Below, piece after piece: positions 1 through 37,368 of a stretch of DNA of 37,368 bases. How positions within the stretch are numbered: the stretch's first letter is position 1; every line of letters begins with the position of its first letter. The DNA lies in the IMG/VR virus record IMGVR_UViG_2537561825_000012; one strand, written 5' to 3'. Below the pieces are notes generated by a model, which had not been told where the DNA came from, did not search any database, and saw only the letters and a list, made by a program, of their open reading frames with translations. The position numbers and the translations under genes were made by a program. Source of the DNA: a virus (taxonomy: Duplodnaviria > Heunggongvirae > Uroviricota > Caudoviricetes).

Positions 1-225
1 GTGGAGAATAAGCTGCACTGGCGTCTGGACGTGGTAATGAATGAAGACGACTGCAAAATAAGAAGAGGAAACGCCGCAGAATTATTTTCAGGGATACGGC
101 ACATCGCTATTAATATTTTGACGAATGATAAGGTATTCAAGGCAGGGTTAAGACGTAAGATGCGAAAAGCAGCTATGGACAGAAACTATCTGGCGTCAGT
201 CCTTGCGGAGAGCGGGCTTTCGTAG
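1..225 (+). CDS. ISAs1-family (H-repeat-associated) transposase, C-terminal fragment truncated by the window edge
   Basis: ORF ending at 225; C-terminal motif [34 protein letters not shown] recalled from ISAs1/H-repeat transposases. Host-side DNA. Confidence 0.55.
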
Positions 226-266
226 TCTTACCCCGACTCTCCCCCAGCCTTAAACACAACCCCCAC

Positions 267-746
267 TCACCGCAACCTAAACTCATCCGCATCCTGCCAT
301 GCCGGAAACTTTTCTCTATATTCCCGCAATGCCATCATCGACAGCTCCGCATCAATGCGCGTTGCCTGATGCGCGTCGGCAGTAGCGATAATCTCGCCTT
401 GTGGATTAATCACCCGGCTGTCACCGCGATAATGGCAGCCGTTGCCATCGCTGCCGACGCGATTGCATCCCGCCACATACGCCTGATTCTCAATCGCGCG
501 GGCCGTCAGCAATGCCTGCCAGTGCAGAGAGCGCGGAGCAGGCCAGTTGGCGACGTACAGGGCGAGGTCATAATCGTTGAGATTGCGCGACCACACAGGA
601 AAACGTAAGTCGTAGCACACCAGCGGCAAAATACGCCAGCCGCGCCATTCCACAATCACTCGCGCATTGCCCGCTTTATAATGTAGATGCTCATCTGCCA
701 TGCGGAACAGATGACGCTTATCATAAAAATGTACCGTGCCGCCCGG
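267..746 (-). pseudogene. yafV: yafV-like carbon-nitrogen hydrolase (omega-amidase), 3' portion only; 5' part displaced by the prophage
   Basis: Translation carries nitrilase-superfamily motifs (YDKRHLF Lys motif, LPLVCYDLRFP Cys motif) but lacks the N-terminal ~80 aa with the catalytic Glu. The ORF-track start at 794 reads through phage-end sequence. Confidence 0.6.
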
Positions 747-824
747 TGATGCGCCGCGCGATAAATGCACTCTATCTTGTGCGATAAATGGCATCCACGC
801 GGCGTTTCATTATTTGAAAAAGAA
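747..824. mobile_element. Prophage terminus (Mu right-end-like) with repeated putative transposase-binding motifs
   Basis: Starts 5'-TG at 747-748. CGCGATAAATGCAC (757-770) and GCGATAAATGGCAT (781-794) are direct repeats 24 bp apart; CGTTTCAT at 803-810. Resembles the Mu R-end sequence as remembered. Confidence 0.5.
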
Positions 825-1397
825 TTACATTTCAGGTTGCGTTATGACAGTCCCAACAGGGTGATAGCGGTAGATCGTTGACAGTCCAATATCATAGATA
901 ATTGCCAGCCGCTTTCTGTCATACCCTTTCTGGAGCAATCTTGCGATCTGCTCATGCTGCTCCTTCGTCAGTTTCGGGCGACGTCCTCCAACTCTTCCTT
1001 GTGCTCGCGCAGCAGCCAGTCCAGCCAGCGTGCGCTCAACTATCAGTTCACGCTCCATTTCTGCCAGTGCACCCATCATATGAAAAAAGAACCTTCCCAT
1101 CGGAGTGCTGGTATCGATTGAATCCGTCAGACTGCGAAAATTGACACCTTTTGCGCGTAGCTCTTCTGTGAGAGCAATGAGGTGTTTCATTCTTCTACCC
1201 AACCGATCCAGCTTCCAGACCACCAATGTATCCCCTCTTTTAAGGCACTTTAAAGCGCGTTTCAGGCCTGGTCGTTCCGACTTGGTTCCGCTCATTTTGT
1301 CCTCAAAAATCTGTTCACATCCTGCGCACATTAATGCATTGCGTTGCAAATCTGTGTTTTGGTCATTTGTTGACACACGTATGTAGCCAATCAGCAT
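825..1397 (-). CDS. gin: Serine DNA invertase, Gin/Pin/Cin/Hin family
   Basis: N-terminus MLIGYIRVSTNDQNTDLQRNAL from ATG at 1397-1395 with AAGGGAG RBS; ~190 aa. The ORF-track N-terminal extension to 1526 is rejected. Confidence 0.9.
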   Translation of the reverse strand: MLIGYIRVSTNDQNTDLQRNALMCAGCEQIFEDKMSGTKSERPGLKRALKCLKRGDTLVVWKLDRLGRRMKHLIALTEELRAKGVNFRSLTDSIDTSTPMGRFFFHMMGALAEMERELIVERTLAGLAAARAQGRVGGRRPKLTKEQHEQIARLLQKGYDRKRLAIIYDIGLSTIYRYHPVGTVITQPEM

Positions 1398-1451
1398 TAA
1401 AAATACTCCCTTTTGAGTGGTTAAAGTACTGAGATAATGTGGGGAGGATTT

Positions 1452-1477
1452 GAGAGATAAACGTTGGTTTGGGGGAA
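1452..1477. other. gix-like 26-bp recombination site C (inverted relative to sites A and B)
   Basis: GAGAGATAAACGTTGGTTTGGGGGAA; its reverse complement TTCCCCCAAACCAACGTTTATCTCTC aligns with sites A and B; sits about 55 bp upstream of the invertase start. Confidence 0.55.
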
Positions 1478-1930
1478 GGCTCTGCATTGCCTGTTGGTGT
1501 ACCGGTTCCATGGCCCACCGCCACACCGCCAGCAGGCTGGTTACAGTGCAACGGAGCTACGTTCACCAAAGAACAATATCCTGTTCTGGCCAGAGTCTAC
1601 CCGACCCTCCGTCTTCCCGATTTGCGCGGTGAGTTTATCCGTGGATGGGACGGTGGTCGCAAGGTTGATACCGGGCGTGCGCTACTTTCATTTCAGGAAG
1701 GGACTATCGTATCCGGTTTTGATGATAATGATACCGGAGATATCAGTTCGCTCGGCTCTACACAATACGGATTTGGTGACGCTTTAACCTCTAATCAACT
1801 GGGGGTCTTAAATGGCAAAAAGTGGATATTTGATGCATCCTCTAAAGGTGCACAAAGATATGACTGGTGGGCTTATGTATCAGCTCGCCCCCGCAATATC
1901 GCATTTAACTATATCGTGAGGGCGGCGTGA
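1469..1930 (+). CDS. Silent alternative tail-fibre C-terminal cassette (Sv3), inverted relative to the expressed fibre gene
   Basis: Shares the conserved LGEGSALPVGVPVPWPTATPPAGW...RGEFIRGWD.GRKVDTGR block and C-terminal RPRNIAFNYIVRAA with the other two cassettes; no promoter or constant part on this strand. Confidence 0.7.
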   Translation: MGEGSALPVGVPVPWPTATPPAGWLQCNGATFTKEQYPVLARVYPTLRLPDLRGEFIRGWDGGRKVDTGRALLSFQEGTIVSGFDDNDTGDISSLGSTQYGFGDALTSNQLGVLNGKKWIFDASSKGAQRYDWWAYVSARPRNIAFNYIVRAA

Positions 1931-1936
1931 TACCGT

Positions 1937-2551
1937 TCAGCCGGCAAGCGCCAGTGGCGCTTCCGGCCAGCTGATTTCAGGTGCCTTGCTGATATCCAGT
2001 GCGTTCAGCTCGTCGATATAATCCAGCACGGCGTTCAGTTTTGCCGTTTCTTCTGGTTTCAGACTGCGACCAGCACGCAGTTTGAGGTTGATAAGATCGA
2101 CGGACGCCATCGCCTGTTTCACCCGTTGCTGGCGTTGCTGTCTGGCAACCTCCAGTTCTGCGGCTCGCTGCCGTTCAGTATCGGTTACCCACGCCTCACC
2201 GTTCCAGGTATCCCATGGCGTGGCTGGCTGTTTTGTGGTGGTGTCCGCCGGGTAATCACCCGGTTGGGTAATCAGAACGGGGTTACCGTTCTCCGTGCTG
2301 TATACCGTCTCGCCGCGGTGATCAGGCACATGCTCCCACCCGTTCAGCGTGGCAGTCCGGCAAACCACGTAACCCGAAATTGCTTCCGGCGGTGCATCGG
2401 CGCACGAATGTGCCGGAGTACCCACCCCAAGGGCGAGATACTCCACAGAGGATGAGGTGTATTCCCGGGTTTCCTCGTCATAGTGATATACAGTGATATC
2501 GCCCGCTACAGTGGCGATACCGTTTTCATCCAGAACTGCAGTGTTACTCAT
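1937..2551 (-). CDS. Tail fibre assembly protein (Tfa; Mu U / P2 gpG-like)
   Basis: 204 aa, position immediately after a fibre cassette; start overlaps the Sv2 stop (TAATG) with a GAGGG RBS. Confidence 0.75.
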   Translation of the reverse strand: MSNTAVLDENGIATVAGDITVYHYDEETREYTSSSVEYLALGVGTPAHSCADAPPEAISGYVVCRTATLNGWEHVPDHRGETVYSTENGNPVLITQPGDYPADTTTKQPATPWDTWNGEAWVTDTERQRAAELEVARQQRQQRVKQAMASVDLINLKLRAGRSLKPEETAKLNAVLDYIDELNALDISKAPEISWPEAPLALAG

Positions 2552-3033
2552 TAAACTGCCCTCACAATGTAATTAAGTGCAATGCTACGGGGTCTGACAG
2601 TGATACCCTTCGCATACCCGCTTCTGATAGAGGTCAGAATAGTAGCCTGCATACCATTGTCTGACATTGCCACGACAGGATCGCTGAATGTTGTCCCGTC
2701 CGGCATTTTAAAGCTGCCCTCACGAAGGTCTGTAATGGAATCTTCATTGTTGAATCCCATGCCGACTATCCCCGAGGTTCCCGTAGTGTCCTGGTTATAA
2801 TAATCCAGCATTGCTGTTCTTAACAGCGTTGCCCCTTGTGCGGACAGCAACTTACGTCCTGTATCAACTTTGCGCCCGTCGTCCCATCCACGGATAAACT
2901 CACCGCGTAAATCGGGAAGACGGAGGGTCGGGTAGACTCTGGCCAGAACAGGATATTGTTCTTTTGTAAAGGCGCGCCCGTCGCACTTTAACCAGCCTGC
3001 TGGCGGTGTGGCGGTGGGCCACGGAACAGGCAC
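2551..3033 (-). CDS. Silent alternative tail-fibre C-terminal cassette (Sv2), same orientation as the expressed gene but out of frame with it
   Basis: Begins inside the conserved repeat block; frame differs from the upstream fibre ORF (whose stop lies at 3074-3076), so it is not read-through product. Confidence 0.65.
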   Translation of the reverse strand: MPVPWPTATPPAGWLKCDGRAFTKEQYPVLARVYPTLRLPDLRGEFIRGWDDGRKVDTGRKLLSAQGATLLRTAMLDYYNQDTTGTSGIVGMGFNNEDSITDLREGSFKMPDGTTFSDPVVAMSDNGMQATILTSIRSGYAKGITVRPRSIALNYIVRAV

Positions 3034-3054
3034 ACCAACGGGTAGCGCCGAGCC

Positions 3055-3080
3055 TTCTCCTAAACCAACGTTTCTATGCC
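3055..3080. other. gix-like recombination site B (direct relative to site A)
   Basis: TTCTCCTAAACCAACGTTTCTATGCC at the upstream edge of the second copy of the ~190-bp conserved block. Confidence 0.5.
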
Positions 3081-4327
3081 GCCCTTACGATGTAATTAAA
3101 CGCAATGTTACGGGGACGAATGGTCACATAATTAACCCCATCGCCTCGCGAAGGACCTGCAAATGAAAAACGGGAGAATCCAGGTTGGTTGTCAAGGATT
3201 TGGTCATAGTTATTGATTGAATGACCAGACCCAATGTCAAAATTACCTGCGTAATGAGAAAAACTTGTACCATCCTGCCGTGAAAGCAGATCGCGCCCTG
3301 TATCCACTTTTCGCCCGTCGTCCCATCCACGGATAAACTCACCGCGCAAATCGGGAAGACGGAGGGTCGGGTAGACTCTGGCCAGAACAGGATATTGTTC
3401 TTTTGTAAAGGCGCGCCCGTCGCACTTTAACCAGCCTGCTGGCGGTGTGGCAGTGGGCCACGGAACAGGTACACCAACGGGCAGCGCCGAGCCTTCCCCC
3501 AAACCAAGGTAATTGAGGACATCTTTTATACTGCCCTTAGCGATAATAGCGCGACCAATAGCTGTAAGGGTTGCCAGCTCTGCGCGGTCTGCTCCGGTAA
3601 AATAAGGCAACCGATCTGCTGCAGTGGCAAGTCCTGCCAGAGCAGTGAGCGTGGCATCTGCCGGTTGTTTTCCGTTTGCCAGATCGTATGCAGCCTTGAC
3701 CGCTTTCGGTGTGGCGGCCAGTATTTCAGACGTGCTGTTGATGGCACTGCTCAATTGTACGGTGCCTTTTGCCGTCAGCGAGGCAGCAGGCACTCCCGTT
3801 ATCTGACTCCACGGGTGAGTGTGGCTGACGGGCGCCTTGCCGGCTGCAAGGTCGTATGCAGCCTTGACCGCCTTCGGCGTGGCAGCCTCAGTTTCTGATT
3901 GACTGTCCGTGGCGCTGCTCAGTTGTACGGTGCCTTTTGCCGTCAGCGAGGCAGCAGGCACTCCCGTTATCTGACTCCACGGGTGAGTATGGCTGACGGG
4001 GGCCTTGCCGGCAGCCAGGTCATATGCAGCCTTGACGGCCTTTGGTGTGGCGGCCAGCGTTTCAGAGGTGCTGTTGGTGGCACTGCTCAGTTGGGTGAAC
4101 CCCTTAGCTGTCAGTGTCGCGTCCGGGTGGTTACGGGAACGTACGTGTTCAGCCAGTGACTGTGCGGCTTCCTCCGTTTTTTTCTTCAGCCATTTCGTCC
4201 TGTTTGCCAGTTGCCGGGGGGCTCGATTTGATATCCCGTCTGCACCACCCAGAACCGGATCTGATGTCTCCAGTTGATAGATATTTTCTTCCCACTTTTC
4301 TGTTTCATTCAGGTTTCCCATAATCAA
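3074..4327 (-). CDS. Tail fibre protein (constant part Sc fused to cassette Sv1 in the present orientation)
   Basis: 417 aa; three tandem 56-aa repeats (TAKG..QLSSA.....AATPKAVKAAYDLA.GK); C-terminus carries the conserved cassette block. Confidence 0.85.
   Translation of the reverse strand: MIMGNLNETEKWEENIYQLETSDPVLGGADGISNRAPRQLANRTKWLKKKTEEAAQSLAEHVRSRNHPDATLTAKGFTQLSSATNSTSETLAATPKAVKAAYDLAAGKAPVSHTHPWSQITGVPAASLTAKGTVQLSSATDSQSETEAATPKAVKAAYDLAAGKAPVSHTHPWSQITGVPAASLTAKGTVQLSSAINSTSEILAATPKAVKAAYDLANGKQPADATLTALAGLATAADRLPYFTGADRAELATLTAIGRAIIAKGSIKDVLNYLGLGEGSALPVGVPVPWPTATPPAGWLKCDGRAFTKEQYPVLARVYPTLRLPDLRGEFIRGWDDGRKVDTGRDLLSRQDGTSFSHYAGNFDIGSGHSINNYDQILDNQPGFSRFSFAGPSRGDGVNYVTIRPRNIAFNYIVRAA
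3494..3519. other. gix-like recombination site A at the Sc/Sv junction
   Basis: TTCCCCCAAACCAAGGTAATTGAGGA; homology between cassettes begins immediately downstream (transcript sense) of this site. Confidence 0.55.
3640..4111. repeat. Tandem 168-bp coding repeat, about 2.8 copies, inside the tail fibre gene
   Basis: GTCGTATGCAGCCTTGACCGCC-type segments recur at 3683, 3851 and 4019 (period 168 bp = 56 aa). Confidence 0.8.
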
Positions 4328-4902
4328 CTGCTCCCGTGGTTATAACTGCCATCATGGATGGCGGTATTGTTATAGCGAATGGCCACAGACTGATACTCCA
4401 GGCTGGCCAGATGGCAGCGGGCCGGTGCAAATGCAGCGAGCGTCTGACGCAGCATCGCGGCCTGATCGTTAGTAATGGGCTGTTTCAGAATAACGCGATA
4501 AACTGCCCAGGCGGCTGCATCTCCATGAACAAACAGTCCGTTATAGCTGCGATTGCCGTCGTAACTGAGACGACCTGTGCCTTCAATCAGATCCACTTCA
4601 CCAAAGCCAAAACGGCGGATAACTTCCCGGATTGACCACGGCGTCCCTTTATACCGGTGCAGTTCGATGGCTGCTTTTATAAGCATGCGGCGAACATCGT
4701 CCGATTCCGCCAGCTCCCAGCCATCGCCAGACAGTGAGAACTGCTCGCCCAGCCATGGCAGCGCGGAACTGTCGACGATATCGACGAGAAAGACCATCAG
4801 TACGCTCAGGTCGATGTTATCCAGCCGTCCTGCCAGTCTTCCCAGCGTCCTGAGACTGATATCACCCTCAAGCGGTGGCGGGAGTTGTAATGGCTCAGTC
4901 AT
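4324..4902 (-). CDS. Tail protein (P2 gpI-like / Mu gp48-like baseplate component)
   Basis: 192 aa ORF directly upstream of the fibre gene in a P2-type V-W-J-I-H-G order. Confidence 0.7.
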   Translation of the reverse strand: MTEPLQLPPPLEGDISLRTLGRLAGRLDNIDLSVLMVFLVDIVDSSALPWLGEQFSLSGDGWELAESDDVRRMLIKAAIELHRYKGTPWSIREVIRRFGFGEVDLIEGTGRLSYDGNRSYNGLFVHGDAAAWAVYRVILKQPITNDQAAMLRQTLAAFAPARCHLASLEYQSVAIRYNNTAIHDGSYNHGSS

Positions 4903-5998
4903 CAGACACTCCAGTCATGTTAAGAGTGATTGCCGTACAGTTTGCCCATTCGTTTTCTGCCACCCCCCGCAGTGCCGGTGTCACCAGTTCAACCTGGTAC
5001 ACCCCGGAAACGGACAATGCACTGATAATCTGGCTGGGGACAATATCGCGCCCCAGCGTGGCGGCACGTGATGCCACCCAGTTCTGTATGGCGCTGTTAG
5101 CGGCATCTTTTACAGACCTGGCATCCTGATCACGATAGATCGTAATCTTGGCTTCAATGGTGTAATCCACCTTCACTGGTGTTTTAGCCCGCACTGTATC
5201 AGTGAGTGGCCTGACTTTCTCATCAGAGCAGAAACTCTCTACCAGCGTGAGAACACCGCCGTCCGGCAGACCGGTACTGAGCAGCGGATACAGATCTACG
5301 GTCCCGGGAACCGGGGAAAGCACAGCAACATCGACAATGTTGGGATGGGCCTGCATGGCATGAAAGCGGTATGCGCCACGGCTTCCGGCATTGGTGAATG
5401 ACTCCGGGGCCAGCCTGATACGCTCCCGGAGCCTGTCATCGTCTTCCTGTTCTGAACCGCCGGAACTGGCCGTCAGATTGCTCACCAGCAGGTCGACGTT
5501 ATCAATCTCATCGAGTAACTGACTGCCCTGCGCAGGTTGCCAGCCGTTACCAGCGGTACCGGGTTCGGTACAGGTGGACGTGACATTGACCAGCAGCAAT
5601 CCGGCCTTCAGTACCACATCTGTATCGGTGGCAAAAATAACGCTGTCGGAAGCGCTGACGCGGGTGCCTGCCGGGATCAGCACATCAATGGCCAGTGCCT
5701 CATCTACGGAGAACTGGAGCGTGGTAGTGGCAGGCTGCGCGGCAAGACGGTATACACCGACCAGTTCACCGAGGTAATCAATCATCGGCTCACGGGCAAA
5801 GGCGACCAGATTCTGCTTTGCTGCCTCCTGTACCGCAACCCTGACCAGCATTTCGCGATAGGCCCACAGATCAATCAGCAGACGTTCTGCCTGTGCCGGG
5901 TACAGCGTTTTGCCGGTATCCGCTTCATACTTCGCAATCATTTCTGCCGTGATTTTGTCGGCATCGCGTTCAATAAAATCGGGTTCTGTCAGCGCCAT
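4895..5998 (-). CDS. Baseplate J-like protein (P2 gpJ / Mu gp47-like)
   Basis: 367 aa; position and size in baseplate cluster. Confidence 0.75.
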   Translation of the reverse strand: MALTEPDFIERDADKITAEMIAKYEADTGKTLYPAQAERLLIDLWAYREMLVRVAVQEAAKQNLVAFAREPMIDYLGELVGVYRLAAQPATTTLQFSVDEALAIDVLIPAGTRVSASDSVIFATDTDVVLKAGLLLVNVTSTCTEPGTAGNGWQPAQGSQLLDEIDNVDLLVSNLTASSGGSEQEDDDRLRERIRLAPESFTNAGSRGAYRFHAMQAHPNIVDVAVLSPVPGTVDLYPLLSTGLPDGGVLTLVESFCSDEKVRPLTDTVRAKTPVKVDYTIEAKITIYRDQDARSVKDAANSAIQNWVASRAATLGRDIVPSQIISALSVSGVYQVELVTPALRGVAENEWANCTAITLNMTGVSDD

Positions 5999-6336
5999 AG
6001 CAGCTCCTGAGTCCGGGTCTGTCCGTCTGAGCCTTTCCAGCTCACCCGGAGCGTAAGATGTTCGCCGTCGACGGCGGGTTTAACTGACATAAGCTGGCAG
6101 CGGGGCTCCCAGCGCCGGATGGCATCGACGGATTCGCGCACCACATGCGGAATGGCCCGGTCTACAGGCCAGTCGATATAAAGATGCAGATTGCTGCCGA
6201 ACTCCGGGCGATGCGGGTCGCTGCCGCGGGGAGTCCGCAGGATAATTTGAATCGCCTGCCGGATATCATCCAGCCCCCGGACAATTTCGCCGGGAGCCTG
6301 CAGGGTCGGTTGCCAGAATACTGAGGTTGTTTTCAT
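5989..6336 (-). CDS. Baseplate wedge protein (P2 gpW / T4 gp25-like)
   Basis: 115 aa, same length as P2 gpW; position between V and J homologues. Confidence 0.7.
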   Translation of the reverse strand: MKTTSVFWQPTLQAPGEIVRGLDDIRQAIQIILRTPRGSDPHRPEFGSNLHLYIDWPVDRAIPHVVRESVDAIRRWEPRCQLMSVKPAVDGEHLTLRVSWKGSDGQTRTQELLWR

Positions 6337-6390
6337 GGGGGCAGTATTGCCCCCGTGCGGGAACGCTGATATTAAAGGCGTTTAAAAAGC

Positions 6391-6987
6391 TCAGTGGGAG
6401 TGGTGGCTGGAGTTTTCGCCATCAGACAACATACTGCCCGTGGCATGGGCATTCCCTTTAATCTCGATATTGCCATGGATGGTCGCGGTAACACCTTCAC
6501 CACCAGAACCCGCCATGCCTCCTTCGTAAATCAGCTTACCCCTGACACGCAGATCTCCGGTAAGTTCGGTTTCCGGTGCGTCAATCGTGGCTTTCTGTGT
6601 TTTCAATACCACATCAGCACCACACTCAATGACAATATGCTCAATGCCGCCCCGGATGGTCAGAGTGTGCGTCTTCCGGTTGTAGCTGTACTCTGCACCA
6701 TCAGCAAACCGGGTTCCCCGGATATTTTTGTCACTGAACGGTGGTTTATCGACGTCTGAATACACCGCGCCCAGAATAACACCATCCTCGCCGTTGGCAT
6801 CGAGCAGCACCTCAACCTGCTCCCCCACGTCAGGGAGCCAGTAATCTTTGTTATCCTGGGTATTGCGCTGCAGCACGTTAAGCCAGTTTGTGCGCAGGTT
6901 ATCGCATTCAGGCAGACGAACGCGGGCCTGAACCCTGTCGGCATCAACGGCACTGACCGTACCGACCTGACGAGTGACACCAGTCAT
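6391..6987 (-). CDS. Baseplate spike/assembly protein V-like (Mu gp45-like)
   Basis: 198 aa; position after the gpD-like gene. Confidence 0.7.
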   Translation of the reverse strand: MTGVTRQVGTVSAVDADRVQARVRLPECDNLRTNWLNVLQRNTQDNKDYWLPDVGEQVEVLLDANGEDGVILGAVYSDVDKPPFSDKNIRGTRFADGAEYSYNRKTHTLTIRGGIEHIVIECGADVVLKTQKATIDAPETELTGDLRVRGKLIYEGGMAGSGGEGVTATIHGNIEIKGNAHATGSMLSDGENSSHHSH

Positions 6988-8138
6988 TTTTTCTTCTCCT
7001 TAATCACCGTCGATGTACTGCCATCCGGGTGATAAACCGTGAGTTTCTGAGTTTTTTGTTTTTTCCCTCTTGTGACTGGCCCCCGTGCCACTTCCAGCTC
7101 TGTGGTGTAGCCGCTGTTACGGTCAAACGCATGGCGGGCAGTGGTTATGAGCCATGGCCCGGATAACTGCCCAAAACCCACCAGTTCAATTTTGTTGCCT
7201 GCTGTCAGTTGAGGTGTTCCCGTCAGCGTCAGGGAGCCGTTCTGCTGGTATTCGTTATGTCTGGCCAGTGCTGAATCCGCTTTAATCCGGGCACTGTCCG
7301 GGTCGCTGACGCGGCTGTTAACTTTAAGTGAGTCAGCGCTGGTAACCTTACCACCTTTGAGCTTTTTGTCGCTTTCACGGGTACCACCATCAGCTTCGTA
7401 GACGATCAGTTTTTTACTGCTGCTTTTCTGGTGTTTTACCTTTGCAGATTTATAGACCCGGTTGATGGTGTCACGCAGGGAAAAGCGGGCCACATCCTGC
7501 GGTTTTAACTGCCTGACCGGCTCCTGACTGCGCAGTGTGGCCAGATGAGAAAAAATCAGCTGGTCACTGACCACTTTCACTGCATAACCATACTCGCTGG
7601 CCAGCCGGCGCAGAAAACCCACGTCGGTTTCAGCATACTGGGTCACCCGGTCGATTCTGATGGACTCAATGCTGCCCACCAGTTTCAGTCGGTGCTTTCT
7701 GGCAATCCGCCCCGCAACAGCTGCCAGCGTGGTGTTCTCAAAACCACGACTGGTTTTAGTCCGCAGGGCACTGTTAACCGAGGTGGCCACCCCACGGATA
7801 GAAACAACGGAAGCGGGCGAACTCACTTCGATCTCGTCTATAGAGAACGTACCGCAGGACAGCAGCTTCTCGCCCTGATAGCCCATTTTCAGCGTCAGCG
7901 TGTCACCCTTGCCCGGATACCATTTATCCAGCCAGCGGCCATCGGTGTCGTCCAGCTCCACCTCAATGGTATCGGACTCATTTTTGATGTTATCGCTCCA
8001 GGTCACACGGGTGACATAAGGCGCGATATCAGAGGTGATGTTTTTCTGCAGATACCACAAAGTGAACACCGGTGTCAGCACATCGCTGACGCCGGTTAAC
8101 GCTGATGTGACTTGCGCAGTGCTGTTTATCTCAGCCAT
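6984..8138 (-). CDS. Baseplate hub / late control D-like protein (P2 gpD, Mu gp44 P-like)
   Basis: 384 aa, size and position match gpD-type proteins. Confidence 0.7.
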   Translation of the reverse strand: MAEINSTAQVTSALTGVSDVLTPVFTLWYLQKNITSDIAPYVTRVTWSDNIKNESDTIEVELDDTDGRWLDKWYPGKGDTLTLKMGYQGEKLLSCGTFSIDEIEVSSPASVVSIRGVATSVNSALRTKTSRGFENTTLAAVAGRIARKHRLKLVGSIESIRIDRVTQYAETDVGFLRRLASEYGYAVKVVSDQLIFSHLATLRSQEPVRQLKPQDVARFSLRDTINRVYKSAKVKHQKSSSKKLIVYEADGGTRESDKKLKGGKVTSADSLKVNSRVSDPDSARIKADSALARHNEYQQNGSLTLTGTPQLTAGNKIELVGFGQLSGPWLITTARHAFDRNSGYTTELEVARGPVTRGKKQKTQKLTVYHPDGSTSTVIKEKKK

Positions 8139-8341
8139 GGGGCAATATCCTCTTCTGTACGGGCTTCTTCAGCCTCAATCACCGGGATCAGTAACAACAG
8201 CCCGGAGGGCAGCACCGGCGTGATGGCCACGTGCGGATTGGCGGCAATAATCCGGGGATAGCCCAGCGGGTCACCGTAGTACTGCCATGCCAGCGAATCC
8301 CAGCGCTCTCCGTCACGGGTAACATGTTCAAGAAACATCAC
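8126..8341 (-). CDS. Tail protein X-like (small LysM-like)
   Basis: 71 aa with W..YYG...........ANP pattern recalled from P2 gpX. Confidence 0.55.
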   Translation of the reverse strand: MMFLEHVTRDGERWDSLAWQYYGDPLGYPRIIAANPHVAITPVLPSGLLLLIPVIEAEEARTEEDIAPWLR

Positions 8342-9222
8342 ACACTCCTCGTCAGTATTCTGGCGGCCATTGCACTTAATTCCGGAGACATGCGGTTGAA
8401 TGCTGTGCCGGCGGCGTTAAGCTGCCCGGAAACGGTATCCAGAGCACCTGCAATATTTCTTTTGTCCACACCACTCAGCGCAGACTGTGCCTGCTGTACA
8501 TACGTGGCTGCTTCGCTGGCTGTTCTGGCCAGACTGATGGCATCGGGCATGGATTCAGAGAGTGCGTTAAACGCCGGAACACTTTTCCCCAGAGCCCCGG
8601 AGATATTACCCAGTCCGCTCATCAGCCCCGGCACACGGGTCAGTGCGACAACGGGGTTATCCTTCATTTTCTGTGTCACCCGAACGGCGCTGATAGTGGT
8701 CTGGAGTACAGACTGCGCCTGTTTCGCATAGTTGACGCCGTTGCGGATGAACTGCGCCACCCCTGAAGGTGAAGGTATGGCACCGGAGACCGCCCCGACA
8801 CCCGGGAGCTTCGTGCGTATTGCCGGTGGTTGCAGAGGATTTTTCGGGTCACCGGTGTATTCCCGGAGAGACACGGTGGCACTGACAGCCAGCACGTTGC
8901 CGGTACTGTCAGTCTGCTCGCTGGTTGCAGTCACATCGGTAATCACGAACCAGCCGCGATAGTCACCGTTGCCGAAGACCAGCGCCAGTGCCTGATGGGC
9001 TTTCATGGCTGTTCGCAGTCTCGCCAGCTCCACATCGGGTACACAATAATGCTGATGGAAAACCAGAGTTATCTGGATTTCGTCCAGCCTGTCGCCGACG
9101 AACTGCAGGCCAGGCTTACCCCCGATGCGGGCATGCTCCGCATAATCGACGCCGAACGTGGCCTCGAAGCCGTCCCAGTAGGTAATCAGCTCAAACTCAA
9201 TATCACCCAGTACGGCAAACAT
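8338..9222 (-). CDS. Tail/DNA-circulation protein (Mu N-like N-terminal domain)
   Basis: 294 aa ORF immediately downstream of the tape measure gene, overlapping its stop. Confidence 0.55.
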   Translation of the reverse strand: MFAVLGDIEFELITYWDGFEATFGVDYAEHARIGGKPGLQFVGDRLDEIQITLVFHQHYCVPDVELARLRTAMKAHQALALVFGNGDYRGWFVITDVTATSEQTDSTGNVLAVSATVSLREYTGDPKNPLQPPAIRTKLPGVGAVSGAIPSPSGVAQFIRNGVNYAKQAQSVLQTTISAVRVTQKMKDNPVVALTRVPGLMSGLGNISGALGKSVPAFNALSESMPDAISLARTASEAATYVQQAQSALSGVDKRNIAGALDTVSGQLNAAGTAFNRMSPELSAMAARILTRSV

Positions 9223-11912
9223 CAGCGGTACTCCTTACGTTGTTTCTGAGCCAGCAGACGCTCCAGCATTTTTTCCAGCTCATGCAGACTCATATTCAGG
9301 GCACCAGTCAGTCCTGCAGGCGCTGTGGTTTCCCTGCCATTGAGGAAAAACTGAGGATTAAAGCTGACCTGGATACCACCAGACGTTCCACCGCCGGTTG
9401 CAGCTGCACCACGGCCTGAATATCCGGCAGCCAGGATTTCAGGCGAGGGGATACGGGGAACATCCGGTGTCATCTCATTTGCCAGACGTTGCCCTGGTAA
9501 AATCGATGCCCGGGTGGAGAGCGGAATAGCGGGCATGGAAGACAAACTATTGATTACGGCTCCGATCGCATTTTTAGCAGACGACATAAACCCATTGATA
9601 TCGGGCAACGGCATACTGAAGCGAACACCTGAAGTGTTATCCCGTATTTCTGGCCCCTGGATGCTCACGGGCATTCTGGGGAGCAGTTCACTGGCCATTC
9701 GCTGCCCGGCCAGAGCTGCAAGCGGAGTGGTCCGCTGCAGGCCAATGGCGGCCCCCTGCGCGATATTGTCACCAAAGCCCATAAACACGCGGCTCGGCGA
9801 ATGAATGCCCAGCTTTTCGCTGACCCAGCCACTGATGCTGTCACCCATTCCGGTTACACTGGATTTGAGCGACTCCCATTTGTTTTTGATACCGTTAATC
9901 AGACCATCGACAAGATGGCCACCGAAGTCGGTAAACTTTGCCGGCAGATCAACACCAAGATATTTCAGCGCAGCTGCAAAGGCTTTATAGAGCAGGCCTG
10001 CCGGCGACCAGTTAATCAGTAACTTACCAATTCCCACAATGCCGCCGTTAAAGGCTTCCTGAATGTCTGCCCAGCGCTGTTTAAACCAGCCACTGACTGC
10101 CCCCCAGTTGCGGTAGATAAGGTAAGCTGCTGCCGCGACAGCGGTGATAACGAGACCGATGGGATTCATCATCAGCGCACGTCCAATCCAGAGAACAGCA
10201 CGTCCGGCGAGCATAATTCCGCGAACCAGCCCCCCGGAGAGCACGCCACTCAGTGTTCTGGCTCCTCTGGCGACGGCGCTAAATCCGGTCACCAGCCAGC
10301 GGAGCTTACCGCCTTGCCCCAGTGCGAGCGACAGACGAAGCCAGTTGGCCCGAAGTAAAACAGCATTTTTCCAGACACTTACAAAGGGGGAAATAAGGAG
10401 ATTCAGCCCCAGTTTGAGACCAACAGTCGCTATCTTAATCGCAAGGAGCGCACTGATGAGCTTAAAAGCCCCACTGACAAATTGCGGGTGAGTCGCTACC
10501 CAGTGTTTTGCCCCCTGAATGAGTGGAAGCAGTTCCTGAGTCAAAGAAATAAAAGATGGAGCTAATTGATCGCCCAGCGTAATTGCCAGATCGCGACTGC
10601 TGACCATAAGTGTTTTAGTGGCTTCAAGGGGAGATTTCAGCCGCTGATCATAAGCACTGGCAAGCAAATCGTTATCCGCAGCCCTGAGAGCACCGGCACG
10701 GATCTCTCGATATCTGTCCATGTTGGCCAGCATCGGGCGGATAAATGCCATGACCTGCATATCCGCGAACATATCGCCCAGACCAAAGTTTTTCGCCAGA
10801 GCCTGAAGTGCCTCATCTCTTGCCGTATCATTCTTTATTTTCATGGCTGATTTGAAGCCGGCCAGCGCTTCGGGGCTTTTGGCATTGAGGTAACGTTCTA
10901 TAACACTCAACATCCCTTCAATCGGAGAGATCCCCGCAGCTTTATAACTCGCAATAGATCCCTGCAAATCAATACCCAGATCAGCAAACTGTTTCTGAGT
11001 ATCGCGGGCAAAAATTTTGGTAAGAAAGTTTTTAAAATTATTGGCTGCTTCGTCGGTGGAACCTGCACCGATTTTTGCTATCTGGAGACTGGCCCCGATT
11101 TCAGCAACAGCCTCTTTTCCACTGGCAATCCCCGCCATCATTGGGGCCAGGGACTGCATCCACTTGACCTGATCCGGGATTTCAAATGACCCCTGGTCAC
11201 CGGCATAAGCCATAATATTCTGAACGGCACCAAAATCTCTGGCCGCACCTTTCAGGGAGTTTTGCCAGACTGCGGCCACTTTTGCCCAGTCCTGAGCAGA
11301 CGTGCGTGTTGCCGTTGCCGCGCGGGCAATATCCGGCATCAGAAAACCGATATCTGACACATTATCAATATTGTCGCTGATGAGTGAACCCACCGCCTCC
11401 TGCAGCTCATCCTGATACTGATTGTATTTAAGCGCCCAGCCTTTTATCTGTCCGGCAAGTCCATCCCGCGTTTTATTGTCATATTTTGCGGTGATCGACA
11501 TATCAATCATTTTGTCCTGAAAAGACATGGACTGCTGAACGGCAGGGGAAACCGTATGATAAACAGTCTGTGCCATGCCATACGCTTCAATCCCCTGACC
11601 ATACAGCGCCATGCGGTTAGCTTTCAGCGCATCACTGGTAGCGGATGCCGCTGACAGACGGCGCTGCTGGCGCTCAATTTGCTCCATGGTGCGGCTTACC
11701 CGCAGCAGCTCGCTGTTGAGATGCTGCATCCGGGAAGAACCCAGTTGACCATAACGTTCTGTTGCACGGGTTAAAGCGTTCTGACGTTCCTGCAGGCGGC
11801 GTGAGGTATCGCTCAGGGAATCAAGCGCACGGCGGGTACCGCTCATTGCAGAACGGAATGTGCTACCAATCATCCCGCCGATAACAACGCCGACTGAAAA
11901 CTGTCCCGACAT
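9222..11912 (-). CDS. Tail tape measure protein
   Basis: 896 aa, coiled-coil-rich N-terminus, Gly/Ala-rich hydrophobic middle; downstream of the frameshifted chaperone pair. Confidence 0.9.
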   Translation of the reverse strand: MSGQFSVGVVIGGMIGSTFRSAMSGTRRALDSLSDTSRRLQERQNALTRATERYGQLGSSRMQHLNSELLRVSRTMEQIERQQRRLSAASATSDALKANRMALYGQGIEAYGMAQTVYHTVSPAVQQSMSFQDKMIDMSITAKYDNKTRDGLAGQIKGWALKYNQYQDELQEAVGSLISDNIDNVSDIGFLMPDIARAATATRTSAQDWAKVAAVWQNSLKGAARDFGAVQNIMAYAGDQGSFEIPDQVKWMQSLAPMMAGIASGKEAVAEIGASLQIAKIGAGSTDEAANNFKNFLTKIFARDTQKQFADLGIDLQGSIASYKAAGISPIEGMLSVIERYLNAKSPEALAGFKSAMKIKNDTARDEALQALAKNFGLGDMFADMQVMAFIRPMLANMDRYREIRAGALRAADNDLLASAYDQRLKSPLEATKTLMVSSRDLAITLGDQLAPSFISLTQELLPLIQGAKHWVATHPQFVSGAFKLISALLAIKIATVGLKLGLNLLISPFVSVWKNAVLLRANWLRLSLALGQGGKLRWLVTGFSAVARGARTLSGVLSGGLVRGIMLAGRAVLWIGRALMMNPIGLVITAVAAAAYLIYRNWGAVSGWFKQRWADIQEAFNGGIVGIGKLLINWSPAGLLYKAFAAALKYLGVDLPAKFTDFGGHLVDGLINGIKNKWESLKSSVTGMGDSISGWVSEKLGIHSPSRVFMGFGDNIAQGAAIGLQRTTPLAALAGQRMASELLPRMPVSIQGPEIRDNTSGVRFSMPLPDINGFMSSAKNAIGAVINSLSSMPAIPLSTRASILPGQRLANEMTPDVPRIPSPEILAAGYSGRGAAATGGGTSGGIQVSFNPQFFLNGRETTAPAGLTGALNMSLHELEKMLERLLAQKQRKEYR

Positions 11913-11987
11913 AGTGGTTAACCTCCGGGGAAGGTGAAAAGACGTGAGGGGATAACGCAGAACAGCCGCTACTGGCGGCTGTCTGTA

Positions 11988-12245
11988 CTATGATTTGTCG
12001 CCGTACTCGCTTTTTATTTGCTCTTCAGCCTGCTCCAGCCACATCTCCAGATCGTCAGTATCGAGGGCATCAATCTCCCCCGGCTGAAACCGGAACCATC
12101 TCGCCAGCAGCCCCTGCGCCTGCGTCAGCGCCCTAGTTGCTCTCACCCATCCCCGTGATGAGCTGAAATCGTTTCTGTAACTGCAGGTAATCAGCCAGAT
12201 CCATATTGTCGAGATCTTCCGGGAGAAGACCAGTACTGCGGGCAA
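11988..12245 (-). CDS. Out-of-frame extension ORF of the tail assembly chaperone (E'-like), presumably expressed by programmed frameshift
   Basis: Open frame overlapping the 3' end of the chaperone ORF in the +1 (equivalently -2) frame, ending 75 bp before the tape measure start; the -1 frame is closed by stops. Confidence 0.55.
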   Translation of the reverse strand: MPAVLVFSRKISTIWIWLITCSYRNDFSSSRGWVRATRALTQAQGLLARWFRFQPGEIDALDTDDLEMWLEQAEEQIKSEYGDKS

Positions 12246-12405
12246 TCAGCGGTTCGTCCCAGTCTGCCGGGTTTTTGCTGATTTTGCGCACCTGCTTCAG
12301 GTCTTTTACCGTCAGGCGTTTCAGTTCAACCTGCTCAATTCTGGTGCCTGCAGCAGTGGTGAAGGGATAAGACAATTTAAAAGTATCGGATGGGGTCTGT
12401 GACAT
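12133..12405 (-). CDS. Tail assembly chaperone (P2 gpE-like)
   Basis: 90 aa ORF between tube and tape measure genes; C-terminal DYLQLQKRFQLI-type motif. Confidence 0.7.
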   Translation of the reverse strand: MSQTPSDTFKLSYPFTTAAGTRIEQVELKRLTVKDLKQVRKISKNPADWDEPLIARSTGLLPEDLDNMDLADYLQLQKRFQLITGMGESN

Positions 12406-12485
12406 GATTGTGCTCCTGTGTAAGTTCAGGGCAGTATGTCGGGAGAAGCGCGTGACGGATATTAAAGGAGATTAAGAAGAAGGGG

Positions 12486-12499
12486 CCGGAGCCCCTGTG
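12486..12499 (-). terminator. Candidate intrinsic terminator between tail tube and chaperone genes
   Basis: GGGGC-CGGA-GCCCC stem-loop followed on the minus strand by UUCUUCUUAAUCUCCUUU. Confidence 0.45.
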
Positions 12500-12502
12500 A
12501 TG

Positions 12503-12730
12503 TCAGCAAGTGCGAAACCCCTTGCAGTTACGCAGGAAAGCGATGAGAAGCGTCTTTCCCTCAGATTTGCCGGTGCCGGAGAACCAGTGGTCGGGAGGCT
12601 CCCATGCTTCAATCAAATCCGCCAGTTTGCGGGCCTTTGAACGTGTGCAGTCAATCGGGTCATTGGTTTTACGGGTATTAAAAAGGGTTTCCACCCCCCG
12701 GAATATCAAGGAGGGTAAACCACGTACCAT
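12503..12730 (-). CDS. Small hypothetical ORF between tube gene and terminator
   Basis: 75-aa ORF from an internal ATG; weak RBS; could be non-coding leader. Confidence 0.25.
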   Translation of the reverse strand: MVRGLPSLIFRGVETLFNTRKTNDPIDCTRSKARKLADLIEAWEPPDHWFSGTGKSEGKTLLIAFLRNCKGFRTC

Positions 12731-12787
12731 TTGACATGCCCAGTGCCGCACATCGTCTTCCTTTATCCGTCAGTTCAACACTCATCG

Positions 12788-13309
12788 TCAGCCCCCGATA
12801 TTGATACGGTAGTCAGTCAGTTGATCAACACCGCCGACCCGGAAGATGTTGGCCAGATAGTCCAGTTGCAGCAGCTCTTCACCATCCAGTACCTGTCTGA
12901 TATACGTGCAGGTGAAGCTACTGGAGAACTCGGCGTTCTCGTGCTGTTTGAACGTCCCCAGAGGGTTCTTCTTGAACATAATCGTCAGGAAGGTGACCAG
13001 CGGGATTTCGTCAATCAGCCCCTGCGAGCTGTAGCGCTGGACGCTGGAACGACACTGCAGTGCCAGCGACCTGTACGGGTTAGCGGCAGACAGCATCGCA
13101 TCGCGGTAAAAGCTGTTCCATTTGATTTCGCCTTCCAGTTTGTCAAAACCAGCCGGGAGTTCCACCTTACCCACCATCCCCAGCGCCTTGTGTTCCTGCA
13201 TAATCATGGAGACATCGGGGAGTTTAACTTCCTCAGCCCGTCCCAGCAGGTTAGTACCATCCAGATAGATGTTGGCATTCGTGATGCGGTTTATCTCAAT
13301 CTTTGACAT
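12788..13309 (-). CDS. Major tail tube protein (P2 FII-like)
   Basis: 173 aa; directly follows the sheath gene. Confidence 0.8.
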   Translation of the reverse strand: MSKIEINRITNANIYLDGTNLLGRAEEVKLPDVSMIMQEHKALGMVGKVELPAGFDKLEGEIKWNSFYRDAMLSAANPYRSLALQCRSSVQRYSSQGLIDEIPLVTFLTIMFKKNPLGTFKQHENAEFSSSFTCTYIRQVLDGEELLQLDYLANIFRVGGVDQLTDYRINIGG

Positions 13310-14736
13310 CAGTTGCCCCCTTTCAGGGTTAACAGGTATTCCGAGGTGATCTCAGTCTCAAACGTCAGTCGCTCCAGCGGCGGTGGTGGCGTATATTTGT
13401 AGCTCAGCAACAGGTGCCCGGCGGCCAGCTCCGTCTCCGGATTGCGGGCCGGATCAAACCAGCAACGGAAGCCCAGTACCGCACCATCACCAGTCATTTT
13501 GCGACCGTAGGCGTTGACCGACTCCGTCAGTGCATCAATCAGCGCCTGAGTAATCGGCATGTCGATGTACTGCTGGCTGAAATAACGAATGGACTCGTTG
13601 ATCACATCACCGGGGCGGCGAACGTTCTCAAAGTTACGCATATGGGTGACCGTTGGCCATGCTGCCGTCCGGTTACCCCACAGACGAAGGCCGCTGCCGT
13701 AACTGCTGAATACCGTGGTGATCCCCTGTTCGTTAAGCAGGTTTACCTCACTCTGCGGGTCATCAATCATCGCGGACAGCTGGCGCTCCACGCCGGTGAT
13801 CCCCAGAATCTCCTGATTGGAGGATGACCACCAGTAGCCCTTGTCCAGATCGACTCTGGCACGCAGACCTGCTGCACGCTGGCTGAGCGGCTCCAGACGC
13901 TCTGTGTTTGTCACCGGGTCATATACCTTCACATGCGGATAGCACAGACGGACGCGGTCGGAGCTGGTATTGAAGTTGATGGTGCCTTCCGGGCCACGAC
14001 CTGCCAGAGCCTGTGCAAAGGTGGTACCGACAGGCGCATCAATGTAGGTTACCGCGCCCAGCTTCTCTGCCATGGCGATAAGCTCAACTGCGACACTCTT
14101 CTGGGTGCAGAACACCGGCGCAATCAGAATTTTGGCGAAATAGCCGTACAGGTTGAAGCTGTCGTTAAGCAGCTTCATGCCGGTTCGGTTTCCGGCGCTG
14201 TTCACCCCGCCGATGATGTCCGCCGCAGTCACCTTCGACGGGTCCGCGTACTCATAGCTCACCTTCACGCTGCCACCGGCCTCAATAGCCTTGCCCAGGT
14301 TCGTGAGCACACCCGCCTGCGCATCAACACGGTAGTCCGTGTTCGCCGTGTGGGTGGTGCTGCCTTCACTGTTTTTCACCACCACATTAGCGACAACCGG
14401 ATGCGCCAGTCTGGCCTGCCCTGTCGATTTGTCAAAGGTAACCACCTCATCCTCGATCGCCGTTTTATGTTTCGCCGGGTCGAGGACGTTAATGACCAGA
14501 ACGGTGCCTGCACCATGGTCATAAATCGCATCCAGCGCCTGCGGAATGGTAAAGCCGGTGAACTGGCTGCCAAATGCCGCTGCGTCTTTCTCAGACAGGC
14601 ACTGTACCAGCGTATTGACATCCCCCATCGGGGCGGTACCAATCAGGCCAATAACGGCAGATTTCACCGTTTTAACCGGGCGGGCTCCGTTTTCCACCTC
14701 AATGGTTTCGGGACCATGCAGATAGTTAGCTGCCAT
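13309..14736 (-). CDS. Tail sheath protein (P2 FI / Mu L-like)
   Basis: 475 aa; sheath-tube gene pair. Confidence 0.85.
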   Translation of the reverse strand: MAANYLHGPETIEVENGARPVKTVKSAVIGLIGTAPMGDVNTLVQCLSEKDAAAFGSQFTGFTIPQALDAIYDHGAGTVLVINVLDPAKHKTAIEDEVVTFDKSTGQARLAHPVVANVVVKNSEGSTTHTANTDYRVDAQAGVLTNLGKAIEAGGSVKVSYEYADPSKVTAADIIGGVNSAGNRTGMKLLNDSFNLYGYFAKILIAPVFCTQKSVAVELIAMAEKLGAVTYIDAPVGTTFAQALAGRGPEGTINFNTSSDRVRLCYPHVKVYDPVTNTERLEPLSQRAAGLRARVDLDKGYWWSSSNQEILGITGVERQLSAMIDDPQSEVNLLNEQGITTVFSSYGSGLRLWGNRTAAWPTVTHMRNFENVRRPGDVINESIRYFSQQYIDMPITQALIDALTESVNAYGRKMTGDGAVLGFRCWFDPARNPETELAAGHLLLSYKYTPPPPLERLTFETEITSEYLLTLKGGN

Positions 14737-14980
14737 GGGCGTCCTCCGTTTTCACTTCGCTGTCACTGCTGCTTCTGCGCTTTGGTGACTGCACAGCCGG
14801 TGTGACGGCGGGTTTAGTATCTTCTGGTACCGGCGTCAGATGCTTCAGCGCCACCAGTACCTTCACGTAGTCATGCTCCTCCGGCAGGGAAACCGCCTTC
14901 CCCGGCCAGAGCAGGATTTCGGTTCCGTCCGACAGCGTGACGCCGCTGGCCGGGCCGGAATAGCGGTATGCTTTCATCAC
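14726..14980 (-). CDS. Small hypothetical protein (Mu gp38 position)
   Basis: 84 aa ORF between the gp37-like and sheath genes. Confidence 0.45.
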   Translation of the reverse strand: MMKAYRYSGPASGVTLSDGTEILLWPGKAVSLPEEHDYVKVLVALKHLTPVPEDTKPAVTPAVQSPKRRSSSDSEVKTEDAHGS

Positions 14981-15441
14981 TCGCTTTCCTCATAGTTCAC
15001 TTCGGTTAACAGCGGGCCGGACGGTAAATCGCTGTCTTCGATAAAGATGCTTTCAGTCGCGAAGTCGAGGGCGTATTGCCACAGCCCCCTGACTTCACCG
15101 ATAAACACCTCGCGGGTCAGCCAGATACGGCGGCGGCAGCCGGGCGGGGTGTGGCCACCGAGAATGCGGCGGACAGCATCCAGGACATTAATCGCCCCTT
15201 TTTTACCGTTGAGCTGGCGGAAGACCACCGTGACGCAGAGCTGGATAGTCTGAGACTGGATCACCGCACCGGTATCATCCGGCCTGTCAAAGCGCGAACC
15301 GGCATAGCTCAGCAGCAACGCGCCAACCGGATGGTTCAGGCGATATTCAGCCGGTTTCTCCGGGAAGTACTCCACCTGCAGTTGCGGCAGCTTCTCGCGT
15401 AACCGGGCCAGTACCGCATCAAGGACGGGCAGAACGTTCAT
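14977..15441 (-). CDS. Mu gp37-like protein (head-tail joining region)
   Basis: 154 aa, start overlaps upstream stop; position after the gp36-like gene. Confidence 0.55.
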   Translation of the reverse strand: MNVLPVLDAVLARLREKLPQLQVEYFPEKPAEYRLNHPVGALLLSYAGSRFDRPDDTGAVIQSQTIQLCVTVVFRQLNGKKGAINVLDAVRRILGGHTPPGCRRRIWLTREVFIGEVRGLWQYALDFATESIFIEDSDLPSGPLLTEVNYEESE

Positions 15442-15887
15442 CAGTATTTCTCCAGTAAACCGTCACGACCGCCGAAAGTGGCCGGGCGACTGCGTACACG
15501 AAACTCGCCAGGCTCAGGCACATCTTTCTGAGTGGACGGCAGCCCCAGCGTGAGCCTGTTATCACGTAACTCCCTGAGTTGCCGCAGCGCTTCTTTGTGG
15601 TCATCCTTCACCGTATCCGGGAGGTCACCTTCCGGGCGGCGGGCGTAGAGCCGGTAACGGACCAGCGTGATGGCAATGTCCCGCAGAACAGTCGGTATCT
15701 CTGCCAGTGGCAGGATATAGCGTCCGCGCAGATGGGCATCAATCAGCTCGTCGGCATAGCGGATACAGCTGTCCACCACACGGGTATTCACTGTTGCAGG
15801 CGAGTCGAAGTCCATCTCTTCACTGGTGAGCTCGATAAGCGTCCGCTCCGGCACCTGCGCAAGCAAATCCTCCAGGGTGCAGTACAT
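15441..15887 (-). CDS. Mu gp36-like head-tail connector/completion protein
   Basis: 148 aa from the internal ATG (MYCTLEDLL...) that abuts the upstream gene stop; the ORF-track extension to 16049 overlaps the previous gene. Confidence 0.55.
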   Translation of the reverse strand: MYCTLEDLLAQVPERTLIELTSEEMDFDSPATVNTRVVDSCIRYADELIDAHLRGRYILPLAEIPTVLRDIAITLVRYRLYARRPEGDLPDTVKDDHKEALRQLRELRDNRLTLGLPSTQKDVPEPGEFRVRSRPATFGGRDGLLEKY

Positions 15888-15888
15888 G

Positions 15889-16227
15889 TCACACCCCGCG
15901 CAGGATACGAATGACGTCGCCTTCCCCCCCGGCTTCATCAAGTGCAATACCACAGGATTTACCGTCGCCGGACTGCGGCACGGCTCTGGCCTGAGCATCT
16001 GACTGAACAGCCACACCACGGCTGACAGCGGCCCCGGCCTCGACAGCAATAATGCCCAGAACGCTCACCGGCGTGCTGTCGCCGGTAACAGCATCCACTT
16101 CGGCAACCCCGAGCGCTGCGGCACCGGCTTTACAGGGGGTATTATCTGCCCCGACAAAACGCTGCTGTGCCAGTGCTGCCCCTGCCGTTACGGTTGTGAT
16201 CAGAATGACCTGCTGAGTGGTTCCCAT
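15889..16227 (-). CDS. Small Ala/Gly/Val-rich head-associated protein
   Basis: 112 aa ORF immediately downstream of the major capsid gene. Confidence 0.5.
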   Translation of the reverse strand: MGTTQQVILITTVTAGAALAQQRFVGADNTPCKAGAAALGVAEVDAVTGDSTPVSVLGIIAVEAGAAVSRGVAVQSDAQARAVPQSGDGKSCGIALDEAGGEGDVIRILRGV

Positions 16228-16236
16228 AACGCCTCC

Positions 16237-17190
16237 TTATTTACTGATACCGGTAATGAGATACCCGGCATCGCCACCAACCACGGCGACTTTGTAGATA
16301 TCGGTATAACGGCAGTACTTCACCTTGCCACCGGCTCCGTCGTATTTGTCGGCAACAGGCATCCCCTTACGACGCAGGGTGTAGCCGAAGGACGGCTCGT
16401 TCTCGTCCGCGCTGTCCGCCCCCGGCTGCGGTTTGCCGACATAGTGCAGCATCAGATTGTCTCCCCAGATATCCGCCGGCACGCTGTTCTTATCCATTGC
16501 CGCTTTCATGGACGGCAGGGAGACTGGGGCACCGATGACGATCTCTTCGATCTGAAAGAGGTCCTGCAGGATTTCTGTGGTGATGCGCTTGCGTTCGTTG
16601 GCTCCGATGGCGGCCTGAATCGCCGGGTGGAACTTCAGCAGCGCCATCACGCCGGCCCCCATGGTCATCAGGTTAGGACGCAGCCCCGTGGCCGTACGGA
16701 CCGCTTCCATACCGGCTTCAATCACCCCGATGGGGTCCCCCTTACCACCGACCCAGCGATCACTGGCTGTCAGTTTTTTGACGTGCCCGGTACGGTAGAC
16801 CTTTTCATCCTGAGCCAGACGGGCAGCGATAAGTTCACGGCGCAGGTTCACGCCATTCGTGGCGCGACGGATGGCCTTGCTCTCTTCGTTAAACATGGAC
16901 TCCGCCTGCTCGCGATAGTCCACCGGCGCAGCCAGATCGTGTTCACCCAGCACCAGGTCCAGCGTGCCTGTTTTTTCACGAACCAGAACATTGCTGTCCG
17001 CCCCGACGGCACGCTCGGTGTCATATTCCACAAAGGCGGTTTTCCCGAAGGTCGGTACACGCACGCCTTCCTTGTCCGTCAGCACGACGGGGAAAATACG
17101 TTCGCCGATGAATGCGGCATTTTTATAGCCACGGGCGATACTGGTCAGTACCGGATCAACGACACGTTTACCTTTTAAGTAATCAGACAT
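16237..17190 (-). CDS. Major capsid protein (Mu T-like)
   Basis: 317 aa; follows the protease/scaffold gene as in Mu (I-Z-T). Confidence 0.85.
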   Translation of the reverse strand: MSDYLKGKRVVDPVLTSIARGYKNAAFIGERIFPVVLTDKEGVRVPTFGKTAFVEYDTERAVGADSNVLVREKTGTLDLVLGEHDLAAPVDYREQAESMFNEESKAIRRATNGVNLRRELIAARLAQDEKVYRTGHVKKLTASDRWVGGKGDPIGVIEAGMEAVRTATGLRPNLMTMGAGVMALLKFHPAIQAAIGANERKRITTEILQDLFQIEEIVIGAPVSLPSMKAAMDKNSVPADIWGDNLMLHYVGKPQPGADSADENEPSFGYTLRRKGMPVADKYDGAGGKVKYCRYTDIYKVAVVGGDAGYLITGISK

Positions 17191-17204
17191 GCTCTCTCCT
17201 TAAA

Positions 17205-17672
17205 TTACAGGCAGCGTGCGACAGCAGCCTCATAGCTGATGCCTTCTTTTTTGGACAGGGCCACTGCTTTCTGATGCAGGGCCAGACGCTCAGGATCGGC
17301 TTCCGCAAACTCTGCCACATCCCCCTTCACCGTGTCGCCGACACGCTCTTTTGTGGCCTGTTCGGCGAAATTCATCACCGGCTCCCCGTCGGAGAGCAAT
17401 GAACGAAAGGCGGTGGCCAGCGGTGTGCGGCTTTCCCCCTCAGCAAACTCCACCGGCTTGTCGCCACCGGCGACGGCATCCAGCAGGGCAACCACCACGG
17501 AGGAGGCGCGGGGAGCCAGACGGCCCTCTGCGACCAGTTTTTCTGCAAAGGCCACATTGTCCTTATGCAGTTGCTCCTGTCTGACCTGTGCATCACGCGC
17601 ATCGCGATCAGCAGCCTGCTGCTTCAGGCGGCGGTTCTCCTCCTGAAGGGCTTCAATCTCTTCTTTTGTCAT
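17205..17672 (-). CDS. Nested in-frame scaffold protein (Mu Z-like) from an internal start in the I-like gene
   Basis: In-frame ATG at 17672-17670 (MTKEEIEALQ...) preceded by GAGGAA 6 nt upstream. Confidence 0.4.
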   Translation of the reverse strand: MTKEEIEALQEENRRLKQQAADRDARDAQVRQEQLHKDNVAFAEKLVAEGRLAPRASSVVVALLDAVAGGDKPVEFAEGESRTPLATAFRSLLSDGEPVMNFAEQATKERVGDTVKGDVAEFAEADPERLALHQKAVALSKKEGISYEAAVARCL

Positions 17673-18320
17673 CGATGATTCCTCGTTACTTGCGGAAGAC
17701 GGCACCTGGCCTGTCTCACTGAATTGCGCACCTGCTGCATCCTGCGACGGTGTGTCGCGGTACGCCTCTTCGCGCAGATTGTTGAGCTGCCATTCCGGCA
17801 GGACTTTTTCTGCTTCGTCCAGACTGAAGCGGGCGATCAGAAAATCGCGCAGCTTTCCCCACAGGGAGGCATTCGTGATGGCCTGCCAGTCGGCGAACTC
17901 CACCACACCTTCTTCCTGCTCACTGAAGGACACCTGTTTCAGCCCCTTGACGGAAGGTGGCTGTGCCCCGAGAAAGCCCACATGGCGCAGGTAGAGCACG
18001 CCGGGCTTCGGATTGGACGGTGAATCCGGGAGGTAGAAAGAGGCGGACACTTTTTTGAATCGTCCGTCGGTGACCATCTCAGCAAACTGCGGGTCCAGCT
18101 GGGCAGGCTCTGCCATCAGATCGACGCCGCTGAGCGACAGGGCTTTCACCCAGCCCCACGCCGGGTCTTCCGTTCTGGGATGACCAATCACGAGTGGTGC
18201 TTCATGGACGGACGGGTCATAGGCTTTCACGCAGGCGGCAAGATCGTCTGGCGTGAACGGCAGTTTTTTGCCGTGCATATCGGTATGAGTACCGGCTTTA
18301 AAAATGTGAATGGCTGACAT
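17205..18320 (-). CDS. Prohead protease/scaffold (Mu I-like)
   Basis: 371 aa; N-terminal protease-like region, C-terminal charged coiled-coil scaffold-like region. Confidence 0.8.
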   Translation of the reverse strand: MSAIHIFKAGTHTDMHGKKLPFTPDDLAACVKAYDPSVHEAPLVIGHPRTEDPAWGWVKALSLSGVDLMAEPAQLDPQFAEMVTDGRFKKVSASFYLPDSPSNPKPGVLYLRHVGFLGAQPPSVKGLKQVSFSEQEEGVVEFADWQAITNASLWGKLRDFLIARFSLDEAEKVLPEWQLNNLREEAYRDTPSQDAAGAQFSETGQVPSSASNEESSMTKEEIEALQEENRRLKQQAADRDARDAQVRQEQLHKDNVAFAEKLVAEGRLAPRASSVVVALLDAVAGGDKPVEFAEGESRTPLATAFRSLLSDGEPVMNFAEQATKERVGDTVKGDVAEFAEADPERLALHQKAVALSKKEGISYEAAVARCL

Positions 18321-18375
18321 TTTGCTGTCCCGCGTTATGTTGTCGGAGACAGTTTGTGAGAAATGCAGGCCCGGC

Positions 18376-18383
18376 GATTTTAA
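18376..18383 (-). promoter_or_regulatory. Candidate late promoter -10-like element upstream of the I-like gene
   Basis: Minus-sense TTAAAATC followed 24 nt later by TGTCTCC (18351-18345); the same pair with the same spacing precedes the holin gene. Confidence 0.4.
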
Positions 18384-18456
18384 TCTGCTTTAGAAAACAT
18401 CAGGGGAGAAGGACAGGGAAAGCAATACGGTGAACCGGAGGCGGTTATAAAACAGA

Positions 18457-18489
18457 GGCTGTAAAGCCTTTATAAAGGTAATACAGCCC
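18457..18489. other. 33-bp imperfect palindrome between G-like and I-like genes (terminator or protein-binding site)
   Basis: GGCTGTA..CCTTTATAAAGG..TACAGCC with perfect 12-bp inner palindrome; U-rich run follows on the minus strand. Confidence 0.4.
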
Positions 18490-18534
18490 CTCATTCGCTG
18501 GCAATGATAAATCACCCGCCTGAAGAGAGAAAAC

Positions 18535-18993
18535 TCAGCGACGGGCCGCTGATTCAAGATGGCGGACAATGGTATCGAGGATGGGGATTACCACTTCAGG
18601 CTGTAGTTCTCCATCCCCCGTCACCGGCAGGAACGGGCGGGCCGGAAGTTCAACAGACTCATTACGCCCCGTTTTACCCCCGAACTGGTGAATGGCACCG
18701 TAAACAACGTTGGTCCCCACAACAGCCTGCCGGTCGTCATGGTCGGTTGATACTGACCCCATCAGACGCCCGGTATCCTGCAGTGTCTGCCCGTCACGCT
18801 CTTCCGCTGCCAGCGAGGGCATCCACCCCGGACGCCCCTCATCAAGAAAGTTAAACTGTGTTTCCGCCAGCAGGGTTCCGGCAATTTTGCGCATCGCGGG
18901 CTCCAGGTCTGTGGCAGCAAGATCCAGCGCACGGAGGCTCCGGCGCAGGGATTTATCGTTAATGGTGATACTGACCAGGTTATCGGAAGCCAT
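18535..18993 (-). CDS. Virion morphogenesis protein (Mu G-like)
   Basis: 152 aa, between F-like and I-like genes. Confidence 0.7.
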   Translation of the reverse strand: MASDNLVSITINDKSLRRSLRALDLAATDLEPAMRKIAGTLLAETQFNFLDEGRPGWMPSLAAEERDGQTLQDTGRLMGSVSTDHDDRQAVVGTNVVYGAIHQFGGKTGRNESVELPARPFLPVTGDGELQPEVVIPILDTIVRHLESAARR

Positions 18994-18995
18994 TG

Positions 18996-19817
18996 TTATC
19001 CTCTCAGTTCCTGTTGTGCCAGTGGCTGAAGCGTACCCTGATAGCGGGCCAGGTCGGGACGGTATGCTGCCCCCGGTGCATAAGACCAGCCGACGTCGGT
19101 GATCACCTTCGTGGTGCCGGTATTAAAGGTGGCCACGTTCCGCATTTCGCCGGTTTTCTCTGAGACCAGTTTCAGTTCCTGGCCCATGGCAGAGCCGGAG
19201 CTGATAACCTTCAGGCCACGGGCACGTACATCCGCCGCACTCAGGGCAATCACACTACAGCGGCAGCGCCAGCCGTTCGGCGGGTAAAATGCCTGCCAGA
19301 ACGGGTCATCCCAGCGCAGCACCAGACCATGCAGCGCCAGATGGCTCCTGCGGGTATGGCTGTCGTTGATGCCGGTATACATCCAGTACGGCCTGTCGTC
19401 GACGTTTTCCATCTGTTCCGCCCAACGACCGGCGCTGTAGAGTACGGACATATTGGTGCGAAAGATGGTATCGAGCCGCCACGGACTGCCCTGCTGAATG
19501 GTGACTGGCTCACCCGTTACCGGGTCAGTCGTGTCACGTGGTCCCCACCATCCCTTACGCTTCAGCACCGGCTCCAGCTCCTGCCGGAACCAGCGATCGG
19601 TTTTTCCTTCATCGACAGCCTGCTGCAGTGCCCCGCGAATATCTTCCAGGATATCCAGGCGGGTCACTTTAGCAACGGTAAAGGCGCGGGCATGGGCCTC
19701 CTGCCACATTTCTTCCCAGTCCCAGGTAATCTGATACCCTTTGGACTTCAGGTAGTTGATTGCCCGCTTCGGGGGAAGCGTCATGCAGTACGCCAGTTCA
19801 GCCGTTGTCACGCTCAT
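18996..19817 (-). CDS. Head morphogenesis protein (Mu F-like)
   Basis: 273 aa, directly downstream of the portal gene. Confidence 0.75.
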   Translation of the reverse strand: MSVTTAELAYCMTLPPKRAINYLKSKGYQITWDWEEMWQEAHARAFTVAKVTRLDILEDIRGALQQAVDEGKTDRWFRQELEPVLKRKGWWGPRDTTDPVTGEPVTIQQGSPWRLDTIFRTNMSVLYSAGRWAEQMENVDDRPYWMYTGINDSHTRRSHLALHGLVLRWDDPFWQAFYPPNGWRCRCSVIALSAADVRARGLKVISSGSAMGQELKLVSEKTGEMRNVATFNTGTTKVITDVGWSYAPGAAYRPDLARYQGTLQPLAQQELRG

Positions 19818-21294
19818 GCAGACGCCCCCGGATATTTGTCACAAAGAGAATGCGGGCCAGCCGCTCCTGCAGATCGTCCGTGTTCATCTGAGGGTAGAGC
19901 TCCGCCAGTTCGCCCAGCAGCTCAGACGGGTTAACCCCATTTTCGACCCGCCTGAACAGAGGTGCCAGGACGGGTTCCAGCGTGCCATTTAACGCGCCTC
20001 CGTTCATCAGAATGTCCAGCGCGTCGTCAAGCTGCTGCTGAGCCTGAATATCAGCATCAATCGCCTCGGCAAATGACAGCGGCAGCATGTTATTCTGTCG
20101 TTCCGACGGTGGTGTCTCGTCAATATCGCCGTCCTGCAGTTGGTACTCACGCTTGAAGTACTGCGGGGTCAGACGCAGACCCGCCCGGGTGAGTTTTTCG
20201 TCGCGGGTGGCACGGGTGTCATCAATGGCCTCCTGTTCCCACATGGCCCAGACCGGACACGGCACATCGCCGAAGTTCAGGGTGACCACCGTTCTGATGA
20301 CCTGATTCACTGCCGCCTGAATGATGTCCGCATCCGCATCGCGGATATCAGCCGTTACCTCCAGCCCGGCCTGTGCAGAGGCCTTGTTACTGTTCGCTTC
20401 CGTGGTCTGATTCTGACCGAGTAATGCAATGGAGATCTCACTGCGTGACAGTGTGATCAGCTCGCGGAATACCTCGCTGCTGTCCGCCTTACCATCCGCG
20501 GCTTTGAGTTCGATGCTGCTGTCATCGGGGATGGCGGCCACCGCGTCCTCCACCATCTGCTCCATGGAGTCCAGCAGTTTTTCAATCTCTGCATCATTTG
20601 CACCCCTCGGGTGCTTACCGATCACCCACGGGGAGCCAAACTTTTCGGCAAAGCGGAGCCAGAATTTCATCCCGCCTTTCTTGAAGGCGACCGGCCAGAA
20701 GCACATGGACAGGTCCGGGAAACCGTAAGGATTGTCATACGAGGCATCCTGTGCCGGCACCACGAATTTTGACGGTGACAGCAGCTCACCCTCCACACCC
20801 GCATCACGCGCCCGGAAGCGCAGGCAGTTGTCCGTATCAAACTGAAACCACTCAGGCGGTTTGCCGACAATATCCGTCACCGCCCACGACCTGACCGAAC
20901 GGCCCCACATGATTTCACAGGGCTGATACCCGTAGAGCACGGCATCGCTCATTTCACCGATGATGCGGGACAGATCCAGATCGTCGAGCATGTCGCGGAT
21001 GAAACGGAAGACCCGGGCAGAGGCGTGACCACGCTCCAGTCCACGCTCCAGCGATTTAAGCGCTGCTTTACGTCTGCGGATACAGCCCCCGACCAGCGGG
21101 TCGGTGCGCAGTTCGCGGTAGATACGGATATCCCGTCCCTGAGCCTTGAGAATGGGATCAGGATTGGGCAGATACATGCCCAGTCCGTAAAAGTCGATCG
21201 CGCGGCTGCGGGAGGCAATCTGCGCGGTCAGTGATTTCTGAGGCTCAGAAAAAGCAACAAATTCATCGGGTGAAACCCAGATACCCCTCGCCAT
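19798..21294 (-). CDS. Portal protein (Mu gp29/H-like)
   Basis: 498 aa, follows terminase large subunit. Confidence 0.85.
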   Translation of the reverse strand: MARGIWVSPDEFVAFSEPQKSLTAQIASRSRAIDFYGLGMYLPNPDPILKAQGRDIRIYRELRTDPLVGGCIRRRKAALKSLERGLERGHASARVFRFIRDMLDDLDLSRIIGEMSDAVLYGYQPCEIMWGRSVRSWAVTDIVGKPPEWFQFDTDNCLRFRARDAGVEGELLSPSKFVVPAQDASYDNPYGFPDLSMCFWPVAFKKGGMKFWLRFAEKFGSPWVIGKHPRGANDAEIEKLLDSMEQMVEDAVAAIPDDSSIELKAADGKADSSEVFRELITLSRSEISIALLGQNQTTEANSNKASAQAGLEVTADIRDADADIIQAAVNQVIRTVVTLNFGDVPCPVWAMWEQEAIDDTRATRDEKLTRAGLRLTPQYFKREYQLQDGDIDETPPSERQNNMLPLSFAEAIDADIQAQQQLDDALDILMNGGALNGTLEPVLAPLFRRVENGVNPSELLGELAELYPQMNTDDLQERLARILFVTNIRGRLHERDNG

Positions 21295-22889
21295 CAGAAT
21301 CCCTCCAGCATACGGGCCGCCTGACGACGACGGCGTGAGCTTGCCTTCACCGGCCCTTTGTTAATTTCACGGCTGGCGAAATACGCCAGCGCCAGTGCGA
21401 TGGCTGAATCCCCGTGGCGTTTACCACCGTCAGCCTTTGCTTTTGAGCGTTGCTCCGGTACGCGGGGGACACCGTTCACCACCTGAACGGCCCGCAGGTC
21501 ATCCAGTGTGTCTTCATCCTTTGGTAAGTCCACCAGGTTGCCGTCTTCCAGTGCAGCTTTGACCGGAGGCATATGCTCCCGGTACCAGCCTTCGGTTGGC
21601 ATCACCTGCTGAACCCGGCCGGAGCCGTAGCGCTGCATGGCGTATTCAGCCAGATAGGCACCATTACCACGGGCATCAAACGCTGCACCCAGCAGACCGG
21701 GCAGGCCATCCATCAGATACCAGGTGATTTGCTCCTGCTGTCTGAACGGCACGTTACGCAGCTCCAGTACGAATGGCACGCGTCGTACCAGGTTCTTCTC
21801 CTGCAGCAGGGGATAGTCCACCGACAAATCACCGCTACGGCCAAAGTCGCGCCCCAGGAAAGAGCGGGCATCAGTGGGGAGTGCCTCCAGCAATGGTTTC
21901 AGATACTCATCAAGCCAGTCCTGCGTCTCGCGGAAGCGAACCTCATCAGACAGCAGTTCATAACCTTCCTTGCAGGTCAGACGCAATACCGGCGTATCAG
22001 CGGACATGCGGGACTCTATCAGGGCACGGGACAGCCAGGCACCGCCACCGTTGGCCGGAATACAGTCAAGCTCTTCGGATGCGCCGGCACCGTAGAATTT
22101 GTACACCGATGCCATCCAGGCCTGCTCGGATGCCTCCGACCATTCCTTCCCGGTGCGCAGACAGACGCGCCGGAACAGCCCCTCAGATACGGCTTCCCGG
22201 AAAGTGATGCGATGTATGCTGCCTCCCTGACGTCCGGCACGGATATCCCCGATAAGCGTATTGAACGGATTGTCGTCACCGTCATGGGTGGAGATAACGC
22301 GTACCTTTCCCCCCCAGATAAGCATCGCCAGCGCCGCTTTCAGCAGTTCGTCCAGTTGCTCATGGAACGCCGCTTCGTCGATAACAATAATACCCTGACG
22401 GCCACGCAGGTTAGACGGGCGGCTGGAGAGCGCAACAATACGAAAGCCGGAGTCAGGAAATTTGATGGTGTAAGTCCTGATGTGTTTGTCGTCGTCGTCC
22501 TCTTCCCAGAATCCTTCTTCAATTTCACTGGCCGCATAGTTGAATGCCCGTGCCCACATCGCACACGCCTGAATGTATTCGACGGTCATGTCCTGGTTAT
22601 AAGCGATGTAATACACATTCATCCCGCCTGCTGGCGCAGAAGAGGCGGCGGTCAGTACGTTATCGGATGCCTCAGCCCATGTAATACCGGTACGACGGCT
22701 CTTTTCTATCACCTTAAGCGGAGAGGTGTCTGCCACCCAGCGCTGCTGGTAAGGCAACAGAACGGGAGGGGCATCCAGCGCCGAGGTATCAGGCAAAACG
22801 GGAGCAAGGTTATTCCTCCCGTCCATGGGACTCATCCCTTCGGGGCCGCCGCCAGCGGCGTTTAAAATCACTCCGGATGATTTTGTCAT
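21294..22889 (-). CDS. Terminase large subunit (Mu gp28-like)
   Basis: 531 aa, between small-subunit-like and portal genes. Confidence 0.85.
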   Translation of the reverse strand: MTKSSGVILNAAGGGPEGMSPMDGRNNLAPVLPDTSALDAPPVLLPYQQRWVADTSPLKVIEKSRRTGITWAEASDNVLTAASSAPAGGMNVYYIAYNQDMTVEYIQACAMWARAFNYAASEIEEGFWEEDDDDKHIRTYTIKFPDSGFRIVALSSRPSNLRGRQGIIVIDEAAFHEQLDELLKAALAMLIWGGKVRVISTHDGDDNPFNTLIGDIRAGRQGGSIHRITFREAVSEGLFRRVCLRTGKEWSEASEQAWMASVYKFYGAGASEELDCIPANGGGAWLSRALIESRMSADTPVLRLTCKEGYELLSDEVRFRETQDWLDEYLKPLLEALPTDARSFLGRDFGRSGDLSVDYPLLQEKNLVRRVPFVLELRNVPFRQQEQITWYLMDGLPGLLGAAFDARGNGAYLAEYAMQRYGSGRVQQVMPTEGWYREHMPPVKAALEDGNLVDLPKDEDTLDDLRAVQVVNGVPRVPEQRSKAKADGGKRHGDSAIALALAYFASREINKGPVKASSRRRRQAARMLEGF

Positions 22890-23431
22890 GTGGCAATCCC
22901 CAGAATCTCGCGACGAAGCGCCTGTACTGCGTCGCTTGACAGTCCCCCCTTACGGGCAATTTTCTCGGCGTTGCTGGCTGCCTGCTGCGCTCTGGCCCGT
23001 ACTTCAGACTGGAACTTTTTGAGGTTGACGGACGCGCGGGACAGCGTAGCCACATTCTTCGCCACCTTCGACAGCAGGGCCACGCGTTCTTTAGGATCGA
23101 CTTCGCCTTCTTCCGCCTCCTGCAACTGGACAATACTCTCGAACAGCTCGGTCTGAATAAGGGCTATCACAGCCTCCGAACGCGCATCCTGATCGTCTGC
23201 TGCGCCTTCGGTCAGCATGCGGGCCGCTTCTGTTGCCGCACGGATAGCACCATAGCGGCGCTCAATCTTCTGTCCATAGCGATGGATAGCGGATTTGCTG
23301 ATGACGTACCCCCGCTCACGCAACAGTGACTCCAGCTCGTTATACCCGCTGAAGCCGGATTCAGTCAGCGCCCGTTCAAGCCAGCGGCGCACGTCTTCCG
23401 GCAGCTTTTCTATTGTGCTGCGTCTGGCCAT
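22886..23431 (-). CDS. Terminase small subunit-like protein (Mu gp27-like)
   Basis: 181 aa, helical charged protein directly upstream of the large terminase, overlapping stop/start. Confidence 0.65.
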   Translation of the reverse strand: MARRSTIEKLPEDVRRWLERALTESGFSGYNELESLLRERGYVISKSAIHRYGQKIERRYGAIRAATEAARMLTEGAADDQDARSEAVIALIQTELFESIVQLQEAEEGEVDPKERVALLSKVAKNVATLSRASVNLKKFQSEVRARAQQAASNAEKIARKGGLSSDAVQALRREILGIAT

Positions 23432-23742
23432 TATTCACTCCAGTACTTTTCCGGGCGGGCAATACCCGGACCACATTCCACGGTGTATTCCACCAGGTCT
23501 ACGCCGAGGCGGGTCAGGTCAGCAAACCAGTCGCCAGAAGGTTTTTTCTCCAGCTCAACCATTTTACGGTCAGCCAGATAATCCAGTTCGCGGCGCAGTT
23601 CCAGCGGTGTGGTGTCCGGGTAGATGGCACGGGACACATCCAGCAGCAGCGTCTCGCTGGCGGTGTAAGGGCGGGTCTTGTTCAGGGCAACCAGCAGACT
23701 CCAGCGCAGGGATTCGCGGCGTACCCGGGTAATATCGACCAT
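23431..23742 (-). CDS. Mu gp26-like protein
   Basis: 103 aa ORF between the lysis cassette and terminase genes. Confidence 0.5.
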   Translation of the reverse strand: MVDITRVRRESLRWSLLVALNKTRPYTASETLLLDVSRAIYPDTTPLELRRELDYLADRKMVELEKKPSGDWFADLTRLGVDLVEYTVECGPGIARPEKYWSE

Positions 23743-24068
23743 TATTGACCTCCGGTATTGCGGTACTGCTGTACCACTTCCAGTTTGTTATAAAGCGCGT
23801 CCAGTTTGGCCTCAATGACTGTCTGGCCACGGATATAATCCTCTCGACGGACATAATTCAGCGGTAAATCCGCTTTAAATCGCATAAATTCTTTTTCCAG
23901 CTCGCCCCAGTTGGAGGCGGATTGTTGCAGGGCCTGTTCAAGGGAGGCGAATCGTGCCGCCTGGCGTTCTTCTGTTTTACTGAACAACCATTTGGCGAGC
24001 CCTCCCACAAACCCCATGAAGGTGAGCAGAAAACTCACCACCGTCCAGAATTCAACCTGCAGTGTCAT
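23742..24068 (-). CDS. Mu gp25-like membrane protein (single N-terminal TM plus coiled coil; lysis accessory)
   Basis: 108 aa; hydrophobic FWTVVSFLLTFMGFVGGLAKWLF segment then charged helical region. Confidence 0.5.
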   Translation of the reverse strand: MTLQVEFWTVVSFLLTFMGFVGGLAKWLFSKTEERQAARFASLEQALQQSASNWGELEKEFMRFKADLPLNYVRREDYIRGQTVIEAKLDALYNKLEVVQQYRNTGGQ

Positions 24069-24715
24069 TTCTGTAATCCTTCCCGTTCATCCAGCAGCGC
24101 GTTTATCTGGTTCCGCCAGCGACGACATTGCCATGCGTTGTCGATGATGTTGGCGAGAACGTCACGCTGGGAGACACCCGAATCGCGTAACCGGGTGTCA
24201 GTGGTTTCAGGTTGCCCGGTCGCTGTGCCAGAGCGGGTGCCAGTGGCGGCAACTGAGTCTGAATGACCGGTGTCGACGGATGCGTTGTCATATCCGAGTG
24301 CGGCGTTGTACTGGCGCACGAAACCGCGAGTAAACACGCACTCAATGGGATGACTCTTACCTTTTTCATCAATCCAGCGCTGTGTGACATCGTTAATTTG
24401 CCCCTGTAGTTGTTTGTTCCGGCTCTCCAGTTGAGCAATCTGCTCAAGATAACCGGCTTCAGCCCGCTGCCCGGCGGCCACCTGCTCCTGATACCGTCTG
24501 GCCCAGGCCCGCAGCGCAGCATTCTCAAGCGTTGCCTGCTCCGTTTTGTACGCGTCAAATGCTGACTGCAACTGACTTAGCGCGGTATCACCGTCACGCT
24601 TTGCAGAGTCATGACCACTTCTGTATCCCATGGCATACAGGCCGACCAGAAAGGCATTGATAAGAATGGCCAGCAGAATGCCGCGCCACGGCAGCTTTTT
24701 AACCAGATGCCACAC
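24065..24715 (-). CDS. i-spanin (Rz-like)
   Basis: GTG start at 24715 with GGGGAGG 8 nt upstream inside the endolysin 3' end; N-terminal TM (LPWRGILLAILINAFLVGLYAMGY) then coiled coil. The ORF-track start at 24817 is rejected. Confidence 0.55.
   Translation of the reverse strand: MWHLVKKLPWRGILLAILINAFLVGLYAMGYRSGHDSAKRDGDTALSQLQSAFDAYKTEQATLENAALRAWARRYQEQVAAGQRAEAGYLEQIAQLESRNKQLQGQINDVTQRWIDEKGKSHPIECVFTRGFVRQYNAALGYDNASVDTGHSDSVAATGTRSGTATGQPETTDTRLRDSGVSQRDVLANIIDNAWQCRRWRNQINALLDEREGLQK
24103..24369 (-). CDS. o-spanin (Rz1-like lipoprotein) embedded out of frame in the i-spanin gene
   Basis: ATG at 24369; MKKVRVIPLSAC lipobox-like sequence, Pro-rich mature part; entirely nested. Confidence 0.5.
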   Translation of the reverse strand: MKKVRVIPLSACLLAVSCASTTPHSDMTTHPSTPVIQTQLPPLAPALAQRPGNLKPLTPGYAIRVSPSVTFSPTSSTTHGNVVAGGTR

Positions 24716-25439
24716 AACTGCTGCCTCCCCATGTGAGATATCGCGGTGCCAGTTCGCGCAGGATGCGCTGCGGATAATGGCGGTTCTCCCGCCAGCTGGC
24801 CGCATTGCGTCCGGCATTCACCGTGGCGACATGTCCGAACCAGCGGGTGCTGTCCAGACCTTTCTGTGATGCAAGCCGCCTGTCCCGTTGTACCCAGCCC
24901 AGACCACCGTTATAGCCCGACAGTGTCATGGCCATACGCTCGCAGTCACTGGCGGCGCTGACACGCTGCCACAGCCAGCGGTCATAGCTGACCAGCGCCC
25001 GGATAGCCCATGCCGGATTAAACGGCTCACGACTGCTCAGCATCGGTATCAACTGGCTTATCCAGTCGGCAGTGGCAGGCATGAACTGCGCCAGTCCCTG
25101 AGCGCCAGCCGGCGAGATCGCATCAGGTCGCCAGCCGCTTTCCTGATGCAGTTGCGCGGCGAAATCGGCCACCGGCGCAGACAGTCCCCATTCAAGCCGG
25201 GCATTACGGATCACATCATCGCGATACTGCAGCGCAGCCTGCGGAGGTTGTGCTGCGCATGCCTGGCTGAAAAAGCCGCCACACCAGAGCAACATTGCGA
25301 CAAAGAATACCCATGCCATATGAACCAGAAAGGTCCCGGCGCGGACTGACAGGCGTTCGGTTCTGATGAAGACCCGAAAGGCTTCGAAAGCCAGTTTCAG
25401 GGACATGCATACAATCCAGGTGATCTGCGGCCAGTTCAT
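24699..25439 (-). CDS. Endolysin, lytic transglycosylase (SLT domain) with N-terminal signal/SAR-like segment
   Basis: SLT motif QLHQESGWRPDAISPAGAQGLAQFMPAT; ATG at 25439 lies 4 nt after the holin stop (alternative ATG at 25319). Confidence 0.8.
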   Translation of the reverse strand: MNWPQITWIVCMSLKLAFEAFRVFIRTERLSVRAGTFLVHMAWVFFVAMLLWCGGFFSQACAAQPPQAALQYRDDVIRNARLEWGLSAPVADFAAQLHQESGWRPDAISPAGAQGLAQFMPATADWISQLIPMLSSREPFNPAWAIRALVSYDRWLWQRVSAASDCERMAMTLSGYNGGLGWVQRDRRLASQKGLDSTRWFGHVATVNAGRNAASWRENRHYPQRILRELAPRYLTWGGSSCVASG

Positions 25440-25441
25440 GA

Positions 25442-25792
25442 TTAAAGCCCCATCGCAACAGCCAGGCAGACCGCTGCAACAATCAGTGCACGGCGGATTA
25501 ACGCAGCAGAAAACACCAGGTGAAGGCCGGTCTGTACCGGGAAACGCCCTTCAGCCATCAGCCTGTCGTCATGTTTCAGGTACTGACCGGGACGGGCTTT
25601 GGGGAAGAGCGAACGGTCAAGCCAGTAACCCAGCACTGCTGCCAGCGTGATGAGTGCCAGCTTGTAGATCACAACAGGCAGCTGCTGTGGTGAGACCAGA
25701 GCGATGGTGCCCAGCAACAGCACTGAGGTCAGCAGCCAGCCGCTGAGGCGAGGTTTTTTAACAGGGGGAATGAATTTTTTCAGTTTTTTCAT
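25442..25792 (-). CDS. Putative holin (three predicted TM segments)
   Basis: ATG at 25792 with AAGGAG 7 nt upstream; three hydrophobic segments; first gene of the lysis cluster. Confidence 0.55.
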   Translation of the reverse strand: MKKLKKFIPPVKKPRLSGWLLTSVLLLGTIALVSPQQLPVVIYKLALITLAAVLGYWLDRSLFPKARPGQYLKHDDRLMAEGRFPVQTGLHLVFSAALIRRALIVAAVCLAVAMGL

Positions 25793-25795
25793 GTG

Positions 25796-25818
25796 TGTCT
25801 CCTTATCTGGTGGAGACA
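25796..25818 (-). promoter_or_regulatory. Stem-loop sequestering the holin ribosome-binding site
   Basis: UGUCUCC / GGAGACA arms (7 bp) with 9-nt loop; the 3' arm contains the Shine-Dalgarno sequence. Confidence 0.4.
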
Positions 25819-25842
25819 GCATCACAAATACAGGGCGCGAAG

Positions 25843-25850
25843 GATTTTAA
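25843..25850 (-). promoter_or_regulatory. Candidate late promoter -10-like element upstream of the holin gene
   Basis: Minus-sense TTAAAATC followed 24 nt later by TGTCTCC (25818-25812), matching the element upstream of the I-like gene. Confidence 0.4.
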
Positions 25851-25922
25851 AGCGCGTTAAGAGAGCCGGGGATACGGGATGTGCAGGATAAACGATGAAT
25901 TATTCACAGAGGAGAATACGAT

Positions 25923-26651
25923 ATGACGCAGACACTGAATCCGGTCATCACTGTCACCGTGTCCGGTCCTGTGGGCAGCGGTAAAAGTTACGTACTGGCG
26001 CGAATAGAGGAAGTGGTGAAACAGGAATTCGGAAACAGCGTCATTGTCGACGCCGCAGACGTGGACGGTGAGCGCCGTATGAGTGGGGATGATCTGAGCA
26101 CATGGCAGAAACCACGGGCTGGCACAGTGATCAGGCTGGAGGAATACACGGGACAGGGCCTGTTGTCATACGGCGAGGAGCGTATCTGTCGGACGAATGA
26201 GCTGCTGGATGTTATATGCCCCACGGGCCGGCAACCCTGGATACTGCCCGATGCACTGCATGCCACCATTGCGGCACTGATGACAGTTTACGATCAGGAG
26301 CTGCTCATGAAGGAGTTACGTAAACTCACTGGTCAGTCAACAGAATGTTGTTCGTCCCCGAAGTACGGCAAACAGGAACACATCCCGATTAACCAGCCTC
26401 CCCGGTTCTTCGACGAATACCTTCTGACACCGGAAAATAAAGCTGAGCATGAAGAGATCAAAGCGGCGTTGTTCCGGGAAATCAGGAAGATTGCTGAAAT
26501 GCAACTGGAGGGCGGGCTGGACAGAGTGATGGCGAGAGGAGAATGGGCATCGCTGTTTGAAAGAGTTTCCCCGGAATTACTTCCCCTCGCACTGGCTATC
26601 GGGATTATGCAGACAGCGGATAAACCTCACTTACGTTCATTAAACACGTAA
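25923..26651 (+). CDS. P-loop NTPase, kinase-like (zeta-toxin / polynucleotide-kinase-like motif arrangement)
   Basis: Walker A GPVGSGKS at residues 15-22 followed about 14 aa later by GNSVIVDAAD; GGAG RBS 8 nt upstream. Confidence 0.6.
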   Translation: MTQTLNPVITVTVSGPVGSGKSYVLARIEEVVKQEFGNSVIVDAADVDGERRMSGDDLSTWQKPRAGTVIRLEEYTGQGLLSYGEERICRTNELLDVICPTGRQPWILPDALHATIAALMTVYDQELLMKELRKLTGQSTECCSSPKYGKQEHIPINQPPRFFDEYLLTPENKAEHEEIKAALFREIRKIAEMQLEGGLDRVMARGEWASLFERVSPELLPLALAIGIMQTADKPHLRSLNT

Positions 26652-27031
26652 CGCATAATCCGGGATACGCATTCAGCGATGACTGCATTTTCACCGGTTT
26701 TTACTGCATCCAGAAGTGACTCTTTAAATGGTACGGGCCGGGGCTGCAGAAAGGTCGGCATGGCATTGAGCAGACAGAGCGTTTTTTCCGTGAGGACGAC
26801 ATCAGCCGCTCCCACAGCCAGCAACTGAGAGTAACGAATATAGCTGTTATCCCGAAGCCATATCAGCGTATCAATAAAACACCGGCACTTTTTCTGGTCG
26901 TGATCAACCTGGTCCGGGATATCGAAAAAACCAGAATAAATCAAAACCTGAGGTGCCGGATGCGTGTTCAGTAATCGGCAGAATATTTTGCCGGTGAGTA
27001 CATAAAAATCATCATTTAAGGAGTGCATCAT
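26627..27031 (-). CDS. Hypothetical 134-aa protein, antisense to the surrounding plus-strand module
   Basis: Only long ORF covering the 380-bp plus-strand gap in moderately AT-rich DNA; convergent 25-bp overlap with the upstream gene. Confidence 0.45.
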   Translation of the reverse strand: MMHSLNDDFYVLTGKIFCRLLNTHPAPQVLIYSGFFDIPDQVDHDQKKCRCFIDTLIWLRDNSYIRYSQLLAVGAADVVLTEKTLCLLNAMPTFLQPRPVPFKESLLDAVKTGENAVIAECVSRIMRYVFNERK

Positions 27032-27245
27032 GAATCCCCGATTAACGTTAACAGAACATCAGCGCCGTGCTGAAGCAGTGAACAATGTTCTGGAAGATAT
27101 TATCCGGTTATACCGCGGAGAACTGAGTGTCTGTCGTGCCGCTTTTCATTTTCAGGGAATACAAAAGCAGTTTGATACTTCTGTTTTTGCAGAAGGTATT
27201 ACTTATGCCCTGGACCGGATAAGGTCAGAAAATCGCCCCGGATAA
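27030..27245 (+). CDS. Hypothetical 71-aa protein
   Basis: ATG with AAGGAG 6 nt upstream. Confidence 0.5.
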   Translation: MNPRLTLTEHQRRAEAVNNVLEDIIRLYRGELSVCRAAFHFQGIQKQFDTSVFAEGITYALDRIRSENRPG

Positions 27246-27300
27246 TCCCTAAACCACATTAACAGAAATCCCGCCATCCCTGCCGCATCATGAAAGAACG

Positions 27301-27330
27301 ACCAGCCCGGCACCCGAAAGCCGGGCTGGT
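27301..27330. other. Perfect 11-bp GC-rich stem-loop between the 71-aa ORF and the methyltransferase gene
   Basis: ACCAGCCCGGC-acccgaaa-GCCGGGCTGGT; no clean U-tract on the plus strand, UUCUUUC on the minus strand. Confidence 0.4.
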
Positions 27331-27435
27331 CATCGCCCCACAGGAATGCGCTGTGAGCCGACCAAGGTTCAGTCAGTCTCGCGAGACCTGACCAGACTGC
27401 CATATTTTTTAATAATTGTAAAAGGCTTGCAGATT

Positions 27436-28200
27436 ATGAAAATGCAGACATTACCCATCGTGCCGTGGATTGGTGGCAAACGCCGCCTTGCAAAACACAT
27501 TCTGCCGCTGTTTCCGGCGCATGAATGTTATGTGGAGCCGTTTTGTGGGGCAGCAGCGCTCTATTTTCTTAAGACACCCGGCAAGATCGAAGTCATCAAT
27601 GATATCAACGGTGAACTGGTGAATCTGTACCGGGTGGTAAAGCATCACCTGGAAGAATTTGTCCGCCAGTTCAAATGGGCGCTGGTCAGCCGTCAGATCT
27701 ACAAATGGCTGCAGATCACCCCGGAAGAAACACTGACGGATATCCAGCGTGCGGCACGGTTCTACTACCTTCAGAAGCAGGCGTTTGGCGGCAAGGTGGC
27801 AGAGCACAGCTTCGGTACCTCCACCACATCCCCGCCACGCTTCAACCTGCTACGTATTGAAGAAGAACTGTCAGCGGCACACCTGCGGCTTTCCAGAACA
27901 GTCATAGAACACATGGACTGGCAACAGTGCATTGAGCGTTATGATCGTCCGCACACGCTGTTCTACTGCGACCCACCGTACCTGGGTACGGAAGGCTATG
28001 GTGTGGATTTTCCTGAAGGGAACTACTCGCGGCTGGCAGAGCTGGCCCGGTGCATCAGAGGAAAAATGATAATTTCGGTGAACGACATCCCGCAGATGCG
28101 CGAGGTGTTCACTGGACTGAACATACAGACAGTGAATATCAACTACAGTCTGGCGGGTAAACCCACGCCGCGCCGTGAACTGCTAATCTGCAACTTCTGA
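27436..28200 (+). CDS. dam: DNA adenine methyltransferase, Dam family
   Basis: WIGGK, EPFCGAAA and CDPPY motifs; ATG at 27436 (the ORF-track start at 27346 is upstream). Confidence 0.8.
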   Translation: MKMQTLPIVPWIGGKRRLAKHILPLFPAHECYVEPFCGAAALYFLKTPGKIEVINDINGELVNLYRVVKHHLEEFVRQFKWALVSRQIYKWLQITPEETLTDIQRAARFYYLQKQAFGGKVAEHSFGTSTTSPPRFNLLRIEEELSAAHLRLSRTVIEHMDWQQCIERYDRPHTLFYCDPPYLGTEGYGVDFPEGNYSRLAELARCIRGKMIISVNDIPQMREVFTGLNIQTVNINYSLAGKPTPRRELLICNF

Positions 28201-28209
28201 AACAAAACC

Positions 28210-28232
28210 GGAAAGCACAATGCTTTCCGGTA
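28210..28232 (-). terminator. Intrinsic terminator between the convergent methyltransferase and repressor genes
   Basis: CCGGAAAGCA-caa-TGCTTTCCGG 10-bp stem; UUUUGUUU follows on the minus strand, so it terminates repressor-strand transcripts and possibly both directions. Confidence 0.55.
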
Positions 28233-28316
28233 AACCAAACAACTTCCACTATGTCACTGGCGATGTTTTCTGAAAGCATCCAGATCAACCACCTGTCCTT
28301 TGTGTCCGGGTCAGTA

Positions 28317-28673
28317 TCAGCCTGCGATTTTTCCTGGTTTTGGCTGAGTATAGAATCGCCCAATCTCAAGAAATGAGCGTTGTTGGTCTGGTGTCATGTC
28401 GTCAAAAGTATCTATTAGTTTTTGTTTTTCTGGGGAAATTTGATTCTGGTTTCTAGTCATACCATCTGTGCTCATTCCAGTGAGCAACCAATTTACATCA
28501 ACATTAAACTCTTGATGCATCTTTAACAGAAACTCCCCTCCAGGCATCGCCTTTCCATTTTCAATCTGACTGATACCACCATTAGAAATACCTAAACGAG
28601 CTGCAAATTCTCTCTGGTTCAACCCTGCTTTCTTCCTCACAGAAATAACGCGCTCTCCTATATCTTTGCTCAT
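28317..28673 (-). CDS. Prophage repressor, HTH XRE (CI/Cro-type)
   Basis: N-terminal HTH LNQREFAARLGISNGGISQIENG; divergent from the early operon; operator palindrome in the intergenic region. Confidence 0.8.
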   Translation of the reverse strand: MSKDIGERVISVRKKAGLNQREFAARLGISNGGISQIENGKAMPGGEFLLKMHQEFNVDVNWLLTGMSTDGMTRNQNQISPEKQKLIDTFDDMTPDQQRSFLEIGRFYTQPKPGKIAG

Positions 28674-28696
28674 AAAAGTGAATCTCTATCTTGATA

Positions 28697-28714
28697 TGCT
28701 CATAATTATGAGCA
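28697..28714. promoter_or_regulatory. Operator: perfect 18-bp palindrome between -35 and -10 of the early promoter
   Basis: TGCTCATAATTATGAGCA, flanked by TTGATA (28691-28696) and AATAAT (28714-28719); a half-site copy TGCTCATAA lies at 28667-28675 over the repressor start codon. Confidence 0.6.
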
Positions 28715-28766
28715 ATAATCTAACACATATAAGGCAAACATCATTGCATCAACAAAGGAGACAACG

Positions 28767-28955
28767 ATGACTGCAGAACAAGTCAAAGCTCTCTTCCGCC
28801 AGCGCGGGATCACTTTCACCCGCTGGGCAGAAGAAAACGGCTACAACCGCAATGAGGTATACCGCGTTCTCAACGGGCAGACCAAAGCCCGTTACGGTAA
28901 ATCCCATGAAATCGCCGTGAAGTTGGGACTGAAATCAACAGCTCAGGCGGCCTAA
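28767..28955 (+). CDS. Small DNA-binding protein at the Ner/Cro position
   Basis: 62 aa; AAGGAG RBS; first gene of the early operon, divergent from the repressor. Confidence 0.6.
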   Translation: MTAEQVKALFRQRGITFTRWAEENGYNRNEVYRVLNGQTKARYGKSHEIAVKLGLKSTAQAA

Positions 28956-29001
28956 ATATTTTGAGTCTTTGTAAAAGGTTATCACATATCGCAAAAGAGG
29001 T

Positions 29002-29316
29002 ATGCAGATGAGTAAGACGAATGTTTCAAGCTCCGGCAGTCGCATCCTCCGGGTACTCAAAGCGCTGCGCGGTCATGCCCTGAACGGTATTTCTAACGGT
29101 GAACTGGCGACAGCACTGCACGAGTCACCGGCAAACATCAACCGGGCACTCAACACCCTCATTGAAGAAGGGCTGGCTCTGAAACTGGAGAACGGACGTT
29201 TTGCACCGGGCATCCAGTTACTGCAGATCGCCATGGCCCACAGTAACGAGATGGCACGTGCACAGGATCGTATTAACGAAATTAACCAACGTGTCATTTC
29301 AGGTAGTCGTTTGTAA
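29002..29316 (+). CDS. Winged-helix transcriptional regulator-like protein
   Basis: 104 aa with an IclR-like N-terminal HTH pattern (GISNGELATALHESPANINRALNTLIEEG); likely start at the second ATG, 29008. Confidence 0.5.
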   Translation: MQMSKTNVSSSGSRILRVLKALRGHALNGISNGELATALHESPANINRALNTLIEEGLALKLENGRFAPGIQLLQIAMAHSNEMARAQDRINEINQRVISGSRL

Positions 29317-29326
29317 GGAGTAATCA

Positions 29327-30247
29327 ATGGGACGTACCAAATCACCGATTAACACTGAACTGAACGCCGATGTACCGCTGTCGGATGATCTCAACGTCAG
29401 CCTGAATGCCATGACACAGCATCGCATGGAGATCATGCAGCAGTTTGGTGATGGACTGCCTTATGAACGTGAACGCATCGTTCACGAAGCACGTTTTTAT
29501 ATGGCGCAGAGTGCTGAATCTATGTTGGAAGCGGGTAAGCGGCTGATCATCTTAAAAGAAAATGAACCGCATGGTGATTTCACAAATATTCTGGAAAACG
29601 ACCTCGGATTAGCACCACAGGTAGCTCGTCGCATGATGCAGGCCAGCGTGAAATTTCTCGGCAATGGAGATGAACAGCCAAAACGCTCAGCGCTGAGCGT
29701 TTTGGGAAAAACCAAGTTATATGAACTGATGGTTCTGGATGACGAAGAACTCGACGCATTAGCTGATGGTGGAACCGTCGCCGGTGCAACGCTTGATGAT
29801 ATTGATCGCATGACCAGCCGCGAACTGAAGGCCGCCCTGCGTGAAGCGCGCGAAACCAACGCAGCTCAGCAACAGGTGCTTGCCGGAAAGGACGAAAAAA
29901 TCAACGAACTGGCCACAAAACTGGAGAAGAAATCGCGCCTGCAACCTCCGCCGCCAGACGAAGAACTGAAAAAATTGCGGGCGGAAGTGACGGCATTAGC
30001 GGTTGAGGCCGAATCGGCTATCGCCGTCCGGCTGTCCAGTGTTTTTGAGACCCTGTGTGAATACTGCACCAAAAACATGATCGATACCCCCAGAGATTTC
30101 ATGGCCGGTCTGGTCTGCCAGATTGAACGCAGTGTTCATGCATTACGTGAGACGTTTGACCTTGAGGCCGCTCCATCGGGTAACGATGCCCCCGCCTGGC
30201 TGACCGAACCGGAACCTGAAATCAACCGACCGGAGGATATGCAGTAA
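29327..30247 (+). CDS. Hypothetical protein (acidic, coiled-coil rich)
   Basis: 306 aa ORF with AAGGAG RBS. Confidence 0.6.
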   Translation: MGRTKSPINTELNADVPLSDDLNVSLNAMTQHRMEIMQQFGDGLPYERERIVHEARFYMAQSAESMLEAGKRLIILKENEPHGDFTNILENDLGLAPQVARRMMQASVKFLGNGDEQPKRSALSVLGKTKLYELMVLDDEELDALADGGTVAGATLDDIDRMTSRELKAALREARETNAAQQQVLAGKDEKINELATKLEKKSRLQPPPPDEELKKLRAEVTALAVEAESAIAVRLSSVFETLCEYCTKNMIDTPRDFMAGLVCQIERSVHALRETFDLEAAPSGNDAPAWLTEPEPEINRPEDMQ

Positions 30248-30564
30248 TGAATACGAATAACACACAAAATACCCTGATGGACAGCCCGGAGGCACTGGGG
30301 CACGCACTGTGTAATCTGCTGCCGGAGATGGTGCAGGGTTTCCGCGTGGTGACCCCTTCCGGTGAAATCTGCGTACCCGCACAGGAGACGCACCCGTTTG
30401 TACTGACGATGGAGGTGATGCTGATGCAGCAGATAAGACGTCTGCAGAATCAGTCAGCATTACGCCCGGTAGTTGCACCGCAACCGGTAAATACCGTGGT
30501 GAAAACCTGCGATGGCGAAACACTGTGCGACCTCGCCAGAAAAATTGCCGCCAGAATCGGATAA
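30247..30564 (+). CDS. Hypothetical protein
   Basis: 105 aa, start overlaps upstream stop (TAATG), GGAGGA RBS. Confidence 0.55.
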   Translation: MNTNNTQNTLMDSPEALGHALCNLLPEMVQGFRVVTPSGEICVPAQETHPFVLTMEVMLMQQIRRLQNQSALRPVVAPQPVNTVVKTCDGETLCDLARKIAARIG

Positions 30565-30579
30565 CAGGGAAGACAAGCT

Positions 30580-32349
30580 ATGACCCCGGCACTGACTGAA
30601 AAACTGGTTGAAACAGCCCGCGCGGCACGTGACGCGGGGCATGGTAAACGCGGTGCAATATACGACGCTGCCTGTGCTGAACTTGGCATGTCCCGCGCCA
30701 CTCTGCTGCGCAGGCTGAAGGAGGTATCTGTGACTGATAAACGCAAAAAACGCGCCGATGCCGGGCGCAGCGCCCTGACCCGCGACGAAGCCGCGCTGAT
30801 ATCTGCCACACTGCGTGAGGCCACCCGCAAGAACGGTAAGCGTCTCTATTCCATCGCAGATGCAGTGGAAACCCTGCGGGCTAACGGCTTTATCACCGCA
30901 GGCAGAACAGATGAAACCACCAGTGAGTTTTTCCCGTTGTCTGAAGATGCCATCAGCCGTGCTCTGCGTAACTATGGCCTGCACCCGGAACAACTGGATG
31001 CCCCTGCACCACATACCGAAGTGGCCAGTCTGCATCCCAATCATGTCTGGCAGATTGACGCCTCACTCTGCACGCTTTACTACCTGAGCAATGGACATAA
31101 AGGGCTGCAGGTGATGGACAGCGCGAAGTTCTACAAGAACAAGCCCGCTAACCTTGCCCGTATCGCCAGTGACCGCGTGTGGAGTTACGAGATTACCGAC
31201 CATGCCAGCGGCTGGATTTACGTTGAGTATGTGACGGGCGCGGAATCAGGTGAGAACCTGTGTTCTGTGCTTATCAACGCCATGCAGGAGCGTGGCGGCG
31301 CAGACGTGCTGCACGGCGTGCCGAAAATACTCTATCTCGACCCCGGCTCGGCAAACACCGCGGGTATGACGAAAAACATGTGCCGCTCACTGGGCATCGA
31401 CCTGATAGCGCACAAGCCGCATAACGCCCGCGCCACCGGACAGGTGGAAAAGGCGCGTGACATTATCGAACGCAAGCTGGAGCCGGGTCTGAAGTTCCGG
31501 CCGGTTCACAGTCTGGAAGAACTCAACGCGCTGGCCGCGAAATGGCGCAGCCACTTTAACGCCACGGCTGTTCACAGCCGCCACGGTAAAACCCGCACGG
31601 ATATCTGGCTGAAGATTACTGCTGAGCAGCTGAAAAAAGCGCCTTCCGTTGAGGTATGTCGTGAACTGGCTGTGGCGGCACCAGAACTCCGCAAAGTCAC
31701 GCCAAAACTTCGTGTCTCGTTCCGGGGCACTGAATTTGACGTATCAACGGTACCGGGCGTACTGGTTGGTGAAAAACTGATGATTACCCGTAACCCATGG
31801 CGCAGCGATGTGGCACAGGTGGTTCTGACCGGTGAGGACGGCCACGAGACGTTCTTCCTGGTCGAAGAGGTCAGAAAGAACGAGTTTGGCTTTGCTGAAG
31901 GCGCGGCGGTATTTGGCGAAAGTTACAAAGCCCTGCCGGAAACCCCGGCACAGATGGCGGCAAAAGAAACCGAAGCGCTGGTTACCGGTACAGACAACGC
32001 CGCAGATGCAGCCGCCGCACGCAAGGCGAAGGCGCTGCCGTTCGGCGGGCGGCTTGACCCGTATAAACATATCGACGACACCACACTTCCGGCCTATATG
32101 CCGAAGCGTGGTCAGGCCTCTGACGTACGCGGGCCGCGCACTGAACAACGTCCCATGACTCATGTGGAGGCCGCGAAAGCCCTGCGCGATAAGTTCAGCG
32201 CCGACGGCCTTACCTGGACGCCGGAACATTACCGCCAGTTAACGGCACAGTACCCGGACGGCGTACCGGAAGCCGCACTGGATGAAGTCATGGCCACGCT
32301 GACCACACCGGCCCGCAGCAGTGTTATCAGCATTGTTAACGGCAACTGA
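30580..32349 (+). CDS. DDE transposase (Mu A-like)
   Basis: 589 aa; integrase-type catalytic core pattern (HVWQIDAS..., YLDPGSANT...); directly followed by the AAA+ B-like gene. Confidence 0.8.
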   Translation: MTPALTEKLVETARAARDAGHGKRGAIYDAACAELGMSRATLLRRLKEVSVTDKRKKRADAGRSALTRDEAALISATLREATRKNGKRLYSIADAVETLRANGFITAGRTDETTSEFFPLSEDAISRALRNYGLHPEQLDAPAPHTEVASLHPNHVWQIDASLCTLYYLSNGHKGLQVMDSAKFYKNKPANLARIASDRVWSYEITDHASGWIYVEYVTGAESGENLCSVLINAMQERGGADVLHGVPKILYLDPGSANTAGMTKNMCRSLGIDLIAHKPHNARATGQVEKARDIIERKLEPGLKFRPVHSLEELNALAAKWRSHFNATAVHSRHGKTRTDIWLKITAEQLKKAPSVEVCRELAVAAPELRKVTPKLRVSFRGTEFDVSTVPGVLVGEKLMITRNPWRSDVAQVVLTGEDGHETFFLVEEVRKNEFGFAEGAAVFGESYKALPETPAQMAAKETEALVTGTDNAADAAAARKAKALPFGGRLDPYKHIDDTTLPAYMPKRGQASDVRGPRTEQRPMTHVEAAKALRDKFSADGLTWTPEHYRQLTAQYPDGVPEAALDEVMATLTTPARSSVISIVNGN

Positions 32350-32359
32350 GGAGGGAAAC

Positions 32360-33526
32360 ATGCTGGTACTGAAGCAGCAACTGAAAGAGGCCCGTATTCC
32401 ACAGGCGGTGGTGGCGAGAGCTGTCGATGTTTCTGAGGCCACGCTGGCCCAGATTGTGAATCATAACGCGTGGCCCCGCACCAGCCCCGGAGAAGTGCGC
32501 CGGCGTCTTGCGTCCTGGCTGGAAAGTCAGGGGATTGATACAACGAAGAGTTTTGATGCTGTACAGGGCGCGGCCACGCCCCGTACAGCGGGTACCACAG
32601 ATAAAACGAGCCTCAGTGAGGAAGAGAATATGTTACTCAAAAAACAGGTGTTATTTCCAGCAACCAAAAAAGCGTTTGGTCTTTTCCGTGACCCGTTCGC
32701 CGACGAAGCCATGCAGGGTTCTGATGATGTGTTCACCACCCCGGATATTCGCTACGTGCGTGAGGCGTTGTACCAGACAGCCCGTCATGGTGGGTTTATG
32801 GCCGTCATCGGTGAGTCCGGTGCGGGTAAATCCACGCTGCGCCGCGACCTGACTGAACGTATCACCCGCGAGAATGCGCCGGTAATTGTTATCGAGCCAT
32901 ACATCATCGCTATGGAAGACAACGATGTGAAAGGGAAAACCCTGAAGGCAGCAGCGATTGCCGAAGCCATTATCAGTACCATCGCACCACTGGAAAGCAT
33001 CAGACGCAGTCAGGACGCCCGCTTTCGCCAGTTGCATCGCGTCCTGAAAGACAGCAGCCAGGCGGGGTTCAGCCACGTTCTGGTGATTGAGGAGGCCCAC
33101 AGTCTGCCCATTCCGACACTGAAACACCTCAAACGCTTTTTTGAGCTGGAGTCCGGTTTCAAAAAACTGCTGTCCATCGTGCTGATTGGCCAGCCGGAAC
33201 TGGCGACAAAACTGTCTGAACGCAATATGGAAGTCCGTGAAGTCGTTCAGCGCTGTGAGGTGGTCGAACTTCTGCCTCTGGACAATAACCTTGAAGAGTT
33301 TCTGACGTTCAAACTGCAACGGGCCGGTAAACAACTGACGGACATTATGGACGCCAGCGCAGTGGATGCCATACGTGCCCGCCTGAGCAATCCGGGAAGT
33401 CATCGTAAAAATATGGTCAGCCTGCTGTATCCGCTGGCCGTCAGTAACCTGGTAATAGCCGCCATGAATCTGGCCGCTGAAATCGGGGTTCCACAGGTCA
33501 ACGCTGACGTTGTCAAAGGGGTTTAA
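32360..33526 (+). CDS. AAA+ ATPase transposition protein (Mu B-like)
   Basis: ATG at 32360 after GAGGAGGG; N-terminal HTH, Walker A GESGAGKST, Walker B VLVIEEAH. Confidence 0.8.
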   Translation: MLVLKQQLKEARIPQAVVARAVDVSEATLAQIVNHNAWPRTSPGEVRRRLASWLESQGIDTTKSFDAVQGAATPRTAGTTDKTSLSEEENMLLKKQVLFPATKKAFGLFRDPFADEAMQGSDDVFTTPDIRYVREALYQTARHGGFMAVIGESGAGKSTLRRDLTERITRENAPVIVIEPYIIAMEDNDVKGKTLKAAAIAEAIISTIAPLESIRRSQDARFRQLHRVLKDSSQAGFSHVLVIEEAHSLPIPTLKHLKRFFELESGFKKLLSIVLIGQPELATKLSERNMEVREVVQRCEVVELLPLDNNLEEFLTFKLQRAGKQLTDIMDASAVDAIRARLSNPGSHRKNMVSLLYPLAVSNLVIAAMNLAAEIGVPQVNADVVKGV

Positions 33527-33528
33527 TA

Positions 33529-33798
33529 ATGAAATCCACCACAGGTATCAACCAGCAAATCAGCAAAGTGCAGTCAGCCATTATGGCGCTTAAGGCGACG
33601 AACACGGATGTACAAAGCATCACCATCAGGGGTAACAAACCTGTCATCCGCGTTTCCCGGAGTGCGCATTGCATGCGCATGCTTGAGCAGGGAAAGGCCT
33701 GTTATCTGTATACCGGTCATGACCACAGGGGACATTTCCGTCAGGGCGTTTTCGAACTGCACGGCTGTCGCGTCGTGTGGCCGGAATCTTTGTGGTAA
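33529..33798 (+). CDS. Hypothetical protein (Mu kil position)
   Basis: 89 aa ORF with RBS, between B-like and Gam-like genes. Confidence 0.5.
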   Translation: MKSTTGINQQISKVQSAIMALKATNTDVQSITIRGNKPVIRVSRSAHCMRMLEQGKACYLYTGHDHRGHFRQGVFELHGCRVVWPESLW

Positions 33799-33825
33799 TC
33801 AGCACAACAGGAGGAGTCATAAAAT

Positions 33826-34356
33826 ATGGCAAAAAGTACAAAAGGGGCAAAACGTATCAAAGCCGCAGCAGCACTCTGGGTGCCGGGGACACGCGAAGAG
33901 GTCATTGAGGGAATCAGACTGCTTGGTGACGCGCAACGTGAACTGGTCAGGGCTGAAACAGAAATGAATGACACCATTGGCGACATCACTGCACGTTATG
34001 CCCCGCTCACCGAGAGCCTGAAAAAACGCATGGCCGAACTGCAGTCCGGTATCCAGACATGGTGTGAGGCGCACCGTGATGAACTGACCGGCAACGGGAA
34101 GGTGAAGTTCGCTAACCTCACCCCCGGCGAGGTGCAGTGGCGAAACCGTCCGCCGTCAGTCAGCATTCGCGGGGCGGATAATGTCATTGAACTGCTGAGA
34201 CGTCTGGGGCTTGAGCGCTTTATTCGTGTAAAAGAGGAAATAAATAAAGACGCTATCCTGAATGAAAAAGAGGCCGTGAAAAATATTCCCGGTATTTCCA
34301 TTAAAAGCGACATTGAGGATTTTTCAATAATTCCTTTTGAGCAGGATGTGCAGTAA
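33826..34356 (+). CDS. gam: Host-nuclease inhibitor Gam-like protein
   Basis: 176 aa; AGGAGGAG RBS; size and position match Mu Gam. Confidence 0.7.
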   Translation: MAKSTKGAKRIKAAAALWVPGTREEVIEGIRLLGDAQRELVRAETEMNDTIGDITARYAPLTESLKKRMAELQSGIQTWCEAHRDELTGNGKVKFANLTPGEVQWRNRPPSVSIRGADNVIELLRRLGLERFIRVKEEINKDAILNEKEAVKNIPGISIKSDIEDFSIIPFEQDVQ

Positions 34357-34453
34357 ACACACCACGTTAATTATTTAATAAAAACATTTTCTTTTTTATT
34401 CCGACGTCAGCGCCGCGGGCTTCTGCACGCCGGAAACAGAGGAGAATTAAATC

Positions 34454-34648
34454 ATGATATTTAAATGTATTCAGTGCGAGAGGGATATAACAGCCCTGCG
34501 TTTTCACAGCGCCATCGCCGTGATGTCCGGTAAATACCACATCCCTGCGGTACGCGTCACCCTGGTCTGCCCGTACTGCAGCCAGCATTTTTCGGCAGAC
34601 GTGCCCGTCATGGAATTCTCCCGCCCTGACAGGGAGGACTCGCAATGA
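34454..34648 (+). CDS. Small zinc-ribbon protein (CxxC...CxxC)
   Basis: 64 aa with CIQC and CPYC pairs; GGAG RBS. Confidence 0.55.
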   Translation: MIFKCIQCERDITALRFHSAIAVMSGKYHIPAVRVTLVCPYCSQHFSADVPVMEFSRPDREDSQ

Positions 34649-34917
34649 TTACCCCACAGGAAGCACGACAGCGCACCCGAACCCTTGTTGAACACTATGT
34701 CAACGAGTGTGAATGCCGCGACCTCACCGATGTGAAGCACGTCCTGACGGCGCTAATCAGCATGACCGCTCAAGCCATTGTGGCGACCAACGGAAAGGCG
34801 GCTGCCCTGCAGGTACTGGTGAACACACTAACCCACACGGCAGCGCATGAGGTGCCGTACCGGATGGAAACCACTGCAGAAGGCGGCCTGCACATCACCG
34901 TCAGCCGGAAGCACTGA
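34645..34917 (+). CDS. Hypothetical protein
   Basis: 90 aa, ATGA overlap with upstream gene, AGGGAGGA RBS. Confidence 0.55.
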   Translation: MITPQEARQRTRTLVEHYVNECECRDLTDVKHVLTALISMTAQAIVATNGKAAALQVLVNTLTHTAAHEVPYRMETTAEGGLHITVSRKH

Positions 34918-34926
34918 GGGCGCGGC

Positions 34927-35223
34927 ATGACACGGAACACCATACTCACCCGCACCGCCCTCTACCGTCTGGCCCTGCAGCGTTTCGGGCCGGACGCACA
35001 GGCCCTGAAACTGACAGAAGAGGCCGCTGAACTGGCGGCCAGTGCTGCCCGCAATCTGAACGGACAGGGCAGCGAAAGCGACCTCGCGGCAGAGCTGGCA
35101 GACGTGGAAATCATGACAGAGCAATTGCGCCTTCAGGGGATGGACCGGCTGATTGACTTCCACAAACAGAAAAAACTGGAACGTCTGGCTGCACGACTGG
35201 GCGTGATTTACACGAACGAGTAA
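34927..35223 (+). CDS. MazG-like nucleotide pyrophosphohydrolase domain protein
   Basis: 98 aa all-helical; EEAAELAAS and ELADVEIM acidic motifs characteristic of MazG-type enzymes. Confidence 0.5.
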   Translation: MTRNTILTRTALYRLALQRFGPDAQALKLTEEAAELAASAARNLNGQGSESDLAAELADVEIMTEQLRLQGMDRLIDFHKQKKLERLAARLGVIYTNE

Positions 35224-35237
35224 CCGGGAGGCATTCA

Positions 35238-35453
35238 ATGGCTGACATACTCAGGGAAATCACCGCATGGATACTGATTCTTACTGGCCTGGCGACATGC
35301 CTCAGTGCGGGGGCAGCCCTGGCTGCCCTGCTGATGCACATAACAACACAGTGGTTATGGGAAAAGCTTAAAGCAGCATACAGCCTGAAAGAGCTGTCCG
35401 ACGCTGTCCGGGCATGGAAACGGCAGAAAAATACCGGAGATACAGAACAATGA
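35238..35453 (+). CDS. Small membrane protein
   Basis: 71 aa with one hydrophobic segment; GGGAGG RBS. Confidence 0.5.
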   Translation: MADILREITAWILILTGLATCLSAGAALAALLMHITTQWLWEKLKAAYSLKELSDAVRAWKRQKNTGDTEQ

Positions 35454-36133
35454 CAGACCAGAATAAACACATTGAGAAACTGAAAAAGTTGCTGGCGCTG
35501 GCCGCATCCGGCAACCCGCACGAGGCCGCTCTGGCACTGTGCCGAGCCCGTAAACTGATGGATGTTCACGGCATCACACATTCCGACATTGCTATGAGTG
35601 ATATTGATGAAACCATCAGTCACTACTGGCCGACAGGCAGTCTCCGTCCACCGCGCTACATGCTGGGCCTGATGAACATCATCCGCGAGGTATTTGGTGT
35701 TAACTCCATCATTCACCCCGGCACGCATCCGTCTGTGGGGTTCTACGGCAACCGGGAACGTGCGGCACTGGCTGCATACACCTGGGAAGTGCTGGCCCGT
35801 CAGCTGAAAAAGGCGCGTCAGCAGTATATCAGTGCACAGAACAAAAGAATAAAAACCGCCACCCGCACCAGCCGTGGAGACCAGTTTGCCGAAGGCTGGG
35901 TGCTGGCCGTTATCAGTGAAATACAGTCCTTTGCCCTGACCGATGATGAGCGTGAACTGATGCAGCAGTGGCTGGAACATAAATACCCGCAGACGCAAAC
36001 CACCAGGGCGCGTAAACCGGGAAGAAGCCGCAATGGCGACGCCTCGCGCTATGCGGGGTTTCGTGAAGGGCAGAACGTCAGACTGCACCGCCCGGTCAGT
36101 GGGCAGGAACAACAGAAACTGGAGGCCAGATGA
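35450..36133 (+). CDS. Hypothetical early protein with KLLALAASGNPHEAALAL motif
   Basis: ATG at 35450 overlapping the upstream stop with GGAGA RBS; the ORF-track start at 35414 is less likely. Confidence 0.55.
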   Translation: MTDQNKHIEKLKKLLALAASGNPHEAALALCRARKLMDVHGITHSDIAMSDIDETISHYWPTGSLRPPRYMLGLMNIIREVFGVNSIIHPGTHPSVGFYGNRERAALAAYTWEVLARQLKKARQQYISAQNKRIKTATRTSRGDQFAEGWVLAVISEIQSFALTDDERELMQQWLEHKYPQTQTTRARKPGRSRNGDASRYAGFREGQNVRLHRPVSGQEQQKLEAR

Positions 36134-36360
36134 TTACGCTATCAGGTAAAAGCCGGAAATTAAAAGCCTGCCGAATATCTGCCAGATACCTTTTTGCCCG
36201 CGCCTTTTTTAAGAACGTCAGGCCGGGGATCACAATTGGTGTTATTGCCGGACGCGAACAGGTTGAAAAATACATGTCAGGTGCATGGTGGAATAACGAC
36301 CCTGTCATTGCTGCCCGTAATATTCATATCGAATGGGGAGGTATTCAGAATGACTACTGA
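36130..36360 (+). CDS. Hypothetical protein
   Basis: 76 aa, ATGA overlap with the upstream gene. Confidence 0.45.
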   Translation: MITLSGKSRKLKACRISARYLFARAFFKNVRPGITIGVIAGREQVEKYMSGAWWNNDPVIAARNIHIEWGGIQNDY

Positions 36361-36556
36361 AACCATTGTCTGTTTTCTTTTCTGGTATATGTACGCAGGA
36401 TCATGCAGCGCAAGACTTCATCGTTCCCTGGGCTATGGCAGGCACTACGACACCGCGCATTACATCCTGTACATGACCGCCGTCATGTTGTTCTGGCCAG
36501 TCCCCCTGCCAGCTGCAACCGACATTGTTGCCGACAGACTGAAAAAAAGGAGATGA
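36350..36556 (+). CDS. Small membrane protein
   Basis: 68 aa from ATG at 36350 with GGGGAGG RBS; hydrophobic segments. Confidence 0.45.
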   Translation: MTTETIVCFLFWYMYAGSCSARLHRSLGYGRHYDTAHYILYMTAVMLFWPVPLPAATDIVADRLKKRR

Positions 36557-36557
36557 T

Positions 36558-37007
36558 ATGCAGAAAAAACGCCTGATACAGCTTATCCATATTGCCCGTA
36601 ATGAACTGGGTATGGATGAAGACACCTACCGCCAGATGTTACAGGGGCTGACCGGTAAAGCCTCAACCAAAGGAATGGATACCACACAACTAAACTGCGT
36701 GCTGGAATCCATGAAAAAGAAAGGCTTTCGCGTTAAACCAGCCAGAAAAGCCAGCTCCGGTTTACCGCTGGATAACCATCCGCAGTCCAGGAAAATTCGT
36801 GCGCTATGGCTTGAAATGGCTGCTGCCGGCATTGTTCGTGACCGTTCAGAAAATGCATTAGCGAGGTGGATCAAGCGGGAAACGGGCATCAGCGCCCTGC
36901 GCTGGCTCAGTACTGAACAGGCAAGCAGTGTTATTGAGAAACTGAAGAAGTGGCAGCGCAGAGCTGCGGGAGTCAAACATGAGCGACCTGAATCAGTTTC
37001 GAAGTAA
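36558..37007 (+). CDS. gemA: GemA-like regulatory protein (Mu gp16 family)
   Basis: 149 aa; N-terminal KKRLIQLIHIARNELGMDEDTYR pattern; overlaps the Mor-like gene as in Mu. Confidence 0.7.
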   Translation: MQKKRLIQLIHIARNELGMDEDTYRQMLQGLTGKASTKGMDTTQLNCVLESMKKKGFRVKPARKASSGLPLDNHPQSRKIRALWLEMAAAGIVRDRSENALARWIKRETGISALRWLSTEQASSVIEKLKKWQRRAAGVKHERPESVSK

Positions 37008-37368
37008 GGGGCCGGAACTCCTGGTGGAACTGGCACAGCATACCTCTGAGACCGTTCGCGAGATTATTGATATTGAGCCCGAAGTTGCCGACCAGATTGG
37101 TCAGGCCGTCGCGAACCGAATGATGCAGGTCTGGGGCGGGCAAAACGTTTATTTCCCGATGGGCATGGTATGGAAGGTCAGTCAGCGCGACCGGGAAATC
37201 TTCAGGGAGTTTAACGGACGCAACCACCACGAACTGGCCCGCAAATTTGGTGTTTCGCTTCAGTGGGTCTACAGCGTGGTTAAGCGGGTAAGAAAAGAAG
37301 AACTGGATCGGATGCAGGGCAAGCTATTTGCTGATGAACCCGATGCAGATACGGAGAAAAAAGAGTAA
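36979..37368 (+). CDS. mor: Mor-family transcriptional activator
   Basis: 129 aa; conserved GGQNVYFP...FNGRN..ELARKFGVS...VY pattern of Mor/C activators; stop codon is the last triplet of the window. Confidence 0.75.
   Translation: MSDLNQFRSKGPELLVELAQHTSETVREIIDIEPEVADQIGQAVANRMMQVWGGQNVYFPMGMVWKVSQRDREIFREFNGRNHHELARKFGVSLQWVYSVVKRVRKEELDRMQGKLFADEPDADTEKKE

Follow-up and report, generated by a model that had tools for sequence, protein, structure and literature searches.

A BcepMu-like transposable prophage in Escherichia coli yafV, its 6-bp target-site duplication and its two-site ends

The window (the whole stretch of DNA analysed, 37,368 nucleotides) most probably holds a BcepMu-like transposable myovirus prophage that inserted into the E. 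coli gene yafV by DDE transposition with a 6-bp target-site duplication, a reading to which we assign a probability of about 0.9. The element, its family, its end repeats and its near-identical copies are all in public records and belong to known biology. The host locus and the extent of the element were delimited as follows.

1-225, plus strand: 3' end of an ISAs1-family transposase (pseudo)gene (as annotated at the intact locus L001, which is 100% identical)
267-746, minus strand: 3' fragment of yafV (2-oxoglutaramate amidase), codons 98-256 and the stop codon (100% identity to intact yafV; Pfam CN_hydrolase; translation)
741-746, no strand: GCCCGG, left copy of the 6-bp target-site duplication (far junction in L020-L022; seven other insertions)
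747-37368, no strand: BcepMu-like transposable prophage body, beginning at the right terminus and ending with the mor stop codon (gene order in L004, L006 and L007; position of the left end)

Many complete E. coli genomes whose yafV is uninterrupted matched positions 1-746 of the window at 100% identity; the ISAs1-family (pseudo)gene is the usual neighbour of yafV in many strains and serves as context only. The intact gene in L001 reads ...gtaccgtgccgcccgg|ctcaaccagc, or in longer form ...gtaccgtgccgcccgg|ctcaaccagcaaaaagcgg, and the window reads ...gtaccgtgccgcccgg|TGATGCGCCGCGCGATAAATGCAC across the same point. The two sequences diverge after gtaccgtgccgcccgg, and homology therefore stops exactly at 746|747, with foreign DNA beginning TGATGCGCC… at 747. 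When window positions 741-1400 were used as the query, most of the ~720 matching genomes aligned from query base 7, which is window position 747. The base preceding TG differs among insertions, and the element therefore ends with the T at 747. An earlier note on this DNA had placed the end of the yafV match at about 746 and a 5'-TG terminus directly after it; both placements were borne out by the comparison with uninterrupted yafV (TG at 747-748), and the bases that it quoted from 747 on were correct as read in the window. The insertion splits yafV at codon 97/98. Only yafV is inactivated here, and it encodes a non-essential, dispensable amidase.

The window ends at the mor stop codon (37368), 162 bp before the left terminus. 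Because it stops short by this distance, the far end lies outside it, and the second copy of the duplication was sought in other records. We predicted the truncated N-terminal YafV products for duplications of 4, 5, 6 and 7 bp and looked them up among public proteins by exact sequence. The 6-bp prediction (99 aa, ...LLVEPG*) was present and is annotated in the E. coli P0301867.x drafts, whereas the 4-, 5- and 7-bp predictions had no exact match among public proteins. The fragment ends in LLVEPG because the phage TGA comes next in frame. Contigs that encode it have the gene order fadE-ivy-yafV'-[left end]-mor-gemA..., and their phage part differs from window positions 34528-37368 at 1 to 5 of 2841 positions. 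The far junction was read in these sibling assemblies (E. coli P0301867.x and Logan SRR488365) and the near junction in the window. In the sibling draft genomes, the far junction of the yafV insertion is …GTCTAATCA|GCCCGG|CTCAACC…, and in a longer read ...ctcaagtctaatca|GCCCGG|CTCAACCAGCAAAAAGCGG. The host flank at this junction (L020-L022) starts at position 2241 of L001, and the flank in the window ends at position 2246. GCCCGG is duplicated and no yafV sequence was lost, so the event was a simple insertion. The earlier note had named CCCGG (742-746) as a 5-bp duplication and had proposed a search for the same 5 bp at the far end; its duplication is one base short, since the far junction and the seven other insertions extend it to GCCCGG at 741-746, and the sibling assemblies carry these 6 bp at the far end.

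Both junctions were also read at seven independent insertions, the phage sequence being TGATGCG... at the one and ...GTCT[A/G]ATCA at the other. The flanking repeat was exactly 6 bp in 7/7, never 5 or 7 bp (GCAGGG, ACCCGA, AACTGG, CTCAGG, CCCAGG, GCGCGA and CGATGG), and together with yafV a 6-bp duplication was found at 8/8 sites. Two metagenomic IMG/VR contigs with paired ends had no duplication; their flanks were taken as virion-derived and are therefore uninformative on duplication length. Short non-duplicated flanks on IMG/VR metagenomic contigs are consistent with, and not proof of, virion host DNA and replicative transposition. Searches for the far junction by pattern found none, either with the exact pattern ATCA-N0-9-CTCAACCAGC... 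in viral_contigs or with GTCTRATCA-N0-9-CTCAACCAGC... in genome_contigs and metagenome_contigs. An internal yafV open reading frame of 144 aa was rejected as a junction marker; it is not specific and is also present in frameshifted yafV alleles. A fusion frame of 175 aa is junction-specific but was found only on ~1.4-kb contigs. In the accessible literature we found no published duplication length for BcepMu, and we could not find a measured 6-bp duplication there.

The genes that place the element in its family are listed below.

825-1397, minus strand: Gin-like serine invertase, 190 aa, reading towards the terminus (Pfam Resolvase and HTH_7; recombinase annotation in relatives)
28317-28673, minus strand: HTH_3 repressor candidate between the late and early blocks (Pfam; position between divergent gene blocks)
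30580-32349, plus strand: DDE (rve) transposase TnpA, 589 aa (Pfam rve; PHROG 310 transposase; identity to BcepMu/phiE255 and PhiKM)
32360-33526, plus strand: AAA+ (AAA_22, ExeA-like) transposition ATPase (Pfam; PHROG 296 'DNA transposition protein')
36979-37368, plus strand: Mor-family transcription activator, last gene before the left end (Pfam Mor, 1.3e-43)

The element is ~36.8 kb long (36,784 bp; window 747-37368 plus 162 bp), with the left terminus ...GTCTAATCA. The gin stop codon lies at 825-827. Inward from gin, the minus strand carries tail-fibre, baseplate, tape-measure, sheath/tube, head and lysis genes, followed by a divergent control region. The plus-strand block encodes small HTH proteins, a DUF3102 protein, the transposase, the ATPase, gam, gemA and mor. 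According to the ORF map and the annotation of relatives, this early block and the late block lie on opposite strands, and the early block is read towards the left end, mor being its last gene; an early region inverted relative to Mu is a described BcepMu feature (PMC2771037, PMC3091646). TnpA showed 67.8-68.7% identity over 98% of its length to the proteins of the Burkholderia phages BcepMu and phiE255. It was 100% identical to the transposase of Escherichia phage PhiKM, a partial genome (PQ738613) that NCBI places in Bcepmuvirus. Its nearest non-phage relatives were IS481-family transposases (~25% identity over residues 30-388, E 1e-12 to 1e-19), which agrees with the assignment of BcepMu TnpA to the Tn552-IS1604 family in the literature (PMC2771037). 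Members of the IS481 / Tn552-IS1604 group differ from the present element in being small, without phage genes and of low identity. The AAA+ ATPase is presumed to be the functional counterpart of MuB. By Pfam, no tyrosine or large-serine integrase was seen in the element, whose sole recombinase is the 190-aa Gin-type invertase. The element is of the BcepMu type, not the Mu type, with an apparently complete gene set.

Our comparison with BcepMu covered the ends and the transposase. The element shares with BcepMu and phiE255 (genus Bcepmuvirus) the mor gene adjoining the left end, the inverted early block, the ExeA-like AAA ATPase and the TG...CA termini. With BcepMu-like phages it also shares a lysogeny-control region between divergent gene blocks, and P2-like tail genes combined with Mu-like head genes (PMC2771037). 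BcepMu and phiE255 differ in host, which here is E. coli, and BcepMu has an acyltransferase beside the right end, where the present element has the Gin invertase and a multi-site invertible tail-fibre region. PhiKM and the copies in E. coli are much closer, with 99.4% DNA identity over the baseplate/tail region and the same termini. The E. coli copies differ in occupying other chromosomal sites and in the content of two intervals, the one between lysis and repressor genes and the one just inside the left end. The lysis-repressor interval holds a DNA adenine methylase in some copies and other genes elsewhere. Between mor and the left terminus, some copies have two extra small genes (L006 38475-39272 and L013 1338-2135, compared with L004 and L007), and these copies end in the variant terminus ...CATGTCTGATCA, not ...CAAGTCTAATCA. 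The two intervals are variable cargo positions.

The tail-fibre region beside gin also varies. A crossover-like sequence of ~23 nt (AACGTTGGTTTGGGGGAAGGCTC and variants) is present there in three copies, at 1460 (plus strand), 3072 (minus) and 3511 (minus). An IMG/VR contig with the same yafV junction (L003) matches the window without a difference as far as 1482, after which its segments are arranged in another order (L003 1483-3540). This suggests a multi-site Gin inversion system that would swap tail-fibre C-termini. Within the 3' end of gin there is an exact 9-nt direct repeat, TGACAGTCC, at 845-853 and 879-887 (34 nt apart), which may be due to chance.

Between the terminus and gin, three features were distinguished.

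747-769, plus strand: 23-bp unit 1, starting 5'-TG, with the core GCGATAAAT(G) at 758-767; presumed transposase-binding site R1 (published phiE255/BcepMu repeats)
770-792, plus strand: 23-bp unit 2, with the core GCGATAAAT(G) at 781-790; presumed transposase-binding site R2 (repeat scan; end alignment)
805-826, no strand: dyad TTTCA (805-809)-TTATT-TGAAA (815-819), then AATT (823-826) (position conserved in right-type ends of related phages)

The sequence GCGATAAATG occurs exactly twice, at 758-767 and 781-790, with a spacing of 23 bp. The degenerate core GMGATAWWT matched only at these two places in the 37,368 bases on both strands; two matches per window are no more than expected by chance, whereas their placement at nt 12-20 and 35-43 of the element is non-random. 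We aligned five termini from the outside in, namely the right end in the window, two E. coli left-end variants and both BcepMu ends, left and right. In all five, TGA occupies nt 1-3 and the core G[C/A]GATAWWT stands at nt 12-20 and once more at 35-43, with little conservation elsewhere; over the first 46 nt, the BcepMu right end and the right end in the window agree at 28 positions. When IMG/VR was scanned with TGA-N8-GMGATAWWT-N14-GMGATAWWT, at least 120 loci matched; most of those listed are no more than a few hundred bases from the end of a contig and point inward, and the two-site architecture is therefore a family-wide end signature. The ends of Tn552 are also said to carry two 23-bp transposase sites, with duplications of 6-7 bp. 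Imperfect 23-bp direct repeats at the phiE255 and BcepMu ends have been described and proposed as transposase sites (PMC2920897), and such repeats with TG/CA termini characterise BcepMu-like ends (PMC2920897, PMC2628397); the present element has both, at both ends. We infer that TnpA binds the two phased sites. The signature picks out ends of this kind throughout IMG/VR and could serve for the automatic delimitation of BcepMu-type prophages. Of the three transposase-binding repeats that the earlier note had proposed, the two direct repeats near the terminus stand, and the third motif lacks the repeat core.

The same note had assigned the element to the Mu family. A true Mu-type end, with MuA and MuB, a 5-bp CCCGG duplication and MuA-type sites R1-R3, would account for the TG terminus and for the Mor, Gam, GemA and Gin homologues, and some sequence resemblance also points that way. 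The likeness of the first nucleotides to the Mu R end is real, with 17/23 identities in an ungapped alignment to the first 23 nt of Mu attR, but weak: among the 1492 other 23-mers of the window that begin with TGA, one in unrelated coding sequence (30630) scored 18/23, and the resemblance is therefore only mildly unusual. The 22-bp consensus of MuA end sites is YGTTTCAYTNNAARYRCGAAAR. Positions 803-824 agree with it at 14 of 20 specified positions, which is in the top ~0.02% of window 22-mers. However, the two repeats score at most 11/20, compared with 16-20/20 for Mu's own R1-R3, and both are without the CGAAA(R) half of the MuA site. Pfam reported only rve in TnpA and no Mu-specific domains, Mu was absent from the 69 phage tblastn hits of TnpA (E<=1e-5), and MuA chains were absent from its PDB phmmer hits (E<=1). 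Mu has a 5-bp duplication and MuA, as opposed to the 6 bp found at all eight sites and the IS481/Tn552-like rve transposase here. In Mu, the early genes (c, ner, A, B ... mor) read inward from the left end and are collinear with the late ones, and here the early region is inverted; the tail module differs as well (PMC2771037). What the element does share with Mu, besides the homologues named above, is a presumed replicative-transposition lifestyle, asymmetric multi-site ends and TG...CA termini (TG at 747-748, left end ...ATCA). The transposase, duplication length, site consensus and early-region orientation are all non-Mu, and we regard a Mu-type end as very improbable. For annotation, this means that Mu is the wrong model for E. 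coli prophages of this kind; their boundaries are to be placed by the 6-bp duplication, by termini of the form TGA-N8-G[C/A]GATAWWT-N14-G[C/A]GATAWWT, and by a left end ~160 bp beyond mor.

Two further explanations concern the yafV junction itself. The short direct repeat that flanks the element could be the att core of a prophage with a site-specific integrase, GCCCGG being the core and yafV the attachment site. Against this, ~640 of 5426 complete E. coli genomes carry the same end, and they carry it at many unrelated chromosomal loci, including yehY, gspF, gspL, irp2, dmsC, a fimbrial usher gene, rstB, ssuB and a site upstream of fdrA, and at least 17 distinct, unrelated flanks each have their own hexamer. 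The yafV junction was in none of the 5426 complete genomes, and an integrase of the tyrosine or large-serine type is not seen. Site-specific integration is thus the least credible of the alternatives, with a probability close to nil, and the occurrence of the same termini at many unrelated sites supports the claim of the earlier note that the prophage reached yafV by transposition. A chimeric assembly, or a secondary rearrangement (deletion or inversion) that stops at the phage terminus, would fit the single junction in the window and the differences among assemblies in the nearby invertible tail-fibre region. However, the same right junction is present in the IMG/VR contig L003 and in Logan assemblies of several runs, three further assemblies contain the complementary left junction, and yafV, the 6-bp overlap aside, is complete. 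A chimera or rearrangement in place of a simple insertion is accordingly hardly likely.

Under the preferred reading, a BcepMu-like prophage inserted by DDE transposition, the rve-type TnpA (589 aa) would bind two 23-bp-phased sites with the core G[C/A]GATAWWT at each end, probably assisted by the AAA+ ATPase encoded beside tnpA. TnpA would then expose a 3'-OH at the terminal 5'-TG...CA-3', and both ends would be joined to target phosphates staggered by 6 bp. Gap repair would duplicate GCCCGG and leave the second copy after the left end, 162 bp beyond the window.

The third motif, CGTTTCATTATTTGAAAAAG at 803-822, contains no repeat core. It had been quoted in the earlier note as a further repeat copy, and it proved to be a different element, the dyad TTTCA-N5-TGAAA. 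The IMG/VR ends among those listed sort into two classes, right-type and left-type. Right-type ends start TGA[A/T]GCGC[C/G]GCG, and in most of the 41 listed the dyad begins at nt 57-59, usually with AATT within a few bases after it. Dyad arms of at least 5 bp were found in 20 of the 41 listed right-type ends (49%), as opposed to 17% of shuffles and 0 of the 36 listed left-type ends. The arms vary among phages (TTTCA/TGAAA, GTTTGC/GCAAAC, GTTGCA/TGCAAC, CTTTTG/CAAAAG and TTCAC/GTGAA), and symmetry and position are kept. Left-type ends have three to four GGGA(W) repeats ~11 nt apart just inside the two 23-bp sites, and right ends are without them. Examples of these repeats are found in L004 (38759-38920) and in the IMG/VR loci L053, L065, L079 and L093.

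The dyad may be a site for a dimeric phage or host protein, or it may be a diverged third transposase site like Mu R3, and the left-end GGGA(W) array is possibly a pac site or an accessory-protein site. Quite tentatively, and with the odds against it, one might suppose that the third motif is an undescribed cis element specific to the right end, which together with the left-end array would set the functional asymmetry of the ends. We could not find this asymmetry of right-end dyad and left-end GGGA repeats in the accessible literature. The dyad was rejected as a hairpin or terminator by inspection, having a 5-bp A/T-rich stem and no U-tract on either strand. The terminal 12 nt of the element (747-758, TGATGCGCCGCG) have an 83%-complementary inverted copy at 798-809, 39 nt inward, which overlaps the start of the third motif; this inverted repeat is absent by eye from the BcepMu right end and the E. 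coli left end, and we gave it no role.

As for target choice, a preference NNNNGR suggested by the first nine sites was discarded as an ascertainment artefact, the BLAST ranking having favoured ...GG-like flanks. Among eight sites from an evenly spread sample, G was at position 5 in 4/8, and there was no clear consensus.

The same phage disrupts more consequential genes in other lineages, such as irp2 of the yersiniabactin locus. Many complete genomes, of human, dog, wastewater and river origin, have this gene (yersiniabactin synthetase HMWP2) interrupted by the prophage (E. coli hits H13-H30, e.g. NZ_CP015159.1 3551028/3588595), and these copies probably represent one clonal insertion inactivating the siderophore locus. 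The right end is also found on plasmids. On plasmids of 92-98 kb, the right end and gin are present at 99.7% identity, with the match beginning precisely at the TG terminus, and one 87.6-kb plasmid has just the terminal 111 bp. Among these plasmid hits are H159 (NZ_CP022228.3), H161 (NZ_CP172188.1) and H179 (NZ_CP150992.1). In about 140 further plasmid records of ~90-100 kb, gin alone is matched, at ~76% identity. The plasmid matches may be phage insertions into plasmids, or remnants of them.

Follow-up and report, generated by a model that had tools for sequence, protein, structure and literature searches.

A transposable Escherichia coli prophage of the BcepMu type with back-to-back early and late gene blocks

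In phage Mu (NC_000929), whose c gene occupies the left end, the early, middle and late genes are read rightward, except for c and one small ORF. Mu encodes MuA and MuB, two activators (Mor, then C) and com/mom, and its target duplication measures 5 bp. In Pseudomonas phage B3, the immunity/early region is reportedly inverted relative to Mu (a finding ascribed to Braid et al., 2004). The genes of BcepMu (NC_005882) form two clusters that meet at the lysogeny control genes (PMC2771037), and the same two clusters appear in its annotation. It was described without a fibre inversion system (PMC2771037). Back-to-back early and late blocks are the usual arrangement in BcepMu-like phages and have been published as such.

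Gene content and layout

The window analyzed here comprises 37,368 nucleotides (IMGVR_UViG_2537561825_000012). From position 747 to 37368 it very probably holds one BcepMu-type prophage (~36.8 kb), a transposable myovirus, lacking only the final 162 bp, with a layout that is ancestral and functional for its lineage; its regulatory steps are proposed below. The features are collected in Table 1.

TABLE 1 Features of the window and the evidence for them
Feature	Position	Strand	Evidence or remark
Host DNA	1..746	.	ISAs1-family transposase C-terminal fragment and broken amidohydrolase gene; matches to other prophage copies cease at 747
ISAs1-family transposase, C-terminal fragment	1-225	+	NCBIfam
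yafV-type amidohydrolase gene, 3' two-thirds, interrupted by phage	267-746	-	NCBIfam PRK10438, profile positions 96-255 of 256 only
Expected target duplication GCCCGG	741-746		Host flank; window without right end, so any second copy would lie outside it
Gin-proximal phage end, starting TG	747..824	+	Two direct copies of GCGATAAATG (758-767, 781-790), putative transposase-binding repeats
Gin-type serine DNA invertase	825-1397	-	Pfam Resolvase 1.2e-50 and HTH_7; 76% identity to Mu Gin; no BcepMu counterpart
Invertible tail-fibre segment	1459..3073	.	231-nt inverted repeats 1459-1689 / 2843-3073
Alternative distal fibre ORFs	1469-1930, 2551-3033	+, -	Inside invertible segment
ORF named tail fibre assembly protein in EcPF7 by RefSeq	1937-2551	-	Inside invertible segment
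Late block	3074..25792	-	Colinear blastp to BcepMu gp21-gp52, 31-76% identity
Candidate late-promoter box 4, TTTTAAACGCCTTTAATATC	6368..6387	-	19 nt, then AATACT; in 54-bp gap upstream of gpW, J, I and fibre genes
Candidate late-promoter box 3, TCTTAATCTCCTTTAATATC	12458..12477	-	19 nt, then CATACT; upstream of tail chaperone and tape measure; directly after hairpin 12496-12481
Candidate late-promoter box 2, TTCTAAAGCAGATTAAAATC	18376..18395	-	19 nt, then CAAACT; upstream of protease/scaffold and capsid; preceded by terminator-like hairpins
Holin	25442-25792	-	Pfam
Candidate late-promoter box 1, TCTTAACGCGCTTTAAAATC	25843..25862	-	19 nt, then GATGCT; upstream of holin, head and terminase genes
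Accessory block	25923-28200	mostly +	No BcepMu matches; includes orf242 (+) and orf71 (+); PHROG matches of unknown function
orf134	26627-27031	-	Accessory block
D12-class N6-adenine methyltransferase (Dam)	27346/27436-28200	+	Pfam MethyltransfD12 8.7e-29; PADLOC MTase_II 9e-112
Bidirectional terminator hairpin	28207..28231	.	Where Dam and repressor genes converge
Lysogeny repressor, 118 aa, Xre/CI-type HTH	28317-28673	-	Pfam HTH_3 4.6e-15, Phage_CI_repr; PHROG transcriptional repressor families
Candidate early promoter Pe, TTGATA-17-AATAAT	28691..28719	+	Sequence
Putative operator, perfect 16-bp palindrome GCTCATAATTATGAGC	28698-28713		In Pe spacer
Early operon	28767..37368	+	Pfam, PHROGs; blastp to BcepMu gp16, 12, 10, 9, 8, 2, 1 in order
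Tn552-like DDE transposase	30580-32349	+	Pfam rve; 68% identity to BcepMu gp09
ExeA-like AAA ATPase	32360-33526	+	Pfam AAA_22; 59% identity to BcepMu gp08
Gam	33826-34356	+	Followed by eight small ORFs, including a DUF7168 protein
GemA	36558-37007	+	Early operon
Mor	36979-37368	+	PF08765 at 1.3e-43, 147.8 bits against a cut-off of 24.9

As a preliminary description of this DNA had it, the late genes (Gin, fibres, tail, head, terminase and lysis) run leftward to the Gin-proximal end, on the minus strand from 747 up to 25792, and the window terminates on the Mor stop codon. The early operon does lead rightward to Mor, but the repressor, which had been counted into that rightward series, is divergent from it and shares the strand of the late genes. 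It is internal, as stated, at ~27.6-27.9 kb from the mapped end; the 28.5 kb given before is a window coordinate. The same description had Mu reading all of these genes one way, which holds apart from c and the one small ORF.

The Mu names then used (repressor, Ner, A, B) denote positional analogues only: no homology to Mu c, Ner, A or B was detectable (phmmer E>0.5), and Pfam returned only rve and AAA_22, with no Mu transposase domains. The repressor has marginal similarity to BcepMu gp17 (E=0.001). The early operon starts with a 62-aa HTH protein (gp16-like), a wHTH regulator (gp12-like), a DUF3102 protein (gp10-like) and orf105. As in BcepMu-like phages, a Tn552/IS1604-type rve transposase and an ExeA-like ATPase take the place of MuA and MuB, the pair that would mark a Muvirus.

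On the late strand, a predicted lysis cassette (Rz-like, SLT endolysin and holin; Pfam holin, SLT) leads into Mu-like head genes (capsid, protease, G, F, portal, TerL, TerS) and a P2-ordered cassette of baseplate and tail genes (I, J, W, V, D, X, U, tape measure, E/E', tube, sheath) with a tail fibre, the succession expected of a BcepMu-like phage. The invertible fibre segment is 100% identical but flipped in strain EcPF7; an NCBIfam search of its ORFs matched no family. In the variants Eco889 and p11A, the accessory block is exchanged for other genes.

By blastp, 38 of the 56 proteins match BcepMu, in colinear order, and only 9 match Mu. Compared with BcepMu and phiE255 (genus Bcepmuvirus), gene order is identical in mirror image: Mor at the genome end, the early cluster on one strand, the repressor at the interface, and the other strand given over to genes for lysis, a Mu-like head and a P2-like tail. 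The transposase, the ATPase, the paired-repeat TG...CA ends and the four box positions discussed below are shared as well. Gin with the invertible fibre segment, the Mu-like Gam and the Dam methylase block occur only in the E. coli phage, whereas gp3-gp7 (including HU-like gp4 and DUF3164 gp5), gp18-20 and the gp53 acyltransferase occur only in BcepMu, and the repressor differs. Every nucleotide HSP to the two phages is in the reverse orientation, which never changes within the element. This single orientation, the colinear genes and the published layout (PMC2771037) bear out one option of the preliminary description, a BcepMu-like lineage with natural divergent organization.

The divergent layout also occurs in Klebsiella KP12_2 and in Pseudomonas JBD18. 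The latter, a B3-like phage (Beetrevirus), has a 57% identical transposase, Mor and GemA at the end, and its transposase cluster opposed to lysis and head genes, but B3-like phages are siphoviruses with unrelated tails. With Mu, the element shares the transposable lifestyle, TG...CA ends, a divergent repressor/early promoter and homologues of Gam (60%), Gin, TerL (49%), F, portal, G, GemA and Mor. It differs in its inverted early block, single activator, Tn552-like transposase with ATPase, 6-bp duplications and P2-like tail. The colinear early-middle-late order, c at the left end, Mor plus C, and com/mom of Muvirus are not found; two opposed clusters, lysogeny control at their interface and Mor adjoining the genome end, all traits of BcepMu-like phages, are.

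Intergenomic similarity to BcepMu and phiE255 is ~20% (30% aligned, 68% identity), and nucleotide similarity to Mu is ~2%. ICTV genera are drawn at ~70% nucleotide similarity across the genome; at ~20% to the type species, the element would fall outside Bcepmuvirus in the strict sense.

Ends, insertion sites and unity of the element

Similarity to hundreds of E. coli genomes begins precisely at 747, and TGATGCGCC, with which the phage starts there, also opens three further left junctions. A second TG...CA end had been anticipated to the right; in sister prophages, the Mor-proximal end (...TCAAGTCTAATCA) was found 162 bp beyond Mor with a CA terminus, and the complete element lies between direct repeats. 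The arrangement TGA(A/T)G...G(C/A)GATAWWT x2 recurs at both BcepMu ends and, in the E. coli element, at the end next to Mor; the element's ends are homologous to those of BcepMu.

Three full-length independent insertions (otsB|araH, inside irp2, ydiV|selO) have identical ends enclosing the whole late-plus-early unit of ~37 kb, and all three are flanked by 6-bp target duplications (CCATTT, CTCAGG, TTAGGA). The duplication therefore departs from the 5 bp of Muvirus, and the 5-bp repeat proposed at 742-746 has to be replaced by the flank 741-746 (GCCCGG). Rebuilt with a single CCATTT, the otsB-araH empty site is 100% identical to sequence in other E. coli genomes along 400 nt. The flanks differ in all six prophage copies examined, indicating insertion at many sites. 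TG...CA termini (the CA end from sister copies only), many insertion sites and a flanking duplication are again the pattern of BcepMu-like phages. Host genes disrupted by the element include the yafV-type amidohydrolase gene here and the yersiniabactin gene irp2 in Eco889.

Both remaining options of the preliminary description can be judged from these data. The blocks are divergent, a variable accessory block separates them and G+C is lower there (0.45-0.51 at 27-29 kb), as might be expected of a defective tail/head prophage abutting a separate transposable element with the early genes. However, the 6-bp duplications and the exact empty site enclose both blocks together, no internal TG/CA end with GATAAATG repeats was found, every function occurs once, and the BcepMu record with both blocks was deposited as a complete phage genome. 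The random host DNA packaged at both ends in BcepMu virions (PMC2771037) also counts against two elements. A search of 28200-28320 for a transposon end motif, which would have separated the blocks, revealed none and a terminator hairpin sits there; beyond Mor, where a second late-gene set had been envisaged, EcPF7, Eco889 and p11A have no phage genes. The target-site evidence refutes the reading as two elements, and we assign it practically no likelihood.

The second option, that the early block of a Mu-colinear prophage was recently inverted in place in this strain, would fit a c-to-mor block that is inverted relative to the Mu map with no C gene after mor. Yet the orientation is the same in all relatives examined (PhiKM, EcPF7, Eco889, p11A, KP12_2, BcepMu, phiE255 and JBD18), a true transposon end with binding repeats follows Mor in all E. 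coli copies, and the early block has no bounding inverted-repeat scars or end motifs. A strain-level inversion is thereby refuted, and its probability is negligible. The whole-element duplications, the exact empty site and the lack of an internal end together exclude both abutting elements and a local inversion. A single phage, which the preliminary description had favored, is upheld by the single copy of each function and by the TG...CA ends around the whole ~37 kb.

The prophage is an ordinary, catalogued E. coli element rather than a Mu that has been rearranged. Escherichia phage PhiKM (PQ738613), a partial, permuted record that includes host DNA and that GenBank files under Bcepmuvirus, shows 99.5% nucleotide identity to it. 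PhiKM and the E. coli prophage copies share its genes and their order, at 98.7-99.6% identity over shared parts; insertion site, fibre segment orientation and fibre length vary among the copies. The early region is present in 640 of 5,426 complete E. coli genomes (~12%). The discovery value of the layout is small, as it is textbook for BcepMu-like and B3-like transposable phages and the phage is already in GenBank. For annotation, Mu gene names (A, B, Ner, c) and Mu rules (5-bp duplication, C activator) should not be imposed on such elements.

Candidate late promoters and a proposed regulatory cascade

By its profile match, Mor belongs to the Mor/C transcription activator family, and the solved Mu proteins Mor (PDB 1rr7) and C (9l0x) score alike against it (~4e-9). 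The initial observation that a C-type activator and com/mom are missing was confirmed by six-frame phmmer, which returned a single Mor/C-family ORF and no resemblance to Mu Com or Mom. In Mu, proteins of this family are known middle or late activators; Mor and C sites are 16-bp elements centred at -43.5, each with a pair of 5-bp inverted repeats, that stand in for the -35, and the four late promoters, likewise without a -35, bind a Mor/C-family dimer at ~-43.5 (PMC4390567, PMC2582627).

Four exact boxes of the form TYYTAA-N6-TTAAWATC were found in the element; each lies between genes and on the late strand. The pattern was built from boxes 1-3, three of its four members; box 4 was predicted from it, with a chance expectation of ~0.002. 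A constant 19 nt separates each box from a weak -10-like hexamer (nATACT), and none of the four gaps holds a consensus sigma-70 promoter. The boxes have the geometry of Mor/C sites (5-6-5 dyad, ~-43, no -35), with start sites, and hence the -42.5/-43.5 centring, placed from the -10-like hexamer only. BcepMu and phiE255 have boxes at the four homologous positions with the position relative to the ATG kept; box 4, for example, is 31 nt from the ATG in these phages as in the window. Divergence between the window and KP12 is 7% in the box, 4% in the -10, 30% in the spacer and 46% upstream. The box is absent from JBD18 (first 20 kb searched) and from the Mu late promoters, and is therefore clade-specific.

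These features suggest that Mor directly activates the late operons through the predicted boxes. A second regulator or anti-termination could instead fire the late genes within the same layout, with the boxes binding something else: several of the small ORFs, early as well as late, lack an assigned function, and the connection of Mor to the boxes is drawn from sequence. We consider this improbable, given the known role of the family in Mu, the single family member encoded, the Mor/C architecture of the sites and their retention at four equivalent places in phages of both Enterobacteria and Burkholderia. A further late regulator may exist among the small ORFs. On balance, we lean slightly toward the four boxes being the Mor regulon of a BcepMu/enterobacterial clade with a two-tier cascade that lacks a Mor-to-C relay, and toward the E. 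coli lineage being an unclassified genus-level mosaic of a BcepMu backbone with Mu-type Gin and Gam. The boxes are what the present analysis adds, possibly described earlier elsewhere, and would offer a simple late-gene control model for a very common E. coli prophage.

In the proposed working, the leftward-transcribed Xre/CI-type repressor would sit on the palindromic operator within the early promoter during lysogeny. Derepression would yield a single rightward early transcript of ~8.6 kb encoding the small DNA-binding regulators, Gam, GemA and the transposase with its AAA+ partner, a pair that would do the work of MuA and MuB. The final early gene, adjoining the genome end, would supply the sole Mor/C-family activator. 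Mor would bind the four 16-bp dyad boxes, centred ~43 bp upstream of the starts, at sigma-70 promoters without a -35 on the opposite strand, and directly turn on the lysis-terminase-portal, head, tail and baseplate-fibre operons, in a two-step cascade from which the intermediate C activator of Mu would be absent. The transposase would work on the TG...CA ends, with two subterminal repeats each, to give the 6-bp target duplications, and the Mu-like Gin at the opposite end would invert the 1.6-kb fibre segment.

Gene layout of the prophage

The layout of the window (see the table) was built from an ORF map, Pfam, PHROGs and NCBIfam scans, and blastp. The map bears out the preliminary description in that the late genes are directed leftward as far as the Gin end, the early genes are directed rightward and the repressor lies internally; the Mor stop codon forms the final triplet of the window. 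The repressor itself, previously drawn rightward, is transcribed leftward and diverges from the early operon. Its distance from the phage end is approximately 27.6 to 27.9 kb, the earlier figure of 28.5 kb being a window coordinate.

Features of the window
Feature	Position	Strand	Remarks
ISAs1-family transposase	within 1-746		host DNA; tail part only
yafV-type amidohydrolase	267-746		host; 3' two-thirds; NCBIfam PRK10438, profile positions 96-255 only
Gin invertase	825-1397	-	
Invertible fibre segment	1459-3073		1,615 bp
Tail fibre, P2-like baseplate and tail, Mu-like head, terminase	between fibre segment and lysis cassette	-	
Lysis cassette (holin/SLT)	holin at 25442-25792	-	assigned by homology
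Accessory block	25923-28200	mostly +	last gene, D12-class adenine methylase
Bidirectional terminator hairpin	28207-28231		
Xre/CI-type repressor	28317-28673	-	
Early operon	28767-37368	+	GemA and Mor are the final genes
Late boxes, TYYTAA-N6-TTAAWATC	25843-25862, 18376-18395, 12458-12477, 6368-6387	-	exact matches, n = 4

Homology indicates that the phage encodes a DDE transposase with an AAA+ partner, a CI-type repressor, Gam and GemA. The only Pfam match of the transposase is the rve core, and the protein paired with it is an AAA_22/ExeA-like ATPase. The Mor/C-family protein scores equally against the solved structures of Mu Mor and Mu C. The Mu names given previously to repressor, Ner, A and B denote positional analogues, as similarity to Mu c, Ner, A and B was undetectable with phmmer; in a six-frame phmmer search of the window, MuA, MuB, Mu c, Ner, Kil, the Mu endolysin and a second Mor/C protein were all unmatched. 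The same search confirmed the reported absence of a C-type activator and of com/mom, yielding a single Mor/C homologue and nothing Com- or Mom-like.

Two small overlapping ORFs upstream of the tape-measure gene (11988-12405, minus strand) resemble the E/E' pair of chaperones with programmed frameshift that is usual in P2; their equivalent in E. coli EcPF7 is a RefSeq pseudogene with an internal stop. The accessory block was not assigned to a defence system, as the methyltransferase was its sole PADLOC match and matches to orf242 were insignificant.

Ends and target duplication

Megablast matches to hundreds of E. coli genomes start exactly at position 747; among the complete genomes, no record covers window positions 1-3000, so the source genome lies outside that set. 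The first phage bases, TGATGCGCCGCGCGATAAATG, are shared with three other prophage copies, each beside unrelated host DNA, and the flanks all differed in the six copies examined. EcPF7 carries the same prophage at 100% identity between otsB and araH, and variant prophages lie inside irp2 (strain Eco889) and between ydiV and selO (strain p11A). Insertion has broken a host gene in two cases: the window copy interrupts the yafV-type amidohydrolase, and the Eco889 copy interrupts irp2, which encodes yersiniabactin synthetase (L006, 885-1529 and 39096 onward).

In EcPF7, Eco889 and p11A, the Gin-proximal end reads TGATGCGCC... and the opposite end ...TCAAGTCTAATCA, 162 bp past the Mor stop. The window therefore lacks only these 162 bp, giving an element of approximately 36,784 bp. 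A search of these 162 bp for a terminator after Mor found none. Direct repeats of 6 bp (CCATTT, CTCAGG and TTAGGA, respectively) enclose the ~37-kb unit as a whole, in place of the 5-bp duplication anticipated earlier. When the EcPF7 flanks were rejoined with a single CCATTT, all 400 nt matched other E. coli genomes at 100%, which delimits this copy as 37,120 bp flanked by a 6-bp duplication. The target duplication of the window copy is expected to be GCCCGG (741-746).

Two other origins had been considered for the divergent layout. Two abutting elements are excluded, as the 6-bp repeats and the reconstructed empty site enclose the whole unit. Furthermore, host genes directly follow the Mor-proximal end in the full-length copies, leaving no second late-gene set to the right of Mor. 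A local inversion of the early block is likewise rejected, since the repeats bracket the whole unit and no end-like motif occurs inside it, including between 28200 and 28320, where an internal phage end had been envisaged. Searches for such an end with GMGATAAATG and TGATNNGNNNNGMGATAAATG matched only the two copies at 747-790, besides chance-level matches.

Relationship to BcepMu and Mu

The transposase is 68% identical to gp09 of the Burkholderia transposable phage BcepMu, and 38 of the 56 window genes match BcepMu proteins by blastp, with order and relative orientation strictly kept. All blastn matches to BcepMu and the related Burkholderia phage phiE255 lie on the opposite strand, so the window is the BcepMu map read backwards. 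In the BcepMu annotation, gp1 (Mor) is located at the genome end and genes 1 to 16 occupy the bottom strand; the top strand carries the gp17 repressor together with the genes for lysis, head and tail. Exactly this two-cluster organization was described by Lavigne et al. (2009, PMC2771037), together with a Tn552/IS1604-type transposase, terminal CA and a P2-like tail cassette; related prophages occur in Salmonella, Photorhabdus and Chromobacterium (PMC3417384). Colinear genes, one-strand blastn matches and a duplication around the whole unit thus support the reading favoured in the preliminary description, a single phage with a natural, BcepMu-like divergent layout; its observation was accurate and that reading is right.

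The phage is BcepMu-like in its layout, its transposition machinery, its ends and the homology of its proteins. The ends are homologous to those of BcepMu: both phages start with TGA(A/T)G, followed by two G(C/A)GATAWWT copies approximately 23 bp apart. In contrast to BcepMu, the E. coli phage has a Mu-type Gin with an invertible fibre segment, a Mu-like Gam, a Dam methylase accessory block and a different repressor. Compared to Mu, every defining feature tested fails (MuA/MuB, colinearity, C, com/mom and the 5-bp duplication), and blastp matches are limited to nine window genes: Gin (76%), Gam (60%), TerL (49%), F (47%), GemA, Mor, portal, G and a fibre fragment.

The window is 98.7 to 99.6% identical to Escherichia phage PhiKM (PQ738613), filed under Bcepmuvirus in GenBank; a literature search did not retrieve a PhiKM paper. 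By a genus limit of 70% nucleotide similarity, the phage would fall outside the genus despite this label, its similarity to BcepMu being only ~20%. Among 5,426 complete genomes of E. coli, 640 carry the early region. The divergent layout is also present in Klebsiella KP12_2 (OM835952) and the Pseudomonas B3-like phage JBD18; in 2004, Braid et al. reportedly described the immunity/early region of B3 as inverted relative to Mu. The divergent layout is the known, normal organization of a well-populated phage group, and the phage itself is already deposited; what is added here is confined to the 6-bp duplication and to the Mor boxes, which are predicted.

Several deposited copies show peculiarities. 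The PhiKM record is permuted, and at 20200-20740 its Mor-proximal end is joined to DNA that is not of phage origin and bears the annotation Fe2+ ABC transporter permease; this 'partial genome' thus contains host sequence. KP12_2, a Klebsiella phage KP12 clone filed under Vequintavirinae, is ~64% similar to the window in nucleotide sequence overall. The record is a BcepMu-like transposable prophage, probably a co-assembled and misclassified prophage contig. The copy in E. coli N169 (6831-8306) is degraded, with a truncated transposase gene fused directly to a truncated portal gene, implying deletion of the repressor, lysis and terminase genes; an rhs element cuts its tail end.

Control regions and fibre switching

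A candidate early promoter, TTGATA-17-AATAAT, is located at 28691-28719, and its spacer contains a perfect 16-bp palindrome. Three copies of the half-site GCTCATAA lie around the start of the repressor and the early promoter (28668-28713), and two of them make up the palindrome (28698-28713). The palindrome and GCTCATAA sites likely act as operators. Between the lysis cassette and the early promoter lies a swap site (window 25923-28673; Eco889, L006 10008-12638; p11A, L007 29109-31739). It holds orf242/orf134/orf71/Dam and a 118-aa repressor in the window, EcPF7 and PhiKM, and a 153-aa HTH protein, two hypothetical genes and a gene annotated 'ABC transporter ATPase' in Eco889 and p11A, which implies different immunity types and cargo.

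On the late strand, inspection of intergenic gaps revealed a shared sequence upstream of the holin, head protease and tail chaperone genes. The pattern derived from these three boxes, TYYTAANNNNNNTTAAWATC, has exactly one further perfect match, on the same strand in the 54-bp gap upstream of gpW (~0.002 chance matches expected in the window). A -10-like hexamer (GATGCT, CAAACT, CATACT or AATACT), then CTG, follows exactly 19 nt after each of the four boxes, and terminator-like hairpins lie just upstream of two. No consensus sigma-70 promoters were called at the four box gaps. At three of the four positions, KP12, p11A, BcepMu and phiE255 share the box-to-start-codon distance of the window; the exception is the protease position, where the Burkholderia phages have a different spacing. 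Compared with KP12, the window diverges by 7% within the box and 4% within the hexamer, versus 30% in the spacer and 46% upstream.

The box core, CTTAA-N6-TTAAA, forms a 16-bp element with two 5-bp inverted repeats and is centred at approximately -42.5 to -43.5 provided that the hexamer is the -10 element. Published descriptions of Mor at Pm and of C at the four late promoters of Mu give the same architecture (PMC4390567, PMC2582627). The boxes precede the four clusters of late genes and are conserved in relatives from Klebsiella and Burkholderia; we infer that they mark candidate Mor-dependent late promoters. A general Mor/C motif is rejected: the box occurs neither within the first 20 kb of JBD18 nor at the Mu late promoters, Mu yielding only AT-rich, low-stringency noise, and it is therefore clade-specific. 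The most economical model would be a two-tier cascade in which Mor, the last early gene, directly activates the four late operons on the other strand, replacing the Mor-to-C relay of Mu.

The fibre segment is 100% identical yet inverted in EcPF7, so the two genomes together capture Gin-mediated switching. The ~230- to 244-nt repeat has a third copy, within the constant fibre gene (3267-3510), which hints that more than one recombination product is possible.

Follow-up and report, generated by a model that had tools for sequence, protein, structure and literature searches.

The terminal tail-fibre locus of a BcepMu-like transposable prophage is very probably an active site-specific inversion switch of the Gin/Din type with three crossover sites. 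The locus was analysed within a window of 37,368 nucleotides (the whole stretch of DNA, IMG/VR record IMGVR_UViG_2537561825_000012). A repeat block of ~230 bp occurs three times, twice in direct and once in inverted orientation, and each copy is headed by a 26-bp gix-like site (Table 1). The three C-terminal cassettes can each be fused in frame to the constant part of the fibre, and the locus exists as four isomers that are related by conservative crossover inside the sites. The prophage backbone is of the BcepMu-like transposable type, with an rve transposase and an AAA ATPase, and the prophage is present in ~15% of complete E. coli genomes (809/5,426), the pandemic ST131 lineage included. 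The switch type is not new, as a homologous module of enteropathogenic E. coli (EPEC) was published in 2014 (PMC4272514).

Table 1. Features of the inversion locus; coordinates refer to the window except in the last row.
Feature	Coordinates	Strand	Sequence and core	Remarks
Site A	3494-3519	+	TTCCCCCAAACC AA GGTAATTGAGGA; core AA 3506-3507	Position p3, constant-part side
Site B	3055-3080	+	TTCTCCTAAACC AA CGTTTCTATGCC; core AA 3067-3068	
Site C	1452-1477	-	TTCCCCCAAACC AA CGTTTATCTCTC (reverse complement); core AA 1464-1465	Position p1, invertase side
DNA invertase	825..1397	-		Gin/Din-family serine recombinase, 190 aa; Pfam Resolvase (8e-51) and HTH_7; PHROG 125
Tail-fibre gene, constant N-terminal part	3507..4327	-		From the ORF list; three Phage_fiber_2 repeats
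Cassette A	3074..3505	-		C-terminus expressed in the window isomer; Collar domain and 58-aa variable part
Cassette B	2551..3066	-		Silent in the window isomer; Collar domain and 86-aa variable part
Cassette C	1469..1930	+		Silent in the window isomer; Collar domain and 69-aa variable part
tfa	1937..2551	-		Sole tail-fibre assembly (chaperone) gene, 204 aa; Pfam Caudo_TAP; PHROG 105
Small invertible segment (B x C)	1465..3067	.		1,603 bp; cassette C, tfa and cassette B
Large invertible segment (A x C)	1465..3506	.		2,042 bp
EPEC E2348/69 invertible module	1891695-1893703			Coordinates in NC_011601.1

The repeat finder returned one direct pair (2843-3071 and 3282-3510, 229 nt, 93% identical) and two inverted pairs (1461-1704 and 3267-3510, 244 nt, 86%; 1459-1689 and 2843-3073, 231 nt, 86%), bearing out the original prediction of a block present in two direct copies and one inverted copy. 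The three 26-bp sites are located exactly where that prediction had placed them, and the orientation of site C is opposite to that of sites A and B. Each site has the build of a Din/Gin-type site, in which two imperfect inverted 12-bp half-sites surround a 2-bp core that is identical in the partners. The motif common to the sites, TTCYCCYAAACCAASGT, has three occurrences in the window with up to two mismatches allowed, compared with 0.03 matches expected in shuffled sequence, and 0 of 100 shuffles reached three. Alignment of the sites, which the original prediction had called for, showed that all three share a gix/pix-type half-site, TTCYCCYAAACC, and an identical central AA; gix sites extracted from the Mu sequence and e14 pixR served for comparison. 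Site C aligns with Mu gixR, e14 pixR and the EPEC site, all at an equal distance from the start of the invertase. Site B, in its outer half, overlaps the stop codon that ends cassette A.

The invertase gene lies outside the invertible DNA, adjoins the inverted site C and is transcribed away from the segment. Its product has the features of the Din/Gin family, ~190 aa with an N-terminal resolvase domain containing the catalytic Ser9 (within the motif YIRVSTNDQ) and a C-terminal HTH, and is ~80% identical to Mu Gin (PDB 3UJ3 and 4M6F; E ~1e-93, residues 1-181 aligned). Both the domains and this identity agree with the earlier claim of a Gin-family invertase gene beside site C. The adjacent invertase is probably the enzyme that flips the segments, and inversion presumably requires Fis and an enhancer. 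The 5' 260 nt of the gene are 75% identical to gin, and G-N13-C 15-mers in this region align with the Fis-motif candidates of gin (at ~+101 and +147). A simple Fis-motif scan of the 5' region against gin, which discriminates poorly, gave no convincing Fis-dependent enhancer.

For the open reading frame of the constant part, ATG 4321 is a likelier start than TTG 4327; the frame holds three 168-bp tandem repeats at ~3669-4172 (direct-repeat families D2 and D3). The ~73 N-terminal residues common to the three cassettes correspond to the Pfam Collar domain (PF07484). The cassettes also have a common C-terminal motif, RPRNIAFNYIVRA, and differ in middles of 58-86 aa, in line with the expectation that each block is followed by a C-terminus of its own with a shared ending. 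All three tips join the constant part in frame, resulting in fibres of 417 aa (A), 428 aa (C) and 445 aa (B). A single tfa, located immediately downstream of cassette B, is available for the three cassettes; in two isomers out of four it runs antisense to the late operon. A scan of positions 700-4500 showed neither a sigma-70-like promoter for tfa nor a rightward promoter near site C, although with 2.9 hits expected by chance the scan is uninformative. Specificity of tfa for cassette B was considered and dropped, as the identity to the EPEC tfa is evenly 59% along the whole protein and nothing can be inferred from it.

In the proposed mechanism, the invertase would act on pairs of inverted 26-bp sites and cut each of them at its central AA. 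Two arms stay fixed, one made up of the invertase plus the outer half of site C, the other of the constant fibre part plus the outer half of site A. The pieces that move between them are segment X (439 bp), consisting of cassette A and, at its tail, the outer half of site B, and segment Y (1,603 bp), consisting of cassette B, tfa and the inverted cassette C. The two inversions are nested and have one end in common, and this geometry permits exactly four isomers, with the expressed tips A, A, C and B. The window arrangement (S0) would produce fibre A with tfa in the sense orientation behind it. Flipping Y would give S1, with fibre A and an antisense tfa; flipping X and Y together would give S2, with fibre C and an antisense tfa; and both inversions would give S3, with fibre B and tfa directly behind. 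Each inversion is predicted to give the fibre gene a different in-frame 3' end of 130-160 codons. The original prediction held that either A x C or B x C would lead to any of the three ends. All three tips are indeed reachable, and A x C joins the constant part to tip C. However, B x C alone keeps tip A expressed, swapping the silent cassette behind it and flipping tfa, and tip B is reached only when both inversions take place, whichever comes first.

The three isomers not seen in the window were constructed in silico, with the core AA as the cutting point, and searched against 5,426 complete E. coli genomes. The built S1, S2 and S3 each match some genome at 100.0% reported identity across all 3,001 nt. 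The top bit score of 5542 was reached by S2 in IPCEC31 and by S3 in TUM1857, and the S1 match in EcPF7, also at 100.0% reported identity, is a few bits below (5537). The arrangements were found in 165 (S0), 174 (S1), 229 (S2) and 241 (S3) of the genomes. Thus, the four isomers and three tips all exist in natural genomes, which sustains the earlier claim of more states than the two of the Mu G segment. The locus is a three-repeat, four-variant switch, with two direct repeats and one inverted repeat, nested inversions, four isomers and three C-termini.

ST131 genomes with the prophage at one and the same locus beside aroA show all four states: U15A and WP3-S18 are in S0, JJ1886 in S1, AR_0055 in S2 and JJ1887 in S3. 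With the inverted segments turned back at the cores, these five genomes show 0 differences across 2,181 bp. The hybrid sites in the ST131 isomers are exactly as predicted, with B-left/C-right and C-left/B-right sites in JJ1886 and JJ1887. The crossover can be narrowed down by single-nucleotide differences among the repeat copies: the A x C exchange falls within 19 bp and the B x C exchange within 12 bp, with the core inside both intervals. The identity of the un-flipped loci indicates that the recombination is conservative and confined to these 12-19 bp around the core. The natural isomers are the products of the in-silico cut and flip, as expected of a conservative reciprocal exchange at the core with inversion. 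A genome assembly represents one consensus per isolate, and mixtures within a culture are those reported in the papers cited below. The ST131 copy of the fibre gene, which the PGAP annotation flags as fragments, was also considered as a pseudogene; this was rejected, as the fibre ORF of JJ1886 is intact.

Short-read or hybrid assemblers can mis-orient inverted repeats of ~240 bp, and the alternative arrangements could in principle be assembly errors at a static locus. However, each of the four arrangements recurs in 165-241 complete genomes with exact junctions, the four geometrically allowed arrangements suffice for every locus inspected, and PCR confirmation exists for the homologous EPEC module (PMC4272514) and for ST131 (10.1101/2022.05.07.487787), leaving this explanation with almost no credence. 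Another source of the isomers would be RecA-dependent homologous recombination between the 230-244-bp inverted repeats rather than recombination at the 26-bp sites. At 229-244 nt these repeats are long, their identity is 86-93%, and the EPEC paper called the recombining elements simply 215-bp inverted repeats (PMC4272514). However, the longest perfect homologies in the block (85 and 56 bp), which would be favoured for RecA crossovers, lie away from the crossover interval and are unused, whereas all the junctions examined are within 12-19 bp around the core AA. The repeat blocks of the five genomes are at most 1 nt from the window copy, without any chimeric block, and both mobile segments keep their full length there, also the 439-bp one that separates the direct copies A and B. 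RecA-dependent exchange is thus highly improbable as the origin of the isomers.

The crossovers at the 26-bp sites might also be made by another enzyme. Din-family invertases (Gin, Cin, Pin and Hin) cross-complement, and most of the matching genomes have several matching places (a median of 4 each in the S0 and S1 searches), indicating that related invertase or fibre modules co-reside. A Din-family invertase from a co-resident prophage, for example a P2-like or e14-like one, could then flip the segments in trans, with the adjacent gene dispensable or inactive. However, the adjacent gene is intact, has the Ser9 motif and similarity to Gin over its full length, and is identical (WP_000904922.1) across ST131 genomes showing all four states. 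Action in trans is therefore very unlikely, and it would affect only which enzyme acts and not the identity of the element as a Gin/Din-type inversion switch.

The closest precedent, a P2-like prophage module of EPEC E2348/69 described by Goldberg et al. (2014, Genome Med 6:112), has three repeats and three C-termini, and its four variants were found to coexist by sequencing and PCR (PMC4272514). A preprint on ST131 reported reversible inversion confirmed by PCR and XmnI digestion, in a record containing the window locus, and coexistence of variants within a culture of ST131 isolates (10.1101/2022.05.07.487787). The EPEC module and the present one have the same layout, built from a fibre constant part, three Collar-block repeats of ~215-240 bp (two direct and one inverted), a single tfa and a serine invertase alongside. 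Each has two nested inversions with one common end (2,008 and 1,576 bp in EPEC; 2,042 and 1,603 bp here), four isomers, three C-termini and orthologous sites (TTCCCCCAAACC AA CGTTT.../GGTAAT...). The modules are 73-76% identical in DNA and the tfa products 59% identical, and the orthologue of cassette A, which is joined to the constant part in the EPEC reference sequence, is 85% identical in amino acids. However, the host element is a P2-like prophage in EPEC and a BcepMu-like transposable prophage here, and two of the three variable tips are unlike. The invertase has the same direction relative to the segment in both, followed by tail genes in EPEC and by the prophage end here. The search of the phage database returned no full-length match to the module. 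Its best records are the partial genome of a Bcepmuvirus, PhiKM, which is broken within the repeat block, and an ST131 prophage record with wrongly set boundaries.

Comparison with Mu showed the closely related invertase in the same position: in both, the gene follows baseplate genes 47/48 and S at the end of the late operon, lies outside the segment and is directed away from it. Both systems switch the C-terminus of the tail fibre, and both use 26-bp sites with the half-site TTCnnnnAAACC. However, Mu has two gix sites and two states, with two cassettes that each carry an assembly gene (S-U and S'-U'), whereas the present locus has three sites, four isomers, three tips and a single chaperone. 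The core is GA/TC in gix and AA here, as also in e14 pixR, and no com/mom genes follow the invertase here. The Min system of p15B, in which six mix sites produce a large number of isomers and the host element is a P1-like plasmid prophage, differs from the three sites, four isomers and Mu-like prophage here. Min of p15B and Cin of P1 (Iida, Sandmeier and Arber, 1990-92) are Din-family serine invertases that shuffle tail-fibre C-terminal cassettes through more than two sites. The Min system is cited in PMC6906374. The R64 shufflon (Komano 1999, cited in PMC4272514) likewise uses multiple inversions, exchanging the C-terminal parts of PilV, a surface adhesin. However, the R64 recombinase is the tyrosine recombinase Rci acting on sfx repeats, whereas the recombinase here is a serine resolvase/invertase.

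The two isomers that express fibre A may not be equivalent. Some tail-fibre assembly proteins remain attached to the fibre tip, where they take part in receptor binding, as in work on Mu Tfa. The B x C flip turns the sole tfa from sense, co-transcribed behind A, to antisense, and there is a slender chance that S0 and S1 differ in this respect. The virions would then have four phenotypes, fibre A or B accompanied by Tfa and fibre A or C lacking it, and the switch would control the supply of a chaperone or adhesin in addition to the identity of the tip.

The three tips probably differ in receptor specificity. Since each inversion replaces the fibre C-terminus in frame, the virions released by a lysogen population would carry any of three receptor-binding tips, which would amount to bet-hedging on host range. 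The map of the four isomers, together with the exact sites, accounts for the fragment and pseudogene labels that annotation pipelines attach to the fibre genes, as well as the "translocations" that comparative studies have reported here, and the locus can be used as a marker of invertase activity. The mechanism itself is not new; the locus provides a computationally verified example of programmed multi-state host-range variation.

Sequence comparison of the window with itself using a repeat finder recovered the triple block of the original prediction as one direct and two inverted pairs. The repeat block of segment X, the shorter of the two mobile segments, is 93% identical to block B and only 86% identical to block C. 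A 17-mer common to the three 26-bp crossover sites A, B and C occurs three times in the window, compared with 0.03 expected occurrences. The stretch running from site C into the invertase gene can be aligned column for column to the corresponding module of EPEC E2348/69 as well as to gixR-gin of Mu and pixR-pin of e14, placing site C in register with the known sites gixR and pixR. The recombinase adjoining site C contains Resolvase and HTH_7 domains with the catalytic serine motif YIRVSTNDQ, and its residues 1-181 match the Mu Gin crystal-structure sequences (E ~1e-93, ~80% identity), in agreement with its assignment to the Gin family.

Features of the invertible module and of the prophage carrying it
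Feature	Position	Strand	Details
ISAs1 transposase fragment (chromosomal) and truncated yafV	1-746		
Prophage end	747		
Recombinase gene	1397->825	minus	190 aa
Site C	1452-1477		reverse complement TTCCCCCAAACC AA CGTTTATCTCTC
ORF	1469-1930	plus	153 codons
Tail-fibre assembly gene (tfa)	2551->1937	minus	
Collar-domain fragment	3066->2551	minus	
Site B	3055-3080		TTCTCCTAAACC AA CGTTTCTATGCC
Tail-fibre gene	4327->3074	minus	417 codons
Site A	3494-3519		TTCCCCCAAACC AA GGTAATTGAGGA; start of the last third of the tail-fibre gene
Direct block copies	2843-3071 / 3282-3510		229 nt, 93% identical
Inverted block copies	1461-1704 / 3267-3510		244 nt, 86%
Inverted block copies	1459-1689 / 2843-3073		231 nt, 86%
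Segment X	3068-3506		439 bp; cassette A, tail with outer half of site B
Segment Y			1,603 bp; cassette B, tfa, inverted cassette C; cassette-side half-site at both ends
Invertase arm			carries outer half of site C
Constant-part arm			carries outer half of site A
rve-type transposase	30580-32349		
AAA ATPase	32321-33526		

Each junction joins one cassette-side half-site to one outer half-site, and the arms and segments X and Y can be chained in only four ways. Segment X runs from the inner half of site A through the Collar block, variable part A and the stop codon to the outer half of site B, which overlaps the stop codon of cassette A. The window arrangement, S0, has no inversion, and carries fibre A with tfa in the sense orientation. 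Flipping of Y (B x C) gives S1, with fibre A and an antisense tfa; flipping of X and Y together (A x C) gives S2, with fibre C and an antisense tfa; both inversions give S3, with fibre B and a sense tfa directly downstream. The reading frame is kept in all the fusions (417, 428 and 445 aa). The module has four isomers. Its three fibre ends are more than the two states of the Mu G segment, as had been proposed. The proposal that either A x C or B x C reaches any tip holds only in part: A x C joins the constant part to tip C, but B x C alone leaves the fibre sequence unchanged, and tip B takes two steps. In its make-up, segment X resembles a further cassette gained by a Mu-like ancestor that had two.

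Isomers S1, S2 and S3 were constructed in silico from the window, with cuts placed at the central AA, and the isomer queries were compared by megablast with 5,426 complete E. coli genomes, a genome being counted if one place covered at least 80% of the query. Each predicted arrangement was found: S0 (3,601-nt query) in 165 genomes with a best identity of 99.6% in several of them, and S1, S2 and S3 (3,001-nt queries) in 174, 229 and 241 genomes, with best matches of 100.0% over 3,001 nt in EcPF7 (5537 bits), IPCEC31 (5542 bits) and TUM1857 (5542 bits), respectively. Since 80% coverage of the query of another state is unreachable, the four sets are separate, together comprising ~809 genomes. ST131-type genomes carry the prophage at one common place beside serC-aroA, where U15A and WP3-S18 are in state S0, JJ1886 in S1, AR_0055 in S2 and JJ1887 in S3. 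The 2,181-bp modules of these five genomes show zero differences once un-flipped at the cores, and the hybrid sites that they carry agree exactly with prediction (for example, TTCTCCTAAACCAA+GGTAATTGAGGA at the constant part in JJ1887).

The block copies could also serve as substrates for RecA exchange, their longest perfect homologies being 85 and 56 bp. However, these homologies, 100-190 bp into the block, are unused, whereas SNPs between the copies confine the A x C exchange to 19 bp and the B x C exchange to 12 bp, with the core within both, and no chimeric block was seen in the ST131-type modules compared. The narrow crossover, the unused long homologies and the lack of chimeric blocks are characteristic of conservative site-specific recombination rather than of RecA exchange. 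The switch mechanism is well supported by the natural isomers.

The remainder of the window codes for Mu/P2-type baseplate and tail proteins, and the partial phage genome PhiKM, which has the fibre and baseplate part in common with it, is assigned to Bcepmuvirus. The prophage end starts with 5'-TG and interrupts yafV (2-oxoglutaramate amidase), a junction absent from every other complete E. coli genome; in the ST131 genomes this end borders the aroA region. These observations fit integration by transposition, and the element fits a transposable, BcepMu-like prophage. An ISAs1-family transposase fragment (1-225) lies beside the interrupted yafV. Three tandem 168-bp repeats (3669-4172, 79-86% identical) coding for Phage_fiber_2 repeats lie in the constant fibre part, whose 13 substitutions relative to JJ1886 (ST131) cluster in this repeat stretch.

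Several public records are irregular around the locus. RefSeq/PGAP lists the fibre gene and silent cassettes of ST131 loci L005-L008 as multiple pseudogenes flagged 'incomplete, partial in the middle of a contig', in a pattern that varies by isomer. A fibre pseudogene in ST131 was rejected because the ORF is intact throughout in JJ1886, and the shuffling seems to have produced the calls as an artefact of annotation. PV468777.1 ('Escherichia phage Entero_P88_NC_026014(23)') ends with chromosomal ycaO, serC and aroA, then the invertase and two of the cassettes of the present prophage, which suggests a prophage prediction with misplaced limits, host DNA being joined to the BcepMu-like prophage end. 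In PQ738613.1 (Escherichia phage PhiKM), a partial Bcepmuvirus genome, early genes are directly joined to the fibre gene and homology to the window ends at ~3375, within repeat block A. The invertible region of this record was probably broken or misjoined during assembly, and its fibre gene is overlapped by an odd 'Fe2+ ABC transporter permease' annotation.

A P2-like prophage locus of EPEC E2348/69 was described with three partially homologous inverted repeats, large and small inversions, and four PCR-validated variants with three alternative C-termini (Goldberg et al. 2014, PMC4272514; locus coordinates and the 215-bp repeat in its supplement). Gene order in the EPEC module matches that of the window module, with 73-76% DNA identity. 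Its sites are orthologous (TTCCCCCAAACC AA CGTTTTCGTTTT, ...CGTTTTCATGCT and ...GGTAATCAAGAA), cassette A has an orthologue there with 85% identity, and it likewise has a single tfa, 59% identical to that of the window. Reversible, PCR/XmnI-confirmed inversions hitting tail-fibre genes beside a phage invertase were reported in ST131 wound isolates (preprint, 10.1101/2022.05.07.487787), and the GenBank record Entero_P88 from that work (PV468777.1) contains serC, aroA and the window-type invertase and cassettes. Thus, this kind of system is already published, flipping of the present locus has been seen, and novelty is low. Added here are the exact sites, a map of the four isomers, mapped crossovers and population counts, together with the placement of the module in a transposable, BcepMu-like prophage. 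An uninformative scan of 700-4500 found no promoter-like site for tfa (2.9 expected by chance), and a simple, non-discriminating motif scan of the invertase 5' region against gin gave no convincing Fis enhancer candidate. As one tfa serves three alternative tips and, in S1 and S2 out of the four isomers, runs antisense to the late operon, there is room for S0 and S1 to differ in phenotype.

Follow-up and report, generated by a model that had tools for sequence, protein, structure and literature searches.

The locus analysed here is a tail-fibre DNA-inversion switch in a BcepMu-like transposable prophage, and it carries three fibre tips and one tail-fibre assembly gene (tfa). The window, meaning the whole 37,368-nucleotide stretch of DNA under analysis, contains one tfa, three fibre-tip cassettes and one serine invertase, and its complement of Mu-like structural and transposition genes is complete. 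We favor, with a probability of roughly 55%, the reading that this is a three-site switch with one shared, head-agnostic Tfa, whose gene is co-oriented with the fibre gene in the isomer present here. The sequence-only reading that preceded this analysis had allowed for tfa-like reading frames that it might have overlooked. In a profile search of all ORFs of at least 30 aa in six frames with filters off, which returned exactly one tfa, three collar cassettes and one invertase, no second tfa was found in the window, the next-best tfa match having an E value of 0.34.

Table 1. Features of the invertible tail-fibre locus, with positions counted from the first letter of the window.
Feature	Position	Strand	Description
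Serine DNA invertase, Gin/Cin/Pin/Min type	825..1394	-	189 aa; Pfam Resolvase E 8e-51, HTH_7 E 1e-12
Crossover site C	1452..1477	-	minus-strand read TTCCCCCAAACC AA CGTTTATCTCTC; inverted relative to A and B
Cassette Sv3	1466..1930	+	collar, 69-aa head, C-terminal strand RPRNIAFNYIVRAA; Pfam Collar E 1e-15
tfa, sole tail-fibre assembly gene	1937..2551	-	204 aa; Pfam Caudo_TAP E 5.6e-27
Cassette Sv2	2551..3066	-	collar, 86-aa head, then RPRSIALNYIVRAV; Pfam Collar
Crossover site B	3055..3080	-	plus-strand read TTCTCCTAAACC AA CGTTTCTATGCC; direct relative to A
Cassette Sv1	3074..3505	-	collar, 58-aa head, then RPRNIAFNYIVRAA; in-frame 3' end of the fibre ORF
Crossover site A, shaft/tip boundary	3494..3519	-	plus-strand read TTCCCCCAAACC AA GGTAATTGAGGA
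Constant fibre shaft Sc	3506..4327	-	Pfam Phage_fiber_2 E 3e-56

The expressed tip in the window's isomer is Sv1, whose Pfam Collar match covers aa 285-332 of the 417-aa fibre ORF (3074-4327, minus strand). The shaft upstream of it holds three tandem 168-nt repeats (about 3669-4172) that encode Phage_fiber_2 repeats (direct repeat families D2 and D3). The Sv1 stop codon TAG (3074-3076) falls inside the right (outer) half of site B, and Sv2 follows directly, silent in this isomer, in direct orientation downstream of Sv1 and in a different reading frame. The ATG of tfa (2549-2551) overlaps the TAA of Sv2 (2551-2553) as TAATG, and a GAGGG Shine-Dalgarno sequence 7 nt upstream of the ATG provides tfa with a ribosome-binding site of its own. 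Sv3, likewise silent here, lies on the opposite strand and stops 6 nt from the tfa stop, so that the two genes converge. The invertase combines an N-terminal resolvase catalytic domain with a C-terminal HTH (both by Pfam), the build of a small serine recombinase; its transcription runs parallel to that of the fibre gene, away from the invertible region, and the prophage ends about 78 nt past it. The repeats around the crossover sites were recovered independently as 3282-3510 (A) and 2843-3071 (B), direct and 93% identical, and 1459-1704 (C), inverted and 86% identical. Much of this anatomy had been read correctly from the letters: the single tfa that starts on the Sv2 stop and has its own ribosome-binding site agrees with the sequence and the ORF listing, and the analysis likewise confirms that Sv1 is followed by site B and the silent Sv2 instead of a Tfa of its own, and that Sv3 converges on the 3' end of tfa, which becomes antisense once Sv3 reaches the shaft.

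The three 26-bp sites share TTC(C/T)CC(C/T)AAACC-AA, which presumably corresponds to the gix/cix/hix consensus, and dozens of related loci, P1-like and P2-like ones among them, have the core TTC(T/C)CC(C/T)AAACCAACGTTT upstream of their invertase. Inversion between A and C (2041 bp) and between B and C (1602 bp) together interconvert four isomers. Isomer 1 (Sc-Sv1 / Sv2-tfa> <Sv3) is the one in the window; tfa is antisense in isomer 2 (Sc-Sv3> <tfa-Sv2 <Sv1) and isomer 3 (Sc-Sv1 / Sv3> <tfa-Sv2); and isomer 4 reads Sc-Sv2-tfa> <Sv3 <Sv1. Expression of Sv3 thus never coincides with a sense-oriented tfa. That three sites give four isomers, with tfa antisense in two of them and either Sv1 or Sv3 expressed, had escaped the sequence-only reading.

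All four predicted isomers are present at comparable frequency among complete E. coli genomes, of which 165 are colinear with the window, 283 carry the Sc-Sv2 junction, 166 the Sc-Sv3 junction and 222 an invertase-Sv2 junction. In JJ1886 and JJ1887 the locus sits at near-identical coordinates in different isomers. The Sc-Sv2 and Sc-Sv3 junctions produced by simulated recombination are in frame and 100% identical to real genomes, so neither Sv2 nor Sv3 is a degenerate fragment, a possibility that had been raised earlier. The locus thus comprises three sites, three in-frame tips that can be joined to one constant part, and four isomers, and is an active three-site switch of the Gin/Cin/Pin/Min (Din) type, in which the 26-bp crossover sites allow the shaft to be fused in frame with each of three receptor-binding tips. 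The earlier suggestion that the B-site cassette is a recent duplication did not hold up, given heads of Sv1 and Sv2 that are only 21% identical, the abundance of the Sc-Sv2 junction in real genomes and the frequency of cassette stacks in relatives.

All three cassettes match Pfam Collar PF07484 (E about 1e-15), and Sv2 is homologous to the T4 gp37 tip (PDB 2XGF, E 4e-14) in both the collar and the C-terminal IAFNYIVR strand. Judged by these matches, the cassettes are T4 gp37-type collar tips in which a variable head lies between a conserved collar and a conserved C-terminal strand, yet their heads are of a different and shorter kind (58-86 aa). The metal-binding H-x-H motif, carried by about a third of related heads, is absent from the first 30 head residues of Sv1, Sv2 and Sv3. 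As a predictor of tfa adjacency the motif was discarded for want of a clear association: of the heads in arrays, 19 without H-x-H are coupled and 31 uncoupled, and 18 with it are coupled and 16 uncoupled.

The Tfa protein scores 94.9 bits against PF02413 (curated cut-off 22.1), and its close homologues, including one that is 96% identical, carry PF02413 together with PF28596 Caudo_TAP_N. Over residues 18-124 it shares about 31% identity with lambda Tfa and about 30% with T4 gp38, and it is homologous to both. Lambda Tfa can reportedly substitute for gp38 in gp37 assembly, as is said to have been found in 1987 and 1996, and for lambda Tfa and gp38 it is established that a single chaperone type serves very different heads. 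An AF2 model of Tfa (pLDDT 89.7) has a beta-rich part (1-123) followed by a helical hairpin (125-159 and 166-184), and the protein is therefore predicted to fit a two-module build with an N-terminal domain and a C-terminal helical domain. In the modular model of Tfa proteins, the N-domain binds the fibre and the helical C-domain drives trimerisation (PMC9608196). Structure searches with the Tfa N-domain gave no link to the solved Mu Tfa (PDB 5YVQ), and sequence comparison of the cassettes and Tfa with the solved Mu fibre-Tfa complex gave no match at E values up to 1.

Comparison of cassette and tfa counts with those of relatives, which the sequence-only reading had suggested, was carried out on 88 non-redundant related loci. 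Arrays of 2-9 cassettes mostly have a single tfa, sited where two runs of cassettes converge: two-cassette loci had one tfa in 16 cases and two in 7, and arrays of 3-9 cassettes had one in 9 cases and two in 1. The same single-tfa layout is found in true Mu-like and P2-like prophages and in P1-like elements, and one-tfa arrays turn up in many phage backbones that are unrelated, and in many genera. A single tfa alongside several cassettes is thus the rule among these relatives and no oddity of the present prophage. Tandem stacks are common and reach 8-9 cassettes, the cassettes in convergent position are intact everywhere, and in all architectures seen the invertase and the fibre operon point the same way. 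In single-cassette loci a tfa is essentially always there (in about 50 of 50 intact collar-tip ones). The only complete candidate for a tfa-less collar-tip phage (L068) was set aside, as an IS1 is inserted right after its cassette.

Across these loci the Tfa family does not follow the variable head of the tip. Tfa stays about 60% to more than 90% identical beside unrelated heads; where adjacent heads are less than 25% identical, the first 85 aa of Tfa are still about 61% identical, and among 382 pairs of loci whose Tfa proteins are at least 90% identical, 257 have heads that are less than 30% identical. Within two-tfa arrays, the N-domains are 73-79% identical as against 14-24% for the heads. 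Part of this conservation could come from shared ancestry of the loci and not from function. The head types also interchange coupled, tandem and convergent positions from phage to phage. Heads of the Sv3 type were found in convergent (3), tandem (4) and coupled (1) position, and those of the Sv4 type in convergent (4) and coupled (1) position; Sv3-like heads are directly coupled to tfa in L032 (76% identity) and in L093/L094 (55%), and one Sv4-type head is coupled in L025 and convergent in L002. None of the Sv1-type heads (at least 60% identical; 6 unique heads in one tally and 10 in another) is directly coupled to tfa, and Sv2-type heads of at least 98% identity are coupled in every case.

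On the favored reading, the lone tfa would be the general assembly factor of the array, placed at its convergence point, and not the private chaperone of Sv2. Tfa most likely acts on the collar and the C-terminal part common to all cassettes, and it is by this proposed action on conserved parts that one copy could serve three tips. In the window's isomer, tfa is probably co-transcribed with the fibre gene upstream of it on the same strand, as no terminator-like site is predicted on the minus strand between the Sv1 stop and tfa, and it would be translated from its own ribosome-binding site, since the upstream Sv2 is untranslated in this isomer. For isomers 2 and 3, our guess is reduced or chaperone-independent assembly. 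A consensus promoter scan of both strands from 800 to 4500 found no sigma-70-like site that could express tfa independently, and phage transcription cannot enter from the side of the invertase because the prophage ends so close beyond it. If tfa has no promoter of its own, a strictly needed Tfa would be missing in about half of the lysogens. The survey makes this puzzle concrete: with one tfa, located at the convergence point, as the usual arrangement in arrays of 2-9 tips, the gene is antisense in half of the isomers.

The sequence-only reading had named two explanations for the lone tfa, one shared Tfa or variants that differ in chaperone requirement, and the sharing is better supported by the head-independent conservation of Tfa, the mobility of head types and the retention of tfa in single-cassette phages. 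The other, in the form that Tfa is required by Sv2 only, which has the largest head, with Sv1 and Sv3 folding alone or via host chaperones, is possible, if rather unlikely. It would make the antisense isomers cost-free and fits the intact isomers 2 and 3 and convergent cassettes, as well as the contrast between Sv1-type heads, never found directly before tfa, and the always coupled Sv2 type. T4 gene 37 mutations, in work said to date from 1976, can reportedly bypass gene 38, and T4 gp12, which is also a collar-domain fibre, does without gp38. However, Tfa is conserved whatever head adjoins it, heads of one type can be coupled in one phage but not in the next, and intact single-cassette collar-tip phages retain tfa. 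Moreover, since only one in n cassettes of an array can be coupled, never being coupled is weak evidence for a small head family. We consider it improbable that all tips need Tfa and that Tfa is made in every isomer. The promoter for this might have gone unrecognised, and might either move along with the Sv2-tfa unit or direct transcription inward from the side of the invertase; alternatively, late read-through into the invertase could scramble the many genome copies within the cell, so that Tfa is provided in trans. Such supply would square the universal linkage of tfa in single-cassette phages with the intact convergent cassettes, and it agrees with an invertase that is everywhere co-oriented with the fibre operon without a predicted terminator between them. 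A possible extended -10 element (TGAGATAAT, 1431-1439, plus strand), spotted by hand, points into the invertible segment, and is speculative because it is not conserved among other phage groups. Against an internal promoter are the empty scan and the lack of an obvious common inward promoter upstream of the invertase across phage groups, and an activator-dependent one common to all arrays is unlikely because they occur in Mu-, P2- and P1-like phages, whose late activators differ. As for scrambling, G inversion in Mu is rare during lytic growth.

It is very improbable that the prophage is simply defective, with tfa copies deleted and Sv1 and Sv3 left over without working fibres. In one ST131 genome RefSeq labels the fibre gene a pseudogene, and classical relatives with two tfa genes do exist, but none of the three cassettes is truncated or out of frame, the switch operates, with its four isomers at comparable frequency, one-tfa arrays recur in unrelated backbones and genera, and the Mu-like gene set of the window is complete. 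The pseudogene label itself seems to be an annotation artefact caused by the shaft repeats. A different extension of the scheme starts from isomers 1 and 3, which both express Sv1 and differ in the orientation of tfa: the flip of Sv2-tfa-Sv3 might be a second, independent switch that turns the chaperone on and off and yields four phenotypes instead of three. We regard this as doubtful. It would hinge on Tfa staying on the tip as Mu Tfa does, or on a folding efficiency that depends on Tfa; Sv1 fibres capped with Tfa might then differ in host range from uncapped ones, a constant share of the lysogens might release particles with defective fibres, and the same logic would extend to many arrays of 3-9 cassettes with a single tfa at the convergence point.

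The three-site, four-variant fibre switch is of a widespread kind whose architecture was published in 2014 for a prophage of EPEC; on the switch of the present ST131 prophage, our literature search found no paper. The P2-like prophage of EPEC E2348/69 carries a three-repeat, four-variant tail-fibre 'shufflon' (Goldberg et al. 2014, Genome Med, PMC4272514), all four variants of which coexist, as demonstrated by PCR. As in the present locus, three partly homologous repeats support two overlapping inversions that give one fibre protein three alternative C-termini, and the inversions are about 2200 and 1800 bp long compared with 2041 and 1602 bp here. Unlike the BcepMu-like transposable prophage, the EPEC element has a P2-like backbone, and its description (PMC4272514) is silent on a tail-fibre assembly gene. 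The switches of Mu (G; S-U / S'-U', Gin), P1 (C; Cin) and e14 (P; Pin) also place a serine invertase beside an invertible fibre region, with crossover at the constant/variable boundary and switching of host range, whereas they have two sites and a symmetric pair of variable ends, each with its own tfa behind it. This symmetric two-tfa layout is found in a minority of the collar-type relatives surveyed. T4 gp37/gp38 and lambda Stf/Tfa share with the present locus the gp37 collar and IAFNYIVR strand and a homologous Tfa, but the heads here are much shorter and lack H-x-H at their start, and neither T4 nor lambda uses inversion.

Switches of this family determine which hosts are open to temperate phages and phage-plasmids throughout Enterobacteriaceae, and the present prophage occurs in hundreds of sequenced E. 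coli genomes, including ST131 strains such as EC958. Should every gp37-type tip be served by one head-agnostic Tfa, engineered phages or tailocins could be given different cassettes with no need to move a matching chaperone as well. A further relative is the Min multiple-inversion system, reportedly described in 1990-92 for plasmid p15B and related P1-like phage-plasmids. Like the present locus, it combines a Din-family invertase and several crossover sites with a constant 5' part of the fibre gene and alternative 3' ends, whereas it has six sites and many more isomers, as against three and four here, and resides on a P1-like plasmid replicon instead of a transposable prophage. Two P1-like loci in our survey (L005 and L010) have the same crossover core as the present locus, collar-type cassettes and a single tfa, and some of their heads are Sv1-like (64% identical).

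A single tail-fibre assembly gene (tfa) for several fibre-tip cassettes is the family norm, and the window is the smallest multi-cassette form of this common one-tfa design. With filters off, profiles run against every ORF of the 37-kb window picked up a single tfa and a single invertase alongside three collar cassettes, and no further tfa-like ORF. The anatomy proposed in the sequence-only reading, namely a lone tfa starting on the stop codon of tip cassette Sv2 (TAATG, the tfa ATG sharing bases with the stop), an expressed tip Sv1 followed by Sv2, and a third tip, Sv3, converging on tfa, was confirmed by ORFs, Pfam matches and repeats. Six nucleotides separate the Sv3 end from the tfa stop on the opposite strand.

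Features of the invertible fibre locus (window coordinates)
Feature	Position	Strand or orientation	Content
Tail-fibre ORF, 417 aa	3074-4327	minus	Pfam Phage_fiber_2 repeats and Collar
Repeat A	3282-3510	direct with B, 93%	site A: TTCCCCCAAACC-AA-GGTAATTGAGGA
Sv2	2551-3066	minus	directly after fibre ORF, same conserved start; Pfam Collar
Repeat B	2843-3071	direct with A, 93%	site B: TTCTCCTAAACC-AA-CGTTTCTATGCC
tfa, 204 aa	1937-2551	minus	Pfam Caudo_TAP (tail-fibre assembly protein, Tfa)
Sv3	1466-1930	plus	Pfam Collar
Repeat C	1459-1704	inverted, 86%	site C, reverse complement: TTCCCCCAAACC-AA-CGTTTATCTCTC
Serine invertase, 189 aa	825-1394	minus, beyond Sv3	Pfam Resolvase and HTH_7

A 71-aa collar (93-100% identical) is common to the three cassettes, as is the C-terminus RPR(N/S)IA(F/L)NYIVRA(A/V), and between the two lie variable heads of 58 (Sv1), 86 (Sv2) and 69 aa (Sv3) that are 19-30% identical. 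Sv2 matched the T4 gp37 tip (PDB 2XGF, E 4e-14) twice, first over the collar and then over the C-terminal IAFNYIVR, and this two-ended match indicates that the Sv2 chain exits the collar, makes the head and comes back as in gp37. About one third of related heads begin with an H-x-H motif like the metal sites of T4 gp12 and gp37; the motif is absent from the start of the window's three heads and of Sv4, a tip found in the sibling locus L002, and its presence showed no clear tie to tfa adjacency among related loci. The constant shaft (Sc) contains three 168-nt tandem repeats (3669-4172, 79-86% identical) coding for the Phage_fiber_2 repeats, whose copy number varies among relatives (fibre of 545 aa in L002 versus 417 aa here).

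A repeat finder independently recovered all three repeats. At the end of each lies a 26-bp site that has AA at its centre and a conserved half. Because A and B are direct and C is inverted, inversion is confined to two site pairs, A x C over 2041 bp and B x C over 1602 bp, giving four isomers. Isomer 1, that of the window, reads Sc-Sv1, then Sv2-tfa> <Sv3; isomer 2, Sc-Sv3> <tfa-Sv2 <Sv1; isomer 3, Sc-Sv1, then Sv3> <tfa-Sv2; and isomer 4, Sc-Sv2-tfa> <Sv3 <Sv1. When recombination at the AA was simulated, the shaft reading frame ran on into Sv2 or Sv3. All four isomers were present among 5,426 complete E. coli genomes, with the window-colinear arrangement in 165, the Sc-Sv2 junction in 283 (EC958 and JJ1887 among them), the Sc-Sv3 junction in 166 and the invertase-Sv2 junction in 222 (including JJ1886), and the real junctions equalled the simulated ones at 100% identity. 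The inversion switch is therefore active; isomer 4 was also seen directly in a deposited ST131 prophage record (L003). Judging from these sequences, Sv2 and Sv3 are functional alternatives, and the possibility that they are degenerate fragments is ruled out by their in-frame junctions in real genomes. In the related locus L001 (NZ_CP032201, 3670-6324), RefSeq labels the expressed fibre gene a pseudogene 'missing N-terminus' and lists the silent cassettes as genes in their own right ('phage tail protein'), labels that appear to be artefacts produced by the switch. Some cassette homologues in databases carry the name 'integrase'.

The survey drew on about 150 viral loci containing Sv1- or Sv3-like cassettes (88 after redundancy removal); collar cassettes, tfa and invertase were mapped in each with iteratively built profiles. 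Among the 88, tfa lay directly downstream in essentially every complete single-cassette locus; the one exception, L068, carries an IS1 (InsB-like ORF, 4506-5009) right after the collar cassette, at the expected tfa place. One tfa was also usual with more cassettes: 16 two-cassette loci had one and seven had two, and arrays of 3-9 cassettes had one in nine cases and two in a single case. The latter, L007 (4926-6976, five cassettes), is the only array of at least three cassettes with two tfa genes; its two copies are 100% identical and belong to an inverted duplication in which a pair of identical 79-aa heads diverge from a shared point. Layouts include eight tandem cassettes, tfa and one inverted cassette (L011/L090); five cassettes, tfa and three inverted cassettes (L009); and five cassettes followed, on the opposite strand, by tfa and a single cassette (L024). 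The one-tfa layout also occurs in P1-like elements (L005, L010) and, with 4-5 cassettes, in two prophages, one truly Mu-like from E. coli and the other P2-like from Salmonella (L156 and L157/L158); the former has a gp45-48 baseplate, and the latter was caught as two different isomers in two genomes. Since the sites lie at cassette 5' ends only, every isomer has a single convergence point, always occupied by a cassette-tfa-cassette unit; in the two-cassette sibling L002, Sc-Sv2-tfa faces Sv4. A recent duplication of the B-site cassette, as had been suggested, was not supported.

Over nearly its full length the Tfa protein shares about 31% identity with lambda Tfa, and over residues 18-124 about 30% with T4 gp38. 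Its AlphaFold model (pLDDT 89.7) has a beta-rich N-domain and a helical hairpin, a predicted build in keeping with the modular model of Tfa outlined in PMC9608196. Structure searches with Tfa did not retrieve the solved Mu Tfa.

The sequence-only reading had left open whether the tips differ in chaperone requirement or share one Tfa. Across 98 unique coupled pairs, identity over Tfa residues 1-85 holds at about 61% where heads are <25% identical; heads fell below 30% identity in 257 of the 382 locus pairs that have ≥90% Tfa identity; and in two-tfa arrays the N-domains are 73-79% identical versus 14-24% for the heads. Tfa does not track the head. Head positions are mobile as well: across phages, Sv3-type heads occupy convergent and tandem positions and, in one form of 76% identity, sit directly coupled to tfa, an Sv4-type head is convergent in L002 and coupled in L025, and 9 of the 12 largest head clusters include both coupled and uncoupled members. 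Phages unable to invert always keep tfa, and lambda Tfa can stand in for gp38 in gp37 assembly. Together these observations support a head-agnostic Tfa that would act on the conserved collar and C-terminal part, and point to a shared rather than a private chaperone; differing chaperone needs are thus the less favoured alternative.

In the window isomer tfa points the same way as the expressed fibre gene, and no terminator is predicted between them. The intervening Sv2 is untranslated, making translational coupling impossible, so that the ribosome-binding site of tfa itself (GAGGG, 7 nt 5' of the ATG), as had been anticipated, matters. Isomers 2 and 3 carry tfa in antisense orientation, and no isomer can express Sv3 with sense-oriented tfa. 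This matter of chaperone supply is the only non-ordinary part of the finding, and the locus survey sharpens the question. The prophage ends about 78 nt past the invertase, so no phage transcription can enter the invertible region from that side, and a search of both strands of 800-4500 for a promoter rescuing tfa in isomers 2 and 3 found none. Possibly the Sv1 and Sv3 tips of these isomers fold without Tfa, perhaps less efficiently, for which the lack of any Sv1-type head directly coupled to tfa gives weak support; Tfa may also come by a route invisible in the sequence, or about half of lysogens may produce poor fibres. The greater frequency of one-tfa over two-tfa arrays argues that the cost of antisense tfa is small. 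A possible extended -10 on the plus strand (1431-1448; TGAGATAAT, then GGGGAGGA) faces into the invertible segment from the side of the invertase; it was unflagged by the promoter scan and is not conserved in other phage groups.

This kind of locus is already known, and the asymmetry of tfa is ordinary for the family. The p15B Min system is a larger, classical version. Goldberg et al. 2014 (PMC4272514) described the same architecture in an EPEC prophage and validated it by PCR: there, three repeats allow two overlapping inversions, which yield four variants with three alternative C-termini.

The window is a BcepMu-like transposable prophage, encoding an rve transposase, MuB-like ATPase, Gam, GemA, a Mu-type portal and a P2/Mu-type baseplate and sheath; one close relative is classified as Bcepmuvirus. 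It interrupts a host CN-hydrolase gene, and aroA adjoins the same phage in the ST131 genomes examined. The window equals the ST131 copy from 747 on, placing the prophage end at about 747, and is unrelated before. The 'yafV-like' CN-hydrolase ORF (267-794) covers only profile positions 104-255 of 256, a partial match indicating that the phage inserted into this host gene; its first ~16 codons are phage DNA. A 74-aa ORF fragment at the left edge (1-225) had no Pfam match, and we take it to resemble the C-terminus of an H-repeat/ISAs1-type transposase. The early region encodes a D12-class (Dam-like) N6-adenine DNA methyltransferase (27346-28200).

Follow-up and report, generated by a model that had tools for sequence, protein, structure and literature searches.

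A +1-frame extension of the tail assembly chaperone gene in BcepMu-like prophages and a candidate UUU_C slip site

Tail chaperone recoding and the locus under study

Frameshifting in tail assembly chaperone genes has its classic case in the lambda G/GT pair, and Xu, Hendrix and Duda reportedly described it in 2004 as a general feature of tail chaperones. Within the family PF10109 (Phage_TAC_7), whose Pfam text reads 'tail assembly chaperone proteins E, or 41 or 14' (P2 gpE, Mu gp41), four arrangements other than +1 were found: a -1 shift on T_TTT_TTG in P2 and Wolbachia WO, -1 on G_GGT_TTT in Vibrio phage Valp1, -1 on G_GGA_AAG in Pasteurella phage AFS-2018a, and -2 in Mu, where the GenBank record of the homologous gene gives a 'verified -2 translational frameshift' at CGG_GGG_CGA. 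The heptamer of AFS-2018a, a relative of the present gene, is that of lambda. The slip sites of P2, WO and Valp1 (verified or evident) involve a Phe codon that lies in the alignment about three residues from the column of Phe80 of the chaperone described here. Across phages, tail chaperone recoding is known in the -1, -2 and +1 directions (PMC2628397, PMC5009743), with 350 forward (+1) vs 2,368 backward shifts annotated in actinophage chaperone genes (PMC10885494). The kind of recoding considered here is well known in tail chaperones; the direction is the less common one, and at this locus it is unannotated. A first-pass annotation, made from the sequence alone, had set the +1 (or -2) geometry of this locus against the usual -1; the direction it gave was correct, but the geometry is less unusual than its title suggested, non -1 chaperone shifts having already been documented.

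The window, i.e. the whole stretch of 37,368 nt that was analysed (IMG/VR record IMGVR_UViG_2537561825_000012), is part of a BcepMu-like prophage whose tail module is of the P2 type, and is not strictly Mu-like. It showed 99.4 % identity over 1.7 kb to Escherichia phage PhiKM (Bcepmuvirus) and about 85 % to Klebsiella phage KP12, and 641 of 5,426 complete E. coli genomes (~12 %) contained the same segment. The order on the minus strand was sheath, tube, small ORF, chaperone, tape measure and gpU-like gene, which places the chaperone gene between the tail tube and tape measure genes, the position characteristic of the family. The neighbouring genes were as follows.

13309-14736, minus strand: tail sheath gene (Pfam PF04984 and PF17482)
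12788-13309, minus strand: tail tube gene (PF04985, E=2.9e-53)
9222..11912, minus strand: tape measure protein gene (PF10145, E=1.7e-20), directly downstream of the chaperone locus
9222-8338, minus strand: gpU-like gene, downstream of the tape measure gene

The chaperone locus itself comprised the following elements.

12413..12417, minus strand: Shine-Dalgarno sequence AGGAG, 7 nt 5' of the chaperone ATG (read from the sequence)
12133..12405, minus strand: short-form tail assembly chaperone, gpE-like, 90 aa (ATG 12405-12403, TAG 12135-12133)
12246..12248, minus strand: last +1-frame stop (TGA) 5' of the extension, before which no shift could lie in this copy
12133..12165, minus strand: dual-coded overlap, consisting of the last 10 short-form codons and stop, with the predicted long-form linker in the +1 frame
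11988..12164, minus strand: +1-frame extension of 58 codons (SSSRGWVRATRALTQAQGLLARWFRFQPGEIDALDTDDLEMWLEQAEEQIKSEYGDKS) followed by TAG 11990-11988

PF10109 matched the 90 aa ORF over residues 8-82 (profile positions 1-76 of 79) with E=1.9e-22 and 79.5 bits, the cut-off being 25, and the ORF was also assigned to phrog_166 (tail protein, E=5.5e-30). The first-pass annotation had described a gpE-like ORF overlapped by a frame displaced by 1 nt in the 3' direction and open to 11988, with the -1 frame closed in the overlap, and both features were present. Codons of the chaperone ORF start at 0 mod 3 and those of the second frame at 2 mod 3, i.e. 1 nt further 3' on the minus strand; the second frame is therefore +1 (equivalent to -2), and it is open from 12245 to the TAG at 11990-11988. 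In the -1 frame, two stops interrupt the overlap (12193-12191 and 12145-12143) and a third follows just beyond it (12127-12125). A gap of 75 nt separates the end of the extension from the tape measure ATG, and no start codon is conserved in the +1 frame. As in the lambda G/GT arrangement, an overlapping second frame that lacks a start prolongs the first ORF toward the tape measure gene.

Conservation and coding character of the extension

Conservation of the geometry was assessed in a close set of 98 loci from species-representative genomes, IMG/VR and phage records, and in a wider set to which Salmonella-, Ralstonia-, Pseudomonas Komp- and Burkholderia BcepMu-type subclades were added, down to ~35 % identity. 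The total was 268 loci, or 146 unique sequences, in five subclades including the enteric type of the window. The extension was in the +1 frame in 96 of the 98 close loci and in 266 of the 268 loci over the five subclades, far beyond chance expectation, which bears out the earlier reading of +1 rather than -1 geometry. The two exceptions (L018 and L095), in which the extension is in frame, each have a single-base deletion, at different positions, and are treated as mutants or errors. A sequencing error restoring a -1 geometry is excluded by the recurrence of the +1 arrangement, and also by a finished E. coli chromosome that carries the locus with 100 % identity (hit H22). Database proteins of 138 aa were considered as natural fusions and rejected, as their frame junctions fall at differing homopolymers; all except one (P0004) were found only in Logan assemblies, and these proteins are probably indel errors that give no evidence of fusion.

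The extension was matched by phrog_8286 (E=2.7e-34), and its peptide was retained down to ~50-60 % identity in Salmonella, Ralstonia and Pseudomonas elements (tblastn). The C-terminal 33 residues of the +1-frame peptide are the part that resembles the P2 E' tail.

12009..12107, minus strand: core of the extension, P2 E' tail-like (PF06528, Phage_P2_GpE)

The match to PF06528 covered profile positions 4-36 of 37 and scored 16.4-18.3 bits (E=0.0066-0.0016), which falls short of the cut-off (23). BLASTP against P2 E+E' gave 30 % identity over 27 aa, and hhalign of a profile of five predicted fusions against P2 E+E' was collinear over the full length (E=0.0014). From these comparisons the conserved extension is probably homologous to the E' tail of P2.

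The reading frame under constraint was followed through the overlap. In an alignment of 65 unique close sequences, variation beyond ~12150 sits at wobble positions of the +1 frame (e.g. GCG/GCA, CAG/CAA, GGG/GGC/GGT/GGA and AGA/AGG) and is non-synonymous in the zero frame. Comparison of codon with amino-acid diversity, counted from the TTT codon of Phe80, revealed zero-frame constraint to about +21 nt and +1-frame constraint from about +16 nt, whilst the zero-frame tail past about +24 nt was unconstrained. In diverged relatives the extension was 82-98 % conserved (64 % in Brenneria loci) vs 67-88 % for the chaperone domain. Judged from this diversity, the extension is coding sequence under protein-level selection. 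The length of the short form varied from 89 to 113 aa: most relatives have 102-113 aa, the present copy has 90 aa, and three loci belonging to two other subclades have ~89 aa. Such free placing of the zero-frame stops and the unconstrained zero-frame tail are as expected if the long form exits the frame earlier.

The downstream ORF could instead be a small gene in its own right ('GpE family phage tail protein') that is initiated independently, in which case no frameshift would be needed. PGAP annotates a CDS of 46 aa (12128-11988) in the identical E. coli copy and one of 52 aa in another, and a TTG opens the mechanically derived ORF at 12245. The PGAP start at 12128 is, however, a CTG inside the conserved peptide, and the +1-frame constraint starts 5' of the annotated starts. 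No ATG, GTG or TTG precedes the conserved Trp in the +1 ORF of 70 of the 144 unique relatives, and a start with any Shine-Dalgarno-like motif was present in only seven of the 144. The extension is seldom predicted by gene callers (19 clusters), which then disagree on its length (32-86 aa), and the E' of P2, its probable homologue, is produced solely in fused form. A separately initiated gene is thus regarded as quite improbable.

Location of the shift within the overlap

A site of conserved position was assumed to be bounded, in every lineage, by the last +1-frame stop on its 5' side and the first zero-frame stop on its 3' side. A +1-frame TGA occupies -11 to -9 nt relative to the Phe codon throughout the Ralstonia subclade and in the majority of the Pseudomonas one, where the +1 frame opens only at -8 nt. 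The zero-frame stop is at +33 nt in the window and at +27 nt in L203 and, in a second subclade, in L244 and L269. The shift window permitted across subclades is therefore the 35 nt from -8 to +27 nt around the Phe codon, and TTTC was the only motif inside it that was common to all subclades. The candidate site and the codon before it are given below.

12165..12168, minus strand: proposed +1 slip site UUU_C, formed by Phe80 TTT (12168-12166) and the following C (12165)
12169..12171, minus strand: CGA, a rare Arg codon, directly 5' of the slip codon

In the window, CGA_UUU_C (12171-12165) contains the sole Phe codon of the overlap, in frame and with the +1 frame open, and has the form UUU_Y. Phe80 was encoded by TTT in 144 of 144 unique +1-frame sequences, and the next base was C in all 144 in spite of a following residue that may be Q, H, L or R; these counts overstate independence, as the sequences are phylogenetically related and represent about five independent subclades. 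For comparison, codon use was examined in 13 alignment columns in which the residue was at least 90 % conserved, Met and Trp being excluded, and the other 12 columns all varied synonymously (codon entropy 0.54-1.82 bits). Moreover, TTT is the minority Phe codon (roughly 0.31-0.36) in the three GC-rich subclades. The Phe residue is itself conserved, so that part of the conservation is at the protein level; the choice of codon and the C that follows are additional to it.

Around the site, window- and Salmonella-type loci have CGA_TTT_CAG, Ralstonia-type loci CGA_TTT_CTG and Pseudomonas-type loci GTG_TTT_CGG, whilst BcepMu has TCC_TTT_CGC. Pseudomonas phage Bise, which was found independently, has GCA_TTT_CAA with a +1 extension. 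The codon 5' of TTT was CGA in 113 and CGG in one of 114 unique +1-frame sequences of the window-type, Salmonella and Ralstonia subclades, and was variable in the Pseudomonas and BcepMu subclades. The five +1-frame codons that lie between UUC and the conserved Gly-Trp were poorly conserved.

Other positions in the overlap were considered. The window subclade taken alone would fit a shift at any point from 12168 to ~12152, and in this subclade the switch from zero- to +1-frame constraint falls at +15 to +21 nt after TTT, where the G run ACG_GGG_AUG_G (12156-12147) might support either a Mu-like -2 shift or a +1 movement of tRNA-Gly from GGG to GGA. The homologous Mu gene has a verified -2 shift on a G5 run, and GGGG is present in the window. 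The G4 is confined to a few alleles, however; most close relatives have ACT_GGG_CTG, one (L019) has GGC_CTG and the Salmonella subclade has AGC_ATG, and -2 re-pairing would meet CGG or CTG, which are mismatched. The other subclades share no such motif in the permitted window, and no homopolymeric run is conserved inside it. Recoding elsewhere in the overlap, for which this run is the candidate, is considered unlikely. At UUU_C itself a -2 movement is impossible by re-pairing, the -2 codons being GAU, UGU or CCU.

Two further candidates were rejected. A conserved G5 run that resembles the Mu site (CCGGGGGAG, ~12093-12085) lies 3' of the zero-frame stop in the 90 aa and 104 aa alleles and varies at wobble positions of the +1 frame, as coding sequence rather than a slip site would. 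In the 111 aa allele, the same run would fall just before the zero-frame stop. A prfB-like shift at the zero-frame stop was discarded because the stops and the codons preceding them differ among alleles, leaving no re-pairing, and because +1-frame constraint begins upstream. A P2-type -1 shift on T_TTT_TTG was not indicated either, the -1 frame being stopped and the heptamer absent.

Productive transcriptional slippage generally needs a run of about seven or more A or T residues. The longest homopolymers at conserved positions of the overlap are T3 or G4, and RNA polymerase slippage yielding +1-frame mRNAs, although a known alternative route to frameshifted products (PMC5009743), is barely credible here in place of a ribosomal shift.

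The locus might also be decayed or mis-sequenced, with the TAG at 12135-12133 a nonsense mutation in a 111 aa gene and no proper pair. PGAP marks the identical copy as a pseudogene ('internal stop'), the neighbouring small ORF of the same copy has a 1 nt insertion in a G run, and most close relatives have CAG in place of TAG. Against this, the 90 aa protein was found on 914 contigs, the TAG allele is seen both where the neighbouring ORF has the G6 insertion and where it does not, and two independent lineages have zero-frame stops that are earlier still (+27 nt). The zero-frame sequence beyond about +24 nt is in any case unconstrained, and the TAG lies 33 nt 3' of the proposed slip site, so that the long form would be unaffected by it. 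Decay or error is consequently judged highly improbable, and the pseudogene label given by PGAP to the window allele is probably wrong.

Taken with the geometry and the invariance of UUU_C, it is likely that the locus is a chaperone pair whose long form would arise by a +1 slip on UUU_C at 12168-12165. The first-pass annotation had called for either +1/-2 recoding or an independent start for the second ORF; recoding into the +1 frame is upheld, whereas a Mu-type -2 shift and independent initiation found no support.

Proposed product, public annotation and comparison with known systems

According to the proposed mechanism, the majority of ribosomes would synthesize the 90 aa chaperone and terminate at TAG 12135-12133, whilst a minority would shift by +1 at CGA_UUU_C and continue in the +1 frame to 11988. 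Phe-tRNA with anticodon GAA reads UUU through a G:U wobble pair and UUC through G:C, and re-pairing one base forward at UUU_C would therefore be favourable. Either the peptidyl-tRNA-Phe would re-pair from UUU to the overlapping UUC, or Phe-tRNA would bind UUC out of frame; the resulting protein would be the same. The predicted fusion of 138 aa would consist of chaperone residues 1-80 followed by SSSRGWVRATRALTQAQGLLARWFRFQPGEIDALDTDDLEMWLEQAEEQIKSEYGDKS, i.e. a short variable linker and the conserved E'-like C-terminal domain, and a +1 shift at UUU_C would give the junction ...LQKRFSSSRGWVR... (LQKR-F-SSSR-GWVR). If lambda gpG/gpGT and P2 E/E+E' are a guide, the N-terminal part common to both forms may form a coat on the tape measure protein, and the long form, the rarer of the two, may recruit the tail tube or sheath.

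The codons that would occupy the A site after UUU (CAG, CUG, CGG and CGC) are none of them slow or rare in the zero frame. There is no stop nearby and no internal Shine-Dalgarno sequence at the UUU_C site, and the downstream RNA folded no better than shuffled sequence (z = -0.52). Rfam gave no match, no tRNA was found in the window, no NCBIfam model matched and no solved structure was related by sequence. Since no slow codon, stop, Shine-Dalgarno sequence or RNA structure is present at the site, the efficiency of the slip is probably low, of the order of a few percent. UUU_Ynn has been described as especially prone to +1 shifts in bacteria, apparently including the YopN-TyeA site, and the influenza PA-X cassette is UCC_UUU_CGU (PMC5009743). 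A stimulatory role for the conserved CGA 5' of UUU is speculation; it might act through weak I:A wobble pairing while in the P or E site, or might make it easier for Phe-tRNA to bind UUC out of frame.

The fused long chaperone was unannotated in the PhiKM, KP12, BcepMu (GenBank and RefSeq), vB_E274, Komp_PAO1_1 and Bise records. PGAP splits the locus into a 'phage tail assembly protein' and a 'GpE family' fragment without a start. The record of BcepMu, the type phage of the genus, gives gp42 and gp43 as a -1 'G/T' pair. In that genome gp41 corresponds to the chaperone domain and gp42 to the ORF of the +1-frame extension; gp43 is in the frame of gp41, downstream of the gp41 stop, and newer related records annotate its region as a small ORF on the opposite strand. 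As read from homology and the frames, the BcepMu pairing would be gp41 with gp42, via a +1 shift at UCC_UUU_CGC, and not gp42 with gp43. No earlier description of a +1 shift in BcepMu-like phages was found in the literature searched, which is not proof of absence.

A corrected annotation would reach relatives in Salmonella, Pseudomonas, Ralstonia and Burkholderia besides those in E. coli. The site would add a natural and widely conserved bacterial +1 shift on UUU_C alone, unaided by a stop, a Shine-Dalgarno sequence or RNA structure, and, as other members of the family use -1 or -2 shifts at nearly the same place, it would offer a convenient system for the determinants of direction and efficiency. 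The general picture of tail assembly is unchanged, and the locus is of moderate interest to specialists in recoding and phage annotation.

Among known systems, lambda gpG/gpGT follows the same logic, with a shared N-terminus, a long form made at low frequency and a gene just 5' of the tape measure gene. The lambda shift is -1 at G_GGA_AAG and thus differs in direction; there is no sequence similarity to G/T, and the tail here is contractile. The E. coli argI error site, Yersinia YopN-TyeA and influenza PA-X have the same minimal motif, a Phe UUU followed by a pyrimidine at which tRNA-Phe can also pair with the overlapping UUC, and a 3' stop codon is unnecessary at these UUU_Y sites, as it would be at the present one; UCC_UUU_CGC of the BcepMu subclade may be compared with UCC_UUU_CGU of PA-X. 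These are unrelated genes with different stimulators, and a CGA 5' of UUU has not been described in them.

[quoted passage not shown]

P2 gpE/gpE+E' combines a PF10109 domain, as here, with the E' tail (PF06528) that the present extension resembles, in the same place, between FII (tube) and T (tape measure), and its products of 91 and 142 aa compare with 90 and 138 aa here. The P2 E domain and the present chaperone share 18 % identity (alignment A4). The P2 slip site is also on a Phe TTT, within about three residues of the same alignment position, and downstream RNA structure is absent in P2 (PMC3091744) as it is here. The P2 shift is -1 on T_TTT_TTG and experimentally verified, whereas the shift proposed here would be +1 on the tetranucleotide UUU_C, with no X_XXY_YYZ heptamer. 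It is conceivable, as a tentative reading that may well be wrong, that the C-terminal end of the PF10109 domain is an ancient, positionally fixed recoding spot on a Phe UUU at which lineages have switched direction, with CGA added as a hitherto undescribed stimulator in the enteric and Ralstonia branches; if so, a minimal, structure-free +1 signal would have been kept for assembly stoichiometry. In the alignment, the BcepMu-like clade keeps the position and the UUU codon of P2, WO and Valp1, with the predicted shift in the opposite direction.

The TAG allele and the +1-frame extension

At 12133-12135, the window carries TAG, whereas most near-identical copies carry CAG, giving a 111-aa allele of the chaperone gene; for this reason the window allele is classified by PGAP as a pseudogene with an 'internal stop'. 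The 21 extra zero-frame residues of the 111-aa allele are under no selection, and the pseudogene label on the TAG allele is therefore probably an annotation artefact.

The extension (11988-12130 in the window) was compared with loci L012-L019 and L073-L099. In diverged relatives, its identity was 82-98 %, compared with 67-88 % for the chaperone domain, the exception being the Brenneria loci, in which the extension was 64 % identical. The markedly better conservation of the extension suggests either that its interaction with a partner is under tight constraint or that this segment has recombined. Chaperone and extension lie in one frame in two relatives, L018 (Apirhabdus apintestini CP138906.1) and L095 (IMG/VR UViG_2734481909_000003), because of a one-base deletion in each, at differing positions; these could be sequencing errors or natural mutants making only the long form.

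The proposed slip codon, UUU, is adjoined on its 5' side by the rare Arg codon CGA (12169-12171). Comparison of this position in the window with L100, L101 and L219-L270, among other related loci, revealed 113 CGA and one CGG across three subclades (enteric, Salmonella and Ralstonia); the Pseudomonas and Burkholderia subclades do not conserve CGA. The near-invariance of this codon in the first three is not explained by protein coding alone.

Features flanking the chaperone locus

Three minus-strand features lie on either side of the chaperone gene and its extension.

12694-12699, minus strand: G run inside the small ORF 12503-12785
12481-12496, minus strand: terminator-like element, a GC-rich hairpin with a T-rich tract after it, in the interval from the small ORF to the chaperone gene
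11962-11983, minus strand: 8-bp hairpin (ACAGCCGC / GCGGCTGT) in the 75-nt gap from the extension stop to the tape measure start

The G run is G6 in the window, compared with G5 in phages PhiKM and KP12, and the extra G breaks a conserved 93-aa ORF in the tube-chaperone interval into 35 and 82 aa. In an identical copy from E. coli EcPF7, this ORF is labelled 'frameshifted' by PGAP. Among the loci compared, G6 always occurred with the TAG allele, which was also found with G5.

The terminator-like hairpin falls within what is expected to be a single late tail operon. The 8-bp hairpin lacks a T tract; its stem is identical in KP12, whilst the loop differs (CAGTA versus CCCTC).

Comparison with BcepMu

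The enteric clade lacks the gap that holds 'gp43' in BcepMu, and in which newer related records annotate a small opposite-strand ORF.

BcepMu 24977-25363 (L004 / L272): 'gp43' region
L273, 1163-1405, minus strand: annotated small ORF
L274, 1082-1372, minus strand: annotated small ORF

By eye only, the reverse strand of this gap looked hydrophobic in a Ralstonia locus. The BcepMu record annotates 'gp43' as a product of gp42 by -1 slippage; its frame is that of gp41, and its GC-rich composition is of the out-of-frame type.

Follow-up and report, generated by a model that had tools for sequence, protein, structure and literature searches.

Four intergenic gaps in the late region of a transposable Escherichia coli prophage carry one and the same signature, and these sites are quite probably four late promoters. 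Judging from their anatomy, they would be sigma-70 promoters devoid of a -35 element, activated at a TTAA-N6-TTAA dyad by the lone Mor/C-family protein of the prophage. It is by analogy with phage Mu that we infer the late start sites, their dependence on an activator and the protein that binds. The Mor/C-family protein, whose gene stands last in the early operon, would bind the dyad as a dimer, some 42-43 bp upstream of the start. Together with wATC at -35 to -32, it would recruit or activate the host RNA polymerase on a weak nAnnCT -10 hexamer. Transcription would begin about 7 nt after the hexamer, at the four positions predicted in Table 1, and would feed four leftward late operons: one for lysis, terminase and portal, one for head, sheath and tube, one for chaperone, tape measure, gpD and gpV, and one for baseplate and fibres. 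As there is a single Mor-family gene and no paralogue of it, the cascade would have two tiers (early, late), against three (Mor, C, late) in Mu, so that one Mor-family protein may replace the Mor-to-C relay of that phage.

Mu is the well-known example of promoters of this kind. What appears to be undescribed in the literature that we searched is the recognition sequence, together with the single-activator cascade and the promoter map; no earlier description of BcepMu-type late promoters was found there, Summer et al. 2004 (J Mol Biol) lying outside that search.

The prophage and its four-copy signature

The window (the whole stretch of DNA analysed, 37,368 nt) is a Mu-like transposable prophage of the BcepMu (Bcepmuvirus) type, from E. 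coli. One E. coli genome matches it with 100% identity and places the prophage between otsB and araH. The Mor-family gene forms the end of the prophage, and nothing of the latter is found beyond it. The family is common in E. coli, a close match to its 10.5-kb late region being present in 642 of 5,426 complete genomes of the species, and it has relatives in Klebsiella, Pseudomonas and Burkholderia. Among named phage families BcepMu comes nearest, its I-like protein being 49% identical. Late genes run leftward and the early operon rightward (Table 1).

Table 1. Late promoters, genes and associated elements of the prophage, with coordinates in the window
Feature	Coordinates	Strand	Parts	Context
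Predicted holin promoter	25811-25860	-	dyad TTAACGCGCTTTAA 25860-25847; AATC 25846-25843; spacer 25842-25824 (19 nt); -10-like GATGCT 25823-25818; discriminator GTCTCC 25817-25812; predicted +1 A 25811; ATG 25792	ahead of holin/lysis-terminase-portal operon
Predicted I-like promoter	18344-18393	-	dyad CTAAAGCAGATTAA 18393-18380; AATC 18379-18376; spacer 18375-18357; -10-like CAAACT 18356-18351; discriminator GTCTCC 18350-18345; predicted +1 G 18344; ATG 18320	ahead of I-like (protease/scaffold)-capsid-sheath-tube operon
Predicted chaperone promoter	12426-12475	-	dyad TTAATCTCCTTTAA 12475-12462; TATC 12461-12458; spacer 12457-12439; -10-like CATACT 12438-12433; discriminator GCCCTG 12432-12427; predicted +1 A 12426; ATG 12405	ahead of tail-assembly-chaperone/tape-measure/gpD/gpV operon
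Predicted gpW promoter	6336-6385	-	dyad TTAAACGCCTTTAA 6385-6372; TATC 6371-6368; spacer 6367-6349; -10-like AATACT 6348-6343; discriminator GCCCCC 6342-6337; predicted +1 = A of gpW ATG, 6336	ahead of gpW (gp25-like)/J/I/tail-fibre operon
Terminator stem	12482-12495	-	GGGGCTCCGGCCCC; T-run merges into the 12-kb dyad	strong, intrinsic
Holin inverted repeat	25796-25818	-	TGTCTCC 25818-25812; GGAGACA 25802-25796	
I-like inverted repeat	18325-18352	-	CTGTCTC 18352-18346; GGGACAG 18331-18325	ahead of start codon
Candidate fifth site	27249-27298	+	CTAAACCACATTAA-CAGA-N19-CATCAT	ahead of Dam-type methylase leader (gene 27436-28200)
Candidate divergent promoter	25847-25896	+	holin dyad reversed: TTAAAGCGCGTTAA-GAGA-N19-CAGGAT	toward cargo gene start 25923
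Late genes, first part		-	holin, SLT lysin, spanin, Mu gp27-like small terminase, large terminase	
Late genes, middle		-	DUF935 portal, F-like, G-like, 215-nt gap, I-like, capsid, sheath, tube	
Late genes, last part		-	chaperone, tape measure, gpD, gpV, gpW, J, I, fibres	
Early operon	from ~28.8 kb	+	last genes GemA, then Mor-family gene	
Mor/C-family gene	36979-37368	+	PF08765 Mor, E 1.3e-43, profile positions 1-107 of 107	last of early operon

Two further elements of the late region deserve mention for themselves. A serine-invertase gene adjoins the tail-fibre genes (window ~825-4330), and two near-identical segments of 77 nt, at ~3023 and ~3462, lie on one strand. In the E. coli genome that is 100% identical and served for annotation, the region ~825-4330 is arranged otherwise, which suggests an invertible host-range cassette akin to the G segment. 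Between the G-like and I-like genes lies a palindromic block, GAGGGGCTGTATTACCTTTATAAAGGCTTTACAGCCTCTG, at 18453-18492 (minus-strand sense). All IMG/VR relatives, as well as BcepMu and Komp_PAO1_1, conserve its core CTTTATAAAG; the arms flanking this core differ in sequence from phage to phage, with their complementarity kept. Near the centre of the prophage, it occupies the slot of the strong gyrase site in Mu, and it could be a terminator, an analogue of the gyrase site, or both.

The starting point was a pair of sites. A first-pass annotation had noticed, upstream of the I-like and holin genes, TTAAAATC followed after 24 nt by TGTCTCC, and had proposed two late start regions. The observation is exact: the minus strand reads TTAAAATC-GCCGGGCCTGCATTTCTCACAAAC-TGTCTCC at 18383-18345 and TTAAAATC-CTTCGCGCCCTGTATTTGTGATGC-TGTCTCC at 25850-25812. 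These are the only two matches in the window, even with two mismatches allowed, against a mean of 0.05, and never two or more, in 100 dinucleotide shuffles; taken singly, TTAAAATC is found three times and TGTCTCC nine times. Aligning the 18-kb and 25-kb regions extends the similarity upstream of TTAAAATC. A relaxed search brought in two more minus-strand sites, at 12474-12432 and 6384-6342, and the pattern TAA-N6-TTAAWATC-N20-ANNCTG has four matches, all on the minus strand, and none in 100 shuffles. The proposal of Mu-type late promoters is supported by anatomy, relatives and Mu geometry; their number had to be raised to four.

The full signature, yTAA-N6-TTAA-wATC-N19-nAnnCT-GyCyyy, is met four times, on the minus strand only and in intergenic gaps only. 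It consists, in this order, of a dyad (yTAA-N6-TTAA), AATC or TATC, a 19-nt spacer, a hexamer, a second hexamer rich in G+C, and a purine. The late region has few intergenic gaps, and each copy sits in one of them; the genes that follow are those for holin, the I-like protein, the tail chaperone (Phage_TAC_7) and gpW (GPW_gp25). The terminator stem GGGGCTCCGGCCCC, as predicted from its sequence, closes the I-like operon just before the chaperone promoter. A consensus promoter scan called no promoter at the four sites, and inspection by eye of these sites for IHF and CRP consensus sequences gave no consistent match. When all viral contigs were scanned with a wide version of the pattern, the matches listed were mostly unrelated contigs; the pattern is too loose for that purpose. 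Within prophages of this family, the promoter map together with the candidate recognition sequence TTAA-N6-TTAA-wATC-N19-nAnnCT allows annotation of the late operons.

Conservation, activator and rival readings

A motif search across related prophages, which had been proposed along with the original pair of sites, found the signature kept at the homologous promoters in about 180 distinct relative sequences. Searches of IMG/VR with the large terminase and with the gpD-like protein yielded 160 related loci (protein identity 82-100%). Over the four promoters, the mean majority fraction is 0.92-0.99 in the dyad block, 0.85-0.98 in hexamer plus discriminator, and 0.60-0.87 in the spacer. The latter is the part that varies most in sequence; of 182 distinct sequences, nonetheless, 179 have a spacer of 19 nt and three have one of 20 nt. 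The A at position 2 of the hexamer and the CT at positions 5-6 are invariant in the relatives (182 distinct sequences). For the holin promoter (51 distinct sequences) the values are 0.93 for the dyad block, 0.95 for hexamer plus discriminator, 0.73 for the spacer and 0.63 upstream, with a spacer of 19 nt in every one of the 51; the I-like promoter has this same spacer in 43 of 43 distinct relatives, where its hexamer is CAAACT, CAGACT, GAAACT or GACACT. At the holin promoter, and in several relatives at the gpW promoter, homology between clades breaks right upstream of the first TTAA, and therefore nothing further upstream seems to be required. Two conserved blocks at a fixed spacing would be the footprint expected of two elements contacted by proteins.

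The same architecture is found much farther away. Like the prophage, BcepMu has an early operon inverted with respect to the late genes, a lone Mor-family gene (gp01) at its end, a Mu-like head and a P2-like tail. With phiE255 and Komp_PAO1_1 it is syntenic with the prophage, and dyad, 19-nt spacer and hexamer lie in the same four gaps; the differences lie in protein identity (about 42-49% for BcepMu and Komp_PAO1_1) and in the hairpins discussed below, which are unlike in sequence. The BcepMu sites read CTAAAGCCGATTAAAAGA-N19-CAAGAT (holin), GTAAAGCCGATTAAAAGA-N19-GATGAT (I equivalent), TTAATCTGCGCTGAAAGT-N19-GACAAT (chaperone) and TTAGCCGGCTTTAATATC-N19-CAACAT (gpW). Pseudomonas phage Komp_PAO1_1 (42% identity) has exactly four copies of CTCTTTAAACCyGATTAAAAGCC, all on the strand of the late genes; they precede its lysis, I-like, chaperone and gpW genes, and after each come N19 and then GATCAT, CAGGCT, GATGCT or CATTAT. 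Klebsiella phage KP12 has all four sites at the same junctions. Other boxes are common to the lysis and I promoters of phiSHP3 (CGTGCAAATGACCTG, at 11180-11215 and 19255-19290 of locus L287) and of YPCBV-1 (CCGCTGAAGTCCTTCGCCT, at ~10510-10540 and ~18650-18680 of locus L286). Both phages have other Mor variants, and different boxes are to be expected if site and activator co-evolve; this suggests lineage-specific activator sites within an otherwise conserved promoter architecture. Differential RNA-seq of uninduced Burkholderia cenocepacia J2315, the one public start-site data set found for a BcepMu lysogen, displays no start at the four predicted positions (PMC4603805, supplementary file 3), a silence that speaks neither for nor against the promoters, because the cells were uninduced.

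As to the activator, the first-pass annotation had noted a Mor-family protein and no C homologue. Indeed, the six-frame translation of the window contains a single Mor-family gene and no second Mor/C paralogue. Its product stands roughly as far from Mu C (9l0x) as from Mu Mor (1rr7), the E values of these PDB matches being ~4e-9. The helix-turn-helix (HTH) segment is identical or nearly so in the phages with the TTAA-N6-TTAA site: VSLQWVY here and in KP12, VSLQWIY in BcepMu gp01, VSLQFVY in Komp_PAO1_1. Mu C has LSQPQIY, thus differing at positions reported as DNA contacts (bioRxiv 10.1101/2025.05.02.651988). In the C-terminal part of the protein, QGKLF (residues 113-117, encoded at 37315-37329) lines up with QPDLF of Mu C; its Q, L and F do not vary among the five proteins aligned (those of the prophage, BcepMu, Komp_PAO1_1, KP12 and Mu C). 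At the C-terminus of Mu C, QPDLF is the clamp-binding motif needed for Mu late transcription (PMC12867686); in view of the alignment, clamp dependence may extend to the prophage. The predicted promoters would offer a second, divergent site on which to study Mor/C-family activation, this dependence included.

Which of the two original blocks holds the -10 element is the point where the main competing interpretation departs from ours. In the frame adopted here, TTAAAATC combines the promoter-proximal half-site, TTAA, with four conserved bases at the predicted positions -35 to -32, and TGTCTCC is the last T of the -10-like hexamer (GATGCT, CAAACT) plus the G+C-rich discriminator GTCTCC. The earlier description left these two halves unassigned and missed the hairpin through which TGTCTCC would pair with a Shine-Dalgarno region. 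One may suppose instead that TAAAAT or TAATAT, within TTAAAATC, is the true -10, while TGTCTCC and its Shine-Dalgarno partner make a hairpin in the 5' untranslated region that would act as a translational operator, like that of Mu Com at mom; transcription would then begin about 7 nt downstream of TAAAAT or TAATAT. This we hold to be very improbable. It is true that these hexamers match TATAAT in five positions of six at all four sites of the window, better than nAnnCT, whose hexamers are weak (3-4 of 6), and that the hairpins predicted between hexamer region and start codon beat shuffled sequences in stability in 9 of 12 promoters of three phages, their complementarity being kept in relatives. 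A sigma-70 -10 hexamer without T at -7, however, is not credible, and relatives have TTAAAAGC or TTAACAGC in place of TTAAAATC, without that T. In most relatives the I promoter has TAAAAG or TAACAG in place of TAAAAT; TAAAAG stands in four of four Komp_PAO1_1 sites and in the two clearest of BcepMu. Because these versions lack the essential T, TTAAAATC should not be the -10. This reading would need an activator site or a -35 farther upstream than the first TTAA, yet no conservation is seen there, and mosaicism starts at that very point. It would also leave the invariant nAnnCT at a fixed 19 nt unexplained. TAAWAT as a -10 was rejected for the G at -7 in relatives and the want of conserved sequence upstream.

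Who binds the dyad is a separate matter. Analogy and co-conservation suggest Mor. A host nucleoid protein or another phage protein is an unlikely candidate, even though the site is AT-rich, as are many sites of host architectural proteins, and no family could be assigned to several of the small late and early proteins. Such a factor would have to account for a site that is maintained, alongside the conserved HTH segment of Mor, in phages from Escherichia, Klebsiella, Pseudomonas and Burkholderia, replaced by other boxes where Mor itself varies (phiSHP3, YPCBV-1), placed as are the Mor and C sites in Mu, and absent from the repressor/early-promoter region of the window. It is hardly conceivable, finally, that the resemblance of the sites is a leftover of duplication or a matter of chance, with no regulatory role. 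The original two-site motif specifies 15 bases only, which might leave room for this, but the numbers expected by chance are 0.05 (two sites) and 0 (four-site pattern), conservation goes by blocks with a spacer of fixed length over some 180 distinct sequences, and distant phages show the architecture again. We retain four Mor-activated promoters as the preferred account.

Hairpins, leaderless geometry and further dyads

At two of these promoters the predicted -10 region is complementary to the region of the following start codon (Table 1). In the holin repeat, the 5' arm comprises the end of the -10 and the discriminator, the 3' arm contains the holin Shine-Dalgarno sequence, and the pairing is perfect. 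Over 28 distinct sequences 90.6% of cells are paired, against 34-51% in slid controls; the changes are of the G-U type, without double changes, so that covariation gives no support beyond conservation itself. The minimum free energy is -14.2 kcal/mol (z -2.5). For the I-like repeat the figure is 99.2% paired over 19 distinct sequences (slid controls 36-51%), and two of the seven pairs have changes on both sides (CTGCCTC/GAGGCAG, for example). BcepMu and Komp_PAO1_1 have inverted repeats of unrelated sequence at the same place, some of which connect discriminator and start-codon region, and others of which lie on either side of the -10: ATGCCGTC-CAAGAT-GACGGCAT at the BcepMu holin promoter, CGCCGCC-GATCAT-GGCGGCG at that of Komp_PAO1_1, and GGGGGCA-ATAC-TGCCCCC at the gpW promoter here. 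Nine of 12 segments from the three phages fold better than shuffled ones (z < -1.9), the fold windows having been chosen after the repeats were seen. As the predicted start lies about 7 nt past the hexamer, the 5' arm would be found only in RNA reading through from elsewhere; the Shine-Dalgarno region would then be masked in such RNA and accessible in RNA started at the promoter. This suggests that the hairpins may insulate translation from outside transcription.

The gpW gene is arranged differently. Its ATG comes exactly 6 nt after the hexamer, with no Shine-Dalgarno sequence before it, and in relatives the third-codon-position variation begins right at this ATG (6336). A distance of 6-7 nt from hexamer to ATG is also seen for gpW in BcepMu and Komp_PAO1_1 and for the likely I starts of BcepMu and phiSHP3. 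On the simplest reading, transcription would begin with the A of the AUG itself and give a leaderless mRNA.

Dyads are not restricted to the four late promoters. Among 11 oriented readings of yTAA-N6-TTAA in the window, six have, at the canonical distance, a hexamer whose positions 2 and 6 are A and T: the four late promoters and two plus-strand readings. A TAA-N6-TTAA dyad precedes the leader of the Dam-type methylase gene in all relatives, with a -10-like hexamer 19, 20, 26 or 33 nt away according to the clade; because this spacing varies, the site is a candidate only, and would then be the counterpart of Mu Pmom. The divergent candidate, which reuses the holin dyad, has a fitting geometry, but a hexamer with A2 and T6 at one fixed place is met by chance in about 1 case in 16. 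Three matches to TAA-N6-TTAA fall in coding regions, at 1240-1253 (invertase), 12368-12380 (chaperone) and 13733-13745 (sheath), and are probably due to chance or to coding constraint; that in the invertase gene has no -10-like hexamer at the canonical distance in either orientation.

Several observations concern the neighbourhood of these dyads. The methylase leader (27298-27435, plus strand), about 140 nt long, is conserved and apparently structured, with a hairpin GACCAGCCCGG...CCGGGCTGGTC that undergoes compensatory changes in relatives; on the opposite strand it resembles a terminator facing the holin promoter. A variable cargo block, at 25923-27245, encodes proteins of 242 (plus strand, weak P-loop/AAA match), 134 (minus) and 71 (plus) residues. 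It is flanked by two copies of the TAA-N6-TTAA dyad, and many relatives lack it; in these, nothing separates the holin dyad from the methylase leader.

Taken together, three further ideas may be offered, tentatively and with more doubt than confidence: the late promoters may restrict translation to RNA that was initiated there, through hairpin masking or leaderless initiation; the holin dyad may work both ways; and transcription of the Dam-type methylase gene may be driven from a further dyad, a counterpart of Mu Pmom. If real, the hairpin and leaderless geometries would add translational insulation to the transcriptional control of lethal lysis genes.

Comparison with IS10, P2 and Mu

Masking of a ribosome-binding site solely in transcripts that read in from outside is known from IS10, where it underlies fold-back inhibition. 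Like IS10 and IS50, the prophage has a segment, upstream of its own (here predicted) start, that is complementary to the ribosome-binding site. The likeness has its bounds: in the prophage the arrangement is predicted from sequence, and the repeats of gpW here and of the holin promoters in BcepMu and Komp_PAO1_1 flank the -10 instead.

The late promoters of P2 and 186 depend on zinc-finger activators of the Ogr/Delta family, which recognize TGT-N12-ACA centred near -55. The general plan is alike, with four activator-dependent late promoters (as predicted here) ahead of P2-type tail blocks and poor -35 elements. Examination by eye of the sequence just upstream of the two tail-operon sites did not reveal the Ogr motif, TGT-N12-ACA, and the window proteins that were scanned (part of the open reading frames) included none of the zinc-finger family.

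It is with Mu that the resemblance is closest. The traits of the Mu class that are present here, as known from sequence, are the gene for a Mor/C-family activator, a -10-like hexamer without a -35, a dyad near the predicted -43.5 with conserved bases just downstream, and a location ahead of the late units. In the absence of a -35 hexamer the first-pass annotation was right: 17 bp upstream of the predicted -10 we read AATCCT, AATCGC, TATCCG and TATCAG, which match TTGACA in 1-2 positions of six. With nAnnCT at -12 to -7, the dyad extends from -49 to -36 with its centre at -42.5, and wATC from -35 to -32, relative to the predicted start. At Mu Pm, the Mor dyad covers -51 to -36, centred at -43.5 (PMC4287176); C at Plys needs -52 to -34, and bases just downstream of the dyad matter as well (PMC2582627). 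In both systems, then, an activator dyad centred near -43 ends just upstream of the -35 position, with conserved bases directly downstream. The distance from the right half-site to the hexamer is also close, ATAA lying 24 nt upstream in Mu and TTAA 23 nt upstream here. According to the Mu genome record, whose annotation of the late promoters refers to the original mapping paper, the hexamers at the equivalent place are TAGACT (Plys), CAAACT (PI), TATCCT (PP) and TAAGAT (Pmom). These are of the nAnnCT or nAnnnT type, and the PI hexamer is identical to that of the I-like promoter of the prophage; nAnnCT is therefore a trait common to both. Each phage has four late promoters (predicted ones in the prophage), among them one in the gap between G and I at the centre of the genome, and an activator, likewise predicted here, from family PF08765. 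Terminators lie directly upstream of promoters in both, for Plys and PI in the Mu record and for the 12-kb promoter here.

What differs is the recognition sequence and the number of regulators. The prophage has TTAA-N6-TTAA, with half-sites one helical turn apart, and since TTAA is self-complementary, a dyad and a direct repeat cannot be told apart. The C sites of Mu, by contrast, are TTAT-N11-ATAA/CCATAAyCCC, and Pm has AGCCGGTTAATCCGGCT. One activator is present here against two in Mu, and therefore no separate middle stage is apparent in the prophage. The tail operons, finally, are P2-like, and the corresponding promoters stand ahead of the chaperone and gpW genes, whereas in Mu the promoter lies inside gene N.

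What the first reader, a model, noticed from the sequence alone, without database searches (positions are those of the whole stretch)
25923..28232. Central accessory module: P-loop kinase-like protein, antisense ORF, small ORF and Dam methyltransferase
Seen: between the leftward late operon and the repressor lies a plus-strand block with no counterpart in the canonical Mu gene order. The 242-aa protein has Walker A GPVGSGKS followed about 14 residues later by GNSVIVDAAD, the spacing I recall for zeta-toxin, polynucleotide-kinase and CPT-type P-loop kinases. Then come a convergent 134-aa ORF, a 71-aa ORF and a Dam-family MTase (DPPY). Inference: this is a moron-type island that could encode defence or anti-defence functions (kinase toxin or nucleic-acid-end kinase plus anti-restriction methylation). 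Nothing here is proven by sequence alone.
Basis: partly seen in the sequence, partly recalled or inferred. Interest (0 to 1): 0.7.

Follow-up and report, generated by a model that had tools for sequence, protein, structure and literature searches.

The report
Accessory gene cargo in Mu-like prophage
The four genes are real and sit in the swappable cargo slot of a common E. coli ST131 prophage, but the "kinase" is only a 75-residue phosphate-loop mini-domain with shuffled tails. The only gene whose function can be named is an orphan DNA adenine methyltransferase.

Summary
The window is a BcepMu-type transposable prophage. The region is 100% identical to Escherichia phage PhiKM and occurs in 626 of 5426 complete E. 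coli genomes, including ST131 EC958.

All four ORFs exist as described and are conserved coding genes. Two corrections apply: the methyltransferase starts at 27436 (254 aa), and the phage is BcepMu-like, not Mu.

**Supported:** the holin-repressor interval is a variable cargo slot, with at least five alternative contents. It carries a D12-class, DPPY N6-adenine methyltransferase, very likely the published M.EcoMIV, which is silent in the lysogen.

**Not supported:** the zeta/PNK/CPT-type kinase reading.
- Only residues 1-75 of the 242-aa protein are conserved family-wide.
- They match other P-loop proteins only over strand-Walker A-helix.
- The "VIVD" aspartate is not conserved.
- Natural variants lack residues 52-124.
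- The C-terminal parts are shuffled modules.

**New:** the 134-aa and 71-aa genes form a head-to-head pair with back-to-back start codons (CATCATG). The 134-aa family shows the same geometry in 45 of 45 related viral loci, mostly in the P2-like GpA-GpQ defence hotspot.

Functions of three of the genes remain inferred. My best guess is lytic-phase anti-restriction methylation, a counter-defence or host-interaction protein, and a self-regulating two-gene cassette.

The parts
25793..25922 (.). Divergent control region between the holin (leftward late/lysis operon) and the 242-aa gene. The conserved blocks GTGGAGACAGCATCACAAA (about 25811-25829) and GGATTTTAAAGCGCGTTAAGAG (25842-25863) are the likely activator-dependent late promoter. 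A GAGGAG Shine-Dalgarno sequence lies 8 nt before the 242-aa ATG.
   Evidence: The alignment of E. coli, Serratia and Klebsiella prophages keeps these blocks even where the neighbouring cargo differs. Sequence read. The scan found no good sigma-70 promoter for the 242-aa gene.
25923..26651 (+). 242-aa mosaic protein (PHROG 3787, unknown function). Its parts are an N-terminal mini-domain with a Walker A loop (residues 1-75, 25923-26147; GPVGSGKS at 25965-25988), a middle module (about residues 85-139), a low-complexity linker, and a C-terminal helical module (about residues 177-242, 26451-26648).
   Evidence: The middle module recurs at the C-terminal end of P0036 and P0040. The C-terminal module exists alone as an 89-aa Serratia protein.
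26627..27031 (-). 134-aa protein (PHROG 2266, unknown function). It is the larger partner of the head-to-head pair. Its 3' end overlaps the 242-aa gene by 25 nt, and the probable start is 27028 or 27031.
   Evidence: It has 53% identity to a Serratia prophage protein and about 31% to proteins of P2-like phages. It has no Pfam, PADLOC, NCBIfam or PDB match.
27026..27032 (.). CATCATG junction. The start codons of the 134-aa gene (-) and the 71-aa gene (+) lie back to back and overlap by 2 nt if 27031 is used. Each gene's ribosome-binding site therefore lies inside the other gene's coding sequence.
   Evidence: The same 2-nt CATG overlap is found in 45 of 45 related viral loci and in annotated P2-like phages.
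27030..27245 (+). 71-aa protein (PHROG 4490, unknown function). It is the small partner of the pair, with an AAGGAG Shine-Dalgarno sequence 6 nt upstream of its ATG.
   Evidence: It has 31% identity to the 73-aa Serratia partner. It is not detectably related to the 63-64-aa partner in P2-like phages.
27300..27331 (.). Perfect 12-bp stem with an 8-nt loop. As RNA on the minus strand it is followed by GUUCUUUCAU, so it could be a terminator or barrier for leftward transcription. On the plus strand it has no U tract.
   Evidence: inverted repeat I13; dG -36.3 kcal/mol, z -5.2.
27388..27416 (+). Promoter-like site (CTGACC, 17-nt spacer, AATAAT) just upstream of the methyltransferase start.
   Evidence: This is a consensus match only (9 of 12 positions) and has not been tested.
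27436..28200 (+). Orphan D12-class (Dam family) N6-adenine DNA methyltransferase, 254 aa, with DPPY at 27970-27981. It is very likely M.EcoMIV (EC958_1101) of ST131 prophage Phi2.
   Evidence: PF02086 E=8.7e-29; TIGR00571 116 bits against a cutoff of 114.85; PDB relatives DpnM and EcoDam. EC958 carries the same prophage. Literature: PMC4659465 and PMC5654935.
28207..28231 (-). Intrinsic terminator (11-bp stem followed by UUUGUUU) at the end of the leftward repressor gene. It lies between the repressor and the 3' end of the methyltransferase gene.
   Evidence: inverted repeat I18.
28317..28673 (-). Prophage repressor (HTH_3, 118 aa). This is context only, marking the right border of the cargo slot.
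   Evidence: The immunity region is swapped independently of the module in some E. coli prophages, where the match ends at about 28347.

Best explanation
The interval is the accessory cargo slot of a BcepMu-type transposable prophage (ST131 Phi2 / phage PhiKM). It lies between the lysis operon and the repressor.

**Shown.** The slot holds four genes under purifying selection:
1. A 242-aa mosaic protein. Its only family-wide part is a roughly 75-residue N-terminal mini-domain with a Walker A phosphate loop. This is followed by exchangeable helical modules. It is not a P-loop kinase.
2. and 3. A self-contained head-to-head gene pair (134 aa and 71 aa) with back-to-back start codons. Its large member also occurs, with the same geometry, in the GpA-GpQ defence hotspot of P2-like phages.
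4. An orphan Dam-family N6-adenine methyltransferase.

**Inferred mechanism.**
- The plus-strand genes (242 aa, 71 aa, methyltransferase) are lytic-phase genes. They may be driven from the activator-dependent divergent control region shared with the lysis operon, plus a local promoter for the methyltransferase.
- The methyltransferase modifies replicating phage DNA before packaging, so that progeny escape restriction in the next host. This would be the functional counterpart of Mom in Mu.
- The mosaic P-loop protein acts on a host or defence target. The phosphate loop would bind a nucleotide or nucleic-acid ligand, and the swappable C-terminal modules would set specificity.
- The 134/71 pair is an autonomous, mutually antagonistic switch. 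Each mRNA leader is antisense to the other gene's 5' end. In this prophage, transcription of the plus-strand operon would silence the minus-strand 134-aa gene.
For: **Identity and spread.**
- The region is 100% identical to phage PhiKM, classified as Bcepmuvirus.
- It is present in 626 of 5426 E. coli genomes and in EC958.

**Variable slot.**
- Alternative cargos are seen in E. coli C7, 21KM1392, AREA_C483, Klebsiella phage KP12 and BcepMu.
- Recombination joints lie inside the 242-aa gene and at the end of the methyltransferase gene.

**Mini-domain of the 242-aa protein.**
- An exhaustive HMMER search gives 64 hits that share only residues 1-75.
- Invariant residues are G15, G20, K21 and P64. 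E50 and W61 are nearly invariant.
- pLDDT exceeds 90 for residues 8-72.
- Stand-alone 75-89-aa versions exist.

**Lytic or counter-defence neighbourhoods of family members.**
- One member opens an early operon upstream of ERF and YqaJ in a Pseudomonas prophage.
- One lies two genes from an Acb2/Tad1-hairpin protein.
- One lies within 5 kb of another Acb2/Tad1-hairpin protein in a 79-kb contig.
- One lies just before the HNH and terminase genes.

**The gene pair.**
- 45 of 45 loci have a partner ORF with a CATG start overlap.
- In P2-like phages the pair is flanked by a type VI retron, an AriA-like ATPase, PDC-M48B, Orf5/HEC-06 and PDC-S35.
- This is the GpA-GpQ hotspot described in PMC13586616.

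**Methyltransferase.**
- It is the most conserved protein of the region between the E. coli and Serratia prophages: 83% identity, against 71% for the holin and 65% for the SLT endolysin. Its dN/dS is 0.03-0.09.
- M.EcoMIV is poorly transcribed in the lysogen, and no motif was seen there (PMC4659465).
- No endonuclease partner is nearby.

**Transcription anatomy.**
Against: - No transcript, promoter or phenotype was measured here. The timing of expression rests on one published RT-PCR result for the methyltransferase and on geometry.
- No function could be assigned to the 242-aa, 134-aa or 71-aa proteins by any profile or fold search.
- The Acb2/Tad1 neighbourhoods are only two contexts and could be coincidence.
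- A subclade of the P-loop family has GKN instead of GKS, and natural E. coli alleles lack residues 52-124. Nucleotide hydrolysis may therefore not be the point, and some alleles may be decaying.
- The 134-aa gene is frameshifted in E. coli PKF4.
- In the HMMER alignment, three of the residues I recall as the GATC contacts of EcoDam (R124, L122, P134) are not conserved. The target sequence, and hence which restriction systems it would counter, is unknown.
- In a dam+ host, a GATC enzyme would be largely redundant.
Confidence: 0.45

Rival explanations
1. The 242-aa protein is a zeta-toxin, PNK or CPT-type P-loop kinase. It would be a toxin or a nucleic-acid-end kinase, possibly with the 134-aa or 71-aa protein as its antidote.
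For: - There is a good Walker A. It is followed 22 residues after the lysine by hhhhD (VIVD), the spacing seen in those kinases (the comparison with zeta, PNK and CPT is from my memory).
- There are weak P-loop profile hits.
Against: - No kinase family is hit. The best Pfam match is AAA_30 at 16.5 bits against a cutoff of 27.
- Family conservation stops at residue 75.
- D43 is replaced by I, E, V, G or K in distant members.
- 182-aa alleles lack residues 52-124.
- PDB profile matches cover only positions 6-44.
- There is no LID, Walker B or substrate domain.
- The Serratia prophage keeps the locus without the P-loop domain.
Confidence: 0.05
2. The 134/71 pair, possibly with the 242-aa protein, is an unrecognised prophage-encoded anti-phage or superinfection-exclusion system. 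It would be expressed in the lysogen, like Old and Tin of P2.
For: - In P2-like phages the pair sits in the GpA-GpQ defence hotspot, directly beside retron, AriA-like, Orf5/HEC-06 and PDC systems.
- It moves between unrelated phage lineages as a unit.
- The small partner is replaced by a non-homologous one while the geometry is kept, as happens with cognate toxin/antidote or sensor/effector pairs.
- In 0 synonymous against 6 non-synonymous differences, one E. coli allele of the 134-aa gene hints at diversification.
Against: - Neither protein has a PADLOC model.
- The pair is constant while the cargo around it turns over, in 45 of 45 loci. That looks more like a resident or regulatory element than a swappable defence gene.
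- No enzymatic or membrane domain is detected.
- The proteins are very small.
- No expression data exist.
Confidence: 0.2
3. The 134-aa protein is a winged-helix DNA-binding regulator and the 71-aa protein is its modulator. Together they control expression of neighbouring cargo (here the methyltransferase) or of the lysis/late switch. This would be analogous in logic to com/mom of Mu or to C proteins of restriction-modification systems.
For: - The conserved motif FL.ENGYI.Y ... V.LTEK.L.LN resembles the recognition helix and wing of winged-helix proteins. This is my reading of the alignment.
- One source names the Serratia homologue DUF2513.
- The annotators of phage Midge call it a putative transcriptional regulator.
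- Divergent overlapping control regions are typical of autoregulated switches.
- The pair sits directly upstream of the methyltransferase in both the E. coli and Serratia prophages.
Against: - There is no Pfam hit, even for DUF2513, at E up to 10 for six members.
- There is no PDB sequence match.
- The pair in P2-like phages has no methyltransferase beside it.
- The 71-aa protein has one cysteine, so it is not a Com-type zinc finger.
- It is not related to Tum of phage 186.
- No LexA box is present.
Confidence: 0.2
4. The block is a type II restriction-modification system or its remnant. The 71-aa ORF would be the controller protein, and the 134-aa or 242-aa protein would be the nuclease.
For: - The methyltransferase matches PADLOC type II MTase models strongly (E=9.4e-112) and also PD-Lambda-5_B.
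- A small ORF lies upstream of it.
Against: - No nuclease fold or motif is detected in any neighbour.
- The 71-aa protein has no Xre-type HTH hit.
- The methyltransferase occurs alone, or beside unrelated cargo, in related prophages.
- The published analysis treats it as an orphan.
Confidence: 0.03
5. Apart from the methyltransferase, the genes are decaying passengers with no current function.
For: - Truncated alleles (141-158 aa) and internally deleted alleles (182 aa) of the 242-aa gene exist.
- The 134-aa gene is frameshifted in strain PKF4.
- A degraded copy of the locus is seen in L088.
Against: - dN/dS is well below 1 for all genes.
- Order and reading frames are kept between E. coli and Serratia at 31-53% protein identity.
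- The 134-aa family and its start-codon geometry are conserved in 45 loci.
Confidence: 0.07

Closest known systems
Orphan Dam-family (D12 class, alpha group) phage methyltransferases, e.g. T4 Dam, P1 Dam and DpnM/EcoDam relatives; specifically M.EcoMIV of E. coli ST131 EC958 prophage Phi2
   Same: - It has the PF02086 domain and the DPPY catalytic motif.
- Its length is about 254 aa.
- It has no cognate endonuclease and is prophage-borne.
- It is silent in the lysogen according to PMC4659465.
   Different: - It scores far below the EcoDam equivalog model (66.5 bits against a cutoff of 441).
- In the HMMER alignment, EcoDam R124, L122 and P134 are replaced by A, K and S. That these residues are the GATC contacts is from my memory of the EcoDam structural work.
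- The recognition sequence has never been determined.
Mom/Com DNA-modification module of phage Mu
   Same: Both are anti-restriction DNA-modification functions carried as non-essential cargo by a transposable phage. Both are kept off in the lysogen, and both have a small ORF immediately upstream. This is a comparison of role and position only.
   Different: - The chemistry and protein family are unrelated: Mom is an acetyltransferase-fold adenine modifier.
- The 71-aa protein lacks the four-cysteine zinc finger of Com.
- The position in the genome is different.
Accessory or defence hotspots of temperate phages (P2 GpA-GpQ hotspot, Rousset et al. 2022, PMC9122126; PMC13586616)
   Same: - It is a fixed slot between core genes with rapidly exchanged, mostly uncharacterised cargo.
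- The 134-aa family with its head-to-head partner lies physically inside the P2 hotspot, beside known defence systems.
   Different: - The slot here belongs to a different phage lineage (Bcepmuvirus) and lies between the holin and the repressor.
- None of its cargo in five variants matches a known defence model convincingly.
- The orientation and the published RT-PCR point to lytic rather than lysogenic expression, at least for the methyltransferase.
P-loop kinases (zeta toxin, T4 polynucleotide kinase, chloramphenicol phosphotransferase) and ABC/AAA ATPases
   Same: It has a strand-GxxGxGK[ST]-helix-strand element. The profile of the N-terminal domain aligns to this element of ABC transporters, cytidylate kinase and the designed 'phosphate-loop protein' 6c2u with E of about 1e-5 to 1e-3.
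   Different: - The conserved unit is only about 75 residues.
- It has no Walker B strand in the usual place, no LID and no signature motif.
- No fold match was found.
- The serine after the lysine is asparagine in a subclade.
Proteins with a constant N-terminal domain and polymorphic C-terminal modules (e.g. fused toxin-antitoxin CapRel, polymorphic toxins)
   Same: The architecture is alike: one conserved N-terminal domain followed by shuffled, lineage-specific C-terminal modules.
   Different: There is no sequence or fold relationship, and no toxin or sensor domain is recognised. This is a resemblance of design only.

Membership tests
P-loop kinases (zeta toxin PF06414 / PNK / CPT type) | Significant match to a kinase family profile | tested here: not met
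   Pfam, NCBIfam and PADLOC give only sub-threshold generic Walker-A hits: AAA_30 at 16.5 bits against 27, and KAP_NTPase at 13.4 against 20.
P-loop kinases (zeta toxin PF06414 / PNK / CPT type) | Complete alpha/beta NTPase core (five-stranded sheet, roughly 170 residues or more) with LID and substrate regions | tested here: not met
   - Family conservation ends at residue 75.
- The model is confident only for residues 8-72.
- Natural alleles lack residues 52-124.
P-loop kinases (zeta toxin PF06414 / PNK / CPT type) | Walker A GxxxxGK[ST] | tested here: met
   GPVGSGKS occupies residues 15-22. G15, G20 and K21 are invariant in 16 diverse members and S22 is at least 90% conserved, although a subclade has GKN.
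P-loop kinases (zeta toxin PF06414 / PNK / CPT type) | Conserved catalytic aspartate at the end of the strand after helix 1 | tested here: not met
   D43 is present in the enterobacterial subgroup only and is I, E, V, G or K elsewhere. An acidic residue at position 46 is common but not invariant.
Dam-family / D12-class N6-adenine DNA methyltransferase | PF02086 domain and the TIGR00571 family model | tested here: met
   PF02086 gives E=8.7e-29 and 101 bits against a cutoff of 22. TIGR00571 gives 116 bits against a cutoff of 114.85. PDB relatives are DpnM and EcoDam.
Dam-family / D12-class N6-adenine DNA methyltransferase | Catalytic motif IV, DPPY | tested here: met
   DPPY is at residues 179-182 of the 254-aa protein, 27970-27981.
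Dam proper (GATC-specific, EcoDam equivalog) | Equivalog model score and conservation of GATC-contact residues | tested here: not met
   - NF008152 scores 66.5 bits against a cutoff of 441.
- EcoDam R124, L122 and P134 align to A, K and S. The loop alignment at about 20% identity is uncertain, so the specificity itself remains untested.
Type II restriction-modification system | Adjacent cognate endonuclease (with or without a controller protein) | tested here: not met
   No nuclease or Xre-type controller is detected in the neighbours. The methyltransferase stands beside unrelated cargo in relatives.
Moron (classical definition: autonomous promoter-gene-terminator unit, expressed from the prophage, patchy distribution) | Patchy presence among close relatives and deviating composition | tested here: met
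   There are at least five alternative contents of the slot. G+C is 0.47-0.53 against 0.55-0.60 in the late region.
Moron (classical definition: autonomous promoter-gene-terminator unit, expressed from the prophage, patchy distribution) | Expression in the lysogen | not testable with these tools
   [quoted passage not shown] That argues against lysogenic expression of the methyltransferase. Nothing is known for the other three genes.
Known anti-phage defence systems (PADLOC 2.0) | Match of the component proteins to a defence-system model | tested here: not met
   The 242-aa protein gives only E of 0.003 or weaker, all Walker-A matches. The 134-aa and 71-aa proteins give no hits.
Resident of the P2-like GpA-GpQ hotspot (134-aa family with head-to-head partner) | Homologue located between gpA and gpQ next to known defence genes, with the same back-to-back start codons | tested here: met
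   (45 of 45 loci).
Tum antirepressor of phage 186 / SOS operon | Homology to Tum and a LexA box upstream | tested here: not met
   hhalign probability is 0.04%. There is no LexA-box match between 27032 and 27400.
DUF2513 / winged-helix regulators (for the 134-aa protein) | Profile match or winged-helix fold | tested here: inconclusive
   - One source's name for the Serratia homologue is DUF2513.
- Pfam gives no hit for six members at E up to 10, and the PDB profile search gives none.
- No structure prediction quota was left. The motif resemblance is my reading.

The most novel reading that the evidence does not exclude
The region would hold two undescribed phage devices.

1. A natural minimal phosphate-loop domain of about 75 residues (strand, Walker A, helix, strand, plus invariant E50, W61 and P64). 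It would work without a full NTPase core, for example as an oligomeric sponge for nucleotide second messengers or as a poison or decoy for ABC/SMC-type defence ATPases. Shuffled C-terminal modules would direct it to different targets.

2. A mobile two-gene cassette whose divergent genes share a CATG start-codon overlap. It would be a mutually exclusive antisense switch that travels between defence and accessory hotspots of unrelated temperate phages (P2-like and BcepMu-like). It would encode either a new exclusion system or the regulator of hotspot cargo.
Probability: 0.2. Interest if true: 0.7.

Novelty: new member of a known kind. Interest (0 to 1): 0.4.

Why it matters
This prophage is carried by about one in nine complete E. 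coli genomes in the collection, including the pandemic ST131 clade C.

- Its methyltransferase, M.EcoMIV, has had no assigned target since 2015. If it acts during lytic growth, it would shape which strains the phage, and DNA it transduces or transposes with, can enter.
- The work removes a tempting but wrong annotation (kinase, 'ABC transporter ATPase', 'KAP NTPase'). It replaces it with a defined 75-residue phage-specific domain family with shuffled tails.
- That family is found in early and accessory regions of several phage types, twice near Acb2/Tad1-like counter-defence genes.
- The work also flags a conserved head-to-head gene pair inside the well-studied P2 defence hotspot that current defence catalogues do not list.

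Both the domain family and the gene pair are cheap to test experimentally.

Tried and rejected
1. **Kinase, zeta or PNK membership.** Rejected by profile, conservation and fold tests.
2. **First AlphaFold run.** Only close E. coli homologues were used, and it gave pLDDT 44, which was useless. A 59-sequence alignment fixed only the N-terminal domain.
3. **Fold searches.** The BFVD viral fold search gave nothing. The afdb50 library was unavailable.
4. **Genome-collection scan with the N-terminal domain.** One attempt failed because no stretch was conserved enough. The next was swamped by generic P-loop patterns, with only one true relative, L011.
5. **134-aa protein as Tum of phage 186.** No similarity. 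No LexA box nearby.
6. **134-aa protein as DUF2513, winged helix or T7 gp5.5-like.** No Pfam or PDB support. The gp5.5 lead from the Midge annotation was not tested, for lack of a gp5.5 alignment and of structure-prediction quota.
7. **Homology between the 71-aa partner and the P2-type 64-aa partner.** None detected (hhalign).
8. **Restriction-modification system or Com/Mom analogue.** Rejected on missing nuclease, HTH and zinc-finger features.
9. **Repressor operator.** The palindrome GCTCATAATTATGAGC occurs only at the early promoter, not near the module.
10. **Rfam.** No RNA family in 25400-29100.
11. **PADLOC and Pfam on the alternative cargos of the slot.** Nothing convincing apart from NA37 and DUF2441.
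12. **Literature.** Nothing on PhiKM, DUF2513 function, or EC958 locus tags other than the methyltransferase.

Full report
**What the window is.** The 37.4-kb window is a complete BcepMu-type transposable prophage.
- The late genes (tail, head, terminase, lysis) run leftward from about 25.8 kb.
- The early genes run rightward from 28.77 kb: a Ner-like protein, an IclR-type HTH protein, DUF3102, a DDE transposase, an ExeA-type protein, Gam, GemA and Mor.
- Region 25800-28400 is 100% identical to Escherichia phage PhiKM, classified as Bcepmuvirus.
- It occurs in 626 of 5426 complete E. coli genomes, and 482 of these hold at least 80% of it.
- ST131 strain EC958 carries the same prophage next to ycaL/cmk.

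**Observation check.** All four ORFs are at the stated coordinates.
- Walker A GPVGSGKS is residues 15-22, and GNSVIVDAAD follows 14 residues later.
- The 134-aa ORF converges on the 242-aa ORF with a 25-nt overlap.
- DPPY lies at 27970-27981.

These are genes, not chance ORFs:
- Each matches its own PHROG family end to end.
- Each exact sequence is on about 1000 or more contigs.
- PGAP calls all four.
- dN/dS is 0.22-0.34 (242 aa), 0.31-0.37 (71 aa), 0.03-0.09 (methyltransferase) and 0.20 (134 aa against Serratia).

Corrections:
- The methyltransferase starts at 27436 (254 aa).
- The 134-aa gene may start at 27028.
- The reference phage is BcepMu rather than Mu. BcepMu has gp18-gp20 in this interval.

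**The 242-aa protein is not a kinase.**
- Pfam, NCBIfam and PADLOC give only sub-threshold Walker-A hits.
- The word-indexed search found only E. coli-type relatives of at least 62% identity. These include 182-aa alleles lacking residues 52-124 and 141-aa truncations.
- The exhaustive HMMER search of 1.84 billion representatives found 64 proteins. They share only residues 1-75 and then diverge into unrelated or shuffled C-terminal segments.
- The window's middle module (about residues 85-139) recurs at the C-terminal end of P0036 and P0040.
- Its C-terminal module (residues 177-228) exists alone as an 89-aa protein in Serratia prophages.
- Across 16 diverse N-terminal domains, the invariant residues are G15, G20, K21 and P64. 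V13, G18, S22, E50 and W61 are nearly invariant.
- A profile of the domain aligns to solved structures only over positions 6-44 (strand, P-loop, helix, start of the next strand). The hits are ABC transporters, cytidylate kinase and the designed 'phosphate-loop protein' 6c2u, with E of 1e-5 to 1e-3.
- With a 59-sequence alignment, AlphaFold is confident for residues 8-72 (pLDDT above 90) and poor elsewhere.
- Stand-alone 75-89-aa versions exist.

I conclude that this is a phage-specific mini-domain carrying a real phosphate loop, fused to exchangeable modules. The database names 'ABC transporter ATPase', 'KAP family NTPase' and 'P-loop NTPase fold protein' reflect the Walker A alone.

**Contexts of the mini-domain family.** Every genomic context I examined for family members is in a phage or prophage:
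- The first gene of a small-gene operon upstream of ERF and YqaJ in a Pseudomonas prophage.
- A lambdoid nin-type region, two genes from an Acb2/Tad1-hairpin protein and just before an HNH gene.
- A 79-kb contig, upstream of an NAD ligase gene and within 5 kb of another Acb2/Tad1-hairpin protein.
- Just before the HNH and terminase genes in an HK97-like prophage.

These are lytic-cycle or accessory positions. That is weak guilt-by-association for a host-interaction or counter-defence role.

**The 134/71 pair.**
- The two genes are head to head. The plus-strand ATG is at 27030-27032. The minus-strand ATGs are at 27029-27031 and 27026-28, all within CATCATG.
- The 134-aa protein has a 53%-identical homologue in Serratia BcepMu-like prophages and homologues of about 31% identity in P2-like phages: Midge, FSL SP-004 and ST147-VIM1phi7.1.
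- In every annotated case, a 63-73-aa ORF diverges from it with overlapping starts.
- In 45 of 45 IMG/VR loci with a relative, I found a partner ORF (63-86 aa; 34 unique sequences) overlapping by exactly 2 nt in CATG.
- The P2-type partner is not detectably related to the E. coli and Serratia partner (hhalign probability 0.15%). The geometry is conserved while the small partner is not.
- In P2-like phages the pair lies between gpA and gpQ, and known defence genes flank it directly. These are a type VI retron RT with its HTH protein, an AriA-like ATPase, PDC-M48B, Orf5/HEC-06 and PDC-S35.
- This is the defence hotspot described in PMC9122126 and PMC13586616.
- Neither protein matches Pfam, PADLOC, NCBIfam or PDB sequences.
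- The motif FL.ENGYI.Y...V.LTEK.L.LN looks like a winged helix to me, but this is untested.
- Tum of phage 186 and a LexA-controlled antirepressor were excluded.

**The methyltransferase.**
- It is a D12-class enzyme: PF02086 at 1e-28, TIGR00571 just above its cutoff, and related to DpnM and EcoDam.
- It has no nuclease partner.
- It is far below the EcoDam equivalog score.
- In the HMMER alignment, EcoDam R124, L122 and P134 are replaced. Their role as GATC contacts is from my memory of the EcoDam structural work, so GATC specificity should not be assumed.
- It is very likely M.EcoMIV (EC958_1101, prophage Phi2). Forde et al. found that gene to be an orphan, poorly transcribed in the lysogen, and without an assignable motif.
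- It is the most conserved protein of the whole region between the E. coli and Serratia prophages: 83% identity, against 71% for the holin and 65% for the SLT endolysin.

**The locus as a cargo slot.** Contents of the slot between holin and repressor:
- This window: P-loop protein, 134 aa, 71 aa, methyltransferase.
- Serratia: 89-aa C-terminal module only, 139 aa, 73 aa, methyltransferase.
- E. coli C7: truncated P-loop protein plus two unrelated genes.
- 21KM1392 and Klebsiella KP12: DUF2441 protein, methyltransferase and one further gene.
- AREA_C483: methyltransferase, a 401-aa protein and an NA37 nucleoid-associated protein.
- BcepMu: gp18-gp20.

Match boundaries fall inside the 242-aa gene, at the end of the methyltransferase gene, and inside the repressor gene. 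So the slot is variable. However, the methyltransferase is nearly core for the enterobacterial clade, and the four-gene order is old rather than a recent insertion.

**Transcription anatomy.**
- The holin-proximal control region has two blocks conserved across genera regardless of cargo. They are presumably the activator-dependent late promoter.
- The 242-aa gene has a strong Shine-Dalgarno sequence but no good sigma-70 promoter. It could share that activator site divergently.
- No plus-strand terminator separates the 242-aa, 71-aa and methyltransferase genes.
- A very stable hairpin at 27300-27331 (dG -36, z -5.2) and the terminator at 28207-28231 would both block leftward transcription.
- A promoter-like site precedes the methyltransferase.
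- The repressor operator palindrome occurs only at the early promoter.

**Best explanation and rivals.** My best account, with confidence 0.45, is as follows.
- This is a cargo slot holding a lytic-phase anti-restriction methyltransferase.
- It also holds a mosaic phosphate-loop protein acting on a host or defence target.
- It also holds an autonomous head-to-head switch cassette whose minus-strand gene is silenced when the plus-strand operon fires.
- Shown: gene reality, family structure, the failed kinase membership, slot variability, the pair's conserved geometry and its residence in the P2 hotspot.
- Inferred: expression timing, and all biochemical roles other than 'adenine methyltransferase'.

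Rivals, with confidence:
- The pair as an unrecognised exclusion or defence system (0.2).
- The pair as a winged-helix regulator plus modulator (0.2).
- Decaying passengers (0.07).
- Kinase toxin (0.05).
- Restriction-modification remnant (0.03).

**Novelty.** The sequences and the methyltransferase are already in databases and partly in the literature, and accessory hotspots are a known kind of thing. I found no description of the following in the literature searches I ran:
- The definition of the 75-residue domain family with shuffled tails.
- The start-codon-overlapping pair shared by the BcepMu-like and P2-like slots.
- The holin-repressor interval as a cargo slot.

Interest is moderate (0.4). 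The work removes a wrong functional label and gives two cheap experimental leads, but it answers no long-standing question.

Noticed in passing
window 27033-27056 and 27244-27267: Imperfect 24-nt direct repeats (75% identity; AATCCCCGATTAACGTTAACAGAA and AATCCCTAAACCACATTAACAGAA). They begin 3 nt after the start codon and at the stop codon of the 71-aa ORF, so they bracket it exactly. This may be chance, or a scar of how the small partner gene was exchanged (D1).
   Followed up: no
window 28698-28713 (and half-site 28665-28675): A perfect 16-bp palindrome, GCTCATAATTATGAGC, lies between the repressor and the Ner-like gene, with a related half-site over the repressor start codon. It is a likely operator. 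It occurs nowhere else in the window.
   Followed up: partly
L080 (E. coli PKF4), locus 1640-2060: In this prophage the 134-aa gene carries a 1-nt deletion and is not annotated. The P-loop gene is the 182-aa internally deleted allele. The 71-aa gene and the methyltransferase stay intact.
   Followed up: partly
L007 (Klebsiella phage KP12) about 3580-3600; alignment A9: KP12 lacks the P-loop gene, but it keeps a Shine-Dalgarno sequence plus ATGAC at the position where that gene starts in the window. This suggests a remnant of a former P-loop gene.
   Followed up: no
L084 5663-5893; L085 180-596; L086 147-557: Proteins with the Acb2/Tad1 hairpin domain (anti-CBASS/anti-Thoeris sponges) lie near two independent members of the P-loop mini-domain family.
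   Followed up: no
L029, L031, L055, L057, L072 (IMG/VR P2-like contigs): The P2-like GpA-GpQ hotspot around the 143/64-aa pair carries different systems in different contigs: a type VI retron (RT plus HTH), an AriA/PDC-M29A-like ATPase, PDC-M48B, Orf5/HEC-06 and PDC-S35. Two other flanking proteins (241 and 274 aa in L037) match nothing.
   Followed up: partly
L010 (E. coli AREA_C483) 7382-9597: An alternative cargo of the same slot: a 401-aa protein with a weak KwaA-like match (E=8e-4), next to a 335-aa NA37 nucleoid-associated protein. This may be an uncharacterised two-gene system.
   Followed up: no
proteins P0044 (2018 aa) and P0085 (1264 aa): Two long repetitive proteins match short pieces of the 242-aa profile many times. 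One matches residues 108-142, the other residues 20-83. Their origin and meaning are unknown, and the matches may be low-complexity or repeat artefacts.
   Followed up: no
window 28117-28132: The only near-LexA-box match close to the module (CTGAACATACAGACAG, one mismatch to CTGT-N8-ACAG) lies inside the 3' end of the methyltransferase gene. The count of such matches window-wide is at chance level.
   Followed up: no
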